Shown: positions 1 through 64,000 of the stretch, piece after piece
How positions within the stretch are numbered: the first letter of the stretch is position 1
How the letters are laid out: the number at the start of each line of letters is the position of its first letter
Origin: Nitrospiraceae bacterium UBA2600
GTDB lineage: Bacteria > Nitrospirota > Thermodesulfovibrionia > Thermodesulfovibrionales > Thermodesulfovibrionaceae
Direction of reading: 5' to 3'
DNA length: 64,000 nt
NCBI GenBank assembly: GCA_002339325.1
Contig: DDKK01000031.1
Location: 22,632-86,631, forward strand
Position numbers and translations under genes: made by a program
Notes under the pieces: model-generated
The model's input: the letters and a program-made list of their open reading frames with translations, nothing else
Databases searched by the model: none
Told to the model about the DNA's origin: nothing

Positions 1-1
1 G

Positions 2-352
2 ATTTTGCTTGTTGACCGGATGGGAATCTTAAGTTCTCTGTATAGAATGTGCGACATTGCAATAATTGGAGGAAGTTTTATTCCTCACGGTGGACAAAAT
101 CCACTGGAGCCTGCTTACTGGAAAAAGTCTTTCATATGCGGACCTCATATGAATAATTTCCCTTTTATTGAGGAGTTCATAAAAGAGCAGGCCTGCATAA
201 TGACTGAAAAGGAACTTCTTGATAAACGAATTCTTGAATTAATTAACAACAACTCTCTTAGAAATTCGATTGGGTTAAAAGCCTATGAAATTTTCAAAAA
301 GAAGTCTGGTGCTACCGAAAGAACTCTAAACCACTTAAAAGCTATCCTTTAG
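2..352 (+). CDS. waaA: Kdo transferase, C-terminal part (truncated by window start)
   Basis: IAIIGGSFIPHGGQNPLEPA and ICGPHMNNF match the WaaA/KdtA C-terminal motifs. Confidence 0.9.
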   Translation: MLLVDRMGILSSLYRMCDIAIIGGSFIPHGGQNPLEPAYWKKSFICGPHMNNFPFIEEFIKEQACIMTEKELLDKRILELINNNSLRNSIGLKAYEIFKKKSGATERTLNHLKAIL

Positions 353-1362
353 CAAGTTTTTCTAATTTATTCAGATTGTCTACTTGTCCGAGCACTATCA
401 AAATATCTCCCTCTTTAATTATTGTTTGGGAAGTCGGATTAAACTTCATTCTTCCATCATTTCTCTTAATACCAATAACTATGATGCCTAAATCTTTTCC
501 TAAGCCACTCTGAGCTATGGTCTTATCAACAAGAGGAGATTTACCTGAAATCTCTATCTCCTCAATCTGAATCTCCACATGCTCTGCCCTTGTAGCAAAT
601 TCAAGAAAATCAACAACTGTTGGTCTTAGAACAGTATGAGCAATTCTAAGTCCGCCTATAAAGTATGGAGAAACCACTCTGTCAGCACCAGCTCTCTTTA
701 GCTTATGTTCAGCCTCTCTGTCAACAGCTCTTGCAACTATAAAGAGATTTTTATTTAATTCTCTCGCACTTAATACAACATACAGATTTTCTGCATCAGA
801 AGGTAGAACAGTGATAAGTCCTTTTGCTTTCTCTATGCCTGCGGCCTTTAAAACCTCATCGTGTGTTGCATCTCCTTCGATATAGATAATCTCTTCATTT
901 TCAGGTAAATTCTTTGTTTTTTTCAATAATTACGATAGGAATACTATTAGCTTGGAGTTCTCTTACAATTATGCTTCCCATTCTACCATAACCGCAAATA
1001 ACATAATGCTCTGATATGGAGTCAATTTTTTTCCTCATTTTTCGCTTTTTAAAAACCTCCTTTATCTCTCCTTCTATTAAAATTTTCGCACCTACCGTAA
1101 GAGTGTATGTGAAAACACCGAATCCTGTAAGTATAAGAATTATAGTAAAAATTTTACCCTTCTCGTCTAAATCTTTAACCTCTTTAAAACCAACTGTAGC
1201 GAGAGTAATTACTGTCATATAAAGTGCATCAAGAAACCGCATATCTTCAATAATCATATATCCAAATGTGCCAAAAAGGAGGATACTCACAAGAAGAATG
1301 GACACAAAAACAAACTTTCTGTGAATAAGATTAACAATCGCTACATAAATTACAGGCAACAT
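342..1362 (-). pseudogene. Potassium channel (2TM pore + TrkA-N/RCK + TrkA-C), split by a 1-nt frameshift
   Basis: ORF 901..1362 has the filter TLATVGFKEV and Rossmann CGYGRMG; ORF 342..926 continues the RCK (GDAT...AGIEKA...AGAD.VVSP) and TrkA-C. The 1021-nt span is 340 codons + 1 nt; the break is at a T7 run (917-923). May be a sequencing error. Confidence 0.75.
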
Positions 1363-1422
1363 AGGCTGAAATAAATTATAGCATAATGAATAATCATTAG
1401 AGTTATACTATTTGGAGTAAAC

Positions 1423-2076
1423 ATGCTGGAACTAATCAAATCCTATATTAGCGATTATGATGCCCTTAAGGAAATTGCTGAAAGATGCCTTACTACTGAA
1501 AGGTGGAATGGCAATGTTCCCCTGATCTTACTTGATGCAGCAATTACATCTGTTGGAGTGAATTATTTTCAAGTAGTTGTTCCAAAGGTAAGAGAGTTTG
1601 AAAAAGAGTTTATAAAAACCGGAAAAGTCAATTCTCTGTCAAACTTAGCCAATTTTAACTATGAAGAAGCCTTTCATATATGGAAAAACAGGCGTTCATG
1701 GCAGGTTGCGAAGGAAATTGCTAAGTATCTGTCAACTCTATCGAACAACGATAAAGAAGCCTTAAGAACGTGGGCTAAAAGCTCATCTCTTTCAAACTGG
1801 AAATCCGACCCTATTGGAAAAATAAAGGGAGTTGGGTTGATAACCTATCAATACTTAAGAATGATGGGAGGCATTGACACAGTCATGCCCGATAAAATTG
1901 TAAAGAGAGTCATAAACGAAATCCTCATAAAAGCAGGCGAAAAACCTTTATATGATGATATAGCGTTCATTCATAAAGTTGAAACCCTTGCTAAACAGAC
2001 AGGTTACCGTGAGGTAGAGCTATGCTTTATGACTTGGTTTAAAGATAATCCAGAAAGAATCTCAGAAATGCCTTAA
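1423..2076 (+). CDS. Hypothetical protein with HhH-GPD DNA glycosylase-like motif
   Basis: 217-aa ORF with GGAG SD; IKGVGLIT...VMPDKIVKRV resembles HhH + catalytic Asp. Confidence 0.55.
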   Translation: MLELIKSYISDYDALKEIAERCLTTERWNGNVPLILLDAAITSVGVNYFQVVVPKVREFEKEFIKTGKVNSLSNLANFNYEEAFHIWKNRRSWQVAKEIAKYLSTLSNNDKEALRTWAKSSSLSNWKSDPIGKIKGVGLITYQYLRMMGGIDTVMPDKIVKRVINEILIKAGEKPLYDDIAFIHKVETLAKQTGYREVELCFMTWFKDNPERISEMP

Positions 2077-4565
2077 CCTTTAACTCTCTTACCAACAATG
2101 TAAGCTTGGCCAAGAGATATGCAGGCATCGTTGCTGGGAACATTTACGTGATAAAGAGGTTTTATGCCAAGTTTTTTTAAGGCTTTTATGGTTTCCCTTA
2201 TCAAATAGGCATTCTGGAACACTCCTCCACTTAAGCCAACTGCATCAAAGCCAAATTTTGCTCTGAAATGCTCTGTGAGTTCGAGGATTATTTTTATAAT
2301 TGTGTTGTGAAATTTCCATGAAATAAAGGAGATTCCTCGCTTACGCTCAGAATGACAAATCGACTTGGCTTCAGATTTTAAAAAATCCCTTACAATCTCT
2401 CTAATCATTAGCTTGTAGTCTATAACTAAAGCCTCTCCCTCATTGGAATTCACTAATTCAAAGGGGTAGCAGTCCCTCTCAGAGAACTCCCTACCCTCCT
2501 CTATTAGACTTTCAAGGGCTACTGCTGCCTCTGCTTCATGGGTGTTGTAATGGCATAATCCAATCAGGGAAGAGACACCATCAAAAAGTCTTCCCATACC
2601 TGAAGAAAGAGGGCTAAATTGAGAAAGTCTCTTTATTTTAAGTATTTGCCTGATTTTTTCTTCTGAAACTACTTTATAAAGAGGCAGTCTCATTATCAAA
2701 TCCATATCCTCACCGAAAGCATCGTCAATCAAAGAAAGAGCTATTCTTGAACATTCTTTTATAGCATTCTCACCTCCTGGTAAGCTGACAGGTCTTAGAT
2801 GGGCAAGTCTCTGAAAATCCTTCAAAGTGCAGTATAAAAACTCACTTCCCCAAATTGTGCCGTCTGTTCCGTATCCTGTGCCATCAAAGGCAATTCCGAA
2901 AAGCTCATCCAGTCCATGCTCTGCCATTAAGGATGCAATATGACAGTAATGATGCTGAAGAGCAAAAGAAGGAATGCCTCTTTTTTCAGCATACTCCTTT
3001 GCCCAAGCTGTTGAAAAATACAAGGGATGAAGGTCATGCCCAACTGCCGATGGCTCTGTTCGATAAACGGCTTTGAGATTGTTTAAAACCTCCTCATAAA
3101 ACTCTATTGTTTCAAGATTTTCCATATCACCTATGTGCTGGCTCATTATGGCAGAGTCTGCTTTTATAAGCGTAAAAGTATTCTTCAAGTCAGCACCAGC
3201 ACCCATAACATCGGGCAACTCCTCTTTCAATTGTATAGCCTTCGGAACAAATCCCCTTGCCCTTCTTATGAAATAGATTTTGCCTTCAAGCTCTCTTACA
3301 ACAGAGTCATCAACTCTCATAAATATATCTCTGTTGTGTATGAGAAAAGCATCTGCCACATTGCTGAGTTTTTCAAAGGCCTCTTCATTCTTTGTAATAA
3401 TAGGCTCTTCAGAGATGTTTCCACTTGTCATAACAAGGGCATCAAAGTTAGGCTGAAGACTGAAGTCCGAGGTCCGAAGGGCTGAGTTATCCTTGTAAGG
3501 CTGCGTAGTATCTGTTTTACTGTCATTCCGAGGAGCGTTAGCGACGAGGAATCCCCTCCTACCCTCCTCTGTCATTCCGAGGAGTGAAAACGACGAGGAA
3601 TCTCCTACTTTAGCTGGATAATAAAACAGCAAATAATGAAGAGGTGTGTACGGCAACATAAAGCCAAGATAGGCATTCTTAGGTGCTAATGCCTCTGGTA
3701 AATTGCACTGGGGCTTTTTTCTTAATAGCACTATAGGACGCATTGGAGAAGTAAGAATTTTTCTTTCTTCATCGCTTACAAGGCAGAATTTTTCAATAGC
3801 CTCAACGGAGGGAGACATGAGTGCAAAGGGTTTATTGCTTCTTTTTTTTCTCTTCCGCAATTCTTTAACTGCCTCTTCATTTCTTGCATCACAGCAGAGA
3901 TGAAAACCTCCGAGTCCTCTTATTGCCAAAATCTTGCCTTCTTTTATGAGCCTAATGGCTTCTGGAATTGGATTTTCAATTTCAGTTAAAGCACTACCTT
4001 CCTTTATAAAAAGCCTTACCTGAGGACCACAAACTGGGCATGCATTGGGCTGAGCATGAAATCTTCTGTTACTTGGGTCTTTGTATTCACTGAGGCATTC
4101 AGGACACATATTAAACACAGCCATTGTTGTATTAGGTCTGTCATAGGGAACTTTCATGGTAATTGTGTATCGGGGACCGCAGTTTGTGCAGTTTATGAAG
4201 GGATAGAGATATCTTCTGTCTGTAGGGGTAAAAAGCTCTCTCAGACAGTCTTCACATATTGACACATCCTCTGAAACATGTGTAAACCCTGCTTCATCAA
4301 TGCTTTTAATAATTTCGAAGGTTTTATAATTATTCGGTGGAAGTTCAGTTTTTTCAATTGAGTAAATCTTAGCAAGCGGAGGAGGATTGTTTTGAAGTTT
4401 ACTAATAAACTCTTCAACCCTTTCACCCTCAACCTCAATTGTCAAACCTTTTGAGGTATTTGTAACAAATCCTTTTAAATTAAGATTTTGTGCAAGGTTG
4501 TAAACAAATGGTCTGAAGCCTACTCCCTGAACAACTCCCTTAACTTCAATATGAAGGCGTTTCAT
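2073..4565 (-). CDS. hypF: [NiFe]-hydrogenase maturation carbamoyltransferase HypF, with two repeat-derived in-frame insertions
   Basis: GVVQGVGFRPF acylphosphatase, CxxC zinc fingers, GLGGFHL, RRARG, GDLHP, QHHYCH, FDGTGYG, SGGVFQN, NDACISLGQ. Confidence 0.97.
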   Translation of the reverse strand: MKRLHIEVKGVVQGVGFRPFVYNLAQNLNLKGFVTNTSKGLTIEVEGERVEEFISKLQNNPPPLAKIYSIEKTELPPNNYKTFEIIKSIDEAGFTHVSEDVSICEDCLRELFTPTDRRYLYPFINCTNCGPRYTITMKVPYDRPNTTMAVFNMCPECLSEYKDPSNRRFHAQPNACPVCGPQVRLFIKEGSALTEIENPIPEAIRLIKEGKILAIRGLGGFHLCCDARNEEAVKELRKRKKRSNKPFALMSPSVEAIEKFCLVSDEERKILTSPMRPIVLLRKKPQCNLPEALAPKNAYLGFMLPYTPLHYLLFYYPAKVGDSSSFSLLGMTEEGRRGFLVANAPRNDSKTDTTQPYKDNSALRTSDFSLQPNFDALVMTSGNISEEPIITKNEEAFEKLSNVADAFLIHNRDIFMRVDDSVVRELEGKIYFIRRARGFVPKAIQLKEELPDVMGAGADLKNTFTLIKADSAIMSQHIGDMENLETIEFYEEVLNNLKAVYRTEPSAVGHDLHPLYFSTAWAKEYAEKRGIPSFALQHHYCHIASLMAEHGLDELFGIAFDGTGYGTDGTIWGSEFLYCTLKDFQRLAHLRPVSLPGGENAIKECSRIALSLIDDAFGEDMDLIMRLPLYKVVSEEKIRQILKIKRLSQFSPLSSGMGRLFDGVSSLIGLCHYNTHEAEAAVALESLIEEGREFSERDCYPFELVNSNEGEALVIDYKLMIREIVRDFLKSEAKSICHSERKRGISFISWKFHNTIIKIILELTEHFRAKFGFDAVGLSGGVFQNAYLIRETIKALKKLGIKPLYHVNVPSNDACISLGQAYIVGKRVKG
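2326..2360 (-). repeat. Dispersed palindromic element copy inside hypF (reads ICHSERKRGIS)
   Basis: Minus strand ATTTGTCATTCTGAGC-GTAAGCGAG-GAATCTCCTT; first 16 and last 10 nt are identical to 62274-62309. Confidence 0.85.
3451..3486. repeat. Degenerate heptamer tandem repeat inside hypF
   Basis: GGCTGAA-GACTGAA-GTCCGAG-GTCCGAA-G-GGCTGAG. Confidence 0.6.
3521..3606 (+). repeat. Two direct copies (49-bp period) of the TGTCATTC...GAATC element inside hypF
   Basis: 3521-3553 TGTCATTCCGAGGAGCGTTAGCGACGAGGAATC; 3570-3602 TGTCATTCCGAGGAGTGAAAACGACGAGGAATC. Confidence 0.9.
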
Positions 4566-4568
4566 GTA

Positions 4569-5174
4569 TTAGAATAACATTAACTCTCTTACAGGTGAAA
4601 AGCTTTTTCTGTGAATTGGGCAGGGACCAAATTTTTTCAGAGCCTTTAGATGTTCTTTTGTGCCGTATCCCTTGTGTTTATCAAAACCATACATTGGATA
4701 GGCTTCATGATACTGCCTCATTATTCTATCCCTTGTTACTTTCGCTACAATGCTTGCAGAGGCTATTGAGGCGCTTTTCTGGTCTCCCTTTATTAGGGCT
4801 TTTTGGTTTACTTTTAATGCAGGTAACTCTACGGCATCTATTAATAAAAGCTCTATTTCTCTACCGAGATTTTCAAATGCCTCCATCATTGCACGACGAG
4901 TTGCTTCAAGAATATTAACTCTATCAATCAAATCTACATCAACAATTCCAATGCCCACAAAGGCATGATTGAGTATTTCTTGAAAAAGACTTTCTCTTTG
5001 CTCAGGACTGAGTTCCTTTGAATCCTTTATGCCTTCGACAAAAAAACTATCCCTAAAACTTACGCATGCTGCGACAACAGGTCCTGCAAGACATCCTCTT
5101 CCAGCCTCATCAATTCCTGCAATTATGCTATAACCCTGAAGCCGAAAAGACTCATCGAAGGCAAAAAGGCTCAT
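4569..5174 (-). CDS. rnhB: Ribonuclease HII
   Basis: [45 protein letters not shown]. Confidence 0.97.
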
Positions 5175-5539
5175 GCCTTCTGATAGTCAGTTTTTTCTTT
5201 AACCTTTGCCTCTTTACCTTTCTTTGTTCTCAGGTAATAAAGTTTTGCCCTTCTTACATCTCCTCTTCTTACCAGCTCAATTTTATCAATTATTGGGCTA
5301 TGAAGAGGAAATACACGTTCTACACCTACTCCAAAGGAGATTTTTCTTACTGTAAAGGTCTCCCTTAATCCTCCGCCTCTACGGGCAATTACAACTCCCT
5401 CAAATACCTGAATTCTCTCTTTGTCTCCCTCTTTAACCTTTACATGCACCTTTACGGTATCACCGGGCTTAAAATCAGGAATATCAGACTTTTTAAATCT
5501 TTCCTCTATGGCTCTAATTATTAACTGGTTCATAGGCAT
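5171..5539 (-). CDS. rplS: 50S ribosomal protein L19
   Basis: [42 protein letters not shown]. Confidence 0.98.
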
Positions 5540-6281
5540 CCTCCAGAATTTTTTTATTTATTTCAGAGCAAAGCTCTTTGAGAATCCTCATATCCTCTTT
5601 AGATAAGTTCTTCAACAAGTCAGGTCTCTTTTGAAAGGTATTTCTCAAAGCTTCCCTTCTTCTCCAGAGAGCTATTTTTTTATGGTCTCCACTTAAAAGA
5701 ATCTCGGGCACTCTCATTCCTTCAAATTCCTCAGGTCTTGTGTAATGTGGATAATCCAAAAAACCTTTCATAAAAGAATCCTCTTCTGCTGAAATCTCAT
5801 CTCCCAGTGCTCCGGGAATTAATCTCAAAATACTATCTATTATAACTAAAGCTGGCAGTTCTCCACCACTTAAAACATAATCACCAATAGAAATCTCTTC
5901 ATCAACGAGAGCTTTAATCCTTTCATCAATTCCTTCATATCTTCCACAAATAAAAGTCAATACTGCCATTTTTCTTTGAAACTCCAGAGCCACTTCTTGA
6001 TTAAATCTCCTTCCTTGAGGAGAGAGTAAAATAATCTTTCTCTTCTTTCCATCGCTTTTTATTTGCTTTATAGCATTAAAAAAAGGCTCTATCTGCATAA
6101 CCATTCCTGCACCGCCACCATAGGGATAGTCATCAACTTTTTTGTGCTTATCTGTTGTAAAATCCCTTAAATTATATACCTTCACCTGAGCAATCCCTCT
6201 TTTTAAAGCCCTTCCAACAATGCCGTGCTTCAAGTAGCATTCAATAACTTCAGGAAATATAGTCAAAACTTCAAATATCAT
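5514..6281 (-). CDS. trmD: tRNA (guanine-N1)-methyltransferase
   Basis: [47 protein letters not shown]; ATG at 6281 preferred over TTG at 6290. Confidence 0.97.
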
Positions 6282-6294
6282 AAAACTCAAAAGA

Positions 6295-6319
6295 AAAGGG
6301 CGTGATAATCACGCCCTTT
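6295..6319 (-). terminator. Intrinsic terminator-like hairpin between khpA and trmD
   Basis: AAAGGGCGTGAT / ATCACGCCCTTT inverted repeat followed on the minus strand by TCTTTT. Confidence 0.7.
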
Positions 6320-6339
6320 ATTTAATTCACTTAATTGGA

Positions 6340-6576
6340 CTATTCTAAGATTTCAAGGACACATCTTTTGCCAACTTTTGTTCCAGCAGCACCCAAGATT
6401 GTCCTCATAGCCCTTGCAGTTTTACCCTGTTTTCCAATAACCTTGCCGAGATCGCTTGGAGCAACTCTAAGTTCATAAACAGTTGTTTTTTCACCCTCAA
6501 TCTCAGTAACCTTAACCTCCTCTGGTTTGTCCACCAGTGACTTAGCCATTGTCTCAATGAGTGTCTTCATGCTCAT
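6340..6576 (-). CDS. khpA: KH-domain RNA-binding protein
   Basis: [19 protein letters not shown] motif; directly downstream of rpsP. Confidence 0.9.
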
Positions 6577-6621
6577 GTTCTAACCTCCGTGCAAAGAGTA
6601 GTAAATACCCCACTGGGTATG

Positions 6622-6858
6622 TTAAGCAGAAACTCGTTCAATTAACTTTTTAACCGTATCCGAAGGCTGTGCGCCCTTTCCAAGCCAGTAATTAACCCTT
6701 TCCATATCTAATTTGATTTCTGCCGGGTCATTTTTGGGATTATAAGTTCCAATAATCTCAATGAAAGGACCATTTCTGCGAGCCTTTGCATCAGCCACAA
6801 CTACTCTGTAAAAGGGTTTCTTTTTTGCTCCTAATCTCATTAGTCTAATTCTAACCAA
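6622..6858 (-). CDS. rpsP: 30S ribosomal protein S16
   Basis: [37 protein letters not shown]. Confidence 0.98.
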
Positions 6859-6924
6859 TTTTCAACCTCCGTGAATTTAATCCTTTAACTTTTAAATATA
6901 TTATATTAGCATTATTAAATGCAA

Positions 6925-7872
6925 CTATTTATGCAATAGAAAATTTATTTTACTGAAAATATCCATTACAATTCTATCGCTATCGTATCTCCCAGAAATA
7001 TCAAACCACAAAATGTCTCTTTCAGTTCTAAACCATGTAATTTGTCTTTTGGCATAGTTTTTTGTCCTCTTCTTGATAAGTCTTATTGCTTCCTTCAGAG
7101 GATAAATATCTGCCAAGTAACCGGCAATTTCCTTATATCCGATTGCCTGCAGAGAAGGTAAAGGAAAATTCGTCTTTCCATGTTTCTTTATAAGTCTCAA
7201 TACATTTCTAACCTCTTCAACCAATCCATTTTCGAGCATTTTATCTACTCTTTGTTCAATTAAGCTGTATAACTCCTCTCTTTCGCGAATCACTCCAACT
7301 TTTATAAATTCATAGGGAAGCGGTTTTGTAAACTTCTTCTGTAAATCACTCATCTTTGCTTTCTCTTTAAAGCAAACTTCTAATGCTCTTATTATTCTTC
7401 TCAAATCAGAGGGAGAAATTTTTTCTGCCCTATAGGGGTCAATTTCTTGTAGAATTGAGTAAAGCTTTCCAGGTTTACCCTTTTCAATCTCTAACAATTT
7501 ACTTCTTAAGTTCCAATCAGCATCGGGGCCTTCAAAAATTCCTTCAGTCATTGCCCTCATATACAGACCCGTACCACCTACGACCAACGGAATTTTATCT
7601 TTCTTTAATAATTTTTCAAATATATCACCAACTTCTTCAATATAAGCACCAGCACTAAAATAATCCCAGGGATTAACGATATCTATCATATGATGGGACA
7701 CCTCTGTTCTCTGTTGAAGGGAAGGTTTTGCTGTGCCAATGTCCATGTATCTGTAAATTTGCATTGAGTCTGCGCTTATGATTTCTGTATTGAGAAGTTT
7801 TGCCAACCCTATTGATATGTCAGTTTTTCCAGTTGCTGTGGGTCCTAGTAAAATAATGACTTTTCTTTTCAT
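6925..7872 (-). CDS. miaA: tRNA dimethylallyltransferase
   Basis: GPTATGKT, IISADSMQIYRYMDIGTAKP, VGGTGLY, QAIGYKE, YAKRQITWF. Confidence 0.97.
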   Translation of the reverse strand: MKRKVIILLGPTATGKTDISIGLAKLLNTEIISADSMQIYRYMDIGTAKPSLQQRTEVSHHMIDIVNPWDYFSAGAYIEEVGDIFEKLLKKDKIPLVVGGTGLYMRAMTEGIFEGPDADWNLRSKLLEIEKGKPGKLYSILQEIDPYRAEKISPSDLRRIIRALEVCFKEKAKMSDLQKKFTKPLPYEFIKVGVIREREELYSLIEQRVDKMLENGLVEEVRNVLRLIKKHGKTNFPLPSLQAIGYKEIAGYLADIYPLKEAIRLIKKRTKNYAKRQITWFRTERDILWFDISGRYDSDRIVMDIFSKINFLLHK

Positions 7873-7937
7873 AGCTTAAGATATTATTTTTAATTATAAA
7901 CTGTTTAATTTGAAAAAATGAGGAAATTAAAGTCCCC

Positions 7938-7966
7938 TTGAAAATTATTTAAATATTTTATATTAT
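7938..7966 (+). promoter_or_regulatory. Putative sigma70 promoter for the stator cluster
   Basis: TTGAAA-N17-TATTAT, 9 nt upstream of the ATG at 7976. Confidence 0.5.
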
Positions 7967-7975
7967 TGTGAAAGT

Positions 7976-8737
7976 ATGGACCTGATTGCCATAATAGGCA
8001 TCTTGATTGGTTTAGGAGCAGTTGTAGCCGGCAACATTGCAGAAGGTGGCACAACCGCCCATCTAATCCAATTGGCAGCTGCCATAATAGTCTTCGGTGG
8101 AACCATAGGAGCTGTTCTTTTAAGTTTTACTACAAAAGATTTAATTTATGCATTTTTATGCCTTAAATTCGCATTTCTAAAAAGAAAAGTTAATATAGAC
8201 GAAACCGTTGAAACAATACTTGACCTTCTTGTAATAGCACGAAGAAAGGGAATTTTAGCCTTGCAGGAAGAGTTACCAAAAATACAAGACCCTTTGCTGA
8301 GAAGAGGTATTAATTACATAATAGACGGAATTTCTCCGGCTATAATAAAAGAAGCCTTATATCAGGAAGTTTACGCCTATGAGGATATACTGAGAAGAGC
8401 TGCTAAAGTTTATGACTCTGCAGGAGGTTATGCACCCACAATAGGAATAATTGGTGCCATTTTGGGTCTAATACATGTTCTTAAAAACGTTGCTGAACCC
8501 TCAAAAATCGGTATTGGTATAGCAACAGCTTTCGTGGCCACAATCTACGGTGTTGGCTCTGCCAATCTCATATTTATTCCTGTATCAAAAAGGATTATAA
8601 ATAAAATGGAAGAAGAAATTCTTCTTATGGAACTAATTATTGAAGGGATTCTTGGCATAGAAGCAGGGGTTAATCCGTATTTTTTAAGAGCGAAACTTGA
8701 GGCATTCATTAAAGACAGACAAAGAGAGAGAATATGA
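7976..8737 (+). CDS. motA: Flagellar stator A subunit (short MotA/MotC/PomA type)
   Basis: TM pattern, IIVFGGTIGA, ARRKGILAL, APTIGIIGAILGLI, FVATIYGV. Confidence 0.9.
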   Translation: MDLIAIIGILIGLGAVVAGNIAEGGTTAHLIQLAAAIIVFGGTIGAVLLSFTTKDLIYAFLCLKFAFLKRKVNIDETVETILDLLVIARRKGILALQEELPKIQDPLLRRGINYIIDGISPAIIKEALYQEVYAYEDILRRAAKVYDSAGGYAPTIGIIGAILGLIHVLKNVAEPSKIGIGIATAFVATIYGVGSANLIFIPVSKRIINKMEEEILLMELIIEGILGIEAGVNPYFLRAKLEAFIKDRQRERI

Positions 8738-9381
8738 TAACAAGAAAGAAAAATAATAAAAACGACCACGATGAAAATATTCACAGATGGCTAATTTCTT
8801 ACTCCGACTTTCTTACATTACTTTTTACTTTTTTTGTAGCCCTATATGCTTTGTCAAATTTAGACTTAATAAAAGCAGAAAAAATGACTACTTCACTACG
8901 AAAAGTCTTCAAAGTAATAGATGAACCAATATCATTTGAAGAAGACAGAAACAAAGCAGTAATTGAAGATTTGAAAAAAATCCTAAATGACATATCAGGT
9001 GTCACAATTAAATCCGACGCCAGAGGTATTGTAATTTCATTACCTGATTCTTTGCTCTTTAATCTTGGTTCTGCTGAAATAAGACCAGAGGCAAAACAAA
9101 CGTTGGTAAAAATATCCGAAAAATTCAAAGAGATACCAGGGAAAATAATAATAGAGGGACACACAGACAGTCTGCCTGTTTCTCCAAATTCACTTTATAA
9201 ATCAAATTGGGAGCTCTCTTCAGCAAGAGCATCGTCGGTACTTCATTTTCTCCTTGAGCAAGGACTTTCTCCGGATAGATTTACCATTGCTGGCTACGGC
9301 GAATACCGGCCGATTGCACCGAATGATACGGAGGAAGGAAGAGCAAAAAACAGAAGAGTTGAACTTATAATACAGAGATAA
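8734..9381 (+). CDS. motB: Flagellar stator B subunit, OmpA-like domain
   Basis: RWLISYSDFLTLL with ion-binding Asp; EGHTD, NWELSSARA, NRRVE. Confidence 0.9.
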   Translation: MITRKKNNKNDHDENIHRWLISYSDFLTLLFTFFVALYALSNLDLIKAEKMTTSLRKVFKVIDEPISFEEDRNKAVIEDLKKILNDISGVTIKSDARGIVISLPDSLLFNLGSAEIRPEAKQTLVKISEKFKEIPGKIIIEGHTDSLPVSPNSLYKSNWELSSARASSVLHFLLEQGLSPDRFTIAGYGEYRPIAPNDTEEGRAKNRRVELIIQR

Positions 9382-9395
9382 TTATAATCAAAAAT

Positions 9396-9935
9396 ATGAG
9401 CGAGGAGAGGTATAGGATAATGAGAGAGTACTCAAGAGTAGACGCAACAATTCCTTTAGGAATCACCGTAATAGGGGAAGATGAGAAGGATATGAGAAAG
9501 GCGAGAATAGCAGGTGACATGACCTTTGGAAATGTGCCTGCTGAAGAACCAACAGACCGAGCGCTGGCGGAATGGTTAAAAATAATAAACTCAAAGCTTG
9601 ACTATTTAATAAATCTCTGGAGTTTTCACCAAGAGGGTTTCTCATGTCTCCCCATTTATGAAGTTAACATAAGCGGTGGCGGAATGAGTTTCAATTCCGA
9701 TGTATGTTACGAAGAAGGGAAAGTTCTTGAGCTAAAAACTGTTCTTGAGAGTCCTTCTTCCATTGCTTTATACTTATACGGTGAAGTTGTAAAGTGTGAA
9801 AAGTTGAAAGATAAGGATAAATTCAGAGTGGCTTTAAAATTTATAAATATCGATGAAGACATCAGAGATCATATAATTAGATTTGTATTTCATAGACAGA
9901 GACAGATTCTCAGACAAAAGAGGGAGATAAAATGA
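9396..9935 (+). CDS. PilZ-domain c-di-GMP receptor
   Basis: REYSR (RxxxR) and NISGGG (D/NxSxxG) signatures. Confidence 0.85.
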   Translation: MSEERYRIMREYSRVDATIPLGITVIGEDEKDMRKARIAGDMTFGNVPAEEPTDRALAEWLKIINSKLDYLINLWSFHQEGFSCLPIYEVNISGGGMSFNSDVCYEEGKVLELKTVLESPSSIALYLYGEVVKCEKLKDKDKFRVALKFINIDEDIRDHIIRFVFHRQRQILRQKREIK

Positions 9936-10798
9936 CTGCAATAATAGGTTGTGTAGTGGTTCTTGGAGCCGTGGTCGGTGGATATATAATGGAGCACGGT
10001 AATCTCTCTGTATTATTTCAACCTGCCGAAGTAGTTATAATCTTTGGAGCAGCTATAGGAGCTCTAATAATTGCAGCTCCTCCCAATGTAGTTGTCGGTG
10101 TTGTCAAGGGTACATTATCGGTGCTCACAGGAGGTAAAAATTATTCCAAACAGGATTATCTCGACGTTCTTCTTTTACTTGCCGAACTATTTACAAAAAT
10201 AAGAAAAGAAGGGCTTATTTCAATTGAACAGGATGTTGAAGACCCTGAAAACAGCTCGATTTTCTCTAAATATCCTAAGTTCATGAAAAATCATCATGCC
10301 CTTCATTTATTGACCGATACATTAAGGACTGTCATGACAACAACTGTCTCACCATATGAACTCGAGAGCATTCTAGACAATGAGCTTGAAACTCTTCACG
10401 AGATGGAATCTGCTCCTGCTAAAAATCTATCAAATATGGCCGATAGTCTTCCTGGTCTCGGTATTGTTGCTGCAGTTTTAGGCGTTGTTTTAACAATGGG
10501 AAAAATGAAAGAGCCTCCAGAGGTTATTGGACATTCTGTAGGAGCAGCTTTAGTCGGAACATTCATGGGAGTTCTCCTTTGTTACGGATTCGTAGGACCA
10601 CTGGCAAGAAGAATGGAAGCTTCTATTAATCAGGAGAGAGAATATTTACAAACATTGAAATCCGCTTTAATCTCCTTTGTAGGTGGTGCTGCTCCGCAAA
10701 TAGCCGTTGAATTTGCAAGACGAAGCATTCCAGCCAATGTAAGACCCACTTTCCATGAACTTGAAGAAGAAATAAGGGCACTTAAGAGTGGCAGATAA
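9932..10798 (+). CDS. motA: Flagellar stator A subunit (E. coli-like long type)
   Basis: QPAEVVIIFGAAIGA, RKEGLISIE, LPGLGIVAAVLG, LVGTFMG, AVEFARR. Confidence 0.92.
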   Translation: MTAIIGCVVVLGAVVGGYIMEHGNLSVLFQPAEVVIIFGAAIGALIIAAPPNVVVGVVKGTLSVLTGGKNYSKQDYLDVLLLLAELFTKIRKEGLISIEQDVEDPENSSIFSKYPKFMKNHHALHLLTDTLRTVMTTTVSPYELESILDNELETLHEMESAPAKNLSNMADSLPGLGIVAAVLGVVLTMGKMKEPPEVIGHSVGAALVGTFMGVLLCYGFVGPLARRMEASINQEREYLQTLKSALISFVGGAAPQIAVEFARRSIPANVRPTFHELEEEIRALKSGR

Positions 10799-11591
10799 AC
10801 CAAAAACAACAATAATAGTAAAGAAAATCAAAAAAGGTCATGGTGAACATCATGGCGGAAGCTGGAAAGTTGCCTATGCTGACTTTGTCACGGCAATGAT
10901 GGCTTTTTTCTTGCTTCTATGGCTTCTTTCGATGCTTGACCCTGTAAAAAGAGCAGCTGTTGCCGACTACTTCAGATATTTCAATCTATTTCAATCGGGA
11001 AAATCCTTTCTTGAGCAGTCAACGACAATTCAGATGGAAGTAAAATCATCTGTTCAGGATATTACACCTACGGAGACAGCTTCTGAAAAATTCAAAGAAC
11101 AAATGAAAAAAATCATTGAAGAAAAACTAAAAGAATTAAAGGATCACATTATGATAGACACAGTAGAAGGCGGAGTAAGAATTCAGATTATAGACTTAGA
11201 AGGTGAGTCCATGTTTCCATCTGGCTCTGCAGAACCAACTAAAAAAGCAAAGGAGATTTTAAAAGTCGTAGCGGAAAACATAAAGGAAGAAAACGCAAAA
11301 GTTGCTGTTGAAGGACACACTGACTCAGTGCCTTATAAAAGAGGTAAAATAACAAACTGGGAACTTTCAACCGATAGAGCCTCATCAGCTCGAAGAGAGC
11401 TTGAACAAAACGGTGTAGACCCTCGTAAAATCGCAAGAGTTGTAGGTTACGCCGATACCATGCCCCTTATTCAAGATAATCCTCGAGACCCAAGAAACAG
11501 AAGAATCAGCATAATATTAATGTTTGAAAAGGAACAGCAAGCATCAAAAGTCAATATAATGCAGCAAAATCAAACTCAGACAATTAAATAG
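10788..11591 (+). CDS. motB: Flagellar stator B subunit
   Basis: HHGGSWKVAYADFVTAMMAFF, EGHTD, NWELSTDRA, NRRISI. Confidence 0.92.
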   Translation: MADKPKTTIIVKKIKKGHGEHHGGSWKVAYADFVTAMMAFFLLLWLLSMLDPVKRAAVADYFRYFNLFQSGKSFLEQSTTIQMEVKSSVQDITPTETASEKFKEQMKKIIEEKLKELKDHIMIDTVEGGVRIQIIDLEGESMFPSGSAEPTKKAKEILKVVAENIKEENAKVAVEGHTDSVPYKRGKITNWELSTDRASSARRELEQNGVDPRKIARVVGYADTMPLIQDNPRDPRNRRISIILMFEKEQQASKVNIMQQNQTQTIK

Positions 11592-11594
11592 TTG

Positions 11595-12086
11595 TCAATC
11601 AAGTTCTTTCTTAATTTTTTCAGATTTTTCAAGCACTTTATTGTACATCTCTTTTCTTTTTTGTTTAACTTTTTCTTTTACATCGGGATATTTCAAAGAC
11701 AATATCTGGCAGGCAAGCCAGCCTGCATTTTCCGCTCCATTTATAGCAACTGTTGCAACAGGTATGCCAGGTGGCATCTGAACTGTTGAAAGTAAAGAAT
11801 CAAAGCCATTTAGAGCTCCGCTTGCTACAGGAACTCCAATAACAGGTAAAGTTGTATGGGCAGCTATAAATCCTGCAAGATGTGCTGCCATACCAGCAGC
11901 GGCTATTATTACCTCAATACCTCTTGCCTCAGCCTCTTCTGCATATTTTTTTGCTCTATCTGGTGTTCTATGGGCTGAGCATACATCAAGCTCAAAAGGA
12001 ATGCCCATCTCTTTTAAAACTTTTGCAGCTTTTTTCATTGTATCAAAGTCGCTGTCACTTCCCATTAAAATCAAAACTTTTGCCAT
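11595..12086 (-). CDS. purE: N5-CAIR mutase
   Basis: MGSDSD, SAHRTP, AGMAAHL, PVIGVP, QMPPGIPVATV. Confidence 0.97.
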   Translation of the reverse strand: MAKVLILMGSDSDFDTMKKAAKVLKEMGIPFELDVCSAHRTPDRAKKYAEEAEARGIEVIIAAAGMAAHLAGFIAAHTTLPVIGVPVASGALNGFDSLLSTVQMPPGIPVATVAINGAENAGWLACQILSLKYPDVKEKVKQKRKEMYNKVLEKSEKIKKELD

Positions 12087-12943
12087 TAGTATCTTCCTCC
12101 TCTTACCATTGATTCTAATCTTTCAATTCTTTCTTCAATAGGCGGATGGGTGCTTAAAAGTTTCATAATTGTCTTTCCTGAAAGAGGATTTACAATGAAC
12201 AAATGGGCTGTTCCTGGATTTGCATCCATTGGTATTGCCTGAGAGGCATAGTGTAGCTTTTTCAGCGCATTAGCAAGATAGAGAGGATTTCCAGCTATTT
12301 CAGCACCTTCTTCATCAGCCGCATACTCTCTTGATCTGCTTATGGCAAGTTGAATAATCATAGCAATTATTGGAGCAATTATCATCATAAGAAGGGCAAC
12401 TATTGGATGTCCACCTTCGTCATCGTCATGTCTTCCAAAGATGTTTGCCCACATTGCCATCTGAGCGAGATATGATACGGCACCTGCGATTGTTGCAGCA
12501 ATAGTGCTTATTAGTATATCTCTATGTTTGATATGAGCAAGTTCATGTCCTATTACTCCTTCAAGCTCTTCCCTTGAAAGAATCCTCATTATACCCGTTG
12601 TTACCGCTACTACGCCGTGTTTAGGAGACCTACCTGTAGCAAAAGCATTAGGCTGTTCCGAATCAATGATATATACTTTTGGCATAGGTAGACCGGCTTT
12701 ATGGGCAAGTCTTCTTACTATTCCATATAGCTCCGGAGCTTCAGATTCTGTAACTTCTCTTGCTCCATACATGGAGAGAACAATCTTATGGCTAAAGAAA
12801 TAAGCAAAAAAATTCATCGCCAAAGCCATAAAGAGTGCAATGGTAGCCCCTTGCTTGCCACCTACTACAGAACCCACAAAAATGAAAAATACAGAAAGAA
12901 AAACCATTAAAACTATTGTCTTCAATGTGTGCATTTTACACAC
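12086..12943 (-). CDS. htpX: Membrane zinc metalloprotease HtpX
   Basis: [28 protein letters not shown]. Confidence 0.95.
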
Positions 12944-13100
12944 CTCCTCTGCTCAGTTTTTATAAAAAATTCTTTAGAGGGTTAATAATATTAATTTACC
13001 ATTAAACGTGGAAATATATCAATTTTCAATAGCTCTTGAGAGATATAAAATTCAACGAAACCGAAGCTATCAAGTTGCAAGATATCGACTAAAAGTTTTA

Positions 13101-13121
13101 TTATTAACAATAATTTAATAA
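13101..13121. promoter_or_regulatory. Inverted repeat upstream of feoAB (possible metalloregulator operator)
   Basis: TTATTAA-N7-TTAATAA, 13 nt before the feoA start. Confidence 0.35.
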
Positions 13122-13134
13122 AATTGAGGATTAA

Positions 13135-13365
13135 ATGAAAACTCTAATTAATATAGAAAACGGTAAGAAAGTTAAGATATTAAAAATTTCTGGAGGAAAG
13201 GGAATTAGACAACATCTTCAATGTCTCGGCATCCATATTGGAGATGTGGTGACTCTAAAGAAAAGCTCTTTCTTGGGCGGTCCTGTTCTTCTGGAGATAA
13301 ATGGTTATGATATTGCATTAGGAAAGGGAATTGCCTCTAAAATAGAGGTTGAGGAAATAGAATGA
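13135..13365 (+). CDS. feoA: Ferrous iron transport protein A
   Basis: 76-aa ORF with LGIHIG, GGPVLLEING; upstream of feoB. Confidence 0.9.
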   Translation: MKTLINIENGKKVKILKISGGKGIRQHLQCLGIHIGDVVTLKKSSFLGGPVLLEINGYDIALGKGIASKIEVEEIE

Positions 13366-15275
13366 AGATTGCCTTTATAGGGCAGCCCAATGCTGGAAAA
13401 AGCACCATTTTTAATGGACTTGCAGGATACAAAACAGTAACAGCTAATTTCCCCGGACAAACTGTTCACTACACTGTAAGTAATGTAACAGTAGGCGAAG
13501 AGACCTTTGAAATTGTTGATCTACCCGGTATCTACTCTCTTACGGCAATAGATAAAGCAGAACTTGAATCAAGAAAATTCATCCTATCGGGCAAAGCAGA
13601 TGTAGTAATAAACGTTATTGATGCCTCCACTCTATCAAGAAGCTTAGAGTTAACGATTCAACTGGCAGAACTACAAGTTCCAATGGTTATCTGTCTAAAT
13701 ATGATTGATGAAGCCAAGAGAAAAGGCCTTGAGATAAATCTCAAAAAGCTCTCCGAAGTCTTTGACGTACCAGTTATTGAAACTATTGCTAATAAAGGAA
13801 TAGGTCTCAGTAAAATATTCACATCTGCAAAAGAGGCTTTTTATAAGAATAAAATTCCGAAAATTCAACATTTCCATAAAGACATAGAGGAAAAAATCGA
13901 AGAAATAGAAAAAATAATTCCCTCAAAGTTACTACCCAATATTCCAAGACGCTATATAGCGATAAAGTTGTTAGAAGGCGATGCCGAACTTTTTGAGGAC
14001 TTGAGAGATTACAAGGAGCTTATATTAAAAATTAATGAAATCCGGGACGAAATAAAAAGTTCTCACGGAAGACACGCTGATACAGTCATATCCTCTGAGA
14101 GACATGCTTTAACAATGAATATTTTTGAAGAGGTCACAAAGGTTGGTGAACCTATAAAATCGGCAAGAGAAAAATTAGATGACCTTCTTACAAACAGATT
14201 TCTCGGCTATCCCCTTCTCTTTTCTATTTTATTTGGAATATTTTTCCTGGTTTTTGAAGTGGGAAAACTTTTAGAAGAACCTCTCGTCCATATCTTTGAT
14301 TCACTAATCAAGAGATTACCCGAATATATTAGCGAAAATACTCTGACTTTCTATATTATTAAAGGCTTACTCGAAGGATTTGCTGGTGGACTTGGTGTTG
14401 CAATCCCTTATTTAATACCTTTTTTTATTGGTCTTACCATTCTTGAAGATGTTGGATATCTACCAAGAATGGCATTTTTAATGGATACTATAATGCACAG
14501 AATAGGGCTTCACGGAAAAAGTGTCCTTCCTTTCATAATATCTTATGGATGCAATGTTCCGGGAGTAATGGCTACGAGAATACTCGAATCTCCCAGGGAC
14601 AGATTTATAACAGCCGCTCTTTCTGTTTTTATCCCCTGTGCCGCAAGAACTACCGTTATATTTGGGCTTGTAGGAGCATTTATTGGCGGAATTGCTGCAG
14701 CAGGACTGTATATCCTCAATCTTTTAGTAATCATGACGATGGGAGCTATACTTACTCGCTTTATTCCAGAAATCACCCCTGGATTAATTATGGAAATTCC
14801 ACCTCTTCGAATTCCGACCCTAAAAAATGTTTTTATGAAAACATGGTTAAGATTAAAAGATTTTACAGTAGTTGCTTGGCCACTTCTTGTTTTAAGCAGT
14901 ATCATACTAAGTTTTCTTGAATTTCTAAATCTTGACAGTGTTCTAAATCAGATTTTTAAGCCATTAGTGAGCTGGATTTTAGGGCTTCCCGAACAAACGG
15001 GTATAACTCTCATTTTTGGAATATTAAGAAAAGAACTTTCAATGATAATGCTATTTCAAGCGCTGGATACGACTAATATAGGTCAACTAATGACAAAGAC
15101 TCAGATAATTGTTTTCACTATTTTTACGATATTTTATCTGCCCTGCATAGGAACTCTGGGCGTTCTAATAAGGGAAATAGGTATTAAAAAGGCCATGCTC
15201 GTTACCATTCTAACAATAACAGTTGCTGTATTTCTCTCTGTCCTTTCAAGGTTAATATTAGAGACAGTTTTTTGA
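13362..15275 (+). CDS. feoB: Ferrous iron transport protein B
   Basis: GQPNAGKS, NFPGQTV, DLPGIYS, LNMID, GYLPRMAF, GCNVPG. Confidence 0.96.
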   Translation: MKIAFIGQPNAGKSTIFNGLAGYKTVTANFPGQTVHYTVSNVTVGEETFEIVDLPGIYSLTAIDKAELESRKFILSGKADVVINVIDASTLSRSLELTIQLAELQVPMVICLNMIDEAKRKGLEINLKKLSEVFDVPVIETIANKGIGLSKIFTSAKEAFYKNKIPKIQHFHKDIEEKIEEIEKIIPSKLLPNIPRRYIAIKLLEGDAELFEDLRDYKELILKINEIRDEIKSSHGRHADTVISSERHALTMNIFEEVTKVGEPIKSAREKLDDLLTNRFLGYPLLFSILFGIFFLVFEVGKLLEEPLVHIFDSLIKRLPEYISENTLTFYIIKGLLEGFAGGLGVAIPYLIPFFIGLTILEDVGYLPRMAFLMDTIMHRIGLHGKSVLPFIISYGCNVPGVMATRILESPRDRFITAALSVFIPCAARTTVIFGLVGAFIGGIAAAGLYILNLLVIMTMGAILTRFIPEITPGLIMEIPPLRIPTLKNVFMKTWLRLKDFTVVAWPLLVLSSIILSFLEFLNLDSVLNQIFKPLVSWILGLPEQTGITLIFGILRKELSMIMLFQALDTTNIGQLMTKTQIIVFTIFTIFYLPCIGTLGVLIREIGIKKAMLVTILTITVAVFLSVLSRLILETVF

Positions 15276-15286
15276 TTAAAAGTTTT

Positions 15287-16021
15287 TTACGTAAATTCCG
15301 AAAGAAATCTCCTAAACCTTAAAGGCAACCTATTTCTCTGTCTTTCATAACTTAGCCTCTCCGGTATGGCAATATCCTTAAAGTATCGCTGCCAGAGATT
15401 TATGAAAGAATCGATTTCAGAGGAAATATCAACTTCAAAACCATCTGCCCAGAGGAGTCTCCTATACTTCCCCGAATTAGCGAACAGCAGCTTTCTCAGA
15501 GAATCAAAGATTATAATTTTCTCATTGGGCAGTCTTTTTACAAAATGTAACCACAACTTTGGAAGAACGTTAAATTTAGGCTCAAATTTTGCAAAAAGAA
15601 CTTTATCGGGAAGTTCGGTAAATCTTAAAAAACCTAACCATCGATGCTTCTCTCTTCTGAACATCCTCTCGGCATTATTTAGTTTGACAATATCCGAGTC
15701 CAGAGTATACCAGATTGAAGGATTTTCATAGCTTTGCCTTAAAACTCTTATTAAAGCATCCTCGATTTTTGCAGAATCACAGAGATAATAAAGATATATT
15801 TTTCTAAAAATCTCTTTAGGCAATTTCGAGCTTAAATACTTATAATATTTTTTTGCAGTCTCAATCTCTGTATATATCTGAAACGAGAAAAGGTCTAACT
15901 CTGAAGAGTGGAGTCTGCTGTTTTTTATAATTATTCCGTCGAAAGGAATTTGTTGATGAACATATCTGTAAAGAAGGGTCAAAAAGCCTTCTAAAGTGCC
16001 ATCATAATAGATTGTTTGCAT
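15287..16021 (-). CDS. TIGR03915/DUF4130-type putative DNA metabolism protein
   Basis: YDGTLEGFLT, EKHRWLGFLRF, FEPKFNVLP, HFVKRLPNE; adjacent to its usual radical SAM partner. Confidence 0.85.
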   Translation of the reverse strand: MQTIYYDGTLEGFLTLLYRYVHQQIPFDGIIIKNSRLHSSELDLFSFQIYTEIETAKKYYKYLSSKLPKEIFRKIYLYYLCDSAKIEDALIRVLRQSYENPSIWYTLDSDIVKLNNAERMFRREKHRWLGFLRFTELPDKVLFAKFEPKFNVLPKLWLHFVKRLPNEKIIIFDSLRKLLFANSGKYRRLLWADGFEVDISSEIDSFINLWQRYFKDIAIPERLSYERQRNRLPLRFRRFLSEFT

Positions 16022-16025
16022 GGTT

Positions 16026-17252
16026 TTAGTTGAAAAGAGAAAGATTTCTCTCCTCGAGATATCGAGATTCGGTTTTCGAAACTTTCACTATTGGCTTACC
16101 TTTTATAGTGAGGAAATACTTAGCTCTCTTTAGAGGTACACCCAATTTTTTCAAAAATTCTTCTGTTATCTCCCCATATTTCCTTGCCTTTATTATTTTT
16201 CTGGCTGAAATTGGCCCTATCCCAGGAATTCTTAGAAGCTCATAATAGTCCGCCTTTGTTATTTCGACTGGGAAAAAATCCAGATGTCTTAATGCCCATT
16301 GAAGTTTTGGGTCTGCAACAAGTGAGATATTGTCACCTTCCTCAAATATTTCATCAATAACAAATCCGTAAAATCTAAGCAACCAATCTGCTTGATAGAG
16401 TCTGTGTTCTCTCAAAAAAGGAGGTTCTTTTATGACAGGCAATTCCGAATCTTTGTTTACGGGAATATAAGCGGAATAATAGACTCTCCTTACCATTTTT
16501 TTCTTATAAAGACTGTCTGATAGGGAAAGAATGGTTTTATCAGTATCTGGTGTTGCTCCTATTATTAACTGCGTTGAAGCAGAAGCTTTCTGTTTTCTCT
16601 CATTGTGTAAATCCCTGATTAGCTGCAAAGGACTGTATAGTTCTTTAAAATTCTTATCTGGCGCAAGCATTCTGAGACTGTCTTCTGTTGGTAGTTCAAG
16701 ATTTGAACTAACTCTATCAGCCAGTTTATAAGCTTCTTCAACTAATTCCCCTGATGCTCCTGGAATGATTTTCAGATGAATATAACCATTGAAATAGTTT
16801 TTAAATCTCAATATCCGTAAAGCGTTAAGCATCAATTCCATAGTATAATCTGGGTTACGAACAATTCCCGAACTCAGAAATAATCCTTCAATATAGTTTC
16901 TTCTGTAAAATTCAACTGTCAAAGTTGCTATCTCTTGCGGAGATAAAATCGCTCTGGGCACATCATTTTTTATGCGGTTTATGCAGTATTTACAGTCATT
17001 TATGCAAATGTTAGTCATCAGAATTTTTAAAAGGGATACACATCGTCCATCGGAAGCCCAACTGTGACATATACCGCTTAAGTGAGAATTACCAAGACCA
17101 TAAGGATGGGTCTCTCTTTTTCCTCCAGAACTACTACAGGAGTTATCATATCTTGCAGACATAGAAAGAATAGAAAGTCTCTTCATGATATCATTATCTT
17201 TGAAGATAATATTAGGCTTACTTCGGCTGAAATCTTTTAGCGTGGGAAGCAT
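16026..17252 (-). CDS. TIGR03916-type putative DNA modification/repair radical SAM protein
   Basis: GICHSWASDGRCVSLLK, CINDCKYC, REHRLYQADWLLRFYGF, C-terminal HhH LLRIPGIG. Confidence 0.92.
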   Translation of the reverse strand: MLPTLKDFSRSKPNIIFKDNDIMKRLSILSMSARYDNSCSSSGGKRETHPYGLGNSHLSGICHSWASDGRCVSLLKILMTNICINDCKYCINRIKNDVPRAILSPQEIATLTVEFYRRNYIEGLFLSSGIVRNPDYTMELMLNALRILRFKNYFNGYIHLKIIPGASGELVEEAYKLADRVSSNLELPTEDSLRMLAPDKNFKELYSPLQLIRDLHNERKQKASASTQLIIGATPDTDKTILSLSDSLYKKKMVRRVYYSAYIPVNKDSELPVIKEPPFLREHRLYQADWLLRFYGFVIDEIFEEGDNISLVADPKLQWALRHLDFFPVEITKADYYELLRIPGIGPISARKIIKARKYGEITEEFLKKLGVPLKRAKYFLTIKGKPIVKVSKTESRYLEERNLSLFN

Positions 17253-17339
17253 AATAATTTATGATTAAAAATAATTTATCTCCTTGTCAAGGCATAACTT
17301 AGAAAAAAAAGCCGTTCAAATCTGTTAAAATTATAAATT

Positions 17340-18722
17340 ATGAGTTTGCTTGAAAAAGTTGAAAAAACCGTTAAAAAGTATAACATGATTTCACAAGGAG
17401 ATCATATACTGGTAGGACTTTCGGGAGGTCCTGACTCTGTGTGTCTCTTGAATGTTCTTAAAGAGCTTAGCTTAAAATTCAAATTAAAAATCTCTGCGGC
17501 ATACATAAATCATGGACTAAGACCAGACGAAATTCCAGGAGAAATTCAATTTTGCCAGAGACTCTGCGATGATTTAAATATTAACTTTCACACTAAAGAA
17601 ATAAATGTTAGAGCCCTTGCTGAAATTGAGAAAATAAATATCCAAGAAGCAGCAAGAATTCTAAGATATGAGGCTCTTGACCATATTAGCCTTAATATTA
17701 AAGCCCATAAAATTGCTGTTGCCCATAACGCCGATGACCAAGCAGAAACTGTAATAATGAGACTTCTCAGAGGAGCCGGACCCGCTGGCTTAGGCGGAAT
17801 ACCTCCTGTTAGAAAAAAATTAATTCGTCCTCTAATTGAAATCGAGAGAAGCGAAATCGAAGCCTTTTTAAGTGAAAGACAGATAACTTATCTGATTGAT
17901 TCTTCTAATAAAAATACAAAATATCTACGAAACAAGATTAGACAAAATTTAATGCCAGTAATTAAATCCATATCTCCATCAGCAACAAGAGCAATTGTAA
18001 GAACAGCAGAGATAATGCAGCAAGAGAATGACTTTATTAACACTTCTGTAACTAAAGCACTAATGAGACTTATGAGCAGAAAGACTGATGAGAGGGTGGA
18101 ACTTTTCTGTAATCCCATGGAAATATTAAATATCGTAATTCTAAGAAGGGCATTAAGAGTTGCCATAGACAGTGTTAAAGGCCTCAGAGGCATAGATTTC
18201 GACCATATTGAAGCCATAATTGAACTTATAAAGAGAGGCAAAGCCGGAGACAGAGTATACTTACCAAAAGGAATAAGAGCTATAAAAGGTTATTCTACTC
18301 TAATAATCACAGCAGAAAAACCAAAAAAACTTTCCACATACATGGTGAATGAGCCTAAAGATGTTTTCATCTCCGAAGCTTCTCTATTGATAAGCATAAA
18401 GGAATTCAAAAGAGACGAAATAAATTATTTTGGAGATGGAAAAAATACTGTAGTTGTAGATGCTGAAAAAATAAAATTCCCTCTTCTTATAAGGAGCAGA
18501 AAAGAAGGAGACTATTTTTATCCATTTGGATTTGGGAAAAGAAAAAAAATTCAGGATTTCTATGTGGACGAGAAAATTCCAAGAGAAGACAGAGATTTAA
18601 TCCCCATTATTGAAAGCAATGGAGAGATTATTCTTATCGCAGGATACAGACTTGACGACAGATTTAAAATTAGTGATAATACAAAAAGATGTTTACAGAT
18701 AAAAGTTATACCAAAATTGTAA
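17340..18722 (+). CDS. tilS: tRNA(Ile)-lysidine synthase
   Basis: GLSGGPDS, AARILRY, AHNADDQAET, IRPL, DSSN...RNKIR. Confidence 0.96.
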   Translation: MSLLEKVEKTVKKYNMISQGDHILVGLSGGPDSVCLLNVLKELSLKFKLKISAAYINHGLRPDEIPGEIQFCQRLCDDLNINFHTKEINVRALAEIEKINIQEAARILRYEALDHISLNIKAHKIAVAHNADDQAETVIMRLLRGAGPAGLGGIPPVRKKLIRPLIEIERSEIEAFLSERQITYLIDSSNKNTKYLRNKIRQNLMPVIKSISPSATRAIVRTAEIMQQENDFINTSVTKALMRLMSRKTDERVELFCNPMEILNIVILRRALRVAIDSVKGLRGIDFDHIEAIIELIKRGKAGDRVYLPKGIRAIKGYSTLIITAEKPKKLSTYMVNEPKDVFISEASLLISIKEFKRDEINYFGDGKNTVVVDAEKIKFPLLIRSRKEGDYFYPFGFGKRKKIQDFYVDEKIPREDRDLIPIIESNGEIILIAGYRLDDRFKISDNTKRCLQIKVIPKL

Positions 18723-19852
18723 TATTCCTTCTATCGATAGTCTCTCCCTTTTTAATAGCCTCGCCATCTTTCTGCGACAACACCAATTCAGCAGCCATGA
18801 AGCTGAAACTTGATGAAATAAACAGAGAATACTCAAGATATCTGATACCTTTACAAAAAGGTATTGCCATTCCAATAAATAAAAATCAGGCTCTTGTGCC
18901 TGCTTCTGCCATAGAAGACAATAAAAACATTATCCTTGCCTTAGATTCAAAATTAAATCTATCCATAGTAAAACTAAACAATGAACTTCCAGACCTAAAC
19001 TTCTACCTTCCCTCAAAAGAAGAGGAAGTATTCCTTTTACTTACAATATTTGAGCAACCGGTTGTAATCTTGGTTAAAGGAGTTCAGCAGACAAATAAAA
19101 TCAATATAGATGGAAAGTTTCCATTGGGTTCTCTGCTTTTGTCCTTTGACCTTAAACCCCTGGGCATCGTAACAAAAAGCGATACACTTTCGGAAGTTCT
19201 ATTGATATCGCAGGTTTATTCGGAGATAAAAAAGATGCTTAATAAAAAACCCGGCTGGCTGGGAATTCAAGCGCAAACAGTCAGTAAAGAATTAAGTAAA
19301 ATCCTCAATGTATCTGAGGGAGTTGTTATAACTAATATCTACGAAGGAGGTCCTGCTGACAAAGTGGGGATTAGTAGAGGTGATGTAATAACTGAAGCAG
19401 ATGGAATAATAATAAGGGAACTCAAAGACCTCAAGGACGTTATTTCTAACAAATTTTCAGGAGAAAAGATAGATTTAAAAGTTAATCAGGATGGAAGGCA
19501 GAAAAATATAACCGTAGTTCTTGAAGAACCTCCCGAGAAAACCTCAAACATGATTTCCTCTCAAAAGGAAAGTATCAGAGGCTTAATAGTGTCTGAAATC
19601 CCTGAATCCTTGAAAAAAAATCTTCCTAAATCTGTAACGGGAATATTCATAAAAAAGATTGAAGAGGACAGTCCAGCACTGGGCATTTTAAAGAATGGAG
19701 ATATTATAATGGAGATAAACAAAAAAGCCGTTACTAACGTTAAGGCTTTTGAGGATATAATAGCAAGTTTTGTAGGTAGAGACCTTCTTATTCTTGTTTA
19801 CAGACAGGACAATTTTCAATATGTAATAGTGCCTCAACAAAGAGTTCGTTAG
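18689..19852 (+). CDS. Exported protein with degenerate trypsin-like region and two PDZ domains (HtrA/DegP-like)
   Basis: N-terminal hydrophobic signal, GWLGIQAQ, GGPADKVGISRGDVI, second PDZ SPALGILKNGDII; no GNSGG. Confidence 0.7.
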   Translation: MFTDKSYTKIVIFLLSIVSPFLIASPSFCDNTNSAAMKLKLDEINREYSRYLIPLQKGIAIPINKNQALVPASAIEDNKNIILALDSKLNLSIVKLNNELPDLNFYLPSKEEEVFLLLTIFEQPVVILVKGVQQTNKINIDGKFPLGSLLLSFDLKPLGIVTKSDTLSEVLLISQVYSEIKKMLNKKPGWLGIQAQTVSKELSKILNVSEGVVITNIYEGGPADKVGISRGDVITEADGIIIRELKDLKDVISNKFSGEKIDLKVNQDGRQKNITVVLEEPPEKTSNMISSQKESIRGLIVSEIPESLKKNLPKSVTGIFIKKIEEDSPALGILKNGDIIMEINKKAVTNVKAFEDIIASFVGRDLLILVYRQDNFQYVIVPQQRVR

Positions 19853-20930
19853 AAATCATCATACCCTTATCAGTAAGAAAAACTCTTTTCCCGACTATCT
19901 TTACTAAATTTTCTTCTTCAAAAACACGGAAGAAATTAAGCAGGCATTCGCTATCTAATACAACTCCATCGGTTGTTCTTAAGCCAAGAAATACTTTCTC
20001 TTTCAAACTTTCCTTTGCATCAACCCTGTAGTCAATTATATGCATTAAGCTGTTGTATTTTAAAATAGCCGAATATTTTAATAAATCGGATGGATTGTGA
20101 AATCTCTCTTTTCCGTTAAAAGAATGAGCAGAGGGGCCTATTCCCAAATAGGGCTTTCTTTGCCAGTAATTATTGTTATGTCTACATTCAAAACCTTTTT
20201 TTGCAAAATTTGAAATCTCATATTTTATCAATCCCTTTGATTCAAGAAATTCAGTTCCACTCAGATACATCTGAACAATATCCTTTTCAGGAGGCAAGCT
20301 AACTTTACCAGAGTATAGGTCTTTGAAAAGTAAAGTATTTTCCTCTAAAGTGAGTTCATAAATGGAAACATGACTTATTTTCAAAGATGTGGCCATTTTC
20401 AATGAGTTCATCCAACTTTCAACAGTCTGAAACGGTATGGCATACATAAGGTCAATTGAGATATTTTCAAATCCGCTTCGAATAACCAGTCCTATCGTAT
20501 CTATAGCAGCCTTTGAGCTGTGCATTCGGCCTAAAAGACTCAGTTCTTCATCTTTGAATGACTGAACGCCTATGCTTATTCTATTTACACCGAAGTCTCT
20601 CATTATATTCATTTTTTCCAAATTAACTGTTGCTGGATTTATTTCTATGGAGAACTCTAATCCGCTGGCAAATCTAAAATTTGTTACTAAACTTTTTAAA
20701 AGCATCTCTAATGTCTTAGGCCTCATACTTGAAGGCGTTCCACCACCGACATAAACAGTCTCAAATAGATGGGGCAATTCTGAGCAGAGCTTTATTTCTC
20801 TCAAAATAGATTTAATGAAAACTTGCTCTACCTCTTCTGACCATTTAACTGAATAAAAACTACAATATCTGCATTTCTTCATACAGAATGGAACATGCAC
20901 ATATAGAGATGAAAAATAAGAGCTCATCAT
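19788..20930 (-). CDS. hemW: Radical SAM heme chaperone (HemN-like)
   Basis: LYVHVPFCMKKCRYCSF, GGGTPS, RISIGVQSF, YEISNFA, HNNNYW, GIGPSAHS. Confidence 0.9.
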   Translation of the reverse strand: MMSSYFSSLYVHVPFCMKKCRYCSFYSVKWSEEVEQVFIKSILREIKLCSELPHLFETVYVGGGTPSSMRPKTLEMLLKSLVTNFRFASGLEFSIEINPATVNLEKMNIMRDFGVNRISIGVQSFKDEELSLLGRMHSSKAAIDTIGLVIRSGFENISIDLMYAIPFQTVESWMNSLKMATSLKISHVSIYELTLEENTLLFKDLYSGKVSLPPEKDIVQMYLSGTEFLESKGLIKYEISNFAKKGFECRHNNNYWQRKPYLGIGPSAHSFNGKERFHNPSDLLKYSAILKYNSLMHIIDYRVDAKESLKEKVFLGLRTTDGVVLDSECLLNFFRVFEEENLVKIVGKRVFLTDKGMMISNELFVEALLHIENCPVCKQE

Positions 20931-20944
20931 TTATAATATCGTAA

Positions 20945-21919
20945 ATGCAGCTTCTTAAAAAATTTTTAATGCCTAATCTTTCATGGATTCAACTTGAAAT
21001 ATCCGGGCTTTGTAATGCATCCTGTTTTTACTGTCCCCATACAGTGTTCAGAAAAAATTGGAAGGGAAGAAACTTGTCTTTATCGGAATTCAATAAAATT
21101 TTACCTTTTCTTAAAAAAACAGAACTTCTATATCTTCAGGGATGGGGAGAGCCTTTTTGCAATCCAGACTTTTTTACATTTGTTGAAATAGCTAAAAAAT
21201 ACAATACAAAAGTAGGCACTACAACAAACGGGACTTTAATAGAACAGAAACATTTGGAAAAAATGGTAGATTTGCAGATGGACATAATTGCTTTTTCACT
21301 GACAGGAATACATAAAAATGATACTTTGAGAAAAGGAACGAATTTTGAAAAAATTTTAAAAACTGTCGAAGAGTTAAACGAGATAAAATTGAAACAAAAC
21401 AGCCAGAAACCTAATATTCATATTGCTTATCTACTTTTAAAATCAAACTTAGAAGAACTTGAAAACATACCGGAAATTTTTCATTCAAGGGGAATCGAAC
21501 ATATAGTTGTTAGTTTTCTTGATTTTATTCCCGATAAATCTTTAGAAGAAGAATCGCTTATGCCAAAAGATGAAGAGGATTTTAAAAGACTGAGCAAAAT
21601 AACTCAAGAAATAACCGAGAGGGCTAAAATAAAAAATTTATCTCTCTTTTTCAATCTTCCACATCCCTTCAAAAGAAGAGAAGTATGTTCAGAGAAGCCC
21701 ACAAATGCCTTATTTATAAATTCTCTTGGCTTTGTCTCTCCCTGTGTTTTCACAGGTCTGCCTTTTAATAGTGAGCAAAATATCCATTTTGGAAATATAA
21801 ACGAAAAGAGTTTGGAGTCCATATGGTTTAGTAAAAACTATAGAAAATTCAGAAAAGTTCATGTATCTTCAGCCCCTCCTTCAGTTTGCAAAAACTGTCC
21901 AAAGCTTAGAATTATGTAA
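20945..21919 (+). CDS. Radical SAM / SPASM-domain protein
   Basis: CNASCFYC, GWGEP, TTNGT, C-terminal VCSEK...VSPC...CKNC. Confidence 0.85.
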   Translation: MQLLKKFLMPNLSWIQLEISGLCNASCFYCPHTVFRKNWKGRNLSLSEFNKILPFLKKTELLYLQGWGEPFCNPDFFTFVEIAKKYNTKVGTTTNGTLIEQKHLEKMVDLQMDIIAFSLTGIHKNDTLRKGTNFEKILKTVEELNEIKLKQNSQKPNIHIAYLLLKSNLEELENIPEIFHSRGIEHIVVSFLDFIPDKSLEEESLMPKDEEDFKRLSKITQEITERAKIKNLSLFFNLPHPFKRREVCSEKPTNALFINSLGFVSPCVFTGLPFNSEQNIHFGNINEKSLESIWFSKNYRKFRKVHVSSAPPSVCKNCPKLRIM

Positions 21920-21958
21920 TGTTGCAAAATTAAGCCCTTTTAAGTTATAAAATAAGTT

Positions 21959-23203
21959 ATGAAAAAATTATTCGTTACCCTACTCTTTTTGTTGCTTAAT
22001 TTCCTTTATGCCCCAATAAATTATGCAGAAGAAGAGAATAAGGCAATTACTTTAAAACAAGATGAGAAAAAGGAGATAATTTTTTCAGGCAGTGAAGATT
22101 TTACGCTTCTTCCTGAGACAAAAGAAAATTTTATAAATAAAATCGAAAAACACATAAATCTTTTCTCCGAAAGACTGAAAGGAAAATTCTCTCTATGGCT
22201 ATCACGTTCAGGACGCTACATAGAGATAATGAAGGAAATCTTAATTGAAAAAGGACTTCCCGAAGAACTCGTCTACCTTCCATTAATAGAGAGCGGATTT
22301 AATGTTAATGCCCGTTCTCCTGCTAAAGCAGTAGGTCCGTGGCAGTTTATAGAAAGCACAGCAAAGAGATACGGCCTGATAGTAGACTGGTGGAGAGATG
22401 AAAGAAAAGACCCTATAAAGTCAACTATTGCTGCAGCGAACTACTTAAATGACCTGTATAAAATGTTTGGTGATTGGTCATTAGCTCTCGCCGCTTACAA
22501 CGCAGGCGAAGGCAGAATATACAGAGCAGTAAATAAAATAGGTGAAAACGATTACTGGTCTCTCTTAAATACGAGATATATTCCAAAAGAAACTCAAAAC
22601 TATGTTCCTAAATACATAGCAGCTATAACAATAGCAAAACAGCCAGAGAATTTCGGTTTTAGTAATATTAAAGAACATGAGCCTCTAAATTATGAAGAAG
22701 TCACCATTCCTTCTCCAACTGATATTGATTTAATAGCGAAATGTGCAGAGACTGACTTAGAAACTATAAAGGAGTTAAATCCTGAACTGAAAAGATGGTC
22801 AACACCAATGAATGTTAAGGAATACAAAATAAGAATTCCTGCAGACAAAAAAGAAATTTTTATATCGAATTTTGAAAAGATTCCTCCTGAAAAGAGATTT
22901 AGTTACGACACTTATATAACACAAAAAGGAGACAATATCACAAAAATAGTTCAAAAAACTAAATTGACTTCCAAAGTTATATATGAATTAAACGGAACAG
23001 AAATATTTAAAAACTTAAAACCAGGCACTAAAATAATGATTCCGCCTCATGATAAATTTGTTCTTACCAAAGAAGATAAATACTCGGAGAAAAAAATTAC
23101 AAGAAAGTCCAGCAAAGCATCTTCAAAGATAGCAAAGAATAATCAGAACAAAAAGACTTCCAGTAAAGAGAAAATAGTTAGAAAAGTTAAAGCAAGAAAA
23201 TAA
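21959..23203 (+). CDS. MltD-like lytic transglycosylase with LysM
   Basis: [37 protein letters not shown]. Confidence 0.9.
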
Positions 23204-23213
23204 TAGATTATTT

Positions 23214-23855
23214 TTATTTATTTTTACCTGCATCTACATACTTCTTTGCCATCTCGGCAAAAGGCGATTTAGGAAAATCCTTAATAAGCTTTTCATAGTA
23301 TCTGAGAGATTCCTCTTTGTTTTCATTCTCATAAATTTTTCCAAGTTGATATAAAGCAAAATCTTTTAAAATCTCGGATTTTCCACTCACTATCTCATTA
23401 AGCTTTTTTACGGCTTCTGCTTTTTCATTGCGTTTCAGATAAATAGTCGCTATTCTTACCATTGCAAGATTAGTAAAGTTAATATCATTACTTGCTACCA
23501 CCTTATTTAAAACCTCTAAAGCCTTGTCTTTTTGCCCTGCCATATCATAGGCATAACCTGCATTGAGAAGATATGTGAGGTTACTTCTCTTGTTATAGGC
23601 TTCCATGAATAGCTGTGCAGCCTTCATATATCTCTGTTCTTTAGATATGTCCACATTTTTTATAATTCCAAAGTAATACTTGTAGGCTTCTGATTCAAGT
23701 TCCTTAGCGTCCGTTTGTTGTTTTACAGTATAAAGGTAAACACCCAAAACTATTAAAATTATTAAAAATACAGCTGCCGATATGAAAATAAGCTTTTTTT
23801 TCTGTAAATTTAATTTTTCCCTAAAATTTTCCATGTGTTCAACATGTTGTTTCAT
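23214..23855 (-). CDS. Membrane-anchored TPR protein (YfgM-like)
   Basis: Single N-terminal TM followed by helical TPR-like repeats. Confidence 0.65.
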   Translation of the reverse strand: MKQHVEHMENFREKLNLQKKKLIFISAAVFLIILIVLGVYLYTVKQQTDAKELESEAYKYYFGIIKNVDISKEQRYMKAAQLFMEAYNKRSNLTYLLNAGYAYDMAGQKDKALEVLNKVVASNDINFTNLAMVRIATIYLKRNEKAEAVKKLNEIVSGKSEILKDFALYQLGKIYENENKEESLRYYEKLIKDFPKSPFAEMAKKYVDAGKNK

Positions 23856-24502
23856 GCAGTTTTCCTCCTTACAATGTCCTCCATATTTCTAAATATCTCT
23901 TGTATATCCGTATCTGAAAGACCTGCACCTTTTAATATCCGGCAGGCAAAATCTTTCGAAATTAAATCTCCTGGAGAATGGGCATCTGTATTTATTACTA
24001 ACTTGGCAGAGTATTTTTGGGCAAGCCTTGCTACGTGTCCATTACTTAAGCTGTGTCCCTTTCGAGCTGTTATTTCAAGAGAAATACCCCTGTTTGACGC
24101 TTCCTTTACTTCCTCTTCAGATATCAAGCCTGGATGTGCAAGAATATCAATGTCTGACTGAAGGGCTGCTTTGTTTGTTCCCTCTTTAACTGGTTCTACA
24201 AGAGTTTCACCGTGCACAACTACTATCTTTGCTCCGAGCGTTCTTGCCTCTTTTGCAAGTTCCGGAATACTCGCCGGCGGAACATGAGTAATCTCTATTC
24301 CTGGAATCAAAACTAAAGGCGTATAGGGCTGGATTTCCTTTAAAACTTTTACCAGTCGGGGTATAATAAAATCTATATTTGAATGGTCTGCATGGTCGGT
24401 TATAGCAAGAGCTCTGTAACCAATAGCCTCAGCCCTCCTGATAATCTCAGCAGGAATAAGCTCACCATCACTGAAAACGCTATGAATATGAAAATCTATC
24501 AT
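23852..24502 (-). CDS. PHP-domain phosphoesterase
   Basis: DFHIHSVFSDG, ITDHAD, ILAHPG, NTDAH. Confidence 0.9.
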   Translation of the reverse strand: MIDFHIHSVFSDGELIPAEIIRRAEAIGYRALAITDHADHSNIDFIIPRLVKVLKEIQPYTPLVLIPGIEITHVPPASIPELAKEARTLGAKIVVVHGETLVEPVKEGTNKAALQSDIDILAHPGLISEEEVKEASNRGISLEITARKGHSLSNGHVARLAQKYSAKLVINTDAHSPGDLISKDFACRILKGAGLSDTDIQEIFRNMEDIVRRKTA

Positions 24503-25059
24503 TTGAGAAACTCGAGCATCTTTTTAAATTCTGCTGTGCCTGCTTTTCTTAAAATCTGAAATATTAGCGTCTCTGTGCAAGTAACAATTCCTCCCGCCTG
24601 ACCAATAATTTCAAGTCCTGTTTTCCAATCTTCTTTTCTTCGGCTACACACTGCATCTTTGGGAACAAAAATCACATAATCTCTTGCAAGAAAATCTAAT
24701 GCCGTCTGCAAGATACATACGTGAGTTTCCATGCCTATTAAAATAACTTTTTTTCGTTCTTTTTCGAGAAATTTTTGCATAAATTTTTCTTCTCCGGGGC
24801 AGCTAAAGTGAAGCTTTTCTATTGGCTCTTCTTCCATAAAAATTTTGATATTCTGCAGAGTTTGACCAAGACCTTTAGGATACTGTTCCGTAAAAATAAC
24901 TGGAATATTAAAAATTTTGGCAAGATTCAAAATTTTAGTTGCATTACTGAGTATTTTATCAAGAATTTCTTTTTTCATGGCATTTGCTAATTTTTCCTGA
25001 AAATCTACAGCAACAATTAGAGCCTCTTCAGAATTAAGAAAAAATTTATCTACAGACAT
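24499..25059 (-). CDS. Isochorismatase-family cysteine hydrolase
   Basis: VDFQEK, TEQYPKGLG, EKLHFSC, GMETHVCILQT. Confidence 0.9.
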   Translation of the reverse strand: MSVDKFFLNSEEALIVAVDFQEKLANAMKKEILDKILSNATKILNLAKIFNIPVIFTEQYPKGLGQTLQNIKIFMEEEPIEKLHFSCPGEEKFMQKFLEKERKKVILIGMETHVCILQTALDFLARDYVIFVPKDAVCSRRKEDWKTGLEIIGQAGGIVTCTETLIFQILRKAGTAEFKKMLEFLK

Positions 25060-25435
25060 TTGTCTCCTCCTCAGCCAGTTCTCTCAAAAGTTTTATTATA
25101 TCATCAATCTTAAAAGGTTTGGTAATATACCATTTAACGCCGAGTTCTCTTGCTGTTTGTTTATCAATCTCCTGACCTTTTGCAGTGAGTATAACGACTT
25201 TCATATTCCACGAAGGAGGTTCATTTTGAAGGATTCGACATATTTCAAATCCGTTTAGCTTCGGCATCATTATATCAAGGAAGACAATGTCGGGTTTTTC
25301 TTTTTTTATCAATTCAAGTCCTTCAAGACCGTCAGCAGCCTCAAGAGTTTCGATATCCAAATTCTCTATTTCGTCAATTATTTGAAGCATTAATTCCCTT
25401 ATAATAGCCTCATCATCTACAATTAGAATTCTCAT
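25046..25435 (-). CDS. Single-domain response regulator
   Basis: IVDDE, LDIMMP, LTAK, KPF. Confidence 0.93.
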   Translation of the reverse strand: MRILIVDDEAIIRELMLQIIDEIENLDIETLEAADGLEGLELIKKEKPDIVFLDIMMPKLNGFEICRILQNEPPSWNMKVVILTAKGQEIDKQTARELGVKWYITKPFKIDDIIKLLRELAEEETNVCR

Positions 25436-25540
25436 TGCAACTCCTCCCTAAAGGAATAATTGAAAATTCTTATTCTTTACGCAGATAGGTTACAGAAAGT
25501 CCCATTAAAAAATCAAGATAGGCTATCTTTTTTAAAACAA

Positions 25541-25621
25541 TGCGAGAGGAGGGATTTGAACCCTCACGGGTCTCCCCACTGGATTCTAAGTCCAGCGCGT
25601 CTGCCGTTCCGCCACTCTCGC
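25541..25621 (-). tRNA. tRNA-Leu(UAG), CCA not encoded
   Basis: GCGAGAG acceptor stem, D loop GGAACGGCAGA, anticodon arm CTGGA-CTTAGAA-TCCAG, long variable arm, T arm GGTTCAAATCC. Confidence 0.95.
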
Positions 25622-25723
25622 TTAATTTTAATCTGAAGGAGTTTGAAATTCTCGGCAAATTATTTCTTATTATAGAACATTTTTACATTTTTTTCATGCT
25701 TATGGGCAGTAAATTTTTTATAA

Positions 25724-26788
25724 CTAATCTTTGAAGTTTTCTCTAATTTTAAGGAAAGCATCCAAGTTGTCAATAAAAAGAGAGAAAAGTTTAGGGTCAA
25801 AAAAAACGGGCGAATCTTTTTTCATCAGACCTATGGCTTGGTCTATTGAAAAAGCTGGTCTGTAAACTCTGTTTGAAGTAAGAGCATCAAATACATCGCA
25901 TATTGACACAATTCTTGCATAAATGTGAATTTCCTCTCCTTTTAGTCCTTTGGGATAACCTGAGCCATCCCATCTTTCATGATGTTGTTTTGCTATTATT
26001 TTACCTGCCTGGAGTGTTCTTAATCTCGGGTCAGATTCGAGAATTTTAGCACCTATCACTGTATGAAGTTTTATTATTTCAAACTCCTCAGATGTAAGGG
26101 GACCTGGTTTTCTTAAAATTCTGTCTGGAATACCAACCTTTCCTACGTCATGAAGCGGAGAAGCAAAGAATACAAGATTTTGCTCATAATCAGATAAGCC
26201 AGCCATTTGTGCAAGCAATTTAGAATAGTAGCTCATTCTCCTGATGTGTTGCCCTGTCTCTTCATCTCTAGACTCGGAAATCATACCGAGTTTAACTACC
26301 ATTTCGTATTCTGCTTCTTTGGCTAAATCAAGGGCACTTTGTAGTTCTTTTGTCTTTCTTCTAACTTCTTTCTGTAAAATTTCATTTAAGTCTCTTATTA
26401 TATCGTGATATTTTTTTATTTGAAGATTATTGGTAACTCTTAATTTTAGCTCCTCTGCATCAAATGGTTTTGATAGAAAGTCATTGGCACCGATTTTAAG
26501 GGCATTCTTCCTCTCTTTGTCGTCTCCTGAAAGCACTATAACTGGAATTTGAGAGGTTGACACTTCCGATTTTAAAATTTTTAAAACTTCTATTCCGTTT
26601 AGTTTTGGCATTCTTAAATCTAAGATTATGACATCGGGCGAGTGGGTTTTAAGAATTTCAAGAGCTTCTTCTCCGTTACTTGCGGTAAGAACAGTTATGT
26701 TTGGGTCATCAGCGAAAATTGCTGTTATTAACTCAAGATTGATGAACTCATCATCAACAGCAAGTATCTTTGAGACTTCATCAAGCAT
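25724..26788 (-). CDS. Receiver + HD-GYP c-di-GMP phosphodiesterase
   Basis: AVDDE...LDLRMP receiver; ETGQH, HDVGK, HHERWDGSGYP; start moved to MLDEVSK because the ORF-track start overlaps dtd. Confidence 0.92.
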   Translation of the reverse strand: MLDEVSKILAVDDEFINLELITAIFADDPNITVLTASNGEEALEILKTHSPDVIILDLRMPKLNGIEVLKILKSEVSTSQIPVIVLSGDDKERKNALKIGANDFLSKPFDAEELKLRVTNNLQIKKYHDIIRDLNEILQKEVRRKTKELQSALDLAKEAEYEMVVKLGMISESRDEETGQHIRRMSYYSKLLAQMAGLSDYEQNLVFFASPLHDVGKVGIPDRILRKPGPLTSEEFEIIKLHTVIGAKILESDPRLRTLQAGKIIAKQHHERWDGSGYPKGLKGEEIHIYARIVSICDVFDALTSNRVYRPAFSIDQAIGLMKKDSPVFFDPKLFSLFIDNLDAFLKIRENFKD

Positions 26789-26808
26789 AATATGATATAT
26801 TAACATAA

Positions 26809-27249
26809 ATGATTGCATTAATTCAGAGAGTATCAAATGCATCTGTTGACATAAACGAGAAAAGATATTCGGAGATAGTAAAGGGACTACTGGTCTTTGT
26901 TGGAATTGAAAGGAATGACCAGCGTAAAGATGCAGATTATCTTGCAAATAAAATTGTTAATATGAGAATTTTTGAAGATGACGCTGGAAAGATGAATCTT
27001 TCCATAAAGGACATAAAGGGAGAGATAATGATTGTATCGGAGTTTACTTTAGCAGGAGATTGCAGAAAAGGTTTAAGGCCTTCTTTTGAAAAAGCCATGC
27101 CTCCACAAGAAGCAGAAAAACTCTACCGATATTTTATTGAAAAGATTAAAGGTTACGGAATAAATGTAAAAGAAGGGCTTTTCAGAAGTTTCATGAAGGT
27201 AAACTTAACAAATGAAGGGCCTGTGACATTTATATTAAGTTCGAGATAG
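26809..27249 (+). CDS. dtd: D-aminoacyl-tRNA deacylase
   Basis: MIALIQRV, RIFED, SEFTL (SQFTL variant), KGLRPSF, NEGPVT. Confidence 0.95.
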   Translation: MIALIQRVSNASVDINEKRYSEIVKGLLVFVGIERNDQRKDADYLANKIVNMRIFEDDAGKMNLSIKDIKGEIMIVSEFTLAGDCRKGLRPSFEKAMPPQEAEKLYRYFIEKIKGYGINVKEGLFRSFMKVNLTNEGPVTFILSSR

Positions 27250-27252
27250 AGC

Positions 27253-28491
27253 ATGTTTGAAGATTTGCTAAAAAACGATATCTACACAGAAGTTGTTAAT
27301 TTTTTATCTGAAAAAAATCTCTCCGAATTATCTTTTGTAGTGGGTGGCACTCTGAGGGATTTACTCCTAAAAAGAGAGATAAAAGATATTGATTTTGCAA
27401 TCAAAGGAGACACAATAAAACTTGCAAAAGAATTCTCAAAAAAGATTGGAGGAACTTTTGTCCTCTTAGATGAACATTTCTCTATAGGCAGAATTGTTAA
27501 AGACGATATCACTATCGATTTTTCTGAAATAAGAGGTAAATCAATAGAGTCAGACTTAATGGAAAGGGATTTTACAATTAATGCCATTGCTTTCAGTATA
27601 GCCTCTAATAAAATCATAGACCCTCTCAACGGCATGAGAGATATAGAGAAAAAGAAGATAAAAATGGTCAATGAGGAAAATCTAAAAATAGACCCCCTCA
27701 GAATACTCAGAGCATACAGGTTTAATGCCACTTTAAATTTTGATATAGAAAACAAAACAAGAGACGCACTAAAGAGAAATGCGCCCTTACTAAGAATTAC
27801 AGCAAAAGAAAGGATTAAGGAAGAAATATGGAAAATATTTGCAACTGATTTTAGTCTAAAAACAGTTGAGCTAATGCTGGAAGATGAAATTTTTAATTCA
27901 ATTTTTAAATTTTCAGAGATTCTTAAACCTAAATACAACACTAAAGCCCTATCAATAATAGAAGAAATTCTGCGAAAACCTGAAAATATATTCTCTAACT
28001 TCAAGATAAATCAACCTTATATTAAGGTTTGTCTTAAATTTGCTGCTCTATTTGGTTTTCAGGCCACTCAATTGATAAGACAAATAAAACCTTCAAAAAG
28101 AGAGGAGAGATTCATAGAAAAACTGATAGAAGCAGAAAAAAGCTTAAGAAAAATAGAAAATCTATTCGATAAAGTTAATTTTATAAGACAATACGAAAGT
28201 ATTTTTTATCCTGCTTTAATATATAGCGTAAGCACAGACCCACTTGCCACTTCAAGATTGTGGTTTTACAGGGAAATGGAGGGTTTTTATAAAAAGATTT
28301 ATCTTAAAAATAAGAAAAAGACTCCTCTCATACGAGGAGATGACCTCATAAATATGGGTATGGAACCTTCTCCAACTATAGGACATCTTCTTGAGAGAGT
28401 TGAACTCCTCACTTTAGCCGGTAAATTATCAACTAAAGAGGATGCTCTTGAATATATAAGGAATTATCCAAATTTAAGACAAAAAACTTAA
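27253..28491 (+). CDS. Class II tRNA nucleotidyltransferase, probably CC-adding type
   Basis: VGGTLRDLLL...DIDF, ERDFTINA, DPLNG, DPLRILRAYRF, ERIKEE. Confidence 0.85.
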   Translation: MFEDLLKNDIYTEVVNFLSEKNLSELSFVVGGTLRDLLLKREIKDIDFAIKGDTIKLAKEFSKKIGGTFVLLDEHFSIGRIVKDDITIDFSEIRGKSIESDLMERDFTINAIAFSIASNKIIDPLNGMRDIEKKKIKMVNEENLKIDPLRILRAYRFNATLNFDIENKTRDALKRNAPLLRITAKERIKEEIWKIFATDFSLKTVELMLEDEIFNSIFKFSEILKPKYNTKALSIIEEILRKPENIFSNFKINQPYIKVCLKFAALFGFQATQLIRQIKPSKREERFIEKLIEAEKSLRKIENLFDKVNFIRQYESIFYPALIYSVSTDPLATSRLWFYREMEGFYKKIYLKNKKKTPLIRGDDLINMGMEPSPTIGHLLERVELLTLAGKLSTKEDALEYIRNYPNLRQKT

Positions 28492-28545
28492 AAATTCTAT
28501 TTTGATATTTTTAGTGGTATAAATTAAAGAATACAATGAACTGAT

Positions 28546-28821
28546 TTATTCAAGCAGAATCAATAATTCATTCGTTCGCTCTTCAAGTTTTTTAAATTGT
28601 TTTTTCGTCTCTTCAAGTTCCATTCTGACCTCATAAAGTTCATCGGCAATGTAAAGACATGTAAGAATGGCTGCCCTTAATGGTGGCATATTTGCATTCT
28701 GCTCATAAACTTTCCTTAGTTTTTTATCCACATAGGCAGCCAGCTCTTGTATATATTCAGCGTCTTTCTCTCCTTTTATAGTATATTTTTGACCCAGTAT
28801 ATATACTTCTGCTTTATGCAT
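28546..28821 (-). CDS. zapA: Cell division protein ZapA
   Basis: VYILGQKYTI, LAAYVDKK, AAILTCLYIADE. Confidence 0.85.
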   Translation of the reverse strand: MHKAEVYILGQKYTIKGEKDAEYIQELAAYVDKKLRKVYEQNANMPPLRAAILTCLYIADELYEVRMELEETKKQFKKLEERTNELLILLE

Positions 28822-29020
28822 GGGCTTCCAGTTCGAGCTCTTTCAGAAGTTCCTCAATCTGCTTTTTTATTGCCTCTCTTTCTGATACAAGTGTTTCTAT
28901 TTCCTGATTTTTTACTCTTAAAGCTTCTTCAAGGCTTTTAACTTTTTTTGTCAATTCCTCTTTTTCCTGTTTGAGAATCCTGATTCTTTCAAGAGCTGAT
29001 AGAATTTTTTCCTCAATCAT
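28814..29020 (-). CDS. Short coiled-coil protein (ZapB-like)
   Basis: 68-aa heptad-rich ORF directly upstream of zapA. Confidence 0.6.
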   Translation of the reverse strand: MIEEKILSALERIRILKQEKEELTKKVKSLEEALRVKNQEIETLVSEREAIKKQIEELLKELELEAHA

Positions 29021-30927
29021 AAACTTCCTCCCTTAATTTTTATTATTTTTGAAATATTCTCTCTGTCAAGTTTCTGTTCTGCTCTTAAATACTCAAAATA
29101 TGAAGACATAACTCGCTGGACATAGTTTCTCGTTTCTGCAAAGGGTATGTCTTCCATAAATTCATCTACTCCTTTGTAGTTATTACTATTTAGCCACGAC
29201 CATACTGCCTTTTCTCCAGCATTATAGGCAGCCACAGCAAAAACTACACTACCAAACTCTTCTATGAGACTTCTAAGATAATTACTTCCAATAAGTATGT
29301 TCTTTTCGTGTTCAAAAAGCTCCATGTCTTTGTTGAAATTTATCCCTATCTTTCTGCCTTCCCTTCTTGCCGTATCTGGCATAAGCTGCATAAGACCAAC
29401 TGCTCCAGCCGGAGAGATTGCCATTCTGTCAAACCTTGACTCTTCTCTCATTATGGCAAATATGAGGTAAGGGTCTAAATTTAATTTTCTCGACGCTTTG
29501 ATTACGGAGTCTTTATAAGCTTGAGGATAAAGTAATTCCTGAAAATTCCACTTGTTCGGCACTTTTGATATTAATCTTACAGAAGTTGGATAGTCACCAA
29601 GTTCTTGAAGAATTTTGCTAAAAAATGGAATGGCTTCATTATCTCTGTTGTCCTTTAAAAGATGCTTTATCTCTCTCAAAGCTTCTTCTCTAAAACCTGC
29701 CTTTAGCAGAATTTCAATTCTTTTAGTCACTGTAAATTCTCTGATTAATCGATTCTGTTGGGAGATTAAATTTGCCTTTCCCTTCATGTAAAGTAAATAG
29801 GAGTATATATCTCCCTGCTTAAAGGGAATATTCTTATATGTTGTTGTAACAACGCCTTTAGTTTCGTTTATTTTGTCAATCCAGTAAAGATATTTTAATT
29901 TTCCATAGGAGCTGTAGAGCTCTTGAAGTATGTTCTTTGCTTCTTCGTATTCTCCGCTGTTGTAATAATTCCATGCCATGCTCCATAAAGCATCCTCTCT
30001 TGATTCAGGATATTTTGCAATAACTGTTTTGAGTATCTTCGATGCTTCTTTATGTGCCCCTGCTCTTCTTTTTATGTTTGCATAATTGATAAATACGTCC
30101 GCCATTCTTTGGTCATCGGATTTCAAATAAGATGGCACTTCTTTTTCAAAGGTGGAAAAATCTTTTGCTCTAAGAAGTGCTCTTGCCCGCCAGTATTTAT
30201 CTGCACAGTTTTTAAATACTTCTGCTGCCTCCGTATATTTCTTTTGCATGAATAATGAATAGCCTATAGTATGAAGTATTTCGTTTTTATCTGAATTTTT
30301 TGCCAAGGAAAGAGCCTCTTTTAGATACTTCTCTGCTTTTTTGAATTGATAAGCACTATTTAATGCCTTGGCTTTTTTAAGAAGGTCTTTGGCTGTAATA
30401 TCCTCTTTTGAAAGTTCAGATTCAGCCCTGTCAGCTAATGATGACGAAGTAATAAATACCTCTTTGAACAATTTCTTTGCTTTTTCAACCTGTCCTTTCT
30501 CTTTGAGATATTGAGCATACTCAAATTTAACTGAAATATCCTCTGAGTATTCATTAACGAAAGATTCATAGAGAATTTCGACATTAGAGCTATTTATTTT
30601 CTTGGATAATCCGATTTCCATTTTTCTTGCCTCTTTTATAAGAGGAGAACGAGGATAATTCTTTTTTATCTCTTCTATGTCTTTCAATGCAGCTTCATAC
30701 TTCTGCAATCCTGTGTAGGCAGTAGCTCGCCAAAGAAAAATATAATCACCTATTTCTTTAAGCTCAAGAAGAGAATTTGTAAATAGCTCCTCTGCTTTTT
30801 TGTAATCTCCGCAGGCAAGATATTTCTTGCCTTCAACTATCATGCCTATGGATGAATCCTGTGAGAGCGTTGCCGATGGAAGAACTATTAGCAGAAGAGT
30901 GCTTAAAAGAAGATATACATATCTCAT
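29017..30927 (-). CDS. Slt-like lytic transglycosylase with TPR repeats
   Basis: AIMREESRF, SPAGAVGLMQLMP, AAYNAG, IPFAETRNYV. Confidence 0.9.
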   Translation of the reverse strand: MRYVYLLLSTLLLIVLPSATLSQDSSIGMIVEGKKYLACGDYKKAEELFTNSLLELKEIGDYIFLWRATAYTGLQKYEAALKDIEEIKKNYPRSPLIKEARKMEIGLSKKINSSNVEILYESFVNEYSEDISVKFEYAQYLKEKGQVEKAKKLFKEVFITSSSLADRAESELSKEDITAKDLLKKAKALNSAYQFKKAEKYLKEALSLAKNSDKNEILHTIGYSLFMQKKYTEAAEVFKNCADKYWRARALLRAKDFSTFEKEVPSYLKSDDQRMADVFINYANIKRRAGAHKEASKILKTVIAKYPESREDALWSMAWNYYNSGEYEEAKNILQELYSSYGKLKYLYWIDKINETKGVVTTTYKNIPFKQGDIYSYLLYMKGKANLISQQNRLIREFTVTKRIEILLKAGFREEALREIKHLLKDNRDNEAIPFFSKILQELGDYPTSVRLISKVPNKWNFQELLYPQAYKDSVIKASRKLNLDPYLIFAIMREESRFDRMAISPAGAVGLMQLMPDTARREGRKIGINFNKDMELFEHEKNILIGSNYLRSLIEEFGSVVFAVAAYNAGEKAVWSWLNSNNYKGVDEFMEDIPFAETRNYVQRVMSSYFEYLRAEQKLDRENISKIIKIKGGSL

Positions 30928-32099
30928 CTCAAATTTATCCTTGCCATGTAGTTTTCGAAGTTGGAATAAACCTCATCTATGCTGTCGCCACCAAATTTTT
31001 CAACAAAAGCCTCTGCAATATGCCATGCCAAAACAGCTTCTCCTATAACACTTGCAGCAGGCACAGCACATACATCAGAACGCTCATAGGATGCCAAGAC
31101 GGATTCTTTAGTAATTATGTCAACAGATTTAAGAGGTTTTCTCAATGTTGGAATGGGCTTCATGGTAGCTTTTACTATTATGGGCATTCCGTTTGACATT
31201 CCTCCCTCTATGCCTCCCATGTGATTTGTCTTACGAAAAAATTTTTCTTCGTAGAAAATCTCATCCATAACCTCTGAACCAAATTTCTCACCTACTCTAA
31301 CACCGTCTCCAATCTCCACAGCTTTTATAGCCTGTATGCTCATGAATCCTCCTGCTATTCGTCCGTCAAGCTTTCTGTCCCAATGAACATAACTTCCAAG
31401 TCCAACTGGCACACCTACTGCAAATACCACAAAAGTTCCACCAACACTGTCACCATTCTTGATTGCCCTGTCAATGGCTTCTATAAATTCTGGCTCATAA
31501 TCTTTCAAAGGACATCTAACGGTGGATTTCTCCGCATCAGCGGCAAGCAAAAGGAGTTCTTCGTCATTTAAAGTCTCCATAGTTAACTTTAAAGAGACCG
31601 GGCCGATGGAGTTAACAAAACTTCCAATCTGTATGTTAAAAATTCTCAAAAACTGTTTTGCCACTGCTCCTATGGCAACCCGCATGGCAGTTTCCCGAGC
31701 AGAGGAACGCTCAAGAACGTTTCTTATGTCTATATGGGCATATTTTATAGCTCCGGCAATATCTGCATGTCCAGGTCTTGGTCTTGTCACTGGAGGTATG
31801 CTTCCATTAAAAATTTGTTCAACCGCCATGCCCTTATCCCAGTTGACCCAGTCCCGATTTTGTATATATAAACATATGGGAGAACCAATAGTCTTACCCC
31901 ATCGAACTCCCGAGAGAATCTCAACTTCGTCGGACTCTATTTTCATTCTTCCACCTCTTCCATACCCCTGTTGCCTTCTCTTTAATTCCTGATTAATCTC
32001 TTCTATCGAAAAAGACATTCCAGCAGGTATACCCTCAATTATTCCTATTAAGCCCTTTCCGTGTGATTCTCCTGCGCTGAGGTATCTTATCATAGCCAT
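30924..32099 (-). CDS. aroC: Chorismate synthase
   Basis: AGESHG, RRQQGYGRGGRM, RPRPGHAD, RSSARETA, GGIEGGMSNG, RSDVCAVP. Confidence 0.97.
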   Translation of the reverse strand: MAMIRYLSAGESHGKGLIGIIEGIPAGMSFSIEEINQELKRRQQGYGRGGRMKIESDEVEILSGVRWGKTIGSPICLYIQNRDWVNWDKGMAVEQIFNGSIPPVTRPRPGHADIAGAIKYAHIDIRNVLERSSARETAMRVAIGAVAKQFLRIFNIQIGSFVNSIGPVSLKLTMETLNDEELLLLAADAEKSTVRCPLKDYEPEFIEAIDRAIKNGDSVGGTFVVFAVGVPVGLGSYVHWDRKLDGRIAGGFMSIQAIKAVEIGDGVRVGEKFGSEVMDEIFYEEKFFRKTNHMGGIEGGMSNGMPIIVKATMKPIPTLRKPLKSVDIITKESVLASYERSDVCAVPAASVIGEAVLAWHIAEAFVEKFGGDSIDEVYSNFENYMARINLR

Positions 32100-32112
32100 A
32101 TTTTAAAAGATA

Positions 32113-32646
32113 TCAAGCTAATTTTTCATCTTTGAAGTAAACAACTTTTCTGCCTCCAAGATGCATAGGAACAGTATCAGAAATCCACATGGCTCTCTTA
32201 AAGTATCTATCATCTACCTTTACAGATAAAACTTCGCCAATAAAGGCATAGCATTCACCAACATCAATACTCTGCGTTAACCTACACTCTATCCATCCTG
32301 CACAATTTTTTATAAGAGGAGCTGAAATATGGTCTGCCTTTATTTTTTCTAATTTAGCTTCTTTAAACTTATCAACTTTTCTACCTGATTTACTACCGCA
32401 TATCCATATTGCTTTTTCCATTTCTTTTGTAGGAATGTTTACGGCAAATTCTCTTTTTTCAATGATAAGCTCTGCTGTATAATGGCTCTTTGCAACACAT
32501 ACAATAATCATCGGAGGCTCTTCACTAACAGGGGTTGCCCATGCACAAGACATAACATTATGCTCTCCATTTTTTCCCGCTGAGGTTAGAAAAAATACCA
32601 CTTTAGGATGAAGAAGTCTGTAAAAATTTTCTTTTACCTCTCTCAT
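32113..32646 (-). CDS. Flavin reductase-like protein
   Basis: NVMSCAWATP, FAVNIP, CGSKSGR..DKF, WIECR, FIGEV. Confidence 0.85.
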   Translation of the reverse strand: MREVKENFYRLLHPKVVFFLTSAGKNGEHNVMSCAWATPVSEEPPMIIVCVAKSHYTAELIIEKREFAVNIPTKEMEKAIWICGSKSGRKVDKFKEAKLEKIKADHISAPLIKNCAGWIECRLTQSIDVGECYAFIGEVLSVKVDDRYFKRAMWISDTVPMHLGGRKVVYFKDEKLA

Positions 32647-32720
32647 ATTCTCCTCCTAACGACTTTTTATTTCTATTTTAACTTTTTACTTTTATTCTGC
32701 GTTTAAGTTACAATTAATGT

Positions 32721-34532
32721 ATGAATGGTCAGGCAAAGGGTTCATTAAAGACATTTCTAATCTGGCTAATCATTGGTATATCGATAATAGCTCTGTTTAA
32801 TCTCTTTAGTATGCCCCAAAAAAATGAGAAAGAGATAATATTTTCTGAATTTCTCCTAAAAGTTCAAGGAGGCGAGATTGATGAGGTGCTAATTAAGGAT
32901 AATGCAATTACGGGTAAATTCAAAGATGGTTCACAGTTTAAAACCTACTACATAAACTATCCTGAACTAATTAAAGAGCTCACATCTCATGGTGTGAAAA
33001 TATCCGTAAAGCCTCCTGAGCAGACACCTTGGTATGTTAATTTTCTTATATCTTGGGGGCCTGTAATATTCCTTGTTTTTTTATGGATACTTTTCATGAA
33101 GCAGATGCAAGCTGGAAGCAGTCGTGCCATGTCATTCGGGAAAGCCAGAGCTAAAATGATATCTAATAAGGCAATAAAAGTAACCTTTTCCGATGTGGCA
33201 GGCATAGAGGAAGTAAAGGAAGAAGTCAAAGAGATAGTTGACTTTCTCACAAATCCTCAGAAATACATAAAGCTTGGTGCTAAAATTCCCAAGGGAATTC
33301 TTCTGGTAGGCTCTCCTGGTACAGGAAAGACTCTTCTTGCTAAAGCAATTGCTGGTGAGGCAGGAGTGCCATTTTTCTCTATATCTGGCTCTGATTTTGT
33401 TGAGATGTTTGTGGGAGTAGGTGCAAGCCGAGTCCGTGACCTCTTTGACCAGGCTAAGAAAAACTCTCCCTGTATTGTGTTTATCGATGAAATAGATGCG
33501 GTGGGAAGACAAAGAGGTGCAGGACTTGGAGGAGGTCATGATGAAAGGGAACAAACTCTCAATCAGCTTCTTGTAGAAATGGACGGATTTGAAAGCAATG
33601 AGGGAATTATAGTGCTTGCTGCCACAAACAGACCTGATGTTTTAGACCCTGCTTTGCTAAGACCGGGTAGATTTGACAGACAGATAGTTGTCCCACTTCC
33701 CGATGTAAAAGGAAGGTTAGAAATACTCAAAGTCCACACGAGGAAAATACCGCTTGCAACAGATGTTGACCTTGAAAAAATAGCCAGAGGCACACCTGGT
33801 TTCTCAGGTGCAGATTTAGCTAATCTTGTAAATGAAGCCGCCCTTATTGCTGCAAGAAAAAATAGAGAAACCGTTAGTATGAGCGATTTTGAGTCTGCCA
33901 AGGATAAAGTCTTAATGGGAGTTGAGAGAAAAAGCATGGTTTTAAGCGAAGAAGAACGCAAAATTACTGCCTATCATGAAGCAGGTCATGCCCTTGTGGC
34001 AAAGCTTACTCCATCAACTGACCCAATCCATAAAGTTAGCATTATTCCAAGAGGAAGAGCTTTAGGAGTTACACAGCAACTTCCCCTTGATGACCGATAT
34101 ACCTATTCAAAAGATTATTTATATGGCACACTTAAGGTGCTTCTTGGTGGCAGGGTAGCCGAGGAAATTGCCCTTGGCACCATGACCACAGGAGCGGGAA
34201 ATGACCTTGAAAGAGCTACAGAACTTGCAAGAAAAATGGTTACCGAGTGGGGAATGAGTGAAAGAATGGGACCACTTACCTTTGGAAAAAGAGAGGAACA
34301 TGTTTTTCTCGGAAGAGAGATTGCAAAACACCGAGACTATTCAGACAAGACCGCTGAAGAGATAGATGAAGAGACTAAAAGAATAGTTACAGAGGCTTAT
34401 CATAACACTAAAGAGCTTTTAGAGCAAAACAGAGACCTTCTTGATGCTATTGCTAAAGCTCTTCTTGAAAGGGAAACCCTCGAAGCACAAGAGATAGACC
34501 AGATTGTTATAGAGACTAAAAAGGCTGCATGA
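32721..34532 (+). CDS. ftsH: ATP-dependent zinc metalloprotease FtsH
   Basis: [38 protein letters not shown]. Confidence 0.98.
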
Positions 34533-35371
34533 AGTTAAATTTTAAAAACTTCCAGCTCGATTTCCTTAAAAAAACATACATTATGGGGATTGTCAATGTC
34601 ACTCCCGATTCCTTTTATGACGGAGGGCGATACTTTTCAGTTCAGAAAGCCATTGACCATGCCATGAGACTCGTTGATGAGGGAGCAGACATTATCGACA
34701 TAGGAGGCGAATCTACCCGACCTAATGCAGAACCAGTAAGTGAAGAGGAAGAGTTAAAGAGAGTAATTCCTGTAATTGAAAGTATTTCTTCTCGAGTTTC
34801 TATTCCTATTTCAATTGACACATACAAGGCCAGAGTTGCTGAAGAGGCTGTTAAAGCTGGAGCAACAATAATAAACGATATAAGTGGATTGAAATTTGAT
34901 TCCCAAATGGCCTATGTAGCCTCAAAATATGATGTTGCCATAGTGGTAATGCATATAAAAGGAACTCCTCGAGATATGCAAATAAATCCCACCTATAATG
35001 CTCTTATTCCTGAAATTACGGAATATCTCAGAAATTCCATAATAATAGCGAAAAATGCAGGAATTAATGAAGATAAAATAATAATTGACCCCGGAATTGG
35101 CTTTGGCAAGTTACCAGAACATAATCTTCAAATAATCAAGAACTTGAGAGAGTTTACCCTTCTTGGAAAACCTATTTTAATTGGGCCATCAAGAAAAAGT
35201 TTTATTGGCAAGGTCTTGAATGCAAACTCGCCAGATGAAAGACTTGAGGGAACAGCTTCTGTTGTTGCCATCTCAGTAATTAACGGTGCCAATATAGTCA
35301 GAGTGCACGATGTAGCCTATATGGCTAAAGTTGTAAAAATGGCAGATGCTATAAAATTTGGCTTATCTTAA
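34529..35371 (+). CDS. folP: Dihydropteroate synthase
   Basis: MGIVNVTPDSFYDGG, DIGGESTRP, DPGIGFGK, SRKSF, RVHDV. Confidence 0.97.
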   Translation: MKLNFKNFQLDFLKKTYIMGIVNVTPDSFYDGGRYFSVQKAIDHAMRLVDEGADIIDIGGESTRPNAEPVSEEEELKRVIPVIESISSRVSIPISIDTYKARVAEEAVKAGATIINDISGLKFDSQMAYVASKYDVAIVVMHIKGTPRDMQINPTYNALIPEITEYLRNSIIIAKNAGINEDKIIIDPGIGFGKLPEHNLQIIKNLREFTLLGKPILIGPSRKSFIGKVLNANSPDERLEGTASVVAISVINGANIVRVHDVAYMAKVVKMADAIKFGLS

Positions 35372-36991
35372 CTACATCTTGTGAGGTGCTTTAACGCCAA
35401 GCATCCTAAGTCCGTGTCTTAAAACAATCATTATAGCCCTGCAGAGACTTAATCTTGTTTGGCTTAATTTTTCATCATCCGAAAGAACTCTGTGTTTGTG
35501 ATAATAACTGTGAAATAGAGATGCTAATTCTTGTAGATAGAAGGTAATTCTATGGGGTTCGCGAAAATTCACTGCCAATTCAAAAATCATTGGATACTGG
35601 AGAACTTTTTTTATTAATCTCATTTCCTCTTCATTAAAAAGCTCGCCGTTAAAGACATATGATACATGGCCTGCTTTTTCGAAAATACTGTTAATTCTTG
35701 CGTGAGCATACTGAACATAGAAAACAGGGTTTTCTTGAGACTGCTTTTTGGCAACCTCTACGTCAAACTCGAGATGGCTGTCTTGCCTGCGTGTAAGAAA
35801 AATAAATCTTGTCGTGTCAGCTCCTATTTCATCTATTAATTCTCTCAGAGTCACAAAGGTTCCTGCTCTTTTTGACATCTGGAAAGGTTTACCTTCTCTC
35901 AGAAGATTGACCATTTGAACAAGAAGAATTTTTATCTGCGATGCCTTAAATCCAAGTGCTTGCACTGCTGCTTTCACACGGGGAATGTAGCCATGATGAT
36001 CAGCCCCCCAGATGTTTATCAGTTCATCAAAACCCCGTTCAATTTTATTTTTATGATAGGCAATATCAGAAGCGAAATATGTATATGTTCCGTCACTCTT
36101 TAGAACTACTCGGTCTTTATCGTCACCAAATGAAGTGGAACAAAACCACAAAGCCCCATCTTTCTCATAAACAAAACCAAGCTCTTTAAGCTTTATAATT
36201 GCTCTCTGAACTTCTCCCGTATGATATAACTTTCTCTCGCTTACCCAGCTATCAAAGGTTACTCCGAAATCTTCGAGGTCTTTCTTTATTTCATTGATAA
36301 TTTTTCTGTAGGAAAAATCAATTATTAAATCTCCCAATTCTTCGTAAGATCTGCCTTTAATGCTGTCTCCGTATGATTCGTATAATTCCTGAGCAATTTC
36401 CTTTATGTATTCACCTTTATAGCATTCCTCTGGAAATTCAACCTCTTTACCCCAAATTCTCTGAAGGGCAAGATAAACACTGAGCCCCAGTATTTCAATC
36501 TGCTTTCCAGCGTCGTTTATGTAATACTCCGTAGTAACTTCATAGCCTGCTTCTCTTAGTATATTTGACAGAGCCGAGCCAATTGCAGCCCCTCTTCCGT
36601 GTCCAAGATGAAGCGGACCTGTTGGATTAGCGCTCACGAACTCAATCTGAACTTTCCTCGACCTACCAATGTCGGTTATGAAAAATTTTTCTTCTTTCTC
36701 AAGCAGCTCTTTAAGTTGATTAAATAAAAATTCCTTTTTAAATTTAAAATTTATAAAACCCGGGCCTGCTATTGAAATGTCTTCAAAAAATTCTCTATCA
36801 ATTACAGATAAAATCTCATCTGCTATAGTTCTGGGAGGTTTTTTCAAAGTTTTTGTTAATTCCATTGCCACAGGAGAGCTAAGGTCACCAAAAGACTCAT
36901 TTTTAGGAATTTCTACTTCAATTTGTGGCTCCAATTGGTAATTTAGCTTTAATATAGCTTCTTCAAGTTTTTTTCTTAATAGACTGTGCAT
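35372..36991 (-). CDS. argS: Arginine--tRNA ligase
   Basis: EFVSANPTGPLHLGHGRG, GADHHGY, QMSKRAG, YVQYAHAR; start uncertain (36991 or 37024). Confidence 0.96.
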   Translation of the reverse strand: MHSLLRKKLEEAILKLNYQLEPQIEVEIPKNESFGDLSSPVAMELTKTLKKPPRTIADEILSVIDREFFEDISIAGPGFINFKFKKEFLFNQLKELLEKEEKFFITDIGRSRKVQIEFVSANPTGPLHLGHGRGAAIGSALSNILREAGYEVTTEYYINDAGKQIEILGLSVYLALQRIWGKEVEFPEECYKGEYIKEIAQELYESYGDSIKGRSYEELGDLIIDFSYRKIINEIKKDLEDFGVTFDSWVSERKLYHTGEVQRAIIKLKELGFVYEKDGALWFCSTSFGDDKDRVVLKSDGTYTYFASDIAYHKNKIERGFDELINIWGADHHGYIPRVKAAVQALGFKASQIKILLVQMVNLLREGKPFQMSKRAGTFVTLRELIDEIGADTTRFIFLTRRQDSHLEFDVEVAKKQSQENPVFYVQYAHARINSIFEKAGHVSYVFNGELFNEEEMRLIKKVLQYPMIFELAVNFREPHRITFYLQELASLFHSYYHKHRVLSDDEKLSQTRLSLCRAIMIVLRHGLRMLGVKAPHKM

Positions 36992-37145
36992 AGAAGTTAA
37001 ATATATCGTATATAATACTGACAAGTCAATTAGAATATTGTTTAAAGATGATATTTGAAGACACCTCTAACTCTCTCAAATATAAAGCATAGAACCCATA
37101 AATAGAGCTTAGATGCTTAAAACTATGCTATAATAATTTTCTGCT

Positions 37146-38066
37146 ATGGCTTACATAGGTGTTGATATAGGAGGGACATACACAAAAATTGGAGTATTAA
37201 CTGAGCAAGGGGAAGTTGTGCGCCTCTGTAAGTTTCCCACTTATGGAGAACCTCTTGAGTTTATATTTGAAGAGATAGACGATATCCTTAATGTTTTTAC
37301 AATCGATGGAATTGGCGTAGGCATAGCAGGACTGGTAGACGAAGAGGGAAATGTAATTAAAGCATCGAATATTCCTTTTTTCAATGATTTTCCGTTGAAA
37401 AAAATATTAGCAGAAAGATACAAGGTAGAGATAGCCGTTCAGAATGATGCCTTTGCTGCAACATTAGCAGAAGCTCTAATAGGCGAGGGCAAAAATTCTA
37501 ATAATTTTATTCTCCTTACTCTTGGCACAGGCATAGGAAGTGGGTATTGGTCAAAAGAACAAAATATGAAATTTCCAATGGAAGCAGGACACATGACGAT
37601 TAATTATCAGGGAAAATCATGCAGTTGTGGTAATACAGGATGTCTGGAAGTTTACGCCTCTGCAAGAGCAATAAAAGATAACTTAATTGAGAAAATTGAA
37701 AAAGGTGAACAGAGTAACATAAAAATGCTTTACGAGGGTAACTTCTATAAAGCAACAGCTGAGGATATTTACAAAACGGCATTAGAAGGAGACCCCTTAT
37801 GCAGAAGCGTTCTCAAAGAAGCTGGCAAGGCACTTGGAGCGGGTGTAGCAAATTTAATAAATATTTTTGGACCTGAACGAATAATTTTCACTGGAGGACT
37901 ATCAAAGGCTGTTAACATTTATATTGAAACAGCCATTTCTGAAGCACAAAAGAGAGCTATGAAAGGACTAAAAACTGAAATGTTTGTTTCTTCGTTAGTA
38001 GATAAAGGTGGAATAATAGGAGCAGTTGCTGCTCTTCCTAATTTTAATTTATGCTCAAGAGCATGA
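37146..38066 (+). CDS. ROK-family sugar kinase (glucokinase-like)
   Basis: [30 protein letters not shown]. Confidence 0.9.
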
Positions 38067-39847
38067 AAAATATCAGAAACTTTTCAATAATAGCCCACAT
38101 AGACCACGGAAAATCAACTCTTGCAGACAGACTGCTTGAATTTACAGGTGCTGTAAATCTTGGGGGAAAAATGGGACAGATTCTTGATTCAATGGATTTA
38201 GAAAGAGAGAGAGGAATAACAATAAAAGCTCATGCAGTAAGACTTACTTATAAAGCTGATGATAACGAAGTATATACTTTGAACTTAATTGATACTCCAG
38301 GACATGTGGATTTTTCCTATGAAGTATCTCGTTCTTTAGCTTGCTGTGAAGGTAGCCTATTGGTTGTCGATGCTACTCAGGGTGTAGAGGCTCAGACCGT
38401 AGCAAATGCATACCTGGCAATAGACCACAATCACGAGATAATTCCAGTAATAAACAAAATAGACCTGCCACAAGCTGACCCAGAACGGGTTAAAAAACAA
38501 ATTGAAGACATCATTGGAATAGACTCATCGGAAGCAATTCTGGCTTCGGCAAAAGAGGGAATCGGAACTAAAGATATTCTTGAGGCAGTGGTAAAGAAAA
38601 TTCCCTCTCCCAAAGGAAACCCAAAAGCTCCTTTAAGAGCGATGATATTTGATTCTTGGTTTGATAATTATCTCGGCGTAATCATTCTTGTGAGAGTCTT
38701 TGACGGAGAGCTGAAAAAGGGAATGCGAATAAAGCTATTCGCTACTGAAAATGAATATGAAGTGCAAAGACTTGGCATTCTTACTCCTCTTCCAAAAGAT
38801 ACAGAGTTTTTATCAGCGGGCGAAGTAGGCTTTATTGTCGCAGGAATTAAAAATATAGCAGATACCAAAATAGGTGACACCGTTACAGAAGCAAACAATG
38901 CTGCTACTGAACCTTTACCAGGATTCAGAGAAGTTAAACCAATGGTTTTCTGTGGCCTTTATCCAACAGAAACACATCAATATGAAGAACTAAAAACAGC
39001 TCTTGAAAAGCTCAGGCTTAATGACTCATCCTTTTTCTTTGAGCCAGAAACATCTGCAGCCCTTGGATTTGGTTTTAGGTGTGGCTTTTTAGGTCTTCTT
39101 CATATGGAAATAATAAAAGAGCGATTAGAAAGAGAGTTTAATCTCTCCCTCATCAGTACTGCTCCTACGGTGAGATATAAAATTATTGAAAAAAGTGGTG
39201 AAGCCTATCTTATTGATAATCCAAGTAAAATGCCTAAATTTTTTGAGAGTATAGAAGAACCTTTCATGAAAGTTTCAATTATAGTGCCTGAAAATTATGT
39301 TGGAGAGATATTGAAGTTATGCCAGGAAAAAAGAGGAATCCAGAAAGAGTTTTCCTACATAACAAAGGACAGAATTCTTCTTGTATACGAAATACCCTTA
39401 AATGAGATTTTATGGGATTTCTATGATAAACTTAAATCACTCTCAAAAGGATATGCTTCTATGGATTATGAGTTCCTCGGATATAGACCGAGTAGTCTTG
39501 TAAAGCTTGATATCCTTATTAATGGCGAACAGGTAGATGCCCTTTCAGTGATTGTCCACAAAGATAAAGCCTATTATAAAGGTCGTGCCATTGCCCAGAA
39601 GTTAAGAGAGGTGATACCCAGACAACTATTTGAGGTAGTAATACAGGCAGCCATAGGTGGTAAAATAATTGCTCGTGAAAGCATTGTTCCACTTAAAAAG
39701 AATGTCCTTGCAAAATGTTATGGCGGTGACGTTACAAGAAAGAAAAAGCTTCTTGAAAAACAAAAGGAAGGTAAAAAAAGAATGAAACAAATTGGCAGAG
39801 TTGAAATACCTCAAGAGGCATTTCTATCAGTTCTGAAAGTAGAGTAA
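38063..39847 (+). CDS. lepA: Elongation factor 4
   Basis: [45 protein letters not shown]. Confidence 0.98.
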
Positions 39848-39857
39848 GGAGGTCAAA

Positions 39858-40463
39858 TTGACAGCAAAAAAAATTCTTGAATATGTAAAGAGCATAGGAA
39901 TCGCAATTCTAATAGCTCTTTTCATAAGGGCATACATAATTCAGGCATTTAAAATTCCATCGGGCTCTATGATTCCAACTCTACTAATTGGAGACCATCT
40001 TCTTGTAACTAAATTCATATATGGCGTAAAGCCTCCTTTCACGGAAAATAAGATTTTAGTAATAGACAAGCCTAAAATAGGAGATATCATAGTTTTTAAA
40101 TATCCTGAAGACCCAAGTAGAGATTTCATAAAGAGAGTAATAGCAGTAGGAGGTGATACAGTAGAGATTAAAAATAAAAAAGTTTTTGTAAATGGCATAG
40201 AACTCAAAGAATCATATGCGAGATATACTGACGCCTACATGCATCCATCCGAATTAGACCCGAGAGACAATTTAGGTCCGATAAAAGTGCCTGAAGGTAA
40301 ACTCTTTGTAATGGGAGACAACAGAGACCACAGCTATGACAGCCGTTTCTGGGGATTCGTAGACCTTAAAGATGTAAGAGGAAAGGCTTTGATAATATAC
40401 TGGTCTTGGGATAGCGAAAAGAGTAAACCAAGACTGGAAAGAATTGGTAAACTAATAAAGTAA
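39858..40463 (+). CDS. lepB: Signal peptidase I
   Basis: IPSGSMIPTL, FIKRVI, GDNRDHSYDSR. Confidence 0.96.
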   Translation: MTAKKILEYVKSIGIAILIALFIRAYIIQAFKIPSGSMIPTLLIGDHLLVTKFIYGVKPPFTENKILVIDKPKIGDIIVFKYPEDPSRDFIKRVIAVGGDTVEIKNKKVFVNGIELKESYARYTDAYMHPSELDPRDNLGPIKVPEGKLFVMGDNRDHSYDSRFWGFVDLKDVRGKALIIYWSWDSEKSKPRLERIGKLIK

Positions 40464-41113
40464 TGTTTACAGGAATAATAGTTGAGCTTGGCGAAGTTTA
40501 CGATATTAAAAAACTTGGCAATTCAGCCAAATTAAATATTCTTTCTGAAAAAGTCATAAAAGATGCTTCAATCGGTGACAGCATATCCGTAAACGGTGTT
40601 TGTCTCACTGTAACAGAAATTGAAAGAAAAAGAGGAATAATATCCTTTGATGTGTCTAACGAGACCCTTCAGAAAACCACTACAGGAGAATTAAAAAAAA
40701 GTTCTCCCGTAAACCTTGAACCAGCACTTACCCTTAATACCAGAATTGGCGGACATTTAGTGAGTGGCCATGTAGAGGGAATTGGAAAGATAAGAAACAT
40801 TGACACAATTGGTGATTATCTAAAAATAGAAATCGAAGCTCCTCAGGAGATTCTTAAATATTGCATAAAAAAAGGTTCGATAGCAATTGATGGAATTAGT
40901 CTTACCATAGTTGAAGTATTCTCCGATGCCTTTAATGTAGTTATCATTCCTCACACAGCTAAAATGACTACCGTAGGCTATAAAAAAGTCGGAGATAGCG
41001 TAAACCTTGAACCTGACTTAATAGCTAAATATGTGGAGAAATTTCTAAGTTACCGAGAACAAACAGCAGATGAAAAAATAATGGCTAAATTGAAAAAACA
41101 CGGATTTATTTGA
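40463..41113 (+). CDS. ribE: Riboflavin synthase (alpha chain)
   Basis: MFTGII, SISVNGVCLTV, VNLE, GGHLVSGH, KGSIAIDGISLT. Confidence 0.95.
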   Translation: MFTGIIVELGEVYDIKKLGNSAKLNILSEKVIKDASIGDSISVNGVCLTVTEIERKRGIISFDVSNETLQKTTTGELKKSSPVNLEPALTLNTRIGGHLVSGHVEGIGKIRNIDTIGDYLKIEIEAPQEILKYCIKKGSIAIDGISLTIVEVFSDAFNVVIIPHTAKMTTVGYKKVGDSVNLEPDLIAKYVEKFLSYREQTADEKIMAKLKKHGFI

Positions 41114-41131
41114 AAAATTTTCCATTAATAG

Positions 41132-42358
41132 ATGAAGAATAGTATTAGATTTTTAATAGAAAGAGTGAATATTTACCTAAAGCTTAAATATCCTATACTT
41201 TCGCTCTTTTTTCATAAAATATTTATAATATTTATATCGATTTTAATTGTTATTTTTATTTTTTTTACTTTTGCAATAGATTTTCAAGGTATATTAAGTA
41301 ATTTTTTTGCTTCCTTTTTGTATAGTTTTTTTATTTTTATAATTCTTATTCTAATTATCACTTTTAAATCAATCTCTTATACTAAGCCAATAGGTATAAA
41401 TTCAAAAAATTCAATTTTATCAATTAAGGAATATCAGTATTTTTTAGATTTAACTAACTTAAAAATAGAAAAGATAGAATTTGACATTGAAAATATTACC
41501 AAAATAAAACAATTAGACGATTTTTTATACGTCAAAACCTTTATAGATTTCCTCCCTTTTGATAAAAAAGAACTTTTTATGATAGAAGCTGGAAATCTTG
41601 ATATTCCAAAATTAACTTTAGAGTCTATAAATATTTCTAATGGGAATTGTCTTAAATTAAAGGTATCAAGTTGCTCTTTTTTTTGCATTTACTACACTCA
41701 TTACTTCGCTGATTATATTTTTTCATCTTCTTCAAATATGGAGAATACAAAAGAAGAAAATACCCTTAAAAACCTTATAGGCAGGAATGTATCAAAAATT
41801 TTATTAGATAATATTGTTAACTTCTCAAAAAACAAAAATTTTTCTTTACCATCTTTATTACCAAATCCACTTGGAATTACTGGAATTATTCAAATTGGAG
41901 ACAAATATATAATAAGAAAAAGGAATAAAAGAGTAATTTCTGAAATGGATACTTACGATTGGTCATTCTCTGGGCTAATAGATTCTCATGATTTTTTATA
42001 TGAATACTATTCTGGCATTAAAGTAATTGATATATTAAAAATAATTGAAAAAGAAATAATAGATGAGCTTAATTTACCTATAAAATTTGAAAATTTAAAT
42101 GATTATATTATTGGTATTCTTCCATTAGGAATAGTATTTAATGAAAAATATCTTTATCAACCCGAGTTAATATTATATTTAAATTTAAAAGAAAAGATTC
42201 TAAATTATCTTGACTTTAAAGAATTAAGTATTAAATTATATTCAATTGAAGAAATAAAAATAAATATATTTAAAGAGTATGAAATAGGAAATAAAAAAAT
42301 AAAAAATTTATTTGTAATTAGTTTTGAATTATTAAATAATTTTCTAAAAAATAAGTAA
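41132..42358 (+). CDS. Very AT-rich hypothetical protein, two N-terminal TM helices + Nudix-like domain
   Basis: 408-aa uninterrupted ORF; two hydrophobic segments; PNPLGITGII..IIRKR..WSFSGLID..KEIIDELNL..QPE resembles a divergent Nudix fold. Confidence 0.6.
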   Translation: MKNSIRFLIERVNIYLKLKYPILSLFFHKIFIIFISILIVIFIFFTFAIDFQGILSNFFASFLYSFFIFIILILIITFKSISYTKPIGINSKNSILSIKEYQYFLDLTNLKIEKIEFDIENITKIKQLDDFLYVKTFIDFLPFDKKELFMIEAGNLDIPKLTLESINISNGNCLKLKVSSCSFFCIYYTHYFADYIFSSSSNMENTKEENTLKNLIGRNVSKILLDNIVNFSKNKNFSLPSLLPNPLGITGIIQIGDKYIIRKRNKRVISEMDTYDWSFSGLIDSHDFLYEYYSGIKVIDILKIIEKEIIDELNLPIKFENLNDYIIGILPLGIVFNEKYLYQPELILYLNLKEKILNYLDFKELSIKLYSIEEIKINIFKEYEIGNKKIKNLFVISFELLNNFLKNK

Positions 42359-42432
42359 TTAGTTGGACAATTATTTCAATTTTTTAAAGGCTTGTGATAT
42401 ACTTAAAAACTTTTATTTATTTGAGGTGCTAT

Positions 42433-44679
42433 ATGAAAAAAATAAATATTATTCTCGTTTTTTTATTCCTTTTTTTTACAACTAATCTATACTCTCAAGA
42501 ACTACCTATTGTCACTTCAATTGAAATTAAAGGACTTAAACGAATTGAAGAAGCAGCGGTAAAAAATAAAATATCTCTTAAACTTGGGGAAACTATCTCG
42601 CAGGATAAGATTTCAGAAGACATAAAGGCTATTTACAAAATGGGTTATTTTGAAGATGTAAAGGTTGACATAGAACCATTTGAAGGGGGCGTTAAGGTAA
42701 TTTACTCTGTGAAAGAAAAGCCCACAATTGTAAAAGTAAGTTTTGAGGGAAATAAAGAGTATGACGAAGAAAAATTAAAAGAGGTTGTAACAATTACAGC
42801 AGGGTCTATAGCAGATGTAACACTCATAAATGATAATGCTCTAAGATTAAAGTCTTTTTATGAATCTGAAGGTTATTATTTCGCTAAAGTAATACCTGTT
42901 TTAAAGAAGAAAACCGATGAAGAAGTTGAATTAACTTATGTTATTGAAGAAAACAACAAGGTGAAAATAAAAGAGATTAAGTTTACTGGTAATAAGGCCA
43001 TATCCAGCAGTAAAATTAAAAAAGTCATGTCAACAACAGAGAGAAAGTTCTATTCTTTCATAACGGGAAGCGGTTTTTATAAAAAAATAGAGATGTTACA
43101 GGATATTGAAAAAATAAAAGACCTATATTACGACAATGGATATTTGAAAGTGTCTGTAGGTGAACCAAAGCTCGAATTTTCTTCAGACAAAAAATGGATG
43201 ACCATAACAATACCAATTTCAGAGGGGCCTCAATTTAAAGTAAGCTCTCTTAAGGTAACGGGAACAAAAGACAAAAAGGAAGAAGAGGATATAAAACAGT
43301 TAATCAAACTAAAAGCTGGAGATATCTTCAGTAAAGGAAAAATGAGAAAGGATATTGAAGCAATTACCTCCTACTACTCTGACAGAGGATATGCTCTTGC
43401 CTCTGTATCGCCAGATGTAATTCCTAATGAAGAAAAAATAACCGCTGAGGTTATATACAACATTAAAACAGGAGACAAATTTACAATTGGAAGAGTTAAC
43501 ATAGCAGGTAATACAAAAACTATAGACAAAGTCATAAGAAGAGAAGTAAGGCTTGACGAAGGAGAAGAATACTCAGCCTCAAAGATAAACAAGAGCAAGA
43601 AGAGACTTGAAGACCTTCAGTACTTTGAAACCGTTGATATAAACCAGAAACCAGACCCAGACAAAAAAACCGTAGACCTTGATGTAACCGTTAAGGAAAA
43701 GGCCACAGGATTCTTAACAGTCGGCGGAGGATACAGTTCAATAGACAATCTTATAGGAATGGTTGACGTAACCCAAACAAATCTTTTCGGCAGAGGTTAT
43801 TCTCTAACTCTCAGAGGTGAACTCGGAGGAAAAAGCTCTTACTACACAATTGCCTTCCGAGACCCCTGGTTCATGGATAAGCCACTTCTTTTTGGATTTA
43901 ATATTTACAGACAAAAAAGAGAGTATACAAACTATACAAAAGACGGTACTGGCTTGGCTATAACATTCGGAAAAAGATATGGAGAAGACTGGTCTGCATC
44001 GGTAACCTATGAAATTGAAAAATCAAAAGTTACAGACGTAGCAACCGATGCTGATACGATAATAAAGGATATGGAAGGCAATTTAATAACCAGTTCAGTG
44101 ACTTTCCAAATAGTAAACGACACCAGAGACAGCTATATTGACCCCTCAAAAGGAAGAAGGCATTCATTAAGCATTACAACAGCAGGGCTTGGTGGAGACA
44201 CTGGTTTTTGGAAAAGTATGCTCGATATGGGCTGGTACATACCAGTCTTTGAAGAATCCACCCTTCACTTAAGAGGAAGAATTGGTTGGTCCGATACTCT
44301 TTTTGGAAAGAAATATCCTCTTTATGAGAGATTCTATATTGGTGGTCTCGATACAATCAGAGGGCTCGGATATGGAGAGGCTGGACCAAAGGATAGTAAA
44401 AATGACCCGATTGGAGCTAAAAAAGCAATAATTGGAAACATAGAATACCTATTCCCTATAGTCACGGAGATGAAGCTTAAGGGGTTGATATTCTTTGACA
44501 TAGGAAAGGGTTACGATGAAGGAGAAAAGTTTGGTTCAAACATTAAGTATTCAACGGGCTTTGGCTTTAGATGGTTCTCTCCTATGGGACCAATAAAAAT
44601 TGACTACGGAATCAATCTAAACAGAAAAGAGGGTGAGTCGAAATCAAAAATTGAGTTTGGGTTTGGTTCATTTTTTTAA
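42433..44679 (+). CDS. bamA: Outer membrane protein assembly factor BamA
   Basis: Signal peptide, POTRA repeats, GNTKTIDKVIRRE, IRGL (VRGF variant), C-terminal FGFGSFF; start after GAGGTG SD. Confidence 0.95.
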   Translation: MKKINIILVFLFLFFTTNLYSQELPIVTSIEIKGLKRIEEAAVKNKISLKLGETISQDKISEDIKAIYKMGYFEDVKVDIEPFEGGVKVIYSVKEKPTIVKVSFEGNKEYDEEKLKEVVTITAGSIADVTLINDNALRLKSFYESEGYYFAKVIPVLKKKTDEEVELTYVIEENNKVKIKEIKFTGNKAISSSKIKKVMSTTERKFYSFITGSGFYKKIEMLQDIEKIKDLYYDNGYLKVSVGEPKLEFSSDKKWMTITIPISEGPQFKVSSLKVTGTKDKKEEEDIKQLIKLKAGDIFSKGKMRKDIEAITSYYSDRGYALASVSPDVIPNEEKITAEVIYNIKTGDKFTIGRVNIAGNTKTIDKVIRREVRLDEGEEYSASKINKSKKRLEDLQYFETVDINQKPDPDKKTVDLDVTVKEKATGFLTVGGGYSSIDNLIGMVDVTQTNLFGRGYSLTLRGELGGKSSYYTIAFRDPWFMDKPLLFGFNIYRQKREYTNYTKDGTGLAITFGKRYGEDWSASVTYEIEKSKVTDVATDADTIIKDMEGNLITSSVTFQIVNDTRDSYIDPSKGRRHSLSITTAGLGGDTGFWKSMLDMGWYIPVFEESTLHLRGRIGWSDTLFGKKYPLYERFYIGGLDTIRGLGYGEAGPKDSKNDPIGAKKAIIGNIEYLFPIVTEMKLKGLIFFDIGKGYDEGEKFGSNIKYSTGFGFRWFSPMGPIKIDYGINLNRKEGESKSKIEFGFGSFF

Positions 44680-44705
44680 AATAAAATCAAAACAGGGAGG
44701 ATGTA

Positions 44706-45242
44706 ATGAAGAAGATTTTGTTGTTTTTTCTAATTTTAGGATTTATAATGACATTCTATACTCCTTCATATGCAGAATTGAAAGTTGGAGTTGTCGACCT
44801 TTACAGAGTTTTGAATGAATCCGAAGAAGGCAAAAAAGCAGTCAATGAACTTCAAAGTATGCTTGATTCAAGACAGAAAACTTTAGAGGAAAAACAAAAG
44901 AAAATCCAGACACTTAAAGAAGAATACGACAAAAAAAAGGCAGTTCTAAGTGAAGATGCTCGAAAATCAAAGGAAGAGGAAATAGAGCGTCTCGGTAGAG
45001 AACTTCAGAGAACAGCAGCAGACTATCAGGTTGAACTTCAGAAGAAACAAAATGAAATAACCCAAAGCATGCTTAAAGAAATAAGACAAATTATCAATGA
45101 CTTTGCCCAAAAAGAAGGTTATAACTTGATTTTTGAGAAAGCAGAACAATTAATAATTTACACGACAAAGGAAGTGGATATTACAGATAAAATCATTGCC
45201 CTCTTTAATCAGAAAACCTCTACGCCTAAAGGTAAAAAATGA
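44706..45242 (+). CDS. skp: Periplasmic chaperone Skp/OmpH
   Basis: KVGVVD, coiled-coil body, DITDKII; follows bamA. Confidence 0.88.
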
Positions 45243-46258
45243 AATTATCCGAAATAGCTGAAATTTTTAATGGGAAAATTGAGGGAGACTCTAATATTGA
45301 AATCTCAGGTGTCAGGGGAATAGATGAGGCAGGAGAAGGAGACATAACCTATCTTGCCTCAAATAAAAACTTAGAGAAACTAAAAAATAGCAAAGCTTCT
45401 GCTGTAATTGTAAAAGAAAAAATTGAAAATTTTTCAGGAGCGCAACTAATCGTTGAATTTCCCCAGCTTGTATTTTCAAGACTTCTAAAACTTTTCTATA
45501 TCAAACCCTATCAGTCTTCAGGAATAAGTGATAAAGCCTTTGTCTCGGAGAGCTCTAAAATCAGCCCGAATGTTTCAATCTATCCCTTCTCTTATATTGA
45601 TGACGAGGTGGAGATAGGAGAAAACACTGTCATATACCCTTTTACCTTTATAGGAAGAGGAAGCAAAATTGGAGCTAACTGCATAATATATCCAAATGTA
45701 ACAATACGAGAAGGAACAAAAATAGGAAACAGAGTGATTATTCACTCTGGAGCAGTGATTGGTTCAGATGGTTTTGGCTATATTTTCCACGAAGGAAAGC
45801 ACGAAAAAATTCCACAAATTGGAACAGTTGTGGTGGAAGATGATGTAGAGATTGGCGCAAATACATCCATTGATAGAGCTACAACTGGAGAAACTGTAAT
45901 AGGAAAAGGAACCAAAATAGACAACCTCGTTCAGATAGCTCACAATGTAAAAATCGGACAGAACTGTATATTGGTTGCACAAGTCGGTATAGCTGGAAGT
46001 TCGAAAATTGGAGATGGCTGTATACTGGCAGGACAAGTAGGAATATCAGACCATGTGGAAATCGAAGGAGGAACGATAATAACTGCCCAATCCGGCGTAA
46101 TGCCTGGGAAGGTTGAAAAAGGGATTTTTTCAGGTTCTCCTATAATGCCTCATAGAGAGTGGCTAAAGTCAAATGCTATATTCCAAAAACTTCCAGAACT
46201 TTATAGAAAATTAAAAGAACTGGAGGAGAAAATAAAGAAACTGGAGGAGAAAGAATGA
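45239..46258 (+). CDS. lpxD: LpxD N-acyltransferase
   Basis: Hexapeptide repeats, [21 protein letters not shown]. Confidence 0.96.
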
Positions 46259-46677
46259 TTGATATCAAAGAAATTATGAATTTTCTACCTCACAGATACC
46301 CATTTCTTTTAGTGGACAGAATAGTTGACCTTATTCCTAATGAGAAAATCATTGGTCTAAAAAATGTAACAATTAATGAACCTTTCTTTCAGGGACATTT
46401 TCCGGGTAATCCAGTAATGCCAGGTGTTCTAATTGTTGAGGCCATGGCACAGGTAGCAGGTGTTCTCGCCTTCAAATCGGGCATCGAAGGAAAAGGAGTT
46501 CTTTTCATGAGCATTGAAAAGGTAAAATTTCGCAAGCCTATTGTGCCAGGAGACCAGATAATATTTGAAGTAAGTGTCATGCACAGACGCAGTAATGTCT
46601 GGAAATTTTCCGGTATAGCTAAAGTAGACGAAAAAGTAGTCACAGAAGCAGAATTTACCGCAATGGTAACAAAGTGA
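46255..46677 (+). CDS. fabZ: 3-hydroxyacyl-ACP dehydratase
   Basis: [29 protein letters not shown]. Confidence 0.97.
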
Positions 46678-46688
46678 GGTGATACGTA

Positions 46689-47465
46689 ATGTCAAAAATC
46701 CATAAAACAGCTGTAATTAGTCCAAAAGCAGAAATAGCCGAAGACGTTACCATAGGACCATACTGCATAATAGGTGACAGTGTTAAAATAAAAAGCGGCA
46801 CAAAGCTCATAAGCAATATCCAGATTGAGGGAATTACAGAAATAGGTGAAAACTGCACTATCTTTCCATTTACAACCATAGGCTTTCCGCCTCAGGACCT
46901 CAAATATAAGGGAGAACCTACAGGTGTAAAGATTGGAGATAATAACACCATAAGAGAATATGTAACTATCCACAGAGCCTCTGTATCTGGAGACGGATGG
47001 ACGTCAATCGGAAACAACAACTTCATAATGGCCTATGTCCACATTGCCCATGACTGCAAAATCGGCAATTCGGTTATAATGGCCAATCTTGCAACACTGG
47101 CTGGACATGTTACTGTTGAAGATTTCGCTTTTATAGGAGGTCTTGTAGCAGTTCATCAATTTACAAGAATCGGAGCATATGCAATGGTCGGAGGATTTAG
47201 TGGCATTGGGCAGGACATACCGCCCTATACAATGGCCTCAGGGCCAAGGGCAAAGCTCTATGGTCTTAACACTGTTGGTTTAAAAAGAAGAGGTTTCAGC
47301 GATGAAACCATCAACATTCTCAAAAAAGCCTATAAAATTCTTTTTAGGGACAAAATGTCTCTAAAAGAGGCAATTGAAAAGGTAAAAAAAGAACTTCCTC
47401 AAATCCCAGAGGTAATTCATCTTTTAGATTTCATTGAGGCAAACAAAAGAGGCATATGCAGATAG
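46689..47465 (+). CDS. lpxA: UDP-GlcNAc acyltransferase
   Basis: IHKTA, PQDLKYKGE, IREYVTIHR, HIAHDC, HQF. Confidence 0.97.
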   Translation: MSKIHKTAVISPKAEIAEDVTIGPYCIIGDSVKIKSGTKLISNIQIEGITEIGENCTIFPFTTIGFPPQDLKYKGEPTGVKIGDNNTIREYVTIHRASVSGDGWTSIGNNNFIMAYVHIAHDCKIGNSVIMANLATLAGHVTVEDFAFIGGLVAVHQFTRIGAYAMVGGFSGIGQDIPPYTMASGPRAKLYGLNTVGLKRRGFSDETINILKKAYKILFRDKMSLKEAIEKVKKELPQIPEVIHLLDFIEANKRGICR

Positions 47466-48265
47466 GAATTATTGCAGCACAGGGCCGCCTTCCCGTATTA
47501 ATAGCAAAAGAATTAAAGGAAAAAGGATTTAAGATTGCCACTATAGGACTTGAGCAACTGGCAAGTGATGAGCTTAGAGATGTAAGCGATATTTTTCAGT
47601 CCATAAACATTGGGCAGGCTGGAAAAATAATTGATTTTCTCAAAAAAAACAATATTAAAGAACTCATTCTAACGGGAAAATTCCCTAAAAATCTAATTTT
47701 TCAGAGGGAGAAAATAAAGCCCGACTTAAAAGCAATGAAAATGCTGTTTTCTGCAAGCTTAAGAGGAGACAATGAGTTATTAAAACTTATAGACAAAGAA
47801 CTCCAGAAAGAAGGTATAAAAATAGTAGAAATCGGAAAAATATGTCCTGAATTGCTAACTCCCGAGGGAGTTCTAACGAGAAGAAAGCCCACTAAAGATG
47901 AATGGAGCGACATAGAGTATGGTTTTAAAATAGCAAAAAAAATTGGAGAACTTGATATAGGTCAAACAGTTGTAGTTAAGGAGAAATCTGTAATTGCTGT
48001 AGAGGCAATTGAAGGAACTGATGAAACTATTCTCAGAGCCGGTAAATATGTGAATGATTTTACCGTAGTAAAGACCAGCAAACCTCAGCAGGAATTAAAA
48101 CTTGACCCACCAGTTGCTGGAATGGATACAATAATTATTATGAGAGAAGCTAAAGCTTCCGTATTAGCAGTTGAAGCTGGCAGAAGCCTTTTGGTAGAGA
48201 GAGAGGCATTGGTAAAAAAGGCAAATGAGCTAAATATTGCTGTAGTAGGTGTCAGTCACAGTTGA
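47456..48265 (+). CDS. lpxI: UDP-2,3-diacylglucosamine pyrophosphatase LpxI
   Basis: GIIAAQGRLP, DIGQTVV, AVEAIEGTD, KPQQ...DPP; follows lpxA. Confidence 0.9.
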   Translation: MQIGIIAAQGRLPVLIAKELKEKGFKIATIGLEQLASDELRDVSDIFQSINIGQAGKIIDFLKKNNIKELILTGKFPKNLIFQREKIKPDLKAMKMLFSASLRGDNELLKLIDKELQKEGIKIVEIGKICPELLTPEGVLTRRKPTKDEWSDIEYGFKIAKKIGELDIGQTVVVKEKSVIAVEAIEGTDETILRAGKYVNDFTVVKTSKPQQELKLDPPVAGMDTIIIMREAKASVLAVEAGRSLLVEREALVKKANELNIAVVGVSHS

Positions 48266-49284
48266 ATATATTTGCCAGCATAAATGATTCTCTAAAAACG
48301 GTTCATCGAAATTATCAACTCCTATTCATCCATTTTTTATTTCTTTTTATTGCTTTTTTTGGGCTGTTTTTCATCTTAAGCATTCCCTTAGGAGTTCTCT
48401 TCGTAGTATTTGGAATAGACCTTACAGATATCCTAAAAGGTAGCTTTATTGAAATTGTTCTTTCCTCTCTAAAACTTTTGAAAAAATTTCTTATTTTTGC
48501 AGTCATTTTTCTGTTAACTCTATTCGTTTATCTAATTCTCGTTGCCGGTCTGTGGGTATATATTTTTTCGGGCACTCTTGGTATAATGAGTGCTTATTTA
48601 CAGGAAGGTTTTCCTTTTAAACTCAGAAATTTTCACAGATTTGGCAAAAACTACTTCTGGAAAGTCGGCCTATTCAGCATATTTTCAGCATTGACTTTTA
48701 TTCTAATTACAGGAGTCCTCATTTTTTTAGGAGAAATAACCTCTGAATTTGTAGAGTTAATAGGAAAATACAGCCATGCTCTTTCAACATTTTCCAGCGT
48801 CTTTATACATCTCACCCTGCTAATACTTAGCGTTTTAGCCTTTCTTCTCTGGATAACCTATTCTCTATTTGGTTTTTATGGATTCTTTATAAAAAAATTC
48901 TCTGTTCGAGAGACCATCGTTAGAACAAAAGACATAATTATGAAAAATCCAGCTTCTCTCGGAAGAGCGGGGTTACTATTTGTAATGTACATTCTAATGG
49001 GTGGAGTGCTTCTTTCGATTGGCTCTTTGCTGGCCATTATACCTCATGTAGGAACAATAATGGCAGCAATTTATCAGTTTTTTATTCAATTTGCTCATAT
49101 TTATATCAGTCTTGTTGTCCTTGCAGCATTCTTTTCATACTACATAAACTTTACTAAAGAGAACGAGGAAAGAGAACTTTCTGATAATATCTCTCTCGGA
49201 GAAGCTTCTCTGCAAGAGCCAGTTCCTCGTCAGTCAGAGAACCCACCTCAAAGTCAAATCCCTCCTCCTTCAGAGCCAGCTTAA
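48262..49284 (+). CDS. Hypothetical multi-pass membrane protein
   Basis: About 6-7 hydrophobic segments; GTGA overlap with lpxI. Confidence 0.7.
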   Translation: MNIFASINDSLKTVHRNYQLLFIHFLFLFIAFFGLFFILSIPLGVLFVVFGIDLTDILKGSFIEIVLSSLKLLKKFLIFAVIFLLTLFVYLILVAGLWVYIFSGTLGIMSAYLQEGFPFKLRNFHRFGKNYFWKVGLFSIFSALTFILITGVLIFLGEITSEFVELIGKYSHALSTFSSVFIHLTLLILSVLAFLLWITYSLFGFYGFFIKKFSVRETIVRTKDIIMKNPASLGRAGLLFVMYILMGGVLLSIGSLLAIIPHVGTIMAAIYQFFIQFAHIYISLVVLAAFFSYYINFTKENEERELSDNISLGEASLQEPVPRQSENPPQSQIPPPSEPA

Positions 49285-49924
49285 TATTTCTCTGAAAAAC
49301 CGATATATCAAAGTTGTCACACAACTCTTCTATACCAAAAATCTTATCTGCTTCTGAGGAAGAACTTTTAAAAACTGCTTTTAAAAGTTCTCTGTTCACA
49401 GTTATAGGAATAGTTCCCTGCTGAAGAAATCCGTCAGTCCATCTTTTCTGAGCAGAACCGATGATTTTTATATCTTTAAAACAGATTTCGCCAAAAGATG
49501 AAAGGGCAAAACACAGAGAACTTTTGTTGTAGCTTCTCTTTTCTCTCTTTATTTCAACGGAAATTCCTGTGAGTATAAAGGCCTTAGCGAATATTTGACT
49601 TAACGTTTCATAATTATGAAAAAGATTTCCTCTAAACCGGCCTTCCTTTTTAGCTGAAAAGCTATAGGTTAAGTCATTGTAGTGGAGAATTCCCTTGCCT
49701 CCTGTAGGTCTTCTGACTATGTCTATTTTCATCTGAAGGCAAGATTCGTAGTTAACTTCATCGAGCTTTTGAAACTCACCAAGAGTTATCGCCATTTTTT
49801 CCCATCCGTAGAGTCTCAAAGTAGGTGGCACAACGTCCTTCCTTACAAGGCTGCTTATTGCTTCATCAACTGCCATGTTGAAAAAAGGGTCAAAAGGCTG
49901 GTATTCGATGAGACGAATTAGCAT
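49154..49924 (-). CDS. Lipoate-protein ligase / octanoyltransferase (LplA/LipM family)
   Basis: NMAVDEA, TLRLYGW, VRRPTGG, KIIGSAQ, LQQGTI. Confidence 0.9.
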   Translation of the reverse strand: MLIRLIEYQPFDPFFNMAVDEAISSLVRKDVVPPTLRLYGWEKMAITLGEFQKLDEVNYESCLQMKIDIVRRPTGGKGILHYNDLTYSFSAKKEGRFRGNLFHNYETLSQIFAKAFILTGISVEIKREKRSYNKSSLCFALSSFGEICFKDIKIIGSAQKRWTDGFLQQGTIPITVNRELLKAVFKSSSSEADKIFGIEELCDNFDISVFQRNIKLALKEEGFDFEVGSLTDEELALAEKLLRERYYQKVLFPRSL

Positions 49925-49939
49925 GAATTATTTAAATGA

Positions 49940-50134
49940 TTATTCCTTTTCCTCTTCCAGAAGAATCTTGTGATTAAGTAATGACATCTCTTTTATTTTT
50001 CCCCTGAAGACCTTCTGTTCTCCAAAGATGTTGCGAAGATATATGTTTTTTCCCTCGGGTCTTAGAATGTCTACAGCTTCAAGATAAATCTCCTCTTCTC
50101 CATTTTTAATTACATATGCATTTGCCTCACACAT
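49940..50134 (-). CDS. CooT-family nickel-binding protein
   Basis: MCEANAY start, NIFGEQK, NHKILL; 64 aa. Confidence 0.85.
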   Translation of the reverse strand: MCEANAYVIKNGEEEIYLEAVDILRPEGKNIYLRNIFGEQKVFRGKIKEMSLLNHKILLEEEKE

Positions 50135-50543
50135 TGAACTCCTCCTTTATATGAAGGATAAGTTTTTCCACAAGATGTGGAAGTGGTTCTTTTAAAAAGC
50201 CTACTATATCAATTCCTTCCTGATTTATTGGAAGAAGTATTTTTTTAGCCTCAGAACTTCCAATAGCCTCTGCCATTGCTGCTGTTAGTTCTCCCATCAT
50301 AGCATTTGCAACTATAATGCTGAGAGGACCAAGTATTAGATCAACTCTCTTAACATTCCATATAATCGCATTTTCGCCCGATGCGCCCTTATTTGCCTTA
50401 GCCTTCATCATGTTTGCTGTGGCTGCTGCATTTGTTCCAAGGGCGACAATCTCTATCTTATCGCCAAAGGTCTCCCTCAAAGATTTGATTATAAAACTTC
50501 CTATTCCTCCACCTTGACCATCAATTACTGCAACTTTTAGCAT
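50127..50543 (-). CDS. DUF3842-family protein
   Basis: VIDGQGGGIG, ALGTNAAAT, GASGENA, NAMMGELT. Confidence 0.85.
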   Translation of the reverse strand: MLKVAVIDGQGGGIGSFIIKSLRETFGDKIEIVALGTNAAATANMMKAKANKGASGENAIIWNVKRVDLILGPLSIIVANAMMGELTAAMAEAIGSSEAKKILLPINQEGIDIVGFLKEPLPHLVEKLILHIKEEFNV

Positions 50544-50583
50544 AACGTTAAGATTAGTAAATTTTATAGATAAATGTCAAACT

Positions 50584-51216
50584 CTAAAGCTTACTGCCTG
50601 GACAGATATCATTCAATGGACATTTAGAGTGTTGTGGATTTTTAGCTTTACAAATCTCTCTTCCGAGCATTATGAGAAGATGAGATATCTCTCCCCAGTA
50701 TTCACGAGGGGTTATCTCCATTAAATCTCTTTCAATTTTTTCTGGGTCGGTGTTTTCTGTAAGACCCAAGAGCTTTGAAATTCTCTTTACATGCGTATCA
50801 ACAGCAATCCCCTCATTAATTCCATAAGCGTTCCACAATACTATGTTGGCAGTTTTTCTTCCCACGCCTGGCAGAGTTATCAATTCATCAATCCTTTTTG
50901 GGACTTCACCATTAAAACGGTCAATTAACTCTTTTGCCAGATTTTTGATGTACTTGGCTTTATTTTTGTAATAATTAATGCTTCTGATATCACTCTCAAG
51001 TTCGCCTTCTGCTGCGTTTGCATAGTCAGAGGCAGTTTTGTATTTTCTGAAAAGCTTCTCCGTAACCTTGTTAACATTAACATCTGTTGTCTGAGCAGAA
51101 AGTATGGTTGCAATCAATAAATCTAAAGGAGATGTAAAATTAAGAGCTGTTTTTACATTTGGATATCTCTTTTGAAGCCTTCTTATTATTTCAAGAATTT
51201 TTTCTCTCTTGTCCAT
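50584..51216 (-). CDS. nth: Endonuclease III
   Basis: LLIATILSAQTTD, LPGVGRKTAN, VDTHV, C-terminal Fe-S motif variant. Confidence 0.95.
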   Translation of the reverse strand: MDKREKILEIIRRLQKRYPNVKTALNFTSPLDLLIATILSAQTTDVNVNKVTEKLFRKYKTASDYANAAEGELESDIRSINYYKNKAKYIKNLAKELIDRFNGEVPKRIDELITLPGVGRKTANIVLWNAYGINEGIAVDTHVKRISKLLGLTENTDPEKIERDLMEITPREYWGEISHLLIMLGREICKAKNPQHSKCPLNDICPGSKL

Positions 51217-51480
51217 ATTCAGCTCAATGAAAAATTATATCACAATTCTTAAAAAGTTTTCTTTTCTTAATACAAACAGAAGGCCTTTCAATAATTAAGA
51301 GTCATTATTGATAAAGTTCATTTAGAAATGATTAATAATGTTACCAAAATAAACAAAATTAAGTTGCCAAAAGTAACACAAATAAGTTTCCGCTTAGCAA
51401 ACACATTGAAAATAAATGAAAATTATCTTGGCATTAAATTTGTGTAGATTATTCTAAAATTTTTACTCAGGGAGGTATAA

Positions 51481-53193
51481 ATGATAAGATTTAAGAACCT
51501 CAAAATAAGAACGAAAATATGGACTTTAGTTTTTGTCTCTCTGTTTGTTCTTTTGGTACTTCAATTTCTCTCAGCAACAGTCCTAAAGGAACTACTACTT
51601 GAAGACAGAAAGATGAAAACTCGTAATGTCGTTGAGTCAGTTTTCGAAATACTAACCTATTTCAACAACCTTGCAAAGGAAGGTAAAATATCAGAAGCAG
51701 AGGCAAAAACTCAAGCAAAGACTCTAATAAAAGCATTAAGATACGACGGGAAAGAATACTTCTGGATTAATGACGATAAACTTCCTTATACCACCATGAT
51801 AATGCATCCAACTGTTCCCTCATTGGATGGAAAAGTCTTAGATGATTCAAAATTTAACTGTGCCACAGAAATGCAAGAAGGCCGTAGTGGAAAAATAATT
51901 AAGACCGATGGGAAAAAAAATCTCTTTCAGGCTTTTGTAGAAATTACTAAAAATGAAAAAGAAGGTTATGTAACCTACCAGTGGCCAAAGCCACTTGCTA
52001 CAGGAGGAACAACTCAGGAGACATACCCTAAGCTATCGTACGTTAAAAAATTTGAACCATGGGGATGGATTATCGGCAGTGGAATATACATTGACGATGT
52101 TAATGCAATTTTCTATTCGAAATTAAAACAAATTCTCATCCAGGTTGCTTTTCTTGTCCTTTTACTGACTTTTATAGGATTTATTATTGCAAAAAGCATT
52201 ACAAATCCGATGAGAGAACTACTGACAATTCAAAATGCCGTAGCAGAGGGAAACTTAAATGTTAAATCAAACATAACCAGAAAAGATGAAATAGGACAGA
52301 TGGCAGAAGTTATCAATAGAATGGTTGAATCTTTAAGAAACATGATAGAGAGAATCAATAAAACTGTAAAAGACGTTGAAATCTCTGCTAAAAGTTTATC
52401 TGACAAAATAGCCCAAGAAGAACTCAAGGCTCAGGATTTCTCTGGTCAGATGCACAGGATTGCAGTTTCCTCAGAAGAAATGTCCCAGACAATAACAGAC
52501 ATAGCAAAGAACGCCTCTGAAGCATCTGAAAGCTCAGCAGAAACATATCAAATTGCCCAGGAAGGTAAAAAATTAACCGATACAGCAGTTAGTCTCATAA
52601 ATCATGCCCACACTTCTACTCAAGAACTTGCAAGGATAATTGAAAGTCTTAATACACGAGTTTCAGAAATAGGACAGATTTTAATTGTAATCAAAGATAT
52701 TGCTGACCAGACAAACCTCTTAGCTCTCAATGCTGCAATTGAGGCAGCCCGAGCAGGTGAACAAGGAAGAGGCTTTGCTGTAGTTGCCGATGAAGTGCGT
52801 AAACTTGCCGAGCGAACTATAAAGGCAACTGAAGAGATTTCAACAACCATAATATCTGTTCAAGAAGAATCAAAAAATACTACAAAATCAATGACTGAAG
52901 CCGCTAAGGAGGTAAATGAAGCAACCTCTTATGTTCAAAATGTAAATGAAGTGCTCGACAGAATAATGAAATCTGTAGAAAAAGTTAAAGAACAAATCAC
53001 ACAAATTGCCACTGCCGTAGAAGAACAATCGGCAGCAAGCGATGAAATTGCAAGAAACATAGAGATGATAGCAACTCTCTCTAAGGAAAGAGAGAAAATA
53101 GGTCAACAATTAAACTCTGACATCCAGACTCTCGGAAAAGTCTCTGAAACTCTACAACAAATCTTAAAATGTTTTAAATGTGCTCATGTTTAA
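51481..53193 (+). CDS. Methyl-accepting chemotaxis protein with single Cache sensor and HAMP
   Basis: TM-Cache(YFW, MHP, YQWPKP, KLSYV)-TM-HAMP; [37 protein letters not shown]. Confidence 0.96.
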
Positions 53194-53197
53194 AAGA

Positions 53198-53226
53198 AAA
53201 GAGAGCCCTTAATTAGGGCTCTCTTT
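53198..53226. terminator. Bidirectional intrinsic terminator
   Basis: AAAGAGAGCCCT-TAATT-AGGGCTCTCTTT between convergent MCP and peroxiredoxin. Confidence 0.85.
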
Positions 53227-53235
53227 CTTGATTTC

Positions 53236-53877
53236 TTATAATTTTTTATAGCAAAACCACCAGTCAAAGCATTCAAACTGTTTTGGTCTTTCACTGGCAT
53301 TTTTTACATCCGATGCAGGCGGTATAATAACCTTGTCTCCGATAAGTTCATTATTAGGCCACCCAGCGGGAATAGCAACCTTGTTTGCATCAGAGGTCTG
53401 AAGGGCTTTCACTGCTCTTATAATTTCATCAATATTTCTGCCAATCTCTTGTGGATAGTAAAGAATAAGTCTCAATACACCCTCGGGGTCAATAACAAAT
53501 ACTGCTCTTATTGTATTTGTCCCTTTGGCTGGACTTATCATGCCAAAAGACTTTGCAACTTCACCCATGTCATCTGCAATTATAGGAAAAGTAATTTCTA
53601 CCCCCAACTTTTCCTTAATCCACTCTACCCATTTAATATGGGCAAAAACCTGGTCAATGGACAAACCAATCAACTCGCAATTAAGCGCCTTAAATTCGTC
53701 AATTCTTTTCTGAAAAGCTACAAACTCAGTAGTGCAAACGGGTGTAAAATCTGCGGGATGACTGAAAAGAACAACCCACTTACCCCTGTAATCTCCAGGA
53801 AAGTTTACAACTCCATGAGTAGTTTTCAACTTCCTGTCTTCAATCTTCTCACCCAATAAGGGCATCCTTGATTCCAT
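53236..53877 (-). CDS. Peroxiredoxin (Prx6 / archaeal-like)
   Basis: [19 protein letters not shown]-terminal CFDWWFC. Confidence 0.95.
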
Positions 53878-53900
53878 AACAACACCTCCTAAAATTTATT

Positions 53901-53937
53901 TTATAAATATTATAAAATAATAATTAATTAAAGTCAA
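53901..53937 (-). promoter_or_regulatory. Sigma70 promoter with overlapping PerR-like box upstream of peroxiredoxin
   Basis: TTGACT(53937-53932)-N17-TATAAT(53914-53909); TTATAAATATTATAA at 53901-53915 matches TTATAATnATTATAA except at one position. Confidence 0.65.
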
Positions 53938-54087
53938 GACTTTTTAGAGCAATTTAAGCTGTATTGAACTTTAATAAATAAAATCCTGAATAGGCTAAGC
54001 CTTCCATTAATTTTAACTCTCGCTAATGACAACTTCATCTTTTTCTCAGAGCTTCATGATTTCGAAATCTTAGGAAAAAGAGTGGGC

Positions 54088-54137
54088 TTGACAAAATGAA
54101 AAATTTATGCTATCTTCTATTAACATTAAAAGTTAAT
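54088..54137 (+). promoter_or_regulatory. Sigma70 promoter of the hydrogenase operon plus palindromic operator-like site
   Basis: TTGACA-N17-TATCTT with TGn; ATTAAC-N7-GTTAAT at 54119-54137. Confidence 0.65.
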
Positions 54138-54273
54138 CTGTATAAACTCAACTAACCCGCCAGGAAGGCTTACAAGGGCTGAAGCCCTAAAAAATTCAAC
54201 TGAACCTGCCTGCCCGAAGGCTGGCTAAAAGCTAAGAAAGCAAAAAACTAAAAAATTTTTAGGAGGTTTTGCT

Positions 54274-55098
54274 ATGGAGCAGGGCTTCAAGCCTAAGGTT
54301 ATTGCCTTTTTATGTCATTGGTGTAGCTATGCAGGAGCGGATATGGCAGGTTCTTTAAGGTATAGTTATCCACCCTATTTGTATCCTGTTAGAGTTCCCT
54401 GTTCAGGACGAGTTGAGCCAGAGTTTGTAATTAAAGCCTTTCTGTCAGGTGCAGATGGTGTATTAGTTGCAGGATGTCATCCCGGAGACTGTCATTACAA
54501 AACAGGAAACTATTATGCAAACCGAAGATTTAATCTTCTCACAAGATTTCTTGAAGTAATTGGAATTCCAAAACAAAGAGTAAGGCTTGAATGGATTTCT
54601 GGTTCAGAAGGGTTTAAGTTTTCTCAGGTAGCAAAGGAATTTGTTGAAAAGATTCAAAGCCTCGGTCCTCTATCTCTCAAAACTCCCGTTGATATTGACT
54701 GGCAGACTCTTTCGCGTACTGTGGCAACCGTTGGCTCCGCAGGAAAACTATTCTGGGAGGAAGACAAATGCATGGCTGAGATGATTGACTTTTTCCTGAG
54801 CTACGCCCAAGAAAACTCCTGTGCAGAGTGCATTCCTTGCAGAATAGGCACGAAGAGAATGCAAGAGATGGTAAAAAAGATTTTTGACGGTTCCGTATCT
54901 ACACGAGAACTCTCTCTTTTAGAAGACTTTGCAGATGATATTGGAGCATCAAGCAAATGTGACCTTGGATTAATGGCAGGAAAAGCAGTCAAATTTGCTC
55001 TTCAACACTGCAAAAGCGATATAGAGGCTCACTTGAAAGGAAGCTGTGGTCATAGTATTCCAGCCAATCCAGGCTGGCAGACAGTAATGCTTAAATAA
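54274..55098 (+). CDS. MvhD/FlpD [2Fe-2S] domain fused to NuoF/HydB C-terminal [4Fe-4S] domain
   Basis: AFLCHWCSYAGAD, RVPCSGR, GCHPGDCHY, WISGSEG (MvhD); EDKCM, ENSCAECIPCRIGT, SKCDLG (NADH_4Fe-4S type). Confidence 0.9.
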   Translation: MEQGFKPKVIAFLCHWCSYAGADMAGSLRYSYPPYLYPVRVPCSGRVEPEFVIKAFLSGADGVLVAGCHPGDCHYKTGNYYANRRFNLLTRFLEVIGIPKQRVRLEWISGSEGFKFSQVAKEFVEKIQSLGPLSLKTPVDIDWQTLSRTVATVGSAGKLFWEEDKCMAEMIDFFLSYAQENSCAECIPCRIGTKRMQEMVKKIFDGSVSTRELSLLEDFADDIGASSKCDLGLMAGKAVKFALQHCKSDIEAHLKGSCGHSIPANPGWQTVMLK

Positions 55099-55116
55099 TT
55101 TCTGAGGAGGATAAAT

Positions 55117-56889
55117 ATGGCTAACGTAACAATCACAATTGATGGACAAAAGGTCACTGTGCCAGAGGGAACTACTATACTTAAAGCATCTGAACAGGTA
55201 GGCGTGAAAATTCCAACTCTCTGTTTTCTTGACCATGTCGGATTAAGGCATATCAAACACGATGTAGGAGCTTGCAGGATCTGTGTAGTAGAAGTAGAGG
55301 GAATGAGAGATTTTGTTTCATCCTGTAATACACCTGTTCAAGAAGGCATGGTCATAAGAACCAATACTCCTAAGATTTTAGCTGCCCGAAAGCTAAATCT
55401 TGAAATGATGCTGAGTGAACATCATCTTGACTGTCCTACCTGTCCAAAAAACGGTGCCTGCGAACTTCAGGCAGTTTGTGCAGAGCTTAATGTAAGGCAG
55501 ATAAGACCGCAGGGTGAGAAAAAAGATTTACCAATTGATGACTCCTCTCCATCAATAGTTAGAAATCCTAACAAGTGTATCATATGTCAGCGATGTATAA
55601 CTGCTTGCAAGGTTCTTCAGTCCGTTGACGTTCTTGAACTTTACGGAAATGGCTATGATGCGGTGGTGCGTCCTCTCGGTGGAAAGCCAATTATTGAAAC
55701 TCAATGTGTTGCCTGCGGACAGTGTGCCCTTGTTTGTCCCACTGCTGCTATTGTTGAAAGAGATGATACATGGAAAGTCTGGGAAGCAATTGCTGACCCG
55801 AAGAAACATGTAGTTGTCCAAACCGCACCGGCAACCCACGTAACAATAGGTGAAGCCTTTGGCTTACCTGTTGGAACTGATATTACAGGTAAAATGGTCA
55901 GTGCACTCAAAAGAATTGGATTTGATGCAGTCTTTGATACAAACTGGTCTGCAGACCTCACCATAATGGAAGAGGGATACGAGCTTATCCACAGAATTAA
56001 AAACGGAGGAGTGCTGCCTCAGTTTACATCATGTTCTCCTGGATGGATTAAGTTTCTTGAGGAGTTTTACCCTGACCTGATTCCTCATATTTCAAGTTGT
56101 AAGTCTCCTCAACAAATGCTCGGTCCAATAGCAAAAACCTATTATGCCCAGAAAAAAGGCATTTCTCCTGAAGATATCTTTGTTGTCTCAATAATGCCAT
56201 GCACAGCAAAAAAATATGAAGCAGCCAGACCTGAGATGAACGCAGCGGCAAAATTCTGGAAAAATCCCAATATCTCAAGGGATGTAGATGTAGTTCTTAC
56301 ATCAAGAGAACTAATAAGAATGATACGTGAAGCAGGGATTGATTTTGCCAAACTGCCAGACTCAGCCTATGACCCTGTTATGGGAGAAGGAACAGGTGCA
56401 GCCCAGATATTTGGAGCAACAGGTGGAGTTATGGAAGCCGCCTTAAGGACAGCCTATGAGGTGGTGACAGGCAAAACCCTTCAGAAGCTTGACTTTGAAG
56501 ATGTAAGAGGAATGAAAGATATTAAAGAAGCTTCGGTAAGCATGAATGGATTAACAGTGAAAGTTCTCGTTGCTCACTCCCTTGGTGCAGCAAGGCAACT
56601 TATGGAGAAAGTAAGAGCAGGTGAGCTCAAGGATTATCATTTTATTGAAGTTATGACCTGTCCTGGGGGATGTATTGGTGGAGGTGGACAGCCTATTCCA
56701 ACAACTGTTGAAAAGAGGGAGATGCGAATTGCTGGAATTTATGAAAGAGACAAAAAGATGCCTCTAAGAAAAAGTCATGAAAATCCTGAAATTCAGGCAA
56801 TTTACAAAGAATTCCTTAAGGAACCTCTCGGTCATCTATCTCATGAGTTACTTCACACTCATTACACACCGAGAGGAAAAAATAACTAA
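55117..56889 (+). CDS. hydA: [FeFe]-hydrogenase catalytic subunit, NuoG-like N-terminus, no signal peptide
   Basis: GACRICVVE..SC [2Fe-2S], HHLDCPTC..C, two CxxCxxC, H-cluster TSCSPGW, MPCTAKKYE, EVMTCPGGCIGGGGQP; fused small-subunit tail. Confidence 0.97.
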   Translation: MANVTITIDGQKVTVPEGTTILKASEQVGVKIPTLCFLDHVGLRHIKHDVGACRICVVEVEGMRDFVSSCNTPVQEGMVIRTNTPKILAARKLNLEMMLSEHHLDCPTCPKNGACELQAVCAELNVRQIRPQGEKKDLPIDDSSPSIVRNPNKCIICQRCITACKVLQSVDVLELYGNGYDAVVRPLGGKPIIETQCVACGQCALVCPTAAIVERDDTWKVWEAIADPKKHVVVQTAPATHVTIGEAFGLPVGTDITGKMVSALKRIGFDAVFDTNWSADLTIMEEGYELIHRIKNGGVLPQFTSCSPGWIKFLEEFYPDLIPHISSCKSPQQMLGPIAKTYYAQKKGISPEDIFVVSIMPCTAKKYEAARPEMNAAAKFWKNPNISRDVDVVLTSRELIRMIREAGIDFAKLPDSAYDPVMGEGTGAAQIFGATGGVMEAALRTAYEVVTGKTLQKLDFEDVRGMKDIKEASVSMNGLTVKVLVAHSLGAARQLMEKVRAGELKDYHFIEVMTCPGGCIGGGGQPIPTTVEKREMRIAGIYERDKKMPLRKSHENPEIQAIYKEFLKEPLGHLSHELLHTHYTPRGKNN

Positions 56890-56904
56890 CAAAAGGGGGA
56901 TTGT

Positions 56905-58302
56905 ATGGTAAGAAAAGTAAACACATTCAAGGGTAACGGTACAGTGAAGTCACAGACAGGAACTTACAGAGCAGGAGAGATAAGAGGAATAATCAAAATC
57001 AACGAGGGTAACTGTGTTGGCTGTCATACCTGTAGCAGTGTTTGTCCTGCAGGAGCAGTAAAAGGCTCCTTTGGAGACAAACACAGCATTGACCTTGACA
57101 GATGTATCAACTGTGGGCAGTGCCTACTTAACTGTCCCTTTGGTGCAGTTGAACAGATGAGCTTTGTTGATGTGGTAATGGAGAAACTCAAAGACAAAAA
57201 AACAAAAGTTGTTGCAATTATTGCTCCAGCTGTGAGAGTTGCCATTGGAGAAGAGTTTGGTGCTGAGCCAGGCACACTTACAGTTGGAAGACTCTGGGCT
57301 GCTTTAGAAAAAGCAGGTTTTCTAATTTATGACAACAATTTTGCAGCAGATCAAACAATTCTTGAAGAAGGCACAGAGTTACTTGCAAAAGTAGCAGCCC
57401 ATGCAGGGCTTAAACAGTTACCTGTTGAGCTCTGGGGGAAAAAAATAACTCTTGATATCAAAGAGTTCTCTCATCATCCCCTACCCCAGTTTACTTCCTG
57501 CTGTCCCGCGTGGGTGAGATATGTAGAGGTTTTCTATCCAAAACTTATTCCCTACCTTTCTTCAGCCAAATCACCCCAGCAGATGGCAGGAGCAACAGCA
57601 AAGACCTACGGTGCAAAGCTTTGGGGAGCAAAGCCTGAAAATATTTTCACCGTTGGAGTAATGCCTTGTACAGCAAAAATCTTTGAAGCCTCCCGTCCAG
57701 AATTTGATTCTGCGGCAAAATATTTAAAAAAGTCAGGTATGAAAGATGTCGATGCAGTTCTAACAACAAGAGACCTTGCAGAACTTCTAAAGCGTATGAA
57801 CATAGACCCAATGAAAATGTCTGAGGATGCAAGCAGAAAACCTGAGATGTTTAAATTTTACTCAGGTGGTGCTACCATATTTGGCACAAGCGGTGGAGTT
57901 ATGGAGGCAGCTGTAAGATTTGCATTCCATATGCTTTCTGGCCAGTCTCCTCAGGCAATGAGTCCTAAGTGGGATTTTGAAGGAGTGCGAGGATTTACAA
58001 AACCTGTTGCATCAGCAACAATTTCCGTTCCTCTAAAAGAAGAATATCAGAAAGCTCTCAAAACAAAAGAACTTCAGGTTAAGGTCTGTGTAGTAAATGG
58101 TATAGGAACAGATGGGGCACATCTTAAGCCAATATTGGAAGATGTCTTGGCAGGTAAAAGCCCCTATCACTTCATAGAGGTTATGAACTGTCCTGGTGGC
58201 TGTATTAACGGAGGTGGACAGCCAGTTCATCCAATTGAACTTTCTCTCTTAGACCAGCTTTTTTATTCTCTTGTAAAAAGCTTTGAAGGAGGTAAACTAT
58301 GA
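56905..58302 (+). CDS. hydA: Second [FeFe]-hydrogenase large subunit (Desulfovibrio-type, 2x[4Fe-4S])
   Basis: CVGCHTCSSVCP, CINCGQCLLNCP, TSCCPAW, MPCTAKIFE, EVMNCPGGCINGGGQP. Confidence 0.96.
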   Translation: MVRKVNTFKGNGTVKSQTGTYRAGEIRGIIKINEGNCVGCHTCSSVCPAGAVKGSFGDKHSIDLDRCINCGQCLLNCPFGAVEQMSFVDVVMEKLKDKKTKVVAIIAPAVRVAIGEEFGAEPGTLTVGRLWAALEKAGFLIYDNNFAADQTILEEGTELLAKVAAHAGLKQLPVELWGKKITLDIKEFSHHPLPQFTSCCPAWVRYVEVFYPKLIPYLSSAKSPQQMAGATAKTYGAKLWGAKPENIFTVGVMPCTAKIFEASRPEFDSAAKYLKKSGMKDVDAVLTTRDLAELLKRMNIDPMKMSEDASRKPEMFKFYSGGATIFGTSGGVMEAAVRFAFHMLSGQSPQAMSPKWDFEGVRGFTKPVASATISVPLKEEYQKALKTKELQVKVCVVNGIGTDGAHLKPILEDVLAGKSPYHFIEVMNCPGGCINGGGQPVHPIELSLLDQLFYSLVKSFEGGKL

Positions 58303-58625
58303 AAATCAGAAAGCTTACAAGAAGGTCTTTTCTAAAATTAGCAGGTGCTGGAATTATCAGCCTTTCCTTTACAAAGCCATCTTTTGCCGGTGATACAGCG
58401 GAGAAAAACTTTTTTGAGACAAAGGTCGGAAAAGAAAGACTTAAACTCATAAAGGCAAGACAGTCCGGGCAGTATAAGGATGATGTTATATCAAGAGAAA
58501 AATTCAAAATGGCCGCATCCCATGAAAACCCGATGATAAAAAGGTTTTACTCTGAGTTTGCTCATCATCCTTTAAGTGAAGTAAGTGAAGCATTGTTGCA
58601 TACGCATTACAAGGCAAGGGTATAG
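58299..58625 (+). CDS. hydB: [FeFe]-hydrogenase small subunit with Tat signal
   Basis: LTRRSFLK twin-arginine motif; SHENPMIKRFY..HPL...LLHTHY. Confidence 0.9.
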   Translation: MKIRKLTRRSFLKLAGAGIISLSFTKPSFAGDTAEKNFFETKVGKERLKLIKARQSGQYKDDVISREKFKMAASHENPMIKRFYSEFAHHPLSEVSEALLHTHYKARV

Positions 58626-58653
58626 TATTAGCCCGGGCTTAAAGGAGTTTAAA

Positions 58654-58935
58654 ATGGTGGTTTATTATAGTCTCGGCAATAGAAAATATTGGTTTACAAC
58701 AATTGAAAGGCTAATCCAAATCGCAGAAGTTCTCTCAAAGAAAAGCTATCTTCTTCATAACACTGAGGCTGTAAAGACTACCTATAATGATTGGTTCATT
58801 CTTGATGAAAACTACATAAGCAAAGTAAGCGAAATAATTGAAGAATGCGCAAGCGAGATTAAAGATGAGGAGCTTTTATGTGACCTCATGGCTTTGAAAG
58901 AAGTTTTTGACGGCGGAAGCGTAGTTTTCGGATAA
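58654..58935 (+). CDS. Hypothetical 93-aa protein in the hydrogenase operon
   Basis: AAGGAG SD at 58642 and ATG at 58654 (MVVYYSLG...); same strand as neighbours. Confidence 0.65.
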   Translation: MVVYYSLGNRKYWFTTIERLIQIAEVLSKKSYLLHNTEAVKTTYNDWFILDENYISKVSEIIEECASEIKDEELLCDLMALKEVFDGGSVVFG

Positions 58936-59025
58936 AAATGCCTTATCCGAGGGAGAAACTCCTGAGGAGAGGGTTTATAAAAGTTAAATAAAACCTGAGA
59001 CAGAGGAAAAATCTGAGGTCAAGGG

Positions 59026-59286
59026 ATGAATAGAAAGATTGGAATTGTTGGAATAATCGTAGCTGAAAGAAATAAAAATGCTCCTTTAGTAAACCAAATC
59101 CTCTCTGAGCATGCAGAGATAATTCTTGCCAGAATGGGAATACCTCAAAAGGAGACAGACACTGGCTTTATCTCACTTTTTGTAGAAGGAAACACAGACC
59201 GAATAGGCTCTCTTACAGGAAAGCTTGGAATGATAAAAGGTGTAACTGTAAAAAGCCTTCTTATCTCTGAAAAGGAGAAGAAATGA
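59026..59286 (+). CDS. TM1266-family putative iron-only hydrogenase system regulator
   Basis: IGIVGIIV, VNQILSEHAEIILARMGIP, LTGKLGMIKGVTVK; context. Confidence 0.85.
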   Translation: MNRKIGIVGIIVAERNKNAPLVNQILSEHAEIILARMGIPQKETDTGFISLFVEGNTDRIGSLTGKLGMIKGVTVKSLLISEKEKK

Positions 59287-60701
59287 TACGCATAGAGAGG
59301 GACTCTCTTGGTGAGCTTTCTATTCCGAAGGATGCTTACTACGGCATTCATGCATTAAGAGCAAAGGAAAACTTTTCTGTAACGGGACAACCACCTCACA
59401 GGGAGCTCATATGGGCTATGGCTATTGTTAAGAAAGCATGTGCATGGGTTAACAGAGAGATTGGAATGCTTGAGGATAACAAGGCAGACTCAATTCTTAA
59501 AGCCTGCGATGAGCTGGCAGTAGGTAACTTAGATGGACAGATTATCGTTGATGCTCTTTCAGGTGGAGCAGGCACAACAATTAATATGAATATTAACGAG
59601 GTTATTGCCAACAGAGCCCTTGAGCTTATGGGATTTGAAAAGGGTAGCTACGATGTAATTCATCCTCTCTTTCACATAAATCTAAATCAGTCAACGAACG
59701 ATGTTTTCCCCACAGCTGTTAAAACTGCCATTGTAAGGCTTCTGAGAGAGCTCGTAGATGAGGTTGCTTTACTTCAGGGTGAGTTTCAAAAGAAAGAAAA
59801 GGAGTATGCAAAAATTCTTAAGGTAGGAAGAACTGAACTTCAGGATGCTGTTCCAGTTACAGTTGGGCAGGAGTTTTCTGCCTGGGCAGAGGCTTTAAAC
59901 AGAGACTGGTGGAGGCTGAATAAGGCAGTAGAAAGGGTTCGTCAGGTCAATCTCGGTGGAACTGCTGTAGGCACAGGACTTAACTGTCCCAAGATTTTCA
60001 TTGATATGGCAATAGAGAAACTTCGGGAATTTACAGGGCTTCCTCTTGCAAAGGCGGAGAATCTCTTTGAGGCAACTCAGAATACAGATACATTTTCAGA
60101 GGCATCGGGATATCTTAAAACTTTAGCTTCAGACCTTATAAAAATTGCTTCAGATTTAAGGTTCTTAAGCTCTGGGCCAAAAGCAGGAATAGGTGAGTTA
60201 AGGCTTCCTGCTGTTCAGGTTGGCTCATCAATAATGCCTGGAAAGGTAAATCCCGTTATTCCTGAGATGGTTACACAGGTTGGAATAAAAGTGATTGCAT
60301 CAGACCATGCAGTAAGCTTTGCCTGTAGCATGGGGAATCTTGAGCTTAACCCGTTTTTACCACTTGTAGCACACGAACTTATTGGTTCTTTAAAGATGCT
60401 TAAGAGCTGTTCAACACTTTTTAGGGAGAGATGTATCTCAGGAATAACCGTTGATGAAGCAAGATGTAGAGAGCTTTTTGATAAGAGTTCCTGTATCATA
60501 ACTGCCTTTTCTCCCTATCTTGGCTATGAAACCTGTGCAGAGATATACAAAGAGGCAGTAAGCAAAGGCAGAAAAGTTGAAGAAATCCTGATTGAGAGAG
60601 GATTTTTCACAAAGGAAGAGATTGAGAGCATAACTCAACCACAGGAATTAACAACTCCCGGCTTTGCCGGAATTAAACATTTAAGGAGGCTTTTAAAATG
60701 A
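59283..60701 (+). CDS. aspA: Aspartate ammonia-lyase
   Basis: RIERDSLGE, GGAGTT.NMN.NEV, NQSTNDVFPT, GRTELQDA, GSSIMPGKVNPV. Confidence 0.92.
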   Translation: MIRIERDSLGELSIPKDAYYGIHALRAKENFSVTGQPPHRELIWAMAIVKKACAWVNREIGMLEDNKADSILKACDELAVGNLDGQIIVDALSGGAGTTINMNINEVIANRALELMGFEKGSYDVIHPLFHINLNQSTNDVFPTAVKTAIVRLLRELVDEVALLQGEFQKKEKEYAKILKVGRTELQDAVPVTVGQEFSAWAEALNRDWWRLNKAVERVRQVNLGGTAVGTGLNCPKIFIDMAIEKLREFTGLPLAKAENLFEATQNTDTFSEASGYLKTLASDLIKIASDLRFLSSGPKAGIGELRLPAVQVGSSIMPGKVNPVIPEMVTQVGIKVIASDHAVSFACSMGNLELNPFLPLVAHELIGSLKMLKSCSTLFRERCISGITVDEARCRELFDKSSCIITAFSPYLGYETCAEIYKEAVSKGRKVEEILIERGFFTKEEIESITQPQELTTPGFAGIKHLRRLLK

Positions 60702-62203
60702 AAGCTGTTTTAGCAAAAGAGGAAAAAAACTGGATAAACAGCGTGATTAAGGAAGAAGAGATAGAGAAATATATGGAAGACGGAAGGGACTTCATAAATG
60801 ATGAGGAAATCTGGGAGAAACTAAAGCAAAATCAGAATCCAGAACCATCCCGAATATGGGATATACTTCAGAAATCCCTTTCAATTGAAACACTTCTTCC
60901 CGATGAGACAGCAGCTTTGCTTAATCTTAAAGACCCGGAACTCTGGCAAGAGGTTTTTGATGTAGCAGCAAAGGTAAAGAAAAAGGTTTATGACAACAGA
61001 ATTGTCACATTCGCACCTCTTTACTGCGGAAATCTATGTGTGAATAACTGCGTTTACTGTGGTTTCAGAAGAGACAATCATGTGATTAAAAGAAAGGTGC
61101 TAACTCTTGAAGAAGTAAAAAGAGAGGCAGAGGTGCTTGCTGGTGAGATAGGACATAAAAGACTTATTGTTGTTTACGGTGAGCATCCTGCAACTGGAGC
61201 TCATTACATAAGAGACACGATAGAAACTATTTACTCTGTCAAGGTAATGACAAAGAACGGATACGGTCAGATAAGAAGGGTTAATGTGAATGCCGCACCA
61301 ATGAGCATAGATGAGTTAAAGATGCTTAAGGAAGTTGGAATCGGCACATATCAGGTTTTTCAGGAGACTTATCATCATGACACATACGCAAAGCTTCATC
61401 CTAAGGGAACAATTAAACATCACTATCAGTGGAGGCTTTACTGTCATCACAGAGCACTTGAAGCGGGAGTTGATGATGTGGCATTGGGAGTGCTTTTTGG
61501 ACTTTATGACTGGAGATTTGAGGTTATGGGGTTACTTTATCATGCAAGGGAGCTTGAGAAACGGTTCGGAATTGGTCCACATACAATTTCTTTCCCACGG
61601 CTTGAGCCTGCAGCAAACACTCCCTTTGTGCAGGAGACAAGATATAAAGTTTCCGATGAGGATTTCAAAAAAATCATTGCAGTGATAAGACTTTCTGTTC
61701 CCTACACTGGTATGATTCTTACTGCCCGAGAGCCTGCTCACATAAGAAGAGAAATCATTGCTTCAGGAATGATAACCCAGACAGATGCATCCACAAAAAT
61801 AGGAATAGGAGCATACTCTGACAGATACACAGAACAGGAGCTTGAGCGACAGCAGTTTGAGATTGGAGACTCCCGTAGCCTTGACGAAGTAATCAGAGAA
61901 CTTGCAGAGATGGGCTTTATTACAAGCTTTTGCACAGCCGGTTATAGATGTGGAAGAACAGGAGATAGAATAATGAGTTTGCTTAAATCAGGAAAGGAGG
62001 CGATATTTTGTAAACTCAATGCAGTGCTTACTTTCAGAGAATGGCTTGATGACTTTGCCTCGGAACAGACAAAGGAAGCAGGAGAGAAAGTTATTCAGAA
62101 GGAGCTTGACGAGTTAAAGGCAAAAGTGCCTCATAAAGTTTACAACAAGCTCATTGAATACTACGGGAGGATTAAAAATGGAGAAAGAGACATATATTTC
62201 TAA
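60698..62203 (+). CDS. hydG: [FeFe]-hydrogenase maturase HydG
   Basis: FAPLYCGNLCVNNCVYCGF, FQETYH, GPHTISFPR, SFCTAGYRCGRTG. Confidence 0.96.
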   Translation: MKAVLAKEEKNWINSVIKEEEIEKYMEDGRDFINDEEIWEKLKQNQNPEPSRIWDILQKSLSIETLLPDETAALLNLKDPELWQEVFDVAAKVKKKVYDNRIVTFAPLYCGNLCVNNCVYCGFRRDNHVIKRKVLTLEEVKREAEVLAGEIGHKRLIVVYGEHPATGAHYIRDTIETIYSVKVMTKNGYGQIRRVNVNAAPMSIDELKMLKEVGIGTYQVFQETYHHDTYAKLHPKGTIKHHYQWRLYCHHRALEAGVDDVALGVLFGLYDWRFEVMGLLYHARELEKRFGIGPHTISFPRLEPAANTPFVQETRYKVSDEDFKKIIAVIRLSVPYTGMILTAREPAHIRREIIASGMITQTDASTKIGIGAYSDRYTEQELERQQFEIGDSRSLDEVIRELAEMGFITSFCTAGYRCGRTGDRIMSLLKSGKEAIFCKLNAVLTFREWLDDFASEQTKEAGEKVIQKELDELKAKVPHKVYNKLIEYYGRIKNGERDIYF

Positions 62204-62555
62204 GGAGACTCTTCATTCTGAGCCATCCCCTTTCTGTCACTCTGAGCCTTCCTTCAGTCATTCTGAACCATCCATTTGTCATTCTGAGCCGAAGGCTAAG
62301 AATCTCCTTCTTGAATTAAACAAAATAGCAGAGTTTGTCAAAGAAAAATACAATACCCACATTTGGTTTGTAGAGATAATGGGAAAGAGACACTCATACA
62401 TAGCCGGACACAAAGAAGACTCATTTCTTCCACCAGAGTTAATTTATATCAATGACAGATACGCTGCTGTCTCCAATGAATGGGAGAGAATCACCGAGAA
62501 AGATGAAATCATATCAACCATAAAAATGCTGCTTTCAAAGGAGACAATCCCATGA
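62178..62555 (+). CDS. Hypothetical 125-aa protein with N-terminal (C)HSEP repeat array
   Basis: GGAGG SD at 62166, ATG 62178; overlaps hydG end and hydF start (ATGA). Confidence 0.7.
   Translation: MEKETYISKETLHSEPSPFCHSEPSFSHSEPSICHSEPKAKNLLLELNKIAEFVKEKYNTHIWFVEIMGKRHSYIAGHKEDSFLPPELIYINDRYAAVSNEWERITEKDEIISTIKMLLSKETIP
62211..62309 (+). repeat. Tandem array of TGTCATTCTGAGCC units ending in one complete element
   Basis: Units at 62211, 62235, 62256, 62277 (periods 24/21/21); the last continues GAAGGCTAAGAATCTCCTT. Confidence 0.9.
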
Positions 62556-63823
62556 GTGTGCCAAAAAGTCAGAGACTTCATATAGCTCTCTTTGGAAGGA
62601 CAAATGCAGGAAAATCATCCCTTATAAACGCTCTCACTGGTCAGTCTCTCGCGATTGTATCTGATGTTCCCGGAACAACTACAGACCCTGTAGTAAAAGC
62701 CATGGAGATTCTTCCTCTTGGACCGGTTGTTCTTATTGATACAGCAGGAATTGATGATGTGGGAAAACTTGGTGAATTAAGAAAAAAGAAATCCTATGAG
62801 GTTTTTGATAAGACAGACCTTGTTTTACTTGTAATTGACCCTGAAAAAGGGGTTGGAGAGTTTGAAAGGGAGATAGTGAAAAAAGCAGAAGAAACAGGGA
62901 CTCCCTTGATTTATGTTGTAAATAAAATAGATATCCATCCAGAAGCTAAGAAGTATGAGTTGCCTGAACCTAAGGTTTTAGTAAGTGCTCTGACAGCTGA
63001 AGGCATAGATGAGCTTAAACAGGCTATAGTAAACAATGCTCCAAAGGACTGGACCCTTCCTACCGTCTTGGGAGACTTGATAAATCCCGGAGATGTAGTA
63101 ATATGCGTAATTCCCGTTGACAAGGCTGCACCCAAGGGAAGACTTATACTGCCCCAGCAGATTGTAATAAGAGACATTATTGACAATGAGGCAATCGCCA
63201 TAGTTGTAAAAGAAAGAGAGCTTATTCATGCCCTAAGTTTACTCAATAAAAGACCTTCACTTGTAGTTACTGATGCCTCTGTTTACAATAAAGTTGCAGC
63301 AGATACACCCGCAGACATAAGGCTTACATCATTTTCAATTCTTTTTGCCCGTTACAAAGGAGATTTGCAGACACTTGTTGAGGGTGTTCTAACTGTAAAA
63401 AAACTAAAGCCAGGAGATAAAGTGCTCATAGCAGAGGCATGCACCCATCATCCTGTGGAGGATGACATTGGAAGAGTAAAAATTCCCCGTTGGCTAAGGG
63501 CACAGGTTGGAGGTGAGCTTGAGATTGAGGTAAAAGCTGGTGGTGGTCCACTTCCTGATAATCTCACTGAATACAGTCTCATTGTTCATTGTGGTGCCTG
63601 CATGCTCAATCGAAAGGAGATGCTTAGTAGAATTCTACAGGCTAAGCGGGCTGGTGTTCCTATTGTCAATTATGGTGTGATAATGGCTCACATTCACGGA
63701 GTTCTTCATAGGGCACTTTCTCCTTTTCCACACCTTCAGGGAATGATAGATGAAGCAGAAAAGGAGGTAAAAGCAGAGATAGAAATTTTAAAGAAAATAA
63801 CAGAAAGAGCAATTTATGAATAG
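62552..63823 (+). CDS. hydF: [FeFe]-hydrogenase maturation GTPase HydF
   Basis: GRTNAGKSS, DTAG, NKID, LILPQ, EACTHH, HCGACM. Confidence 0.96.
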   Translation: MSVPKSQRLHIALFGRTNAGKSSLINALTGQSLAIVSDVPGTTTDPVVKAMEILPLGPVVLIDTAGIDDVGKLGELRKKKSYEVFDKTDLVLLVIDPEKGVGEFEREIVKKAEETGTPLIYVVNKIDIHPEAKKYELPEPKVLVSALTAEGIDELKQAIVNNAPKDWTLPTVLGDLINPGDVVICVIPVDKAAPKGRLILPQQIVIRDIIDNEAIAIVVKERELIHALSLLNKRPSLVVTDASVYNKVAADTPADIRLTSFSILFARYKGDLQTLVEGVLTVKKLKPGDKVLIAEACTHHPVEDDIGRVKIPRWLRAQVGGELEIEVKAGGGPLPDNLTEYSLIVHCGACMLNRKEMLSRILQAKRAGVPIVNYGVIMAHIHGVLHRALSPFPHLQGMIDEAEKEVKAEIEILKKITERAIYE

Positions 63824-64000
63824 CCATGAAATTTCGGCTTTAACATCAAGTAAAAATAAGACCTCTCTTAAAGACTGGATACTTTATCTTTTAAGAGAGC
63901 TTCCTTTTGAGGAATTGGCTCGGATGGCTGATGATGTGAGAAAGCAAGTTCACGGAGATACAGTCCATCTTAGAGCAATAATAGAGTTTTCAAACTACTG
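63816..64000 (+). CDS. hydE: Probable HydE radical SAM maturase, N-terminal fragment (truncated by window end)
   Basis: My translation from ATG 63816 ends ...ADDVRKQVHGDTVHLRAIIEFSNY(C), the typical lead-in to the HydE CxxxCxxC; follows hydF. Confidence 0.8.
   Translation, partial: MNSHEISALTSSKNKTSLKDWILYLLRELPFEELARMADDVRKQVHGDTVHLRAIIEFSNY

Follow-up and report, generated by a model that had tools for sequence, protein, structure and literature searches.

The four hairpin copies in the window, which is the whole 64-kb stretch of DNA that was analysed, probably belong to the CGTC/TGTC-tagged REP superfamily, a pan-bacterial group now described as NTS or Ssn-related motifs (SRM). The evidence consists of motif identity, covariation in the hairpin, filled/empty polymorphism of the sites, genome-wide dispersal and, in other organisms, adjacency to GIY-YIG genes. 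The genic copies are loop-lengthening passengers, not functional protein modules. The repeat is not organism-specific, and its family is already described and pan-bacterial. The features of the window are as follows.

2073-4565, minus strand: gene for HypF carbamoyltransferase (host gene 1), 830 aa versus ~775 aa in insertion-free relatives
2328-2357, minus strand: copy c1 (core), TGTCATTCTGAGCGTAAGCGAGGAATCTCC
2328-2360, minus strand: c1 plus ATT, the whole insert in HypF site 2 (33 nt, in-frame, ICHSERKRGIS)
3450-3617, minus strand: whole HypF site-1 insertion, ~55 extra residues made of c3, c2 and ~95 nt of filler
3521-3556, plus strand: copy c2, TGTCATTCCGAGGAGCGTTAGCGACGAGGAATCCCC, double tandem-G·A stem, antisense to HypF at site 1
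3570-3605, plus strand: copy c3, TGTCATTCCGAGGAGTGAAAACGACGAGGAATCTCC, antisense to HypF, head-to-tail with c2 and 49 nt downstream
60698-62203: HydG
62178-62555, plus strand: small ORF (host gene 2) between HydG and HydF, 125-aa protein of unknown function
62212-62276, plus strand: three tandem 5'-half units, TCAYTCTGAR at 62212, 62236 and 62257
62277-62307, plus strand: copy c4, TGTCATTCTGAGCCGAAGGCTAAGAATCTCC, sense in the small ORF, encoding CHSEPKAKNL
62552-63823: HydF

Copies in the window and their hairpin

The TGTCATTC…GAATCTCC element of the preliminary description is real, with its four full and three partial copies, as judged by direct reading and, for the full copies, by a covariance model. 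Direct reading gives the four full copies as TGTCATTCYGAG-N(8-16)-GAATCYCC. The c1 and c4 copies, which are 60 kb apart, do have ATTTGTCATTCTGAGC (16 nt) and GAATCTCCTT (10 nt) in common, as was claimed, and c3 falls in repeat family D6 (85% identity). The covariance model was trained with 48 copies from other genomes and the four window copies. It gives 45.5, 42.8, 45.5 and 45.6 bits for c1, c2, c3 and c4 respectively (rough E ~1e-14), a fit that is partly by construction; the exact-pattern consensus of other phyla fitted as well. The best other match of this model in the window scores 10.4 bits. The count of a loose 12-mer is above chance only weakly, because 5 matches with one mismatch are found in the window versus 1.57 expected, and 5 is reached in 2 of 100 shuffles. 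Rfam at gathering thresholds detects only tRNA, and the copies are not covered by any described RNA family. Read alignment with c1 and c4 gives no extra genomic copies, these subtypes being either unique or, at 30-31 nt, too short for the aligner.

On its 5' side the unit opens with TGTC, an unpaired tag. A 5-bp stem (ATTCY/RGAAT) comes next, then one or two internal loops of tandem G·A (5'-GA/5'-GA), which are conserved, and then a short inner stem, free in sequence and closed by a loop of 3-4 nt; the CYCC tail is unpaired. Over its 9 positions the stem starts with AT…AT and has two or four conserved G·A mismatches. All four window copies start with TGTC, as do all 137 listed copies from other genomes, for which the tag is part of the search pattern. 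This tag is unpaired in every predicted fold, and the tail after GAAT is CTCC or CCCC in all copies. Of 93 distinct copies, 89 have a complementary base as the unconstrained partner of Y (50 T:A and 39 C:G), and the inner stems retain pairing with wholly different sequences. In alignment A3, 95.9% of the cells pair, versus 10-54% when the partner is slid, and the covariation score is reached by none of 500 shuffles. Conservation is at least 90% for the 3' CGA of the G·A loop, even though the search pattern leaves it unconstrained. In DNA nearest-neighbour folding, c1-c3 do not surpass their shuffles (z from -0.4 to +1.1), and folding energy by itself gives a significant hairpin only for c4 (z = -2.6). 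This result for c1-c3 indicates that the hairpin rests on covariation, not on computed stability.

Insertion sites and dispersal of the copies

The c1 copy is sense in HypF, and the 11-aa insert at site 2 falls on an 11-residue gap of the solved structure 3VTH. This site is empty in an orthologue that is ~85% identical (P0005/L121). The c2 and c3 copies are antisense at site 1, which is the junction of the YrdC-like and Kae1-like domains, and encode GDSSSFSLLGMT…RRGFLVANAPRND; the filler of this insertion is single-copy in the genome. Residues 315-375 of the HypF query are aligned with only ~5 residues in 3VTH, and another orthologue (P0008/L123) has at site 1 a 12-residue linker without a recognisable copy. 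Orthologues that are ~85% identical have these sites empty or differently filled, which indicates that the copies are insertions rather than conserved peptides. The proposal that the element adds peptide segments to proteins is thus borne out by the empty sites of close orthologues and by distant orthologues, which are without the inserted peptides. The peptides are also missing from 3VTH and 4G9I, both of them solved structures. The number of copies in HypF orthologues varies from 0 to 8 across the genus, 8 being the number of model matches in one orthologue. HypF is a recurrent hot spot, which is a modestly new point; it is recurrently a host because three of its loops tolerate insertion. 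A neighbour-joining tree of HypF shows patchy occupancy of site 2, which may reflect either one old insertion followed by losses or repeated insertions.

The small ORF has a conserved start, MEKETxISK, upstream of its insertion. Both c4 and the half units are sense in this ORF. A half unit is [TC][GT]TCAYTCTGARCC followed by TCC and 3-6 nt, and the encoded peptide repeats (L/C/S)HSEPS. Tandem Repeats Finder reports the array at 62213-62290 with a period of 21, 3.6 copies and 77% matches. A stretch of 78 nt is absent from the small ORF of L127. The number of half units varies: the array differs between near-identical strains, has 5 half units in P0121/P0122, and is shorter in one 'RNA?' metatranscriptome contig. 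This contig, from a hot-spring metatranscriptome, spans c4 and continues into the ORF with no junction.

The possibility that these segments are native parts of HypF and the small protein, such as flexible linkers or metal-binding CHSE motifs, with a nucleotide similarity that is convergent or due to chance, is extremely improbable. Cys and His do occur in the peptides, and the two hosts both serve the maturation of metallo-enzymes. However, the segments are missing from orthologues that are 81-87% identical and from the distant orthologues and structures mentioned above, one DNA motif in both orientations encodes unrelated peptides, and the motif is intergenic in many phyla and has the model E-values given above. 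The native-segment reading is in practice refuted by the empty sites in orthologues.

The inserted copies are not confined to hydrogenase maturation genes. LeuRS of L155 contains a head-to-head pair of copies and has 26 aa that are absent in L127; therefore the link with hydrogenase maturation, which had been raised as possible chance, is not sustained. The junction identities at the insertions are at most 3 nt (TCC, GAG), which are indistinguishable from microhomology because of the level of divergence. An isolate-type assembly that contains the whole window (run X6) has ~15 further c2-type copies on at least 8 contigs, in agreement with a dispersed, non-autonomous hairpin repeat. Of the two outcomes that were named beforehand as speaking against the preliminary description, a lack of further copies in the genome and conservation of the peptides in distant orthologues, neither is observed. 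Every window copy lies within an ORF and is stop-free, and no intergenic copy is present in the window. This part of the preliminary description stands for the window but not for related DNA, because the majority of the copies are intergenic in Thermodesulfovibrio-type contigs (L125, L155, L219 and L315). Intergenic clusters are found in L155, L219 and L315, and tail-to-tail dimers in L125 and L219. In other phyla, for the 120 loci among the matches listed, only 28-42% of the copies are in long open frames, versus 70-88% of control positions. A preference for coding sequences is not supported by these results. The term 'active' is not supported either, because the window copies are also present in relatives that are 90-94% identical and there is no sign of ongoing insertion. 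The sole recent change observed is the slippage-like variation in half-unit number, and the copies are decayed in some lineages and lost in others.

Relation to known repeats and to the GIY-YIG nuclease Ssn

The CGTC (or TGTC) tagged REPs were defined by Di Nocera, De Gregorio & Rocco (2013, BMC Genomics 14:522; PMC3733652). According to that paper, they have AT-starting stems, a short unpaired tail, known intragenic copies and no associated transposase, and they include Neisseria dRS3 and Rickettsia RPE-4 and RPE-6. The resemblance to these REPs and to the Rickettsia palindromic elements, which was noticed at the outset, agrees with this account. Like the CGTC/TGTC REPs, the window unit is a palindrome of 30-36 nt with an AT-starting stem, its loop and its unpaired 3' tail are both short, TGTC is a frequent tag variant, and dispersed copies and inverted dimers occur. 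Intragenic in-frame copies adding 10-30 (up to 80) residues, also to tRNA synthetases, are common to both. The published stem is a perfect palindrome of 8-9 bp with a loop of 4-5 nt and the tag variants TGTC and CCTC (PMC3733652), whereas the window stems are broken by one or two tandem G·A loops. In the same paper the tail is CCA, whereas it is CYCC in the window; head-to-tail dimers are negligible, whereas the window genes hold head-to-tail and half-unit arrays; and Nitrospirota, to which Thermodesulfovibrio belongs, is outside the five phyla listed.

The Rickettsia palindromic elements are similar to the window copies in stop-free in-frame insertion into housekeeping genes at tolerant sites, in either orientation, with the sites of relatives empty. 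RPE-4 and RPE-6 are themselves CGTC-type units (PMC3733652). RPE-1 differs in that it is longer (~100-150 bp) and unrelated in sequence; its retention in mRNA and protein has been shown, whereas one 'RNA?' contig represents the window copies. Rickettsia is an obligate intracellular alphaproteobacterium, unlike the window host, which is a free-living thermophile. A MITE would have IS-derived terminal inverted repeats and a target-site duplication; the window unit consists of one 30-36 nt hairpin, with junction identities of at most 3 nt.

The NTS and the SRM, together with the GIY-YIG nuclease Ssn, were described by Chenal et al. (2025, Nat Commun 16:2388; PMC11893778). In that paper, the NTS is CGTCATTCCCGCG-MAV-GCGGGAATCYRG, SsnA binds the single-stranded NTS and cuts upstream, and 71% of the regions around ssn homologues contain at least one SRM. 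Binding and cutting of single-stranded hairpins were demonstrated only for the Neisseria and Wolbachia homologues, and NTS/Ssn modulates natural transformation in Neisseria. The window copies likewise have (C/T)GTCATTCC…GGAATC(C/T), with an oriented conserved 5' flank on the hairpin. However, the published search pattern, HGTCWYN(0-2)YYVSBRHN(0-5)WNVSBRGN(0-2)RNCYNB, gives 0 matches in the window. It misses c1-c4 and the commonest pan-bacterial form, but matches the Neisseria NTS. The pattern fails because of the GAG…CGA internal loop. That it misses the tandem-G·A subfamily is modestly new. Intragenic in-frame copies are not discussed in the available text of PMC11893778. A literature search for the exact motif strings gives only unrelated matches, and the motif is absent from the available supplementary tables of one of the two key papers.

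The exact motif is present in at least 14 phylum-level groups, according to two large scans of at least 120 stretches each, and its commonest form among the matches listed is TGTCATTCTGAGCGAAGCGAAGAATCTCC. Small GIY-YIG genes, classed by PF01541, length and single-domain architecture, are located near motif copies in seven unrelated loci. The genes in L005, L031 and L049 are single-domain PF01541 genes of ~96-107 aa with copies at most 200 nt away, and the gene in L229 has c2-type copies on both sides. In L244, the nearest matches of at least 20 bits are ~1 kb from the gene, and those that overlap it are weak (16-17 bits). In a reciprocal test with three Ssn-like genes picked by protein homology alone, two (L306 and L308/L311) have model matches of 21-35 bits to their left and right, and the third (L307) has a weak match only. 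A GIY-YIG neighbour is found at only ~2% of the sampled SRM loci, a figure that is expected because there are hundreds of copies per gene and that is weak on its own.

The window encodes no candidate nuclease or transposase, as was also stated initially. GIY-YIG genes are missing from it and from ~170 kb of Thermodesulfovibrio contigs related to it; in this respect the available DNA of the organism, in which no ssn gene was found, differs from other SRM systems. When the L229 nuclease gene is compared with the four assemblies that contain window DNA, an insensitive test, no contig reaches 80% DNA identity, and only the repeat parts of the L229 gene region are matched. Thermodesulfovibrio is absent from the best 120 of >5,000 matches in protein searches for an Ssn homologue. 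No GIY-YIG gene is found in the 56 viral contigs that carry the motif. Clustering by all-against-all BLAST, applied to 3,705 ORFs of the 120 loci with the motif among the matches listed, gives only generic families (ABC transporters, response regulators), three GIY-YIG genes and three four-helix-bundle genes (23S IVS-protein-like). The last three are 0.5-2 kb from copies and were dropped.

It is very unlikely that the unit is, as was considered at the outset, a REP-like miniature element, consisting of a hairpin and a 5' tetranucleotide, that is mobilised by an IS200/IS605-type tyrosine transposase (RAYT). Its tag-plus-hairpin architecture formally resembles that of GTAG REPs, with which it shares the short hairpin, the unpaired tetranucleotide, the high copy number and the intergenic preference. 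However, the tag is TGTC instead of GTAG, and the associated enzyme is a GIY-YIG nuclease instead of a Y1 transposase. No transposase family recurs among the 3,705 ORFs of the 120 listed loci, and the window is without a transposase. The lone transposase gene near a copy, an IS3 orfA beside an intergenic dimer in L125, looks incidental. According to PMC3733652, no RAYT gene is flanked by CGTC repeats, but mobilisation of these repeats by other transposases is left open.

That the repeats are kept for a function they serve in the host as DNA or RNA, with intragenic copies tolerated or even selected, is rather unlikely. Such a function might be that of a signal for transformation or restriction, like the one in Neisseria, that of a hot spot of recombination, or REP-like stabilisation or termination of mRNA. 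The effect of NTS/Ssn on natural transformation in Neisseria, the mainly intergenic location elsewhere with frequent tail-to-tail pairs, the transcription seen in the hot-spring metatranscriptome ('RNA?' contig) and the extreme sequence conservation across phyla are consistent with such a function. However, the intragenic copies decay in some lineages and vanish in others, and they lie in either orientation with respect to the mRNA, which speaks against a role as RNA. A host function is also complementary to membership in the CGTC/TGTC REP superfamily and not exclusive of it.

Proposed origin of the copies and its meaning

We infer by analogy that Ssn acts on the copies in this organism, as well as how the copies are produced. 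The most likely mechanism is that drawn from Neisseria, Wolbachia and other Ssn systems. When it is single-stranded during replication, repair or DNA uptake, the strand with TGTC would form a hairpin, and the small single-domain GIY-YIG nuclease Ssn would bind this hairpin and nick a few nucleotides upstream. New copies, and likewise head-to-tail arrays, half-unit arrays and deletions, probably arise when such a nick is repaired, whether by template switching, by slippage or by gene conversion from another copy. A genic copy would survive only with a length divisible by 3 nt, without stops and within a tolerant surface loop. This filter would account for the copies at the domain junction and in a loop of HypF, and for those in the small protein's N-terminal tail. 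Ssn is a nuclease, not a transposase, and to our knowledge no route of multiplication has been demonstrated for these repeats.

A more speculative and rather doubtful extension is that the tandem-G·A form (TGTCATTCYGAG…CGARGAATCYCC) is the most widespread branch of the SRM and that the Thermodesulfovibrio hot spots, namely the three HypF loops, the head-to-tail arrays and the collapsed 5'-half-unit arrays, are footprints of multiplication. An Ssn nick upstream of a resident hairpin, followed by repair with template switching or gene conversion, would then seed copies at the same place.

The published basic picture is unchanged by these results. The range of the repeat family is extended to Nitrospirota thermophiles. 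The units of 30-36 nt account for differences in length between otherwise conserved proteins and for the odd low-complexity peptides in them (CHSE…, SFRG…, …LRMT, …AQND), and they also break assemblies in many phyla. The hypF gene, with 0 to 8 copies in one genus, is a natural series for gain, decay and loss of repeats and for protein tolerance. If the hot spots are indeed footprints of multiplication, the spread of CGTC REPs and SRM, a question open since 2013, would be testable in one gene.

Hairpin units of the window and their structure

Four full hairpin units with a TGTC tag (c1-c4) and three tandem copies of the 5'-half of this unit (half units) are confirmed in the window by direct reading of the sequence, so that the palindromic copies reported in the preliminary description are correct. 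The units and the genes that contain them are as follows.

TGTC hairpin units of the window and their host genes
2073-4565, minus strand: HypF gene, 830 aa, host of c1, c2 and c3
2328-2357, minus strand: c1, full unit, sense in HypF
3521-3556, plus strand: c2, full unit, antisense to HypF
3570-3605, plus strand: c3, full unit, antisense to HypF
62178-62555: small ORF, 125 aa, in the HydG-HydF interval, host of c4 and the half units
62212, 62236 and 62257: three 5'-half units, sense in the 125-aa ORF
62277-62307, plus strand: c4, full unit, sense in the 125-aa ORF

The full units have the form TGTCATTCYGAG-N(8-16)-GAATCYCC (n = 4), and the half units form an array with a period of 21 and 3.6 copies (Tandem Repeats Finder). 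A simple 12-mer of the unit barely exceeds chance in the window. When the window is scanned with a covariance model of the unit (R1), which was trained on 48 units of other genomes and the window's own four, c1-c4 score 42.8-45.6 bits, whereas anything else scores 10.4 bits or less. Every unit in the window falls inside an ORF. The remaining ORFs scanned are all housekeeping genes, and none of the scanned ORFs is a candidate for a transposase, a GIY-YIG nuclease or another nuclease, in agreement with the earlier statement that the window has no mobilising enzyme. The window is AT-rich (30-42% G+C) and derives from Thermodesulfovibrio; its closest HypF relatives, with identities of 90-94%, bear the name Thermodesulfovibrio sp.

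The anatomy of the unit was derived from 93 distinct units, and its most frequent form is TGTCATTCTGAGCGAAGCGAAGAATCTCC. The 5' tag TGTC is unpaired, the outer stem consists of 5 bp (ATTCY/RGAAT), the two-by-two loop 5'-GA…GA-3' is conserved, the inner stem of 2-8 bp is wholly free in sequence, the terminal loop consists of 3-4 nt and is often GAA or GNRA-like, and the 3' tail is CYCC. The c2/c3 type has two of the GA…GA loops and thereby a double tandem-G·A stem. The free position of the stem covaries, with T:A in 50 units, C:G in 39 and a mismatch in 4, and the predicted hairpin structure is based on this covariation. According to DNA energy parameters, c4 is the only window unit that folds better than shuffles.

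Two further features of the window are recorded here. A K+ channel gene (Ion_trans_2, TrkA_N and TrkA_C) on the minus strand at 342-1362 is broken into overlapping ORFs (901-1362 and 342-926) and is a single 340-aa gene in the related contigs L121 and L125; the split is explained either by a frameshift, which would make the gene a pseudogene, or by an error in sequencing. The neighbouring [FeFe]-hydrogenase large-subunit genes at 55117-56889 and 56905-58302 share stretches of 75-78% identity (repeat families D1 and D3), which is ordinary paralogy.

Insertions in HypF and in the small ORF

HypF contains units at two sites in the window. At site 2, the window exceeds the ~85%-identical orthologue P0005 (L121) by exactly 33 nt, which consist of ATT and a 30-nt unit and encode the peptide ICHSERKRGIS. 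In a HMMER alignment with the solved HypF structure 3VTH, these 11 residues fall opposite a gap. Site 1 is located at the junction of the YrdC-like and Kae1-like domains, where residues 315-375 of the window protein match about five residues of 3VTH. At this site, P0008 (L123) has a linker of just 12 residues in which no unit is recognisable, P0004 and P0005 have a single decayed antisense unit each, and the window has two intact units arranged head-to-tail and ~95 nt of filler. This filler (KTDTTQPYKDNSALRTSDFS, 3425-3520) is single-copy in the genome and contains the short direct repeats TCCGAGG/TCCGAAGG and CTGAAG/CTGAAG. A third loop, at the 'ELVNSNE'/'GEALVIDY' boundary of the window protein (about aa 709/710), is empty in the window and filled in P0022, P0023 and P0025. 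HypF of P0022 (L314 10001-12484) gives four R1 matches and that of P0023 (L315 9983-12745, 920 aa) gives eight, all in-frame. HypF is a striking and repeatedly used host of the units.

The occupancy of site 2 is patchy across a neighbour-joining tree of HypF: the unit is intact in the clade of the window and decayed in several other clades, and the site is empty in the sister pair P0005/P0006. This pattern indicates turnover over the timescale of species divergence. The preliminary description regarded the element as active, but evidence for present-day insertion is not found.

The start of the small ORF, MEKETxISK, lies upstream of the insertion and is conserved in 24 of 24 homologues. P0124 (L127), which is 87% identical across the aligned part, lacks 78 nt, which in the window contain the half units together with c4's 5' half, and retains GAGCCGAAAGCAAAGAAT, a decayed 3' half. 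Remoter homologues lack the insertion altogether. P0121 and P0122 (95-96% identity) have one half unit more than the window, and a metatranscriptome contig has a shorter array; it is an oil-facility 'RNA?' contig running across c4. Because the number of half units varies among relatives, the array changes by slippage-like steps. These sequence comparisons show that the hairpin segments in HypF and in the small ORF have been inserted and do not belong to the native proteins. Within genes, units survive solely where their length is a multiple of three and free of stops, in loops or at termini.

A separate observation concerns window 62275-62312 in runs X26 and X27, which relate to this oil-facility 'RNA?' contig and to a hot-spring metatranscriptome; in the latter, six contigs have a c4-type unit with unrelated flanks, so that such units are transcribed elsewhere.

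Copies in Thermodesulfovibrio and in other bacteria

In run X6, an isolate-type assembly, the whole window lies within one 283-kb contig, and ~15 further c2-type units are dispersed over at least 8 contigs (depth ratio ~21-fold). In related contigs most units are intergenic. L125 has an intergenic tail-to-tail dimer adjoining IS3 orfA, L219 has five units between genes, and L315 has seven intergenic matches. L155, a metagenome contig of Thermodesulfovibrio type that is 72-83% identical to L127 at the nucleotide level, has roughly a dozen matches, intergenic save one in-frame pair in LeuRS. This pair (4950-5044) is arranged head-to-head and adds 26 residues (…SSIGMTEEGHAEPAFYCHSEPERSEGKESP…); at the same place, all that LeuRS of L127 retains is a decayed remnant (SDSEQRQS). 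Upstream of the dimer in L125, more degenerate hairpin-like pieces (…GACCCTTCGCCTACGGCTTAGGGC…, TTCGCTTGGAATAACA) are seen at 21990-22045, suggesting a decaying cluster adjoining IS3 orfA.

When one genome per species is scanned with the exact pattern, at least 120 loci are found. The listed matches come from Chloroflexota, Acidobacteriota, Bacillota, Bacteroidota, Patescibacteria, Verrucomicrobiota, Planctomycetota, Armatimonadota, Pseudomonadota including Rickettsiales, Nitrospirota, Cloacimonadota, Calditrichota and Latescibacterota. The c2 subtype alone is found in at least 120 metagenome stretches, and most of the listed contigs that bear it have a G+C content of 50-63%. The exact motif is also present in 56 viral or proviral IMG/VR contigs (L250-L305), some with 2-4 copies. 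These results indicate that the element is pan-bacterial. At the 120 loci of other genomes, 28-42% of the units lie in long open frames, compared with 70-88% of random positions, and the family is therefore mainly intergenic. The preference for coding sequence proposed earlier is thus not supported, either in Thermodesulfovibrio or in these loci. Likewise, the coincidence that both hosts are hydrogenase-maturation loci reduces to the three insertion-tolerant loops of HypF, as LeuRS and other genes are also struck.

Relation to a known repeat family and its nuclease

The earlier comparison with REP-like and Rickettsia-type elements agrees well with the CGTC-tagged REP superfamily defined by Di Nocera et al. 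2013 (PMC3733652), in which TGTC is a frequent tag, the stem begins with AT, the tail is short and inverted dimers are common. Its in-frame intragenic copies, tRNA synthetases included, are on record, it has no associated transposase, and it includes Neisseria dRS3 as well as RPE-4 and RPE-6 of Rickettsia (PMC3733652). According to Chenal et al. 2025 (PMC11893778), the Neisseria unit NTS is CGTCATTCCCGCG…GCGGGAATCYRG, and NTS and "Ssn-related motifs" (SRM) border genes of Ssn, a GIY-YIG nuclease with a single domain. This nuclease binds the hairpin solely when the DNA is single-stranded and makes its cut a few nucleotides upstream, and its action modulates natural transformation in Neisseria (PMC11893778). 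NTS and the window units have (C/T)GTCATTCC…GGAATC in common; however, the published degenerate SRM search pattern fails on the window units because of their GAG…CGA loop.

A GIY-YIG (PF01541) ORF of ~100 aa lies less than 200 nt from a unit at three of the 120 genome loci (L005, L031 and L049), and L049 additionally has a pseudogene and, in a stretch of about 2 kb, seven exact matches to the pattern. In the metagenome contig L229, c2-type units flank a 96-aa GIY-YIG gene tightly on either side. This gene occupies one unit of a composite tandem repeat of ~200 nt (1-1040), each repeat of which contains a tail-to-tail hairpin pair. Another metagenome contig, L244, has a GIY-YIG gene with the nearest R1 matches of at least 20 bits ~1 kb off. 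In a reciprocal test, three homologues of the L229 protein were selected by sequence alone; two of them, in a Desulfobacterales MAG (L306) and in gut metagenomes (L308/L311), have R1 matches of 21-35 bits on either side, and the third, in Nitrosomonas (L307), has a weak match only. This adjacency matches the published association and widens it to the tandem-G·A subfamily. For Thermodesulfovibrio, neither the window nor ~170 kb of related contigs contains a GIY-YIG gene, and a DNA-level check of four assemblies reveals no L229-like nuclease gene. A small HMM detects no GIY-YIG ORF among the 56 IMG/VR contigs.

Several gene neighbourhoods are noted in addition. In L307 (2803-3464), the Ssn-like gene is flanked by hsdS and hsdR within a type I restriction-modification operon. 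In L306 (257-4329), the Ssn-like gene and its flanking hairpins separate LeuRS from LptE, genes that adjoin in Thermodesulfovibrio, where LeuRS bears in-frame units; this shared setting may be a coincidence. Genes for four-helix-bundle proteins like the 23S rRNA intervening-sequence protein are present in three motif-bearing loci (L022, L053 and L107), 0.5-2 kb away from the units.

By analogy with Neisseria and Wolbachia, the TGTC strand would fold once it is single-stranded, and Ssn would nick it upstream. Repair of the nick, by template switching or conversion from other copies, could then give rise to further copies, to units arrayed head-to-tail and to half units formed by collapse. If repair seeds copies in this way, a resident unit would make its own site prone to more events, and hot spots would arise because further events are favoured locally. 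The half units resemble full units without the distal hairpin (TGTCAYTCTGAGCC followed by TCC…), a form that would fit deletion across the hairpin.

The window element adds a new member to a repeat family that was already known and has recently been explained, and whose in-frame residence in genes had been described before; the host phylum is new, and the tandem-G·A stem is distinctive. Two leads stand out as most useful: the published SRM search pattern has a gap, and the HypF series runs from 0 to 8 copies.

What the first reader, a model, noticed from the sequence alone, without database searches (positions are those of the whole stretch)
3451..3610. About 50-aa repeat-built insertion in the HypF YrdC-like domain
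Seen: between PYTPLHYLL and LVMTSGN, which are normally only a few residues apart (recalled), lies GDSSSFSLLGMTEEGRRGFLVANAPRNDSK...SALRTSDFSLQP. It is encoded antisense by two 33-bp element copies plus a heptamer array, with frame preserved. Inference: a tolerated insertion hotspot in a maturase that is still under selection.
Basis: partly seen in the sequence, partly recalled or inferred. Interest (0 to 1): 0.65.

Follow-up and report, generated by a model that had tools for sequence, protein, structure and literature searches.

The report
Hairpin repeats translated inside HypF
The hydrogenase-maturation enzyme HypF of a Thermodesulfovibrio bacterium carries about 52 extra amino acids, built from two copies of a small hairpin-forming DNA repeat found across the genome; the enzyme is still under purifying selection, so this is tolerated selfish DNA in a floppy loop, a known kind of event, at a site that is filled repeatedly in related species.

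Summary
hypF (window 2073-4565, minus strand, 830 aa) has an extra segment at aa 320-371 (window 3453-3608). It lies between PYTPLHYLLFYYP and PNFDALVMTSGN.

The segment holds two 32-nt palindromic units on the plus strand, a 17-nt spacer, about 32 nt found nowhere else in the genome, and four or five degenerate heptamers. The frame is kept and there are no stops.

The unit (T-GTC-ATTCC-GA-[variable hairpin]-GA-GGAAT-C) is a dispersed family of about 45 copies in this 1.9-Mb genome, mostly between genes. It also lies in frame at a second hypF site and in CdhD-family and NuoC genes.

Across 110 Nitrospirota hypF loci this loop has a median of 18 aa and a maximum of 63 (this window and T. yellowstonii DSM 11347). 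Different units and other repeat families fill it in different lineages.

The rest of HypF is under purifying selection (dN/dS about 0.13). AlphaFold2 predicts the insert as disordered on an intact HypF fold.

The units resemble CGTC/TGTC-tagged REPs (Rickettsia RPE-4/6, Neisseria dRS3/NTS). In seven genus genomes and a near-identical strain, unit arrays flank a roughly 96-aa GIY-YIG gene, like the published NTS-ssnA-NTS layout.

Verdict: a new member of a known kind, of moderate interest.

The parts
2073..4565 (-). hypF coding sequence (830 aa), the carbamoyltransferase of [NiFe]-hydrogenase maturation and the host gene of the insertions
   Evidence: ORF list. Five Pfam HypF domains. PDB 3VTH at E 9e-202. 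Foldseek TM-score 0.93 to 3VTH.
3453..3608 (-). The whole extra segment, aa 320-371 (VGDSSSFSLLGMTEEGRRGFLVANAPRNDSKTDTTQPYKDNSALRTSDFSLQ). It lies in the loop between helix 308-315 and strand 377-381 of the YrdC-like domain.
   Evidence: Alignment to 3VTH. Ortholog loops. pLDDT below 50 for aa 320-368.
3569..3606 (+). Hairpin unit copy 2, type A: CT-GTCATTCCGAGGAGTGAAAACGACGAGGAATC-TCCT (core 3571-3602). Read antisense as GDSSSFSLLGMT.
   Evidence: Twelve type-A copies in the genome.
3554..3570 (+). 17-nt C/T-rich spacer (CCCTCCTACCCTCCTCT) between the two units. It is made of the usual 3' tail and 5' lead of units.
   Evidence: A similar unit-spacer-unit arrangement occurs at C22:2155-2222, 88% identical over 68 nt. 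Flank consensus.
3520..3556 (+). Hairpin unit copy 1, type A: CT-GTCATTCCGAGGAGCGTTAGCGACGAGGAATC-CCC (core 3522-3553). Read antisense in another frame as GFLVANAPRNDS. In the Kuro-1 / T. islandicus alleles a different unit type lies at this position.
   Evidence: Unit swap shown.
3488..3519 (+). Segment with no other copy in the genome (encodes KTDTTQPYKDN). It is shared by the four T. yellowstonii-group alleles. Origin unknown; it may be a decayed older insertion.
   Evidence: BLAST of the insert against the whole genome finds only the units. Alignment of four alleles.
3453..3487 (+). Degenerate heptamer array: CTGAAGA CTGAAGT CCGAGGT CCGAAGG GCTGAGT.
   Evidence: Pattern search gives 1 match against 0 in 100 shuffles. 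Tandem Repeats Finder is negative. Cleaner arrays at the same place in L012, L014 and L006.
2331..2363 (-). Second hypF insertion: a short unit (T-GTCATTCTGAGCGTAAGCGAGGAATC-TCC) in sense orientation. It adds 11 aa (SICHSERKRGI, aa 735-745) in the Kae1-like domain.
   Evidence: An 11-residue gap in 3VTH at exactly this place. Present in L001, L002, L004 and L006, decayed in L010, L011 and L013, and absent in the other orthologs.

Best explanation
The extra 52 residues are selfish repeat DNA that landed in a structurally permissive surface loop of HypF and is translated with it.

The unit is a short ssDNA-type hairpin. It has a TGTC tag, a 5-bp outer stem ATTCC/GGAAT, a tandem G-A/A-G mismatch, an exchangeable inner stem-loop, and a C followed by a pyrimidine-rich tail.

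It belongs to the CGTC/TGTC-tagged REP superfamily. That superfamily includes Rickettsia RPE-4/6 and the Neisseria dRS3/NTS repeats.

In this genus the units cluster around a 96-98-aa single-domain GIY-YIG nuclease gene. This is the same layout as the published NTS-ssnA-NTS pairs. That nuclease is the most likely agent that binds, cuts and spreads the units (inferred).

Units are open in 4 or 5 of 6 reading frames. Insertions whose total length is a multiple of three can therefore survive where the protein tolerates a floppy loop. Selection removes the rest.

Once a unit is in the loop, more units are added next to it, swapped for other unit types, slipped (the heptamers) or decayed. Whole insert haplotypes also move between strains by homologous recombination. 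The result is a length-hypervariable loop on an otherwise conserved, working enzyme.

Shown: the anatomy, the family, the hotspot, purifying selection on the gene body, predicted disorder, and the linkage to the GIY-YIG gene.

Inferred: translation of the insert, neutrality, and the role of the nuclease.
For: Anatomy and family:
- Two units plus heptamers.
- 20 strict and about 45 loose copies in the genome, none in the reversed-pattern control, and mostly in stretches with no long ORF.
- Different inner stems between the same outer arms: GCGTAAGC, CACCC..GGGTG, CCTGCC..GGCAGG, GGGTGG..CCACCC.

Other in-frame copies:
- A second hypF site.
- Inside the CdhD domain of a 467-aa protein, and in the N-terminal extension of NuoC.
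- Three units in one 2.5-kb gene against 0.06 expected (Poisson P = 3e-5).

Hotspot.

Translation:
- In all 110 loci where both flanking motifs were found, they lie in one frame with no stop between them. This holds across at least 10 independent length changes; (1/3)^10 = 2e-5.

Selection and structure:
- dN/dS 0.12-0.15.
- Invariant residues kept.
- pLDDT below 50 only in the insert and one linker.
- TM-score 0.93 to 3VTH.

Relation to known repeats:
- R. conorii CGTC-1 peptides VIPAKAGI and DSRFRGND imply GTCATTCC...GGAATC.
- The NTS is CGTCATTCCCGCGMAVGCGGGAATCYRG. The C after the palindrome is critical for binding and the three nt before it for cutting.
- CGTC-tagged ATTGC-type units lie beside the ATTCC type in G017.

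Nuclease link:
- A small GIY-YIG gene in 7 of 21 genus genomes, flanked on both sides by unit arrays in 5 of 6 loci read.
- In G013 it lies inside the densest cluster. In G017, 7 of 8 copies surround it.
- Copy number is higher where the gene is present (Mann-Whitney P = 0.003).
- A strain whose hypF region differs by 1 nt in 3093 carries the gene amid type-A units on the same 759-kb contig.
Against: - There is no RNA or protein evidence that the insert is translated.
- The window's own assembly has no small GIY-YIG gene. Neither does the complete T. yellowstonii genome G002, which has 58 units. The units there may be relics, or may be moved by something else.
- The units do not match the degenerate SRM search string of the Ssn paper.
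- I could not show that the Thermodesulfovibrio GIY-YIG protein belongs to cd10448. Its nearest solved relatives are UPF0213 proteins at E about 4e-4.
- The insert is not decaying like neutral DNA within allele pairs: 3/165 and 2/156 nt differ, against 21-30% at synonymous sites. This needs recombination or constraint to explain.
- No target-site duplication or empty-site allele was found for the main insertion.
Confidence: 0.82

Rival explanations
1. The insert has been co-opted. The peptide, or the DNA/RNA hairpins inside the gene, now does something useful for HypF or its expression and is kept by selection.
For: Within two allele pairs the insert is among the least diverged parts of hypF. 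WIN-G002 differs at 3/165 nt, and only 2.1% of equal-size windows are as low. Kuro-1 and ERR14790953 differ at 2/156 nt, and no other window is as low. The segment KTDTTQPYKDNSALR is shared by four lineages.
Against: The loop is hypervariable in length and content across the genus, and some species have only 8-10 residues there. The insert is predicted to be disordered. The hypF alleles are evident mosaics, and the insert occurs as two haplotypes (H1 and H2) combined with different N- and C-terminal halves. This explains the low within-haplotype divergence without any function.
Confidence: 0.08
2. The segment arose locally by slippage and tandem duplication of loop codons, not by arrival of a mobile repeat.
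For: The heptamer array and the head-to-tail arrangement of the two units 49 nt apart look like local duplication. Head-to-tail dimers are unusual for REP families.
Against: The same 32-nt unit occurs at 10 other places in the genome at 87-100% identity. The two hypF units differ in their loops and are read in different frames. Orthologs carry other unit types, and one carries the opposite orientation. Slippage explains the heptamers at most.
Confidence: 0.05
3. The insert is removed before or during translation (intron, intein or ribosomal bypass), so the mature protein lacks it.
For: None directly. Stable hairpins inside a coding region could in principle stall ribosomes.
Against: No Rfam family matches at E up to 1. 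52 aa is too short for an intein. Every length variant seen keeps the frame and lacks stops, which would not be required if the segment were removed.
Confidence: 0.02
4. The units are moved by an IS200/IS605-type tyrosine transposase (RAYT), as classical GTAG REPs are.
For: They are short hairpins that often lie in inverted pairs and clusters.
Against: Y1_Tnp is absent from the window's genome and from 19 of 21 genus genomes. These include the three richest in units (127, 79 and 58 copies). The two Y1 genes found have no units within 1.5 kb. The tag is TGTC, not GTAG.
Confidence: 0.03

Closest known systems
Rickettsia palindromic elements (RPE; Ogata et al. 2000 and 2002, as summarised in PMC3733652 and PMC10969869), especially the short RPE-4 and RPE-6, which equal CGTC-4 and CGTC-1
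   Same: Short palindromic repeats inserted in frame in housekeeping genes and translated as extra surface peptides. The outer arms are identical to R. conorii CGTC-1 (GTCATTCC...GGAATC, from peptides VIPAKAGI and DSRFRGND). Clusters encoding 43-82 aa are reported there too.
   Different: A different phylum (Nitrospirota). The stem carries a tandem G-A mismatch and an exchangeable inner hairpin 8-40 nt long. Most copies here are intergenic.
CGTC/TGTC-tagged REPs (Di Nocera et al. 2013, PMC3733652)
   Same: TGTC tag, a stem that begins with A-T and T-A pairs, a 4-nt loop in the short forms, a short pyrimidine tail, intragenic copies, and no dedicated tyrosine transposase.
   Different: Stems are longer than 8-9 bp and interrupted. 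Clusters are frequent (G013). Nitrospirota is not among the phyla listed in that paper. The two hypF units are head-to-tail, not head-to-head.
NTS / Ssn-related motifs and their GIY-YIG ssDNA nucleases (Ssn family, cd10448; Nat Commun 2025, PMC11893778)
   Same: An HGTC tag, palindrome and following C. These are the positions that matter for cutting and binding by SsnA. Repeat arrays lie on both sides of a single-domain GIY-YIG gene of about 95 aa. Copy number is associated with presence of the gene.
   Different: The units fail the paper's degenerate SRM pattern. cd10448 membership and nuclease activity of the Thermodesulfovibrio protein are untested. That paper does not deal with repeats translated inside genes.
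Intragenic REPs at the same site in orthologous genes (recB of Xanthomonas campestris and X. oryzae, PMC3733652)
   Same: Different REPs at about the same site of one gene in related species.
   Different: Here the site is filled across a whole order, by several unrelated repeat families, with up to 5-6 units.

Membership tests
HypF carbamoyltransferase | Four-domain architecture: acylphosphatase, two zinc-finger motifs, a YrdC-like domain and a Kae1-like domain | tested here: met
   All Pfam domains score above their cut-offs. 3VTH at E 9e-202. TM-score 0.93. All invariant Cys, His and Asp columns are kept.
CGTC/TGTC-tagged REP (Di Nocera 2013) | Terminal tetranucleotide CGTC (variants TGTC, CCTC) at one end of the palindrome | tested here: met
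   T precedes GTC in 12 of 12 type-A copies. True CGTC-tagged units lie beside them in G017.
CGTC/TGTC-tagged REP (Di Nocera 2013) | Stem of 8-9 bp beginning with complementary A-T pairs, and a loop of 4-5 nt | tested here: inconclusive
   The short form ATTCTGAGC-GTAA-GCGAGGAAT has 9 stem positions and a 4-nt loop, but two of those positions are G-A mismatches. Type A and the 35-59-nt forms exceed the range.
CGTC/TGTC-tagged REP (Di Nocera 2013) | No associated tyrosine transposase | tested here: met
   Y1_Tnp is absent in 19 of 21 genus genomes and is not next to units in the other two.
Ssn-related motif (SRM) / NTS-Ssn pair | Match to the degenerate SRM string HGTCWYN(0-2)YYVSBRHN(0-5)WNVSBRGN(0-2)RNCYNB | tested here: not met
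   None of the hypF units, or of types C and ATTGC, matches. The NTS control matches. One match in the genome against 0-4 in shuffles.
Ssn-related motif (SRM) / NTS-Ssn pair | Repeats flank a single-domain GIY-YIG gene of about 95 aa on both sides | tested here: met
   Met in the genus: L116, L117, L118, L119, L121, G013 and the near-identical strain L122. Not met in the window's own assembly, where the only GIY-YIG match is a 598-aa ORF, presumably UvrC.
Ssn-related motif (SRM) / NTS-Ssn pair | The nuclease belongs to cd10448 and cuts the repeat as ssDNA, one strand only | not testable with these tools
   No CDD library or SsnA sequence was on hand. Pfam GIY-YIG scores 60-66 bits. There are 7999 hits with E up to 1e-5 among the 8000 candidates scored, the top hits about 96 aa long and named 'GIY-YIG nuclease family protein'. 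PDB holds only UPF0213 proteins at E 4e-4.
Rickettsia palindromic elements | Palindromic repeat inserted in frame in protein genes, absent from orthologs, at surface positions | tested here: met
   This concerns how the element behaves. The RPE families themselves are defined in Rickettsia.
GTAG REP / REPIN-RAYT | GTAG tag and a RAYT gene | tested here: not met
   The tag is TGTC. There is no RAYT gene.
Intron / intein | Matches to intron RNA families, or intein splicing blocks and a size of at least 130 aa | tested here: not met
   No Rfam match. The insert is 52 aa of repeat-derived sequence.

The most novel reading that the evidence does not exclude
Intragenic units are not just passengers. 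As ssDNA hairpins recognised by an Ssn-type nuclease, they would set the ends of recombination tracts, so that hypF alleles are shuffled in cassettes that break at the insert.

Two of about five visible junctions among T. yellowstonii-group alleles fall at the insert borders, between aa 296 and 320 and between aa 376 and 392.

HypF loops would then be a 'safe harbour' shared across phyla for such hairpin repeats. Other agents of this scan report in-frame repeats in hypF in several other phyla.
Probability: 0.12. Interest if true: 0.6.

Novelty: new member of a known kind. Interest (0 to 1): 0.38.

Why it matters
It gives a well-documented case outside Rickettsia of hairpin repeats living inside an essential maturation enzyme.

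Several features make it useful:
- It occurs in a cultivated type strain, T. yellowstonii DSM 11347, in which translation and tolerance can be tested directly.
- One protein loop absorbs from 0 to 5-6 units, and in one cluster of alleles the enzyme carries about 140 extra residues in all, while it stays under purifying selection.
- It connects three literatures that describe the same kind of element under different names: RPE, CGTC-tagged REP, and NTS/SRM with Ssn nucleases.
- It suggests that the Ssn paper's search pattern misses whole families, namely those with a G-A-interrupted stem.

For annotation, it warns that about 6% of this HypF is repeat-derived and should be masked in alignments and trees.

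Tried and rejected
- Rfam scan of 3300-3800 at E up to 1: nothing.
- Tandem Repeats Finder on the region: nothing, so the heptamers are too degenerate for it.
- RAYT / Y1 transposase as mover: rejected.
- Target-site duplication: none recognisable at either hypF site, and no closely related empty-site allele exists for the main site.
Genome-wide this is not so, because most copies lie where no long ORF spans them.
- The ORF around C4:54947 looks like an antisense artefact, and the units at C45:34901-34997 lie upstream of a lipoprotein signal peptide. Neither was counted as intragenic.
- Nearest-neighbour folding gives weak energies for type A (z-score 0.4 to 1.3). The case for the hairpin rests on the shared outer arms with varied, self-complementary inner stems, not on energy.
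- The apparent strand bias of units along G013 was not used, because the list is truncated.
- Literature: no paper in the held library describes these Thermodesulfovibrio repeats, or HypF as a recurrent host.
Full report
**1. What is there**

The ORF at window 2073-4565 on the minus strand encodes an 830-aa HypF. It has acylphosphatase, two zf-HYPF, Sua5/YciO/YrdC, HypF_C and HypF_C_2 domains.

The YrdC-type domain covers aa 206-435 against profile positions 2-177, so about 54 residues are extra. Against the solved HypF of Caldanaerobacter (3VTH) the alignment breaks after ...PYTPLHYLLF (aa 314) and resumes at ALVMTSGN (aa 376). The crystal protein has 5 residues where this one has 61.

I place the insert at aa 320-371, window 3453-3608.

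**2. Anatomy of the insert** (read on the plus strand, antisense to hypF)

- 3453-3487: four or five degenerate heptamers (CTGAAGA CTGAAGT CCGAGGT CCGAAGG GCTGAGT). There is one match against none in 100 shuffles. Tandem Repeats Finder does not score the array.
- 3488-3519: 32 nt with no other copy in the genome.
- 3520-3556: unit 1.
- 3554-3570: a C/T-rich spacer.
- 3569-3606: unit 2.

The two units are 41-nt direct repeats, 85% identical, with 32-nt cores GTCATTCCGAGGAG-NNNNNN-CGACGAGGAATC. They are 49 nt apart, so they are read in different frames, as GDSSSFSLLGMT and GFLVANAPRNDS.

By inspection, the unit has no stop in both antisense frames used here and in two sense frames.

**3. The unit is a dispersed family**

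- The strict pattern GTCATTCCGAG-N8-30-GAGGAATC has 20 copies in the 1.9-Mb genome and none in the reversed-pattern control.
- A looser definition gives 55 hits, of which I judge about 45 to be real copies.
- All share T-GTC, a 5-bp outer stem ATTCC/GGAAT, a tandem G-A/A-G mismatch, and a C followed by a TCC-like tail.
- Between these arms lie different self-complementary modules: GCGTAAGC, CCGAAGG, CACCCTCAATGGGTG, and a 37-nt module.
- Most copies lie where no long ORF spans them, often in opposed pairs and clusters. Three contig ends stop in such clusters.
- A few copies lie in frame in real genes: the CdhD domain of a 467-aa corrinoid Fe-S protein, the N-terminal extension of NuoC, and a second hypF site.

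At the second hypF site a short unit in sense orientation adds SICHSERKRGI (aa 735-745). This is exactly where 3VTH has an 11-residue gap. Three units in one 2.5-kb gene compare with 0.06 expected (P = 3e-5).

**4. The loop is a hotspot**

The genus is Thermodesulfovibrio (record titles).

In 20 same-genus genomes the stretch between FYYP and PHF(E/D)ALVMTSGN ranges from 8 to 53 residues. Basal and several other species have short loops with no unit.

Other species carry:
- a 59-nt unit (L007);
- a type-A unit plus a 59-nt unit (L003);
- two type-A units (the window and G002);
- four units, one in the opposite orientation (L005);
- decayed remnants (L004, L006, L010-L014).

On a HypF tree built without the loop, the window pairs with G002, and this pair is sister to L003 plus L007. 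The shared and unshared units therefore require gains, losses or replacements within one small clade.

In metagenome proteins the same loop holds up to five or six units. A third site holds about 100 repeat-derived residues, giving HypFs of 881-920 aa within one cluster at 90% identity.

In 110 Nitrospirota hypF loci the loop has a median of 18 aa and a maximum of 63, the window. Other genera show peptides typical of other repeat families at the same place (PPLxKGGxGGF, RRLKPAAT).

That several unrelated families fill the same loop argues that structural tolerance, not a sequence target, makes the hotspot. Clustering of units next to one another then adds to it.

**5. The enzyme is intact and constrained**

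- dN/dS of the gene outside the insert is 0.12-0.15 in all six comparisons among four alleles.
- All columns that are invariant in 56 HypFs are kept.
- AlphaFold2 with that alignment gives a mean pLDDT of 86.9. Only aa 140-146 and 320-368 fall below 50.
- The model superposes on 3VTH with a TM-score of 0.93.
- The genome has [NiFe]-hydrogenase large-subunit genes.
- The same insert is in T. yellowstonii DSM 11347 (P0124; G002 is a single contig of 2,003,803 bp). From general knowledge, not tested here, this species oxidises H2.

**6. Is the insert translated?**

The indirect argument is strong. In all 110 loci where both flanking motifs were found, they are in one frame with no stop between them. 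This holds across at least ten independent length changes, and (1/3)^10 = 2e-5. If the segment were removed at the RNA level or bypassed, this would not be needed.

No Rfam family matches.

**7. An oddity, and its likely cause**

Within two allele pairs the insert is among the least diverged parts of hypF.

| Pair | Insert differences | Gene body | Equal-size windows as low |
|---|---|---|---|
| Window vs G002 | 3/165 nt | 7.1% | 2.1% |
| Kuro-1 vs ERR14790953 contig | 2/156 nt | 10.1% | none |

Between the pairs, the shared parts differ by 5-9%. Unit 1 is replaced by another unit type at the same position.

Eleven protein alleles of the T. yellowstonii / T. islandicus / Kuro-1 group are clear mosaics:
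- P0127 equals P0123 up to aa 296 and equals P0122 from aa 320 onward.
- P0126 and P0128 differ in the insert haplotype but are nearly identical from about aa 392 to the end.
- P0132 has a foreign C-terminal part that lacks the second insertion.

Recombination of two insert haplotypes among strains therefore explains the low divergence. Constraint is not excluded.

Two of about five junctions lie at the insert borders. That is not significant on its own.

**8. What the units are related to**

Di Nocera et al. (PMC3733652) define CGTC-tagged REPs, with TGTC as a variant. Their features are stems that start with A-T pairs, 4-5-nt loops, a short tail, intragenic copies, and no dedicated transposase. 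They equate R. conorii RPE-6 and RPE-4 and Neisseria dRS3 with these families.

Their supplement lists R. conorii CGTC-1 peptides VIPAKAGI and DSRFRGND. These imply GTCATTCC...GGAATC, the same outer arms as here.

A Y1 transposase is absent from this genome and from 19 of 21 genus genomes.

Notes from other agents of this scan mentioned a small nuclease gene next to similar repeats. I tested that here:
- A 96-98-aa single-domain GIY-YIG gene exists in 7 of 21 genus genomes.
- In 5 of the 6 loci read it has unit arrays on both sides.
- In G013 it lies in the densest cluster. In G017, 7 of 8 units surround it.
- Unit counts are higher in genomes that have the gene (P = 0.003).

The window's assembly has none. 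However, a public assembly whose hypF region differs by 1 nt in 3093 has the gene on the same 759-kb contig, embedded in type-A units. That region is missing from G000.

This layout matches NTS-ssnA-NTS of the Ssn family, which are site-specific ssDNA nucleases of the GIY-YIG superfamily. Their Neisseria target is CGTCATTCCCGCGMAVGCGGGAATCYRG. The three bases before the stem matter for cutting and the C after it for binding (PMC11893778).

The present units share those positions but fail that paper's degenerate SRM string. I could not verify cd10448 membership.

My conclusion on this point is limited. The units work like, and are probably related to, Ssn-related motifs. Membership is not shown.

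**9. Verdict**

The phenomenon is known from Rickettsia RPEs and intragenic REPs. This case is a new member.

What it adds:
- a testable instance in a cultivated type strain;
- a loop that is refilled across a whole order;
- a probable link between translated repeats and Ssn-type nucleases.

Noticed in passing
window 62200-62310 (+): An array of four 5' half-units (CATTCTGAGCC..., GTCACTCTGAGCC..., GTCATTCTGAACC...) ending in one complete short unit. It lies inside a 145-aa open frame (stop to stop; best ORF spanning the array), which sister notes place between hydG and hydF.
   Followed up: partly
G000 C25:13494-13525 and C45:103340-103373: The same unit family lies in frame inside the CdhD domain of a 467-aa corrinoid Fe-S protein (VIPRSTSDEES) and in the N-terminal extension of NuoC (CHSEGAKATEES).
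   Followed up: partly
G000 C7:44-70, C19:46-95, C22:12-142: Three contigs end in clusters of units, so the repeats break this assembly. This may be why the GIY-YIG locus seen in the near-identical strain is missing from G000.
   Followed up: partly
G000 C45:123655-123888: A [NiFe]-hydrogenase large-subunit-like match with one in-frame TGA. It is a possible selenocysteine ([NiFeSe]) enzyme.
   Followed up: no
L118 (G017:C1 around 336 kb): True CGTC-tagged units with ATTGC/GCAAT arms (CGTCATTGCGAGGAGCGTCAGCGACGAAGCAATCC) lie interleaved with ATTCC/GGAAT units around the small GIY-YIG gene. The arm difference is compensatory, G to C paired with C to G.
   Followed up: partly
P0028 cluster (HypF of 881, 915, 919 and 920 aa): A third HypF site, before ITVDYT in the Kae1-like domain, holds 60-100 residues of unit-derived sequence. 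The unit number varies among proteins at least 90% identical.
   Followed up: partly
G001 and G011: These are the only two genus genomes with a Y1 transposase. They show strongly one-sided unit counts (23:3 and 11:1), although both are multi-contig assemblies. This is unexplained.
   Followed up: no
L101 (uncultured Nitrospira sp. MAG): The hypF match region translates with 6 stop codons over the reported coordinates. It is either a pseudogene or a frame shift in the reported match.
   Followed up: no

What the first reader, a model, noticed from the sequence alone, without database searches (positions are those of the whole stretch)
41132..42358. Lone very AT-rich 2TM + Nudix-like gene inserted between ribE and bamA
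Seen: hand-counted 60-nt lines have 7-15 G+C (12-25%) versus 25/60 in an ftsH line, yet the 408-codon frame is open. It has two TM helices and a degenerate Nudix box (SGLID...KEIIDELNL), and bamA keeps its own TGn-TATACT promoter. Established: TM-Nudix is a known CBASS effector architecture (Cap16), and AT-rich solitary genes are often defence genes. Inference: a horizontally acquired stand-alone antiphage or nucleotide-sensing membrane effector. No cyclase partner is in the window.
Basis: partly seen in the sequence, partly recalled or inferred. Interest (0 to 1): 0.7.

Follow-up and report, generated by a model that had tools for sequence, protein, structure and literature searches.

The report
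Membrane-anchored NUDT22-like Nudix accessory gene
This very AT-rich gene in a Thermodesulfovibrio genome encodes a membrane-tethered relative of the human UDP-glucose hydrolase NUDT22; it belongs to a rare, unnamed bacterial family and fills a swappable slot that holds GDP-mannose synthesis genes in related species, so it is a real accessory gene whose proposed antiphage role has no direct support.

Summary
ORF 41132-42358 is open (408 codons), has 20.5% GC and is the only compositional outlier in the window (z = -5.9). It encodes an N-terminal two-helix membrane hairpin. The soluble part is confidently predicted (pLDDT 91) and matches human NUDT22 (UDP-glucose/galactose hydrolase) across both domains (Foldseek E = 4e-11). 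Profile comparison supports this (hhalign E = 1.6e-5), and the family's near-invariant E308/D311/E312 align with NUDT22 E189/D192/E193. The family is rare (83 clusters among 1.84 billion representatives) and matches no Pfam, NCBIfam or PADLOC model. It is an accessory cassette: a sister strain (flanks 95-96% identical) has 68 unrelated bp in its place, and five other Thermodesulfovibrio lineages carry manC plus phosphomannomutase there. A second lineage carries a 63%-identical copy under purifying selection (dN/dS about 0.23). No cyclase or other conserved partner was found in the 31 family loci compared. Some loci lie in polysaccharide clusters, some in mobile islands and one beside restriction-modification genes. 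The best reading is a cytoplasm-facing, membrane-tethered nucleotide-sugar diphosphatase. A stand-alone defence effector is not excluded but has no positive support. Membership of CBASS Cap16 is not supported.

The parts
41120..42368 (.). Single-gene cassette, the variable segment between the ribE stop codon and the bamA upstream region
   Evidence: Sister locus L046 aligns at 95.2% up to 41119 and at 96.3% from 42369, with 68 unrelated bp in between. More distant relatives resume homology at 42369-42374.
41132..42358 (+). 408-codon gene for a 2TM + NUDT22-like Nudix protein (stop codon included)
   Evidence: ORF. Called at 408 aa in most contigs carrying an identical RibE. 12 homologs in the first search and 83 representative clusters in the profile search. 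dN/dS 0.23 against the L014 copy.
41216..41275 (+). TM helix 1 (aa 29-48)
   Evidence: Hydropathy and AlphaFold helix. The N-terminal tail carries 5 K/R, which places it in the cytoplasm.
41294..41365 (+). TM helix 2 (aa 55-78)
   Evidence: Hydropathy and AlphaFold helix. The loop between the helices is 6 aa with no K/R, and the segment after TM2 has 4 K/R, so the soluble domains face the cytoplasm.
41432..41836 (+). N-terminal soluble domain (aa 101-235), the counterpart of the NUDT22 N-terminal domain. It holds the conserved motifs GxLDIPK (aa 154-160, nt 41591-41611) and THYFAD (aa 189-194, nt 41696-41713).
   Evidence: Conservation in alignments A1 and A2. hhalign pairs LDIPK with NUDT22 FDAPK (56-60) and the LGxxSFxD strand with LGLTSYRD. 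Foldseek alignments span about 320-330 columns of NUDT22.
41837..42355 (+). Nudix-fold domain (aa 236-408). It holds LPNPLGITG (aa 243-251), DWSFSGLID (aa 276-284) and YQPE (aa 342-345).
   Evidence: Foldseek hits to many Nudix hydrolases over about 165-185 columns. Conserved in at least 90% of 56 members: P244, N245, G248, R264, G281, Q343, P344, E345.
42050..42076 (+). Modified Nudix-box helix KEIIDELNL (aa 307-315). E308, D311 and E312 are the predicted metal-binding acids.
   Evidence: E308, D311 and E312 are conserved in at least 90% of 56 members. They align with NUDT22 E189/D192/E193 in QEICDEVNLP. G281 lies 27 residues upstream rather than the canonical 16.
40463..41113 (+). ribE (riboflavin synthase), the conserved left flank
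   Evidence: Pfam Lum_binding. Used as the marker for sister taxa.
42395..42403 (+). Extended -10-like element TGATATACT, 30 nt upstream of the bamA ATG at 42433
   Evidence: Sequence. It lies in the block conserved in all relatives from 42369 onward. It is not experimentally mapped.
42433..44679 (+). bamA, the conserved right flank. The start used by gene callers gives 748 aa.
   Evidence: Pfam POTRA and Omp85. Gene calls in L015-L019.

Best explanation
The gene encodes an inner-membrane-tethered enzyme. An N-terminal hairpin of two TM helices anchors a cytoplasm-facing, two-domain catalytic module that is a remote homolog of human NUDT22, a Mg2+-dependent hydrolase that converts UDP-glucose or UDP-galactose into UMP plus hexose-1-phosphate.

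Shown:
- The architecture, the fold match, the motif correspondence and the family-wide conservation of the three acidic residues of the Nudix helix.
- The gene is a single-gene accessory cassette, under purifying selection, in a variable slot next to the outer-membrane and lipid A gene cluster.

Inferred:
- It is catalytically active and cleaves the diphosphate of a nucleoside-diphosphate sugar (UDP-hexose-like) at the cytoplasmic face of the membrane.
- It thereby trims or diverts precursors of envelope glycans (LPS, exopolysaccharide).
- It is probably read through from lepA-lepB-ribE at a low level, since it has no recognisable Shine-Dalgarno sequence and no terminator on either side.
For: Fold: two models (pLDDT 81 and 91) give human NUDT22 as the top six PDB hits (E = 2e-11 and 4e-11, about 320-330 aligned columns covering both domains). 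Generic Nudix hydrolases follow at about 1e-4.

Sequence: hhalign of the 56-member profile against the verified NUDT22 sequence gives probability 79%, E = 1.6e-5 and 197 columns. The paired motifs are LDIPK/FDAPK, LPNPLG/LADPLG and ExxDE(L/V)NLP in both.

Catalytic residues: E308, D311, E312 and E345 are conserved in at least 90% of 56 members.

Topology: the positive-inside rule puts the domain in the cytoplasm.

Context:
- In six bioreactor loci the gene lies between GT2, GT4 and FkbM-methyltransferase genes and UDP-galactopyranose mutase.
- dTDP-sugar epimerase and GDP-mannose dehydratase family hits also occur among the pooled neighbours, though the locus was not identified.
- In Thermodesulfovibrio the same slot otherwise holds manC plus phosphomannomutase, and it abuts bamA-skp-lpxD-fabZ-lpxA-lpxI.

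Selection: dN/dS is 0.23 for the soluble part between two lineages.

NUDT22 chemistry is taken from PMC10101856 and its non-canonical Nudix box from PMC5688067.
Against: There is no biochemical evidence. Substrate cannot be read from fold alone, because Nudix enzymes are notoriously diverse. The hhalign probability is only 79% against a single sequence, and HMMER profile searches of PDB chain sequences do not find NUDT22.

Glycan context is clear in only one lineage group plus the circumstantial Thermodesulfovibrio slot. Most other contexts are unrelated: efflux pumps, peptidases, short-chain dehydrogenases, a mobile island and restriction-modification genes.

One natural population carries a nonsense allele (Q254 to TAA) and a sister strain lacks the gene, so it is dispensable.

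Expression could not be verified.
Confidence: 0.45

Rival explanations
1. It is a stand-alone antiphage (abortive-infection type) membrane effector. The TM hairpin oligomerises and damages the membrane, or the enzyme depletes a nucleotide or nucleotide sugar that phages need, such as UDP-glucose used for DNA glucosylation. It would be triggered directly by infection without a cyclase partner.
For: - The TM + NUDIX architecture exists in the CBASS effector Cap16 (PMC10419184).
- It is a single AT-rich gene in a variable hotspot between core genes, absent from a 95%-identical sister strain.
- Its distribution across phyla is patchy, and its GC is at least 3 points below the host contig in 18 of 31 loci.
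- One lineage sits beside an Eco57I-type methyltransferase and a restriction-enzyme fragment.
- One group sits in an integrase + YagK/YfjJ island.
- A few pooled neighbours hit PADLOC models.
Against: - No PADLOC hit for the protein or for any of 56 members beyond TM-helix noise at E > 1e-3.
- No cyclase or other conserved partner.
- The ten large neighbours tested in the mobile-island group have no PADLOC hits.
- No relative was found on viral contigs, phages or plasmids.
- Most contexts are housekeeping or metabolic.
- The gene has been retained at the same slot under purifying selection in two lineages whose RibE is only 71% identical. That is slow turnover for a defence gene.
- The catalytic acids are nearly invariant, whereas in Cap16 the NUDIX site is reportedly dispensable for toxicity (PMC10419184).
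Confidence: 0.2
2. It is a membrane-tethered pyrophosphatase acting on a lipid-linked or membrane-proximal substrate rather than a soluble nucleotide sugar. Candidates are UDP-2,3-diacylglucosamine (chemistry like LpxH/LpxI/LpxG), undecaprenyl-diphosphate-linked sugars or CDP-diacylglycerol. It could even transfer the sugar-phosphate to a lipid acceptor instead of water.
For: Membrane tethering of an otherwise soluble enzyme type suggests a membrane-associated substrate. The NUDT22 reaction (UDP-sugar to UMP plus sugar-1-P, PMC10101856) is formally the same cleavage as the LpxH step (my own knowledge of lipid A biosynthesis). The gene lies directly upstream of the bamA-skp-lpxD-fabZ-lpxA-lpxI cluster.
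Against: The window already encodes LpxI (47456-48262, Pfam LpxI_N and LpxI_C at E = 1e-32 to 1e-46), so no pathway hole needs filling. A sister strain lacks the gene. Homologs elsewhere are not next to lipid A genes. No precedent for a Nudix-fold phosphoglycosyl transferase was found.
Confidence: 0.12
3. It is a non-catalytic membrane protein that uses the NUDT22-like module only to bind a nucleotide ligand, acting as a sensor, regulator or scaffold.
For: The Nudix box is non-canonical: the G-to-E spacing is 27 rather than 16 residues, the arginine of 'RE' is not conserved, and there is no Pfam NUDIX hit. The Cap16 precedent has a NUDIX site that is dispensable for toxicity (PMC10419184).
Against: NUDT22 itself lacks a conventional box yet is an active hydrolase (PMC5688067, PMC10101856). 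The three acids that align with its box are conserved in at least 90% of 56 diverse members, together with E345. That pattern is hard to explain without catalysis or metal binding.
Confidence: 0.13
4. It is not a real gene but a chance open frame in AT-rich filler DNA.
For: AT-rich sequence has fewer GC-containing codons but many TAA/TAG/TGA opportunities. One gene caller called only 259 aa (P0001). There is no recognisable Shine-Dalgarno sequence.
Against: A 408-codon open frame at 20% GC is highly improbable by chance. There are 83 homolog clusters across phyla with invariant motifs. The predicted fold is confident, with pLDDT 91. dN/dS is well below 1. The N-terminal TM part is conserved in frame in L014.
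Confidence: 0.01

Closest known systems
Human NUDT22 (UDP-glucose/UDP-galactose diphosphatase; PDB 5LF9, 5LOR, 5LOU, 5R50)
   Same: Both have a two-domain architecture, with an N-terminal beta-rich domain followed by a Nudix-fold domain. Both have a modified Nudix box with the same ExxDE(L/V)NLP helix. The LxDPLG/LPNPLG strand and the xDxPK motif are shared. NUDT22 is the best structural match by seven orders of magnitude over other Nudix proteins.
   Different: Sequence identity is only about 15%, and HMMER finds no similarity. This family adds an N-terminal two-TM hairpin of about 100 residues and a long helix (aa 212-234) between the domains. It is bacterial, accessory and laterally mobile. 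Its substrate is unknown.
CBASS effector Cap16 (TM + NUDIX)
   Same: Both combine transmembrane helices with a Nudix-fold domain in a bacterial accessory gene (PMC10419184).
   Different: No CD-NTase or any CBASS component lies next to the 31 family loci compared. There is no match to PADLOC CBASS effector models. The catalytic acids are conserved here. Direct sequence or fold comparison with Cap16 was not possible because no Cap16 sequence was available.
E. coli WcaH/NudD (Gmm), the GDP-mannose mannosyl hydrolase of the colanic-acid cluster
   Same: It is a Nudix-fold enzyme acting on a nucleotide sugar and encoded inside a polysaccharide gene cluster, where it is thought to tune precursor supply. 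This rests on my own knowledge and was not tested here. It is analogous to the GT2/GT4/Glf context of six family loci and to the manC/PMM slot here.
   Different: WcaH is a small soluble single-domain protein with a different, also modified, Nudix box. No specific similarity was detected. It is not among the top fold hits.
LpxH / LpxI / LpxG (UDP-2,3-diacylglucosamine hydrolases)
   Same: They perform formally the same bond cleavage as NUDT22 (UDP-X to UMP plus X-1-phosphate), act at the membrane, and are encoded near lpx genes.
   Different: Their folds are unrelated. LpxI is already present in the window. The gene is dispensable in a sister strain.

Membership tests
Nudix superfamily | Nudix alpha/beta/alpha sandwich fold | tested here: met
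   Foldseek PDB search: 47 and 23 hits at E <= 1e-3 for the two models. All 50 hits listed for each model belong to the Nudix-fold superfamily, one of them being IPP isomerase. BFVD hits are also Nudix proteins.
Nudix superfamily | Canonical Nudix box GX5EX7REUXEEXGU, detectable with Pfam NUDIX (PF00293) | tested here: not met
   No Pfam hit for the protein at E <= 10, or for any of 56 members at E <= 0.01. Only the second half of the box is recognisable (K-E-I-I-D-E-L-N-L). G281 lies 27 residues before E308 instead of 16, and the Arg position is variable.
NUDT22 subfamily | N-terminal domain plus Nudix domain, both alignable | tested here: met
   Foldseek aligns 320-343 columns against chains of 282-301 residues, with TM-score 0.53-0.60 normalised to the target. 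hhalign covers NUDT22 residues 55-276.
NUDT22 subfamily | Modified Nudix box acids (E189, D192, E193 in QEICDEVNLP) | tested here: met
   E308/D311/E312 in KEIIDELNLP align with them and are conserved in at least 90% of 56 members.
NUDT22 subfamily | Statistically significant sequence homology | tested here: inconclusive
   hhalign gives probability 79% and E = 1.6e-5 for profile against a single sequence. BLASTP gives E = 0.011. HMMER profile against PDB finds nothing. A profile-profile test against a NUDT22 family alignment could not be run.
NUDT22 subfamily | Mg2+-dependent UDP-glucose/UDP-galactose hydrolysis | not testable with these tools
   This needs an enzyme assay.
CBASS Cap16 | Encoded in an operon with a CD-NTase cyclase | tested here: not met
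   The window neighbours are lepA, lepB, ribE, bamA, skp, lpxD, fabZ, lpxA and lpxI. No partner is conserved across the 31 family loci compared. No CBASS cyclase model appears in the 25 families listed by the PADLOC scan of 109 neighbours (74 families matched, and single-member hits weaker than about 1e-12 fall below the listing).
CBASS Cap16 | TM helices fused to a Nudix-fold domain | tested here: met
   This is a generic architectural resemblance only.
CBASS Cap16 | Sequence or profile similarity to known Cap16 or CBASS effector models | tested here: inconclusive
   There is no significant PADLOC hit. One member hits the '2TM effector' model at E = 0.006, which is consistent with TM composition. 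No Cap16 sequence was available for direct comparison, and the primary paper is not held.
Defence-island gene (generic) | Recurrent co-localisation with known defence genes | tested here: inconclusive
   Restriction-modification genes are adjacent in L003-L006. A handful of PADLOC hits occur among 109 non-redundant neighbours. Ten neighbours from the mobile-island group gave none. Most contexts are metabolic. The sample of 31 loci is too small, and there is no background, for a statistical test.
UDP-2,3-diacylglucosamine hydrolase analog (LpxH/I/G function) | Fills an otherwise missing step of lipid A synthesis in its genome | tested here: not met
   LpxI is present at 47456-48262, and the gene is absent from a sister strain with the same lpx cluster.

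The most novel reading that the evidence does not exclude
This is a previously unrecognised family of membrane-tethered NUDT22-type enzymes acting as single-gene 'glycan-precursor switches'. By destroying UDP- or GDP-sugars at the membrane they would remodel or switch off a surface glycan, or deprive phages of UDP-glucose. In Thermodesulfovibrio the cassette is an alternative allele to the GDP-mannose synthesis genes manC/manB at the same hotspot. On this reading it would be a new, cyclase-independent, nucleotide-sugar-based mode of phage resistance or surface variation.
Probability: 0.12. Interest if true: 0.75.

Novelty: new variant of a known kind. Interest (0 to 1): 0.45.

Why it matters
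NUDT22 has been treated as an outlier of the human Nudix family with a 'unique' fold. This result shows a rare bacterial family with the same two-domain module welded to a membrane anchor, with no model in Pfam, NCBIfam or PADLOC. That gives a handle on what the NUDT22 module does in its simplest setting and adds a membrane-localised player to nucleotide-sugar metabolism. The three-state hotspot between ribE and bamA (manC+PMM, this gene, or nothing) offers a natural experiment for its effect on the cell envelope. For defence-gene hunting it is a caution: 'AT-rich, solitary, TM + Nudix' looked like a CBASS effector, but the evidence points first to an enzyme of envelope precursor metabolism.

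Tried and rejected
- Direct annotation. Pfam, NCBIfam, PADLOC and PDB sequence searches with the single protein and with profiles found nothing.
- The 'missing LpxH' idea was rejected because LpxI is in the window.
- Transcription evidence. The three metatranscriptomes from the study holding this strain contain no contigs for any gene in 38000-46300, so they are uninformative.
- A second large-database search with the 56-member profile returned no new members on long contigs.
- Viral contigs, phage records and plasmid records hold no relatives.
- The 68-bp filler in the sister strain has no meaningful similarity to the gene, to manC/PMM or to anything else in the window. The direction of the event (deletion or replacement) is therefore not shown by a scar.
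- No manC or PMM homolog was found elsewhere in the 64-kb window. The rest of the genome was not available.
- The primary NUDT22 structure paper and the Cap15/Cap16 paper are not in the held library. NUDT22 residue roles beyond alignment, and Cap16 sequence features, rest on reviews and on my own knowledge.
- Promoter and terminator scans. Promoter-like hits are at chance level and no terminator was found.
Full report
**1. The observation**

The ORF at 41132-42358 (+) is open for 408 codons. Its GC content is 20.5% against 36.6% for the window. Sliding windows of 300 nt fall to 15-26% inside it and return to 32-42% outside. It is the only low-GC stretch in the 64 kb. Against 50 non-overlapping windows of the same length (mean 37.1%, minimum 30.9%) it lies at z = -5.9.

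The bias affects all three codon positions: GC1/2/3 = 0.27/0.20/0.15 against 0.42-0.51/0.24-0.38/0.25-0.34 in the neighbours. It is mirrored in the protein, which is 17% Ile, 13% Leu, 10% Lys, 10% Phe and 8% Asn.

Upstream are a ROK kinase, lepA, lepB and ribE. Downstream are bamA, skp, lpxD, fabZ, lpxA and lpxI. The quoted motifs are at aa 280-284 (SGLID) and 307-315 (KEIIDELNL).

The TGA-TATACT element lies at 42395-42403, 30 nt before the bamA ATG at 42433 that gene callers use. No intrinsic terminator was found between ribE and bamA, and generic promoter-like matches are at chance level.

**2. It is a real gene and a member of a rare, unnamed family**

The protein matches no model in Pfam, NCBIfam or PADLOC, and no PDB chain by sequence.

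A search of 5.8 billion proteins found 12 relatives, none named. An exhaustive profile search of 1.84 billion cluster representatives found only 83, of which 54 score at E <= 1e-30.

Members are about 400-440 aa and share sharp motifs: GxLDIPK, THYFAD, LPNPLGxTG, R-x-R, WSF(S/A)GL, ExxDE and LYQPE. Across 56 diverse members the following are conserved in at least 90%: G154, H190, P244, N245, G248, R264, G281, E308, D311, E312, Q343, P344 and E345.

Nearly all members have two hydrophobic segments near the N-terminus.

One gene caller started the window's gene at Met150, giving the 259-aa P0001. Others aa. The TM part is conserved in frame in a second lineage (48% identity), so the long form is correct.

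**3. What the protein looks like**

AlphaFold2 with the 12-sequence alignment gave pLDDT 81 and pTM 0.78. With the 56-sequence alignment it gave pLDDT 90.9 and pTM 0.89, with identical topology. The model has a long helical hairpin (aa 21-47 and 54-84) followed by two alpha/beta domains.

Foldseek against the PDB gave, for both models, human NUDT22 as the six best hits (E = 2e-11 to 4e-9, 320-343 aligned columns, TM-score 0.53-0.60 normalised to NUDT22). Ordinary single-domain Nudix hydrolases followed at E about 1e-4 over about 165-185 columns. So the fold is Nudix, and more precisely it is the NUDT22 two-domain arrangement.

I recovered the NUDT22 sequence and verified it against chain 5lf9_A. 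hhalign of the family profile against it gave probability 79% and E = 1.6e-5 over 197 columns spanning both domains. The motif pairs are:
- LDIPK with FDAPK (56-60).
- The LGxxSFxD strand with LGLTSYRD.
- LPNPLG with LADPLG (117-122).
- KEIIDELNLP with QEICDEVNLP (188-197).

This places E308/D311/E312 on NUDT22 E189/D192/E193 and E345 on E222.

NUDT22 hydrolyses UDP-glucose to UMP plus glucose-1-phosphate (PMC10101856) and 'lacks a conventional NUDIX box' (PMC5688067). The same is true here: only the REUXEEXGU half is recognisable, and G281 lies 27 rather than 16 residues upstream.

The charge distribution is 5 K/R before TM1, none in the 6-residue loop and 4 K/R after TM2. That predicts an N-in/C-in hairpin, so the catalytic module faces the cytoplasm, where nucleotide sugars are found.

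**4. Evolutionary status: an accessory cassette in a three-state hotspot**

Names attached to RibE homologs identify the organism as a Thermodesulfovibrio.

All 10 displayed contigs that encode an identical RibE (17 were found) carry the gene in the same place, intact where the contig spans it. They come from several independent samples, and runs holding the sequence come from groundwater, oil-field, subsurface, microbial-mat and hot-spring samples. One sample carries a C-to-T change at 41891 that turns Q254 into a stop codon.

The closest sister has RibE 94% identical and flanks 95-96% identical, yet it lacks the gene. The segment 41120-42368 is replaced by 68 unrelated bp.

Five more distant Thermodesulfovibrio lineages (RibE 65-71% identical) carry manC plus a phosphomannomutase in exactly this slot. 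Homology to the window resumes at 42369-42374. The outgroup Dissulfurispira has a different layout.

A second lineage (L014) carries a copy of the gene in the same slot. Its soluble part is 63% identical and its TM part 48% identical, against 71% for RibE. That copy also has 20% GC, against 32% for its ribE. The RibE of L014 is closest (85%) to that of L047, which has manC-PMM.

The gene is therefore patchy within the genus. It is either an old polymorphism with repeated loss or a cassette exchanged between lineages.

dN/dS between the two copies is 0.23 for the soluble part and 0.43 for the TM part, against 0.11 for ribE, with dS near saturation. The gene is functional and long resident, not a recent arrival. 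Its AT-richness is maintained rather than ameliorated.

Outside this genus, relatives occur in Shewanella (two species), Polaromonas, Methylibium, Thalassospira, unclassified Proteobacteria and various metagenomes. Their GC is at least 3 points below that of the host contig in 18 of 31 loci.

**5. Neighbourhoods**

I called ORFs around 31 loci and clustered the neighbours. No partner gene is shared across lineages. The lineage-specific contexts are:
- (a) Six bioreactor loci, where the gene lies between GT2, GT4 and FkbM-methyltransferase genes and UDP-galactopyranose mutase, followed by NDK. dTDP-sugar epimerase and GDP-mannose dehydratase family hits also occur among the pooled neighbours, but I could not assign them to a locus.
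- (b) Seven marine gammaproteobacterial loci, including Shewanella olleyana, with an integrase, a YagK/YfjJ-like protein, PEP-CTERM proteins, a bPH_2 protein and conserved unknowns. This is a mobile island.
- (c) High-GC loci with a convergent short-chain dehydrogenase and, in one, a 4HBT thioesterase.
- (d) One lineage next to an Eco57I-type methyltransferase and a BsuBI/PstI restriction-enzyme fragment.
- (e) Assorted housekeeping genes: AcrB/HlyD, M16 peptidases, a cation-efflux protein and a radical-SAM protein.

Among 109 non-redundant neighbours, a minority hit PADLOC models: type II methyltransferase, mad2/3/8, PDC-S14, a type IV restriction enzyme and helicase-type models. Ten large neighbours from the mobile-island group hit none. 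No relative was found on viral contigs, phage genomes or plasmids.

**6. Interpretation**

What is shown: this is a membrane-anchored, cytoplasm-facing, two-domain NUDT22-like protein with conserved metal-binding acids. It is encoded by a dispensable but selectively maintained single-gene cassette in a variable slot.

What is inferred: it hydrolyses a nucleoside-diphosphate sugar at the membrane and so influences envelope glycan precursor supply. Three observations favour this:
- The specific match to a UDP-hexose hydrolase.
- The polysaccharide-cluster context of one lineage group.
- In Thermodesulfovibrio, the alternative occupant of the slot is the GDP-mannose pathway, right beside the outer-membrane and lipid A cluster.

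Low GC is also typical of surface-polysaccharide genes (my own knowledge), so AT-richness does not point specifically to defence.

The defence reading stays alive because of the hotspot behaviour, the patchy distribution, the mobile-island and restriction-modification contexts, and the Cap16 precedent (PMC10419184). It has no positive support from PADLOC, from partner genes or from consistent defence-island association.

Membership of CBASS Cap16 fails the operon criterion. I could not test similarity to Cap16 itself.

The idea that the gene supplies a missing LpxH-type step is rejected, because LpxI is present and the sister strain does without the gene.

**7. Verdict**

The family is a new variant of a known kind: a membrane-tethered bacterial branch of the NUDT22 type of Nudix enzyme, currently without any family model or name. 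Interest is moderate. Function is unproven, but the hotspot with three alternative states and the clean catalytic-site conservation make it directly testable.

Noticed in passing
window 41891 (L021, sample DRR873022): One public assembly of the same strain carries C-to-T at 41891, turning Q254 (CAA) into TAA and splitting the gene into 253-aa and 137-aa calls. This is either a natural loss-of-function allele or an assembly error.
   Followed up: partly
L014 about 960-990 (SRR27730018 contig): The 63%-identical copy in the second lineage has a frameshift between the TM part and the soluble part, at a run of eight T. It may be a Logan assembly error, a pseudogene or slippage. The window's gene also has two T8 runs (41259, 41677).
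   Followed up: partly
window 42394 vs 42433: The mechanical ORF list starts bamA at GTG 42394 (761 aa), inside the promoter-like element. Gene callers use ATG 42433 (748 aa), which is preceded by GAGGTG. The latter is the credible start.
   Followed up: yes
window 48262-49284 (+): The 340-aa ORF directly after lpxI, where lpxB would be expected, has no Pfam hit at E <= 1e-5. Its end overlaps a reverse-strand lipoate-protein ligase gene (49154-49924).
   Followed up: no
GCA_017880035.1 (L015 and L049): The same NCBI assembly holds two contigs (759 kb and 1.9 Mb) whose RibE proteins are only 67% identical and whose ribE-bamA slots differ (this gene versus manC+PMM). The 'genome' is therefore a mixture of at least two Thermodesulfovibrio species.
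   Followed up: partly
L050 5690-7011 (Dissulfurispira thermophila AP022873.1): In the outgroup, ribE is followed on the opposite strand by a metallo-beta-lactamase-fold protein that also hits the Anti-Pycsar Apyc1 family, and then by a GAF-domain protein. This was noted only from the precomputed Pfam list.
   Followed up: no
L013, L038, L040, L042-L045: The marine gammaproteobacterial copies travel with a conserved set of unknown small genes (proteins of about 205, 78, 147 and 87 aa), plus a YagK/YfjJ-like protein and, in L013, an integrase. This is an uncharacterised mobile island whose other cargo has no Pfam or PADLOC match.
   Followed up: partly
window 25541-25621 (-): A single tRNA gene is the only Rfam match at gathering threshold in the window.
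   Followed up: no

Follow-up and report, generated by a model that had tools for sequence, protein, structure and literature searches.

The window, by which we mean the whole 64-kb stretch of Thermodesulfovibrio DNA analysed here, holds an operon of four tightly spaced genes that opens with a gene for a fusion protein and runs on into hydA, the gene for an M3-type [FeFe] hydrogenase (Table 1). The gap between these two genes is 18 bp and that between hydA and the third gene is 15 bp, and the third and fourth genes overlap by 4 bp; the fusion gene and hydA also share a reading frame, with a stop codon between them. The last two genes encode a second, periplasmic [FeFe] hydrogenase, which directly continues the operon and was absent from an earlier description of this DNA (hereafter, the sequence-only reading); its small subunit is the only one of the four operon proteins with a Tat signal. 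Further downstream lie genes for a putative regulator, a lyase and hydrogenase maturation, and the lyase gene also stands beside maturation genes at the fusion loci L001, L004, L087, L088, L089 and L092. Translation of the fusion gene would start at an ATG, 8 nt after an AGGAGG ribosome-binding site. The operon leader gave no match to Rfam and no riboswitch, and the promoter-like site listed in Table 1 comes from a consensus scan in which such sites were no more numerous than in shuffles.

Table 1. Genes, domains and signals of the hydrogenase locus, in window coordinates
Feature	Position (strand)	Length, evidence and remarks
Promoter-like site ahead of operon	54088..54116 (+)	TTGACA-17-TATCTT with TG; consensus scan, weak
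Fusion gene	54274..55098 (+)	274 aa; MvhD/FlpD domain plus HydB/NuoF C-terminal [4Fe-4S] domain
MvhD/FlpD domain, putative [2Fe-2S] site	54298..54666 (+)	residues 9-131; Pfam FlpD (PF02662), E 1.1e-51
HydB/NuoF C-terminal helical domain, N3-type [4Fe-4S] motif	54688..55059 (+)	residues ~139-262
M3-type [FeFe] hydrogenase HydA	55117..56889 (+)	590 aa, cytoplasmic; Pfam and NCBIfam
Second [FeFe] hydrogenase, large subunit, Desulfovibrio-type periplasmic	56905..58302 (+)	465 aa; Pfam; 1hfe_L, E 2.5e-103
Small subunit of periplasmic hydrogenase, twin-arginine (Tat) signal	58299..58625 (+)	108 aa; Fe_hyd_SSU and TAT_signal
TM1266-family putative iron-only hydrogenase system regulator	59026..59286 (+)	TIGR03959, E 1.3e-30
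Aspartase/fumarase-like lyase	59283..60701 (+)	Lyase_1 and FumaraseC_C
HydG-like radical-SAM maturase	60698..62203 (+)	Radical_SAM and BATS domains
HydF maturation GTPase	62552..63823 (+)	HydF_dimer, HydF_tetramer and MMR_HSR1 domains

The sequence-only reading had described the first protein as an MvhD/FlpD domain joined to the C-terminal 4Fe-4S domain of NuoF and nothing else of that subunit, and this architecture is confirmed by Pfam, NCBIfam and Foldseek. The Pfam FlpD model is matched over its full length (positions 1-123 of 123) and NADH_4Fe-4S (PF10589) at residues 170-253 (E 7.3e-21), with no other Pfam domain in the 274 residues. In NCBIfam, residues 6-133 best match HdrA2, in its MvhD part (8e-47), and the NCBIfam NuoF models are matched over their last ~120 positions and no further. 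By profile, the C-domain aligns with residues 413-537 of the HydB chain 7q4v_B (E ~1e-31) and is closer to HydB-type subunits than to complex-I NuoF (E ~1e-17), which supports its derivation from HydB. An AF2 model (pLDDT 87.7, pTM 0.85) gives the same picture, since Foldseek aligns its N-domain with the MvhD subunits of Mvh-Hdr, Elp-Hdr and Fdh-Hdr (5odc_D, 8rvu_F and 7bkb_F; TM 0.85-0.93, rmsd 1.8-1.9 A, identity 49-55%) and its C-domain with the helical [4Fe-4S] domain of HydB, NfnB and NuoF (rmsd ~2 A over ~98 residues).

In an alignment of 26 family members, 43-85% identical to the window protein, nine cysteines are invariant: Cys14, 17, 43, 68 and 73 in the MvhD domain and Cys183, 186, 189 and 229 (CxxCxxC...C) in the C-domain. 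At 51 reference positions that are at least 90% conserved across 74 HdrA-linked MvhDs, the fusion keeps the conserved residue in 46, and its identity to standard MvhDs is 56%, as compared with 61% for standard MvhDs among themselves; judged by these positions, the MvhD domain appears unrelaxed relative to its Hdr-linked counterparts. The family comprises ~30 clusters at 90% identity, and its named hosts are all thermophilic sulfate or sulfite reducers. Complete genomes with the fusion and hydA include those of Thermodesulfovibrio yellowstonii (cultured as DSM 11347; genes THEYE_A1725-A1726), T. islandicus, T. autotrophicus and T. hydrogeniphilus, of Thermodesulfobium narugense and T. thermophilum, and of Ammonifex degensii and Desulforudis. 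Metatranscriptome contigs span both the domain junction within the fusion and the junction between the fusion gene and hydA; the two genes are expressed. Two trivial explanations were rejected. An assembly chimera, the hazard named by the sequence-only reading, is incompatible with the recovery of all sampled words in three independent metagenome runs, with the ~30 clusters and with the RNA contigs across the junction, and the fusion is genuine. A decaying HydB remnant is contradicted by the invariant cysteines and by conservation of the family in every host lineage found. The literature searched, in full text, holds no description of the fusion architecture, in line with the earlier statement that no characterised example was known.

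HydA has Fer2_4, NuoG 4Fe-4S, two [4Fe-4S], H-domain and small-subunit domains (Pfam), and so retains the NuoG-like N-terminus ascribed to it previously. Its nearest solved relatives are the HydA1 subunits of HydABC from T. kivui (8a6t_A, E 8.2e-196) and A. woodii (7q4v_A, E 1.5e-194). The H-cluster motifs are present; a TSCSPGW motif raised the possibility of an inactive enzyme, which was rejected because the motif is common to A. woodii HydA1, from a solved HydABC, and 113 of 120 relatives. Since the C-domain of the fusion looks HydB-derived and HydA is closest to HydA1 of HydABC, it is reasonable to infer that the fusion docks on the N-terminus of HydA. The group A3 bifurcating HydABC enzymes (T. 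maritima 7P5H, A. woodii 7Q4V, T. kivui 8A6T) thus offer a close homologue of HydA, and in their HydB residues ~413-537 a homologue of the fusion C-domain, but the fusion operon lacks HydC as well as the FMN/NAD, N-terminal [2Fe-2S] and C-terminal ferredoxin domains of HydB. With the FMN/NAD domain missing, the flavin site on which HydABC enzymes depend is absent here. NuoE-NuoF fusion queries run against the window and ten other loci matched only the C-terminal [4Fe-4S] region, meaning that these loci hold no FMN/NAD domain and no NuoE in cis; the FMN-binding Complex1_51K domain and the NAD(H) site are absent from the fusion protein (Pfam, NCBIfam) and from the loci searched, and the lack of a flavin/NAD domain and of nuoE claimed by the sequence-only reading applies to the whole window and, within 10 kb, to the other loci. 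This bears on nomenclature. HydA passes the NCBIfam model NF040763 ("NADH-dependent [FeFe] hydrogenase, group A6"; 865.7 bits, cut-off 765). Among known systems this brings it near the HydAB(C) enzymes of Syntrophus and Syntrophomonas, which depend on NADH and do not bifurcate, but its partner has no NADH/FMN site, because of which the NCBI name probably mislabels this HydA clade.

The link between the two genes, which the earlier reading had proposed to check, is consistent: an M3 hydA lies downstream of the fusion in 10 of 10 distinct contexts examined, directly adjoining it in eight and separated from it by a stand-alone NuoF-C gene in L087 and L092. Loci that are more alike in the fusion also tend to be more alike in HydA (r 0.72 between the pairwise identities, 36 pairs). 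Most matches of an exhaustive C-domain search were full HydB/NuoEF proteins or fragments, and none was a natural HydA-NuoF-C fusion. Among the matches listed in an MvhD-motif scan of genome contigs, there was at least one further fusion locus (L006), and the 79 others were ordinary mvhD loci, 75 of which, among those same matches, have hdrA. This baseline contrasts with the fusion, for which hdrA was found within 10 kb at 0 of 11 loci. The window itself (54 kb upstream of the fusion, only ~7 kb beyond hydA) has no hdrA in its 64 kb, and no MvhA or MvhG homologue.

In place of the usual NADH-binding flavoprotein, the operon has an adaptor domain that is known elsewhere from heterodisulfide reductase (Hdr) complexes alone, and its hydrogenase thus probably feeds an Hdr-type enzyme. 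Such coupling is plausible on indirect grounds: the solved MvhD homologues with an entry title among the search matches are all in Mvh-Hdr, Elp-Hdr or Fdh-Hdr complexes, 75 of the 79 ordinary mvhD loci carry hdrA, and the fused MvhD keeps 46 of the 51 conserved positions. In MvhAGD-HdrABC of methanogens (5ODC), Fdh-MvhD-Hdr (7BKB) and Elp-Hdr (8RVU), the donor module carries its own MvhD adaptor, as it does here in the form of a bona fide MvhD domain, and Elp-Hdr shows a different donor coming with an MvhD-like subunit of its own. The differences are that catalysis here falls to an [FeFe] HydA, where those systems have [NiFe] MvhAG, Fdh or Elp; that MvhD, instead of contacting MvhG as in MvhAGD-HdrABC, is joined in one polypeptide to a [4Fe-4S] domain derived from HydB; that hdrA never adjoins the fusion; and that the complex here is hypothetical. 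MvhD is likewise a fused domain in the HdrA-like flavoproteins QmoB and HdrA2, but there it sits on the acceptor flavoprotein, whereas in the fusion it is on the donor side; for sulfate reducers, it has been proposed that Qmo may have a hydrogenase as its third partner (Ramos et al. 2012; PMC3333476).

As to the Hdr partner itself, strain N1 is described as having an HdrACB-MvhDGA operon, such a system is reported for Thermodesulfovibrio, T. yellowstonii included, and methyl-viologen-reducing hydrogenase was scored present in five of five compared Thermodesulfovibrio genomes (PMC5165239). Given a genus reported to have hdrACB-mvhDGA, the fusion may supply that same Hdr with a nickel-free donor. 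The best 120 matches of an HdrA search with a query from a Thermodesulfovibrionales MAG included Thermodesulfitimonas and no named Thermodesulfovibrio. The sequence-only reading had expected an HdrA lacking its own MvhD. That expectation fails for the reported Thermodesulfovibrio Hdr operon, which has mvhD and thereby points to competition or alternation of donor modules and not to an orphan HdrA, but it fits Thermodesulfitimonas, where an orphan hdrA-tusA pair was found.

The best explanation as a whole, to which we attach roughly even confidence, is that the fusion and HydA make up a donor module coupled via MvhD to an Hdr complex encoded elsewhere. The module would be a cytoplasmic, flavin-free, NAD-independent [FeFe] hydrogenase in which the HydB-derived [4Fe-4S] domain binds the NuoG-like N-terminal domain of HydA, after the model of HydB on HydA in HydABC and of NuoF on NuoG in complex I. 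The fused MvhD, with its [2Fe-2S] cluster, would prolong the wire and dock on the HdrA of an Hdr-type flavoprotein complex, the reported hdrACB-mvhDGA being the candidate in Thermodesulfovibrio. As for direction and acceptors, we infer that H2 would drive flavin-based bifurcation at HdrA towards ferredoxin and a disulfide-type acceptor such as DsrC, and MvhAGD would then have a nickel-free counterpart of the [FeFe] type. Most hosts of the fusion grow on H2 and need reduced ferredoxin. Besides the absence of hdrA near the fusion, three points weigh against the Hdr model: the fusion would have to compete with the own MvhD of the reported Hdr operon; the extra stand-alone NuoF-C protein at some loci has a role that the model leaves unexplained; and the conserved neighbours (extracytoplasmic [FeFe] hydrogenase, maturases) fit other roles too.

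The strongest challenge comes from the notion that the fusion and HydA are a self-contained heterodimer, in which the fusion does no more than lengthen the wire into or out of the enzyme by two FeS clusters, towards a partner other than Hdr, and no bifurcation takes place. That hdrA is never linked to the fusion is as this notion would have it. Moreover, stand-alone NuoF-C-only proteins with four cysteines also adjoin M3 hydA, which means that an N3 module can serve HydA without MvhD. The partner might be ferredoxin, flavodoxin, another flavoprotein, or the cytochrome b or Fer4_11 proteins near some loci; in L004 the gene directly upstream of the fusion encodes a cytochrome b, and L001 has Fer4_11 and cytochrome b genes nearby. 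However, MvhD is no generic ferredoxin, as its titled solved homologues indicate, the fused domain is unrelaxed relative to Hdr-linked MvhDs, and M3 HydA enzymes already take ferredoxin without extra subunits, as established for CpI. On balance we consider a heterodimer of this kind unlikely, though the likeliest of the alternatives.

The spacing of the four genes and the second hydrogenase invite a reading in the reverse direction, where the fusion and HydA would act as a cytoplasmic H2-evolving valve, possibly Hdr-confurcating, and the periplasmic HydAB would re-oxidise the H2 in a hydrogen cycle. An extracytoplasmic [FeFe] hydrogenase is indeed adjacent or close in L004, L006, L086, L088, L091 and L092. 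Yet in L091 the fusion-hydA pair and the hydAB pair are 6 kb apart, and co-location could merely reflect common use of the HydEFG maturases. Uptake is also more sensible for obligate or facultative H2-oxidising lithotrophs, as many of the hosts are, and hydrogen cycling strikes us as improbable.

Following the NCBI name, the enzyme could instead be NAD(P)H-linked and completed by a NuoEF/HydBC-type flavoprotein encoded elsewhere. Its score against NF040763 and the ~60% identity of HydA to Moorella HydA proteins would agree with this, but in Thermodesulfovibrio the Nuo-like complexes reportedly have no NADH dehydrogenase module (PMC5165239). FMN/NAD and NuoE domains are, besides, absent from the window and the other loci, and a complete HydB carries its own N3 domain, which would compete for the site presumably held by the fusion C-domain; completion in trans is thus very improbable. 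MvhD and HydB domains are, to our knowledge, cytoplasmic in every known system. It is scarcely credible that the four genes form one enzyme, as in the single paper found to mention them, which places them in the periplasm and describes THEYE_A1725-A1728 as a four-subunit periplasmic Fe-only hydrogenase (PMC5165239): tight packing and the Tat signal of the small subunit speak for it, but no signal peptide was noted when the N-termini of the fusion and M3 HydA were read by eye, the 465-aa and 108-aa subunits by themselves make up a full DdH-type heterodimer, and the fusion-hydA pair stands apart from hydAB in L091 and near a different hydrogenase in L087 and L089.

Returning to the Hdr-coupled donor module, its fuller form would be the first [FeFe] counterpart of Mvh-Hdr, a nickel-free module that, through its fused MvhD, either competes with [NiFe] MvhAGD for one and the same HdrABC or binds instead to Qmo or to an orphan HdrA, and that carries out H2-driven, NAD-independent bifurcation to ferredoxin and a DsrC-type acceptor in thermophilic hydrogenotrophic sulfate reducers, with lateral transfer among at least three, probably four, phyla. 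We advance this joint reading tentatively, at somewhat below even confidence. There is also a practical lesson for annotation. Under a published method, a group A hydrogenase near a "NuoF" match is called "bifurcating A3" (PMC11201294), and pipelines using such a proximity rule probably mislabel the fusion-linked HydA clade.

The fusion-hydA module consists of known parts in a new arrangement. All characterised multimeric group A [FeFe] hydrogenases known to us use a NuoF-type flavoprotein, and we know of no characterised Hdr-coupled hydrogenase that is not [NiFe]; a conserved HydA partner that has lost the flavin/NAD site and gained an Hdr adaptor would bridge the two main families of bifurcating systems that depend on H2. 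In sulfate reducers, electrons from H2 might by this route reduce ferredoxin, and possibly reach DsrC or Qmo, and the fusion module may be a way for them to do without nickel.

Analysis of the fusion bears out the sequence-only reading of a single 274-aa protein in which a full MvhD/FlpD domain is joined to only the C-terminal [4Fe-4S] domain of NuoF (NuoF-C). Pfam places FlpD/MvhD full-length at residues 9-131 (E = 1.1e-51) and NADH_4Fe-4S at residues 170-253 (E = 7e-21), with no other domain; NCBIfam NuoF models align over their last ~120 positions only; AF2 gives a compact model (pTM 0.85) at high confidence (pLDDT 87.7); and Foldseek recovers both folds. A profile built from 26 fusion members matches MvhD chains of solved heterodisulfide reductase (Hdr) complexes at E values of 1e-60 to 1e-64, and for its C-terminal half the match is stronger to the HydB-type subunits found in bifurcating enzymes (~1e-31) than to complex-I NuoF (~1e-17), so that the C-domain is HydB-derived. 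Its counterpart is residues ~413-537 of a 599-residue HydB, and it thus lacks the FMN/NAD part and both flanking FeS domains of that protein. Invariant across the 26 members are Cys14, 17, 43, 68, and 73 of the MvhD part and Cys183, 186, 189, and 229 of the C-domain, the latter an N3-type CxxCxxC...C motif. The adjoining M3 HydA keeps the expected NuoG-like N-terminus ([2Fe-2S] and [4Fe-4S] in the domain search), with two ferredoxin-type clusters and an H-domain bearing 3/3 signature motifs; its nearest solved relatives are the HydA1 subunits of the T. kivui (E = 8e-196) and A. woodii (1.5e-194) HydABC complexes. Its L1 motif (residues 304-310, window 56026-56046) reads TSCSPGW, the textbook form being TSCCPxW; since A. 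woodii HydA1 (7q4v_A) shares this variant, as do 113 of the 120 nearest HydA proteins, it is a clade trait, and a HydA defect was rejected. What is new is the combination of modules, each known in itself: without the FMN/NAD domain, which was searched for, the fusion is not a HydB; without HydB and HydC the pair is not a HydABC enzyme; and with an [FeFe] rather than [NiFe] catalytic subunit it is not an Mvh.

Features of the window and of other loci compared (L-numbers)
Feature	Sequence	Coordinates	Strand	Remarks
Fusion ORF, intact, 274 aa	window	54274-55098	+	strong ribosome-binding site ahead
M3-type HydA, 590 aa	window	55117-56889		starts 18 bases downstream of fusion
Periplasmic [FeFe] hydrogenase, large subunit	window	56905-58302		
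Periplasmic [FeFe] hydrogenase, small subunit	window	58299-58625		Tat signal
hydG-hydF small ORF	window; L001; L004; L087; L088	62178-62555; 18742-19002; 2677-3054; 1696-2097; 17452-17739		
DUF3842 gene	window; L004; L005; L089	50127-50543; 6500-6982; 9436-9942; 15159-15635	- (window)	Pfam E 1.4e-55 (window)
HypF-like ORF, 830 aa	window	2073-4565	-	
Split M3 hydA, T. commune	L001 (CP008796.1)	10853-13960		downstream of fusion
IS256-type transposase	L001	11120-12325	-	in hydA
Orphan hdrA, 649 aa	L090	5631-7886		tusA sulfur-carrier gene directly after
NuoF-C-only proteins, 117-182 aa	L087; L089; L092	10834-11382; 12704-13057; 2855-3211		
mvhD with in-frame TGA	L018; L012	10196; 10202		
Mixed module cluster	L019	4703-12891		also L014, L072, L080, L081

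Without interruption, the operon goes on from hydA to a periplasmic [FeFe] hydrogenase of the Desulfovibrio type, followed by TM1266, a lyase resembling aspartase, HydG, and HydF. The conserved small ORF between hydG and hydF has no Pfam match and carries the motif G-[KR]-R-x-S-Y-x-[AT]-G-x2-E-[DE]-x-[FY]-L-P; in the window copy, an insertion close to the N-terminus consists of a fourfold HSEPS-like repeat. Thermodesulfovibrio and Firmicutes hosts alike have a DUF3842 gene no more than a few kb from fus-hydA, and its product may be a hydrogenase accessory factor. Far upstream, an 830-aa ORF resembles the carbamoyltransferase HypF, judged by eye from its translation; if so, the host would also mature [NiFe] hydrogenases.

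The proposed linkage to hydA held when the architecture was searched for: ~30 clusters at 90% identity have it, and an M3 hydA lies downstream in 10/10 distinct contexts examined, directly adjacent in 8 (gaps of 4-146 bp, seven measured and L005 by inspection) and behind a stand-alone NuoF-C gene in L087 and L092. Pairwise identities of fusion and HydA co-vary across loci (r 0.72). The window belongs to a Thermodesulfovibrio: its HydA shares 98% identity with the representative of the 90% cluster to which the T. yellowstonii protein belongs, and all sampled words of the region occur in three groundwater or subsurface metagenome runs. Metatranscriptome contigs, in libraries where DNA carry-over is possible, cover 54574-54807 across the domain linker (0 mismatches) and 55022-55510 across the fus-hydA junction; the family is robust and, with that proviso, expressed, and it is misannotated. 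Its named hosts are Thermodesulfovibrio hydrogeniphilus, Thermodesulfobacterium commune and T. thermophilum, Desulfonauticus, Thermodesulfitimonas autotrophica, Ammonifex thiophilus, Desulforudis, and a Peptococcaceae MAG. In another phylum, Thermodesulfobium narugense DSM 14796 has a HydA that clusters at 90% identity with Thermodesulfovibrio proteins, which suggests that this species too has the module. The named hosts and T. narugense are all thermophilic sulfate, sulfite, or thiosulfate reducers, and most grow on H2. This clustering, together with the report of the Fe-only cluster in only some Thermodesulfovibrio species (PMC5165239), points to recent lateral transfer of the hydrogenase island. 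In T. commune DSM 2178 a transposase splits hydA, of which T. thermophilum DSM 1276 (L006) has an unbroken copy, so the type strain may lack this enzyme and would then be a natural knock-out.

The domain anatomy suggests a single electron wire, which would run from the H-cluster through the ferredoxin-type and NuoG-like clusters of HydA to the N3-like [4Fe-4S] and MvhD [2Fe-2S] of the fusion, and on to an external partner. Docking of the fusion onto HydA would follow the HydB-HydA and NuoF-NuoG contacts established by the HydABC and complex I structures. For the partner we favor an HdrA-type flavoprotein, at about an even chance. Of the sequence-only proposal, docking on HydA with MvhD reaching an HdrA-like protein, the architecture and hydA linkage stand and the interpretation finds partial support; the Hdr link we infer. 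All MvhD homologues returned with entry titles sit in Hdr complexes (Mvh-Hdr, Fdh-Hdr-Fmd, Elp-Hdr), and in Elp-Hdr an alternative donor module brings its own MvhD-like subunit to Hdr. Nor has the fused MvhD relaxed: among the 74 HdrA-linked MvhDs most similar to the query, many without MvhG, it keeps 46/51 positions at least 90% conserved and shares 56% identity with them, where they share 61% with one another. The hosts are hydrogenotrophs needing reduced ferredoxin, which also favors such a partner, as does the occurrence of Hdr genes in two host genera: Thermodesulfitimonas autotrophica has an orphan hdrA, with no hdrBC or mvhD nearby, whose product is a candidate partner there, and Thermodesulfovibrio sp. 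N1 is described as having an hdrACB-mvhDGA operon (PMC5165239). Methyl-viologen-reducing hydrogenase was scored present in 5/5 compared genomes, T. yellowstonii included (PMC5165239).

As a baseline, 75/79 ordinary stand-alone mvhD loci among the matches listed in a scan for the fusion have an HdrA-like ORF, usually immediately upstream, and the window and ten other fusion loci have none; MvhD's usual neighbor is thus swapped for hydA. The absence of linked hdrA fits a self-contained fus-HydA heterodimer with a non-Hdr partner, as do the NuoF-C-only proteins adjoining M3 hydA at three loci; this reading is unlikely, if well short of far-fetched. Those proteins retain 4/4 cysteines, are encoded either between the fusion and an M3 hydA or with an M3 hydA on each side, and suggest that flavin-free HydA partners form a broader class. 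Among ordinary loci, the mvhD of Desulforudis sp. Tu-874 (L018) and a Desulfovirgula MAG (L012) has an in-frame TGA at the invariant Cys of GCHPGDCH, probably a selenocysteine-containing MvhD of Firmicutes sulfate reducers. Five further clusters mix NuoF/NuoG-type and MvhD/HdrA-type modules: besides mvhDGA, they encode an N-terminal part resembling that of HdrA, a complete NuoEF-like protein, and a protein in which a NuoG-type Fer2_4 N-terminus is joined to HdrA-like parts. That the complex runs towards H2 production, feeding the co-encoded periplasmic hydrogenase in hydrogen cycling, is improbable. An NAD-linked enzyme with a NuoEF partner in trans, as the NCBI name implies, is very doubtful: complete NuoE-NuoF fusion proteins, used as queries, aligned only with the C-terminal [4Fe-4S] region, confirming that neither FMN/NAD domain nor NuoE is encoded in the 64-kb window, and the same held for ten other fusion loci. 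No description of the fusion was found in the full-text literature searched, though an earlier passing mention is possible; the one paper found to mention these genes places their products in the periplasm, as one enzyme of four subunits (PMC5165239), and that reading is scarcely credible, as no signal peptide is evident on fusion or M3 HydA (N-termini read by eye), the DdH-type pair is already complete alone, and at some loci fus-hydA occurs apart from hydAB.

On the HdrA-type reading, the evidence points to an alternative donor for the Hdr that MvhAGD feeds more than to an HdrA lacking its own adaptor, as first proposed. Fus-hydA would then be a nickel-free [FeFe] alternative to MvhAGD and, by analogy with Elp, may be tied to nickel limitation, a sharp hypothesis that is testable in cultured strains.
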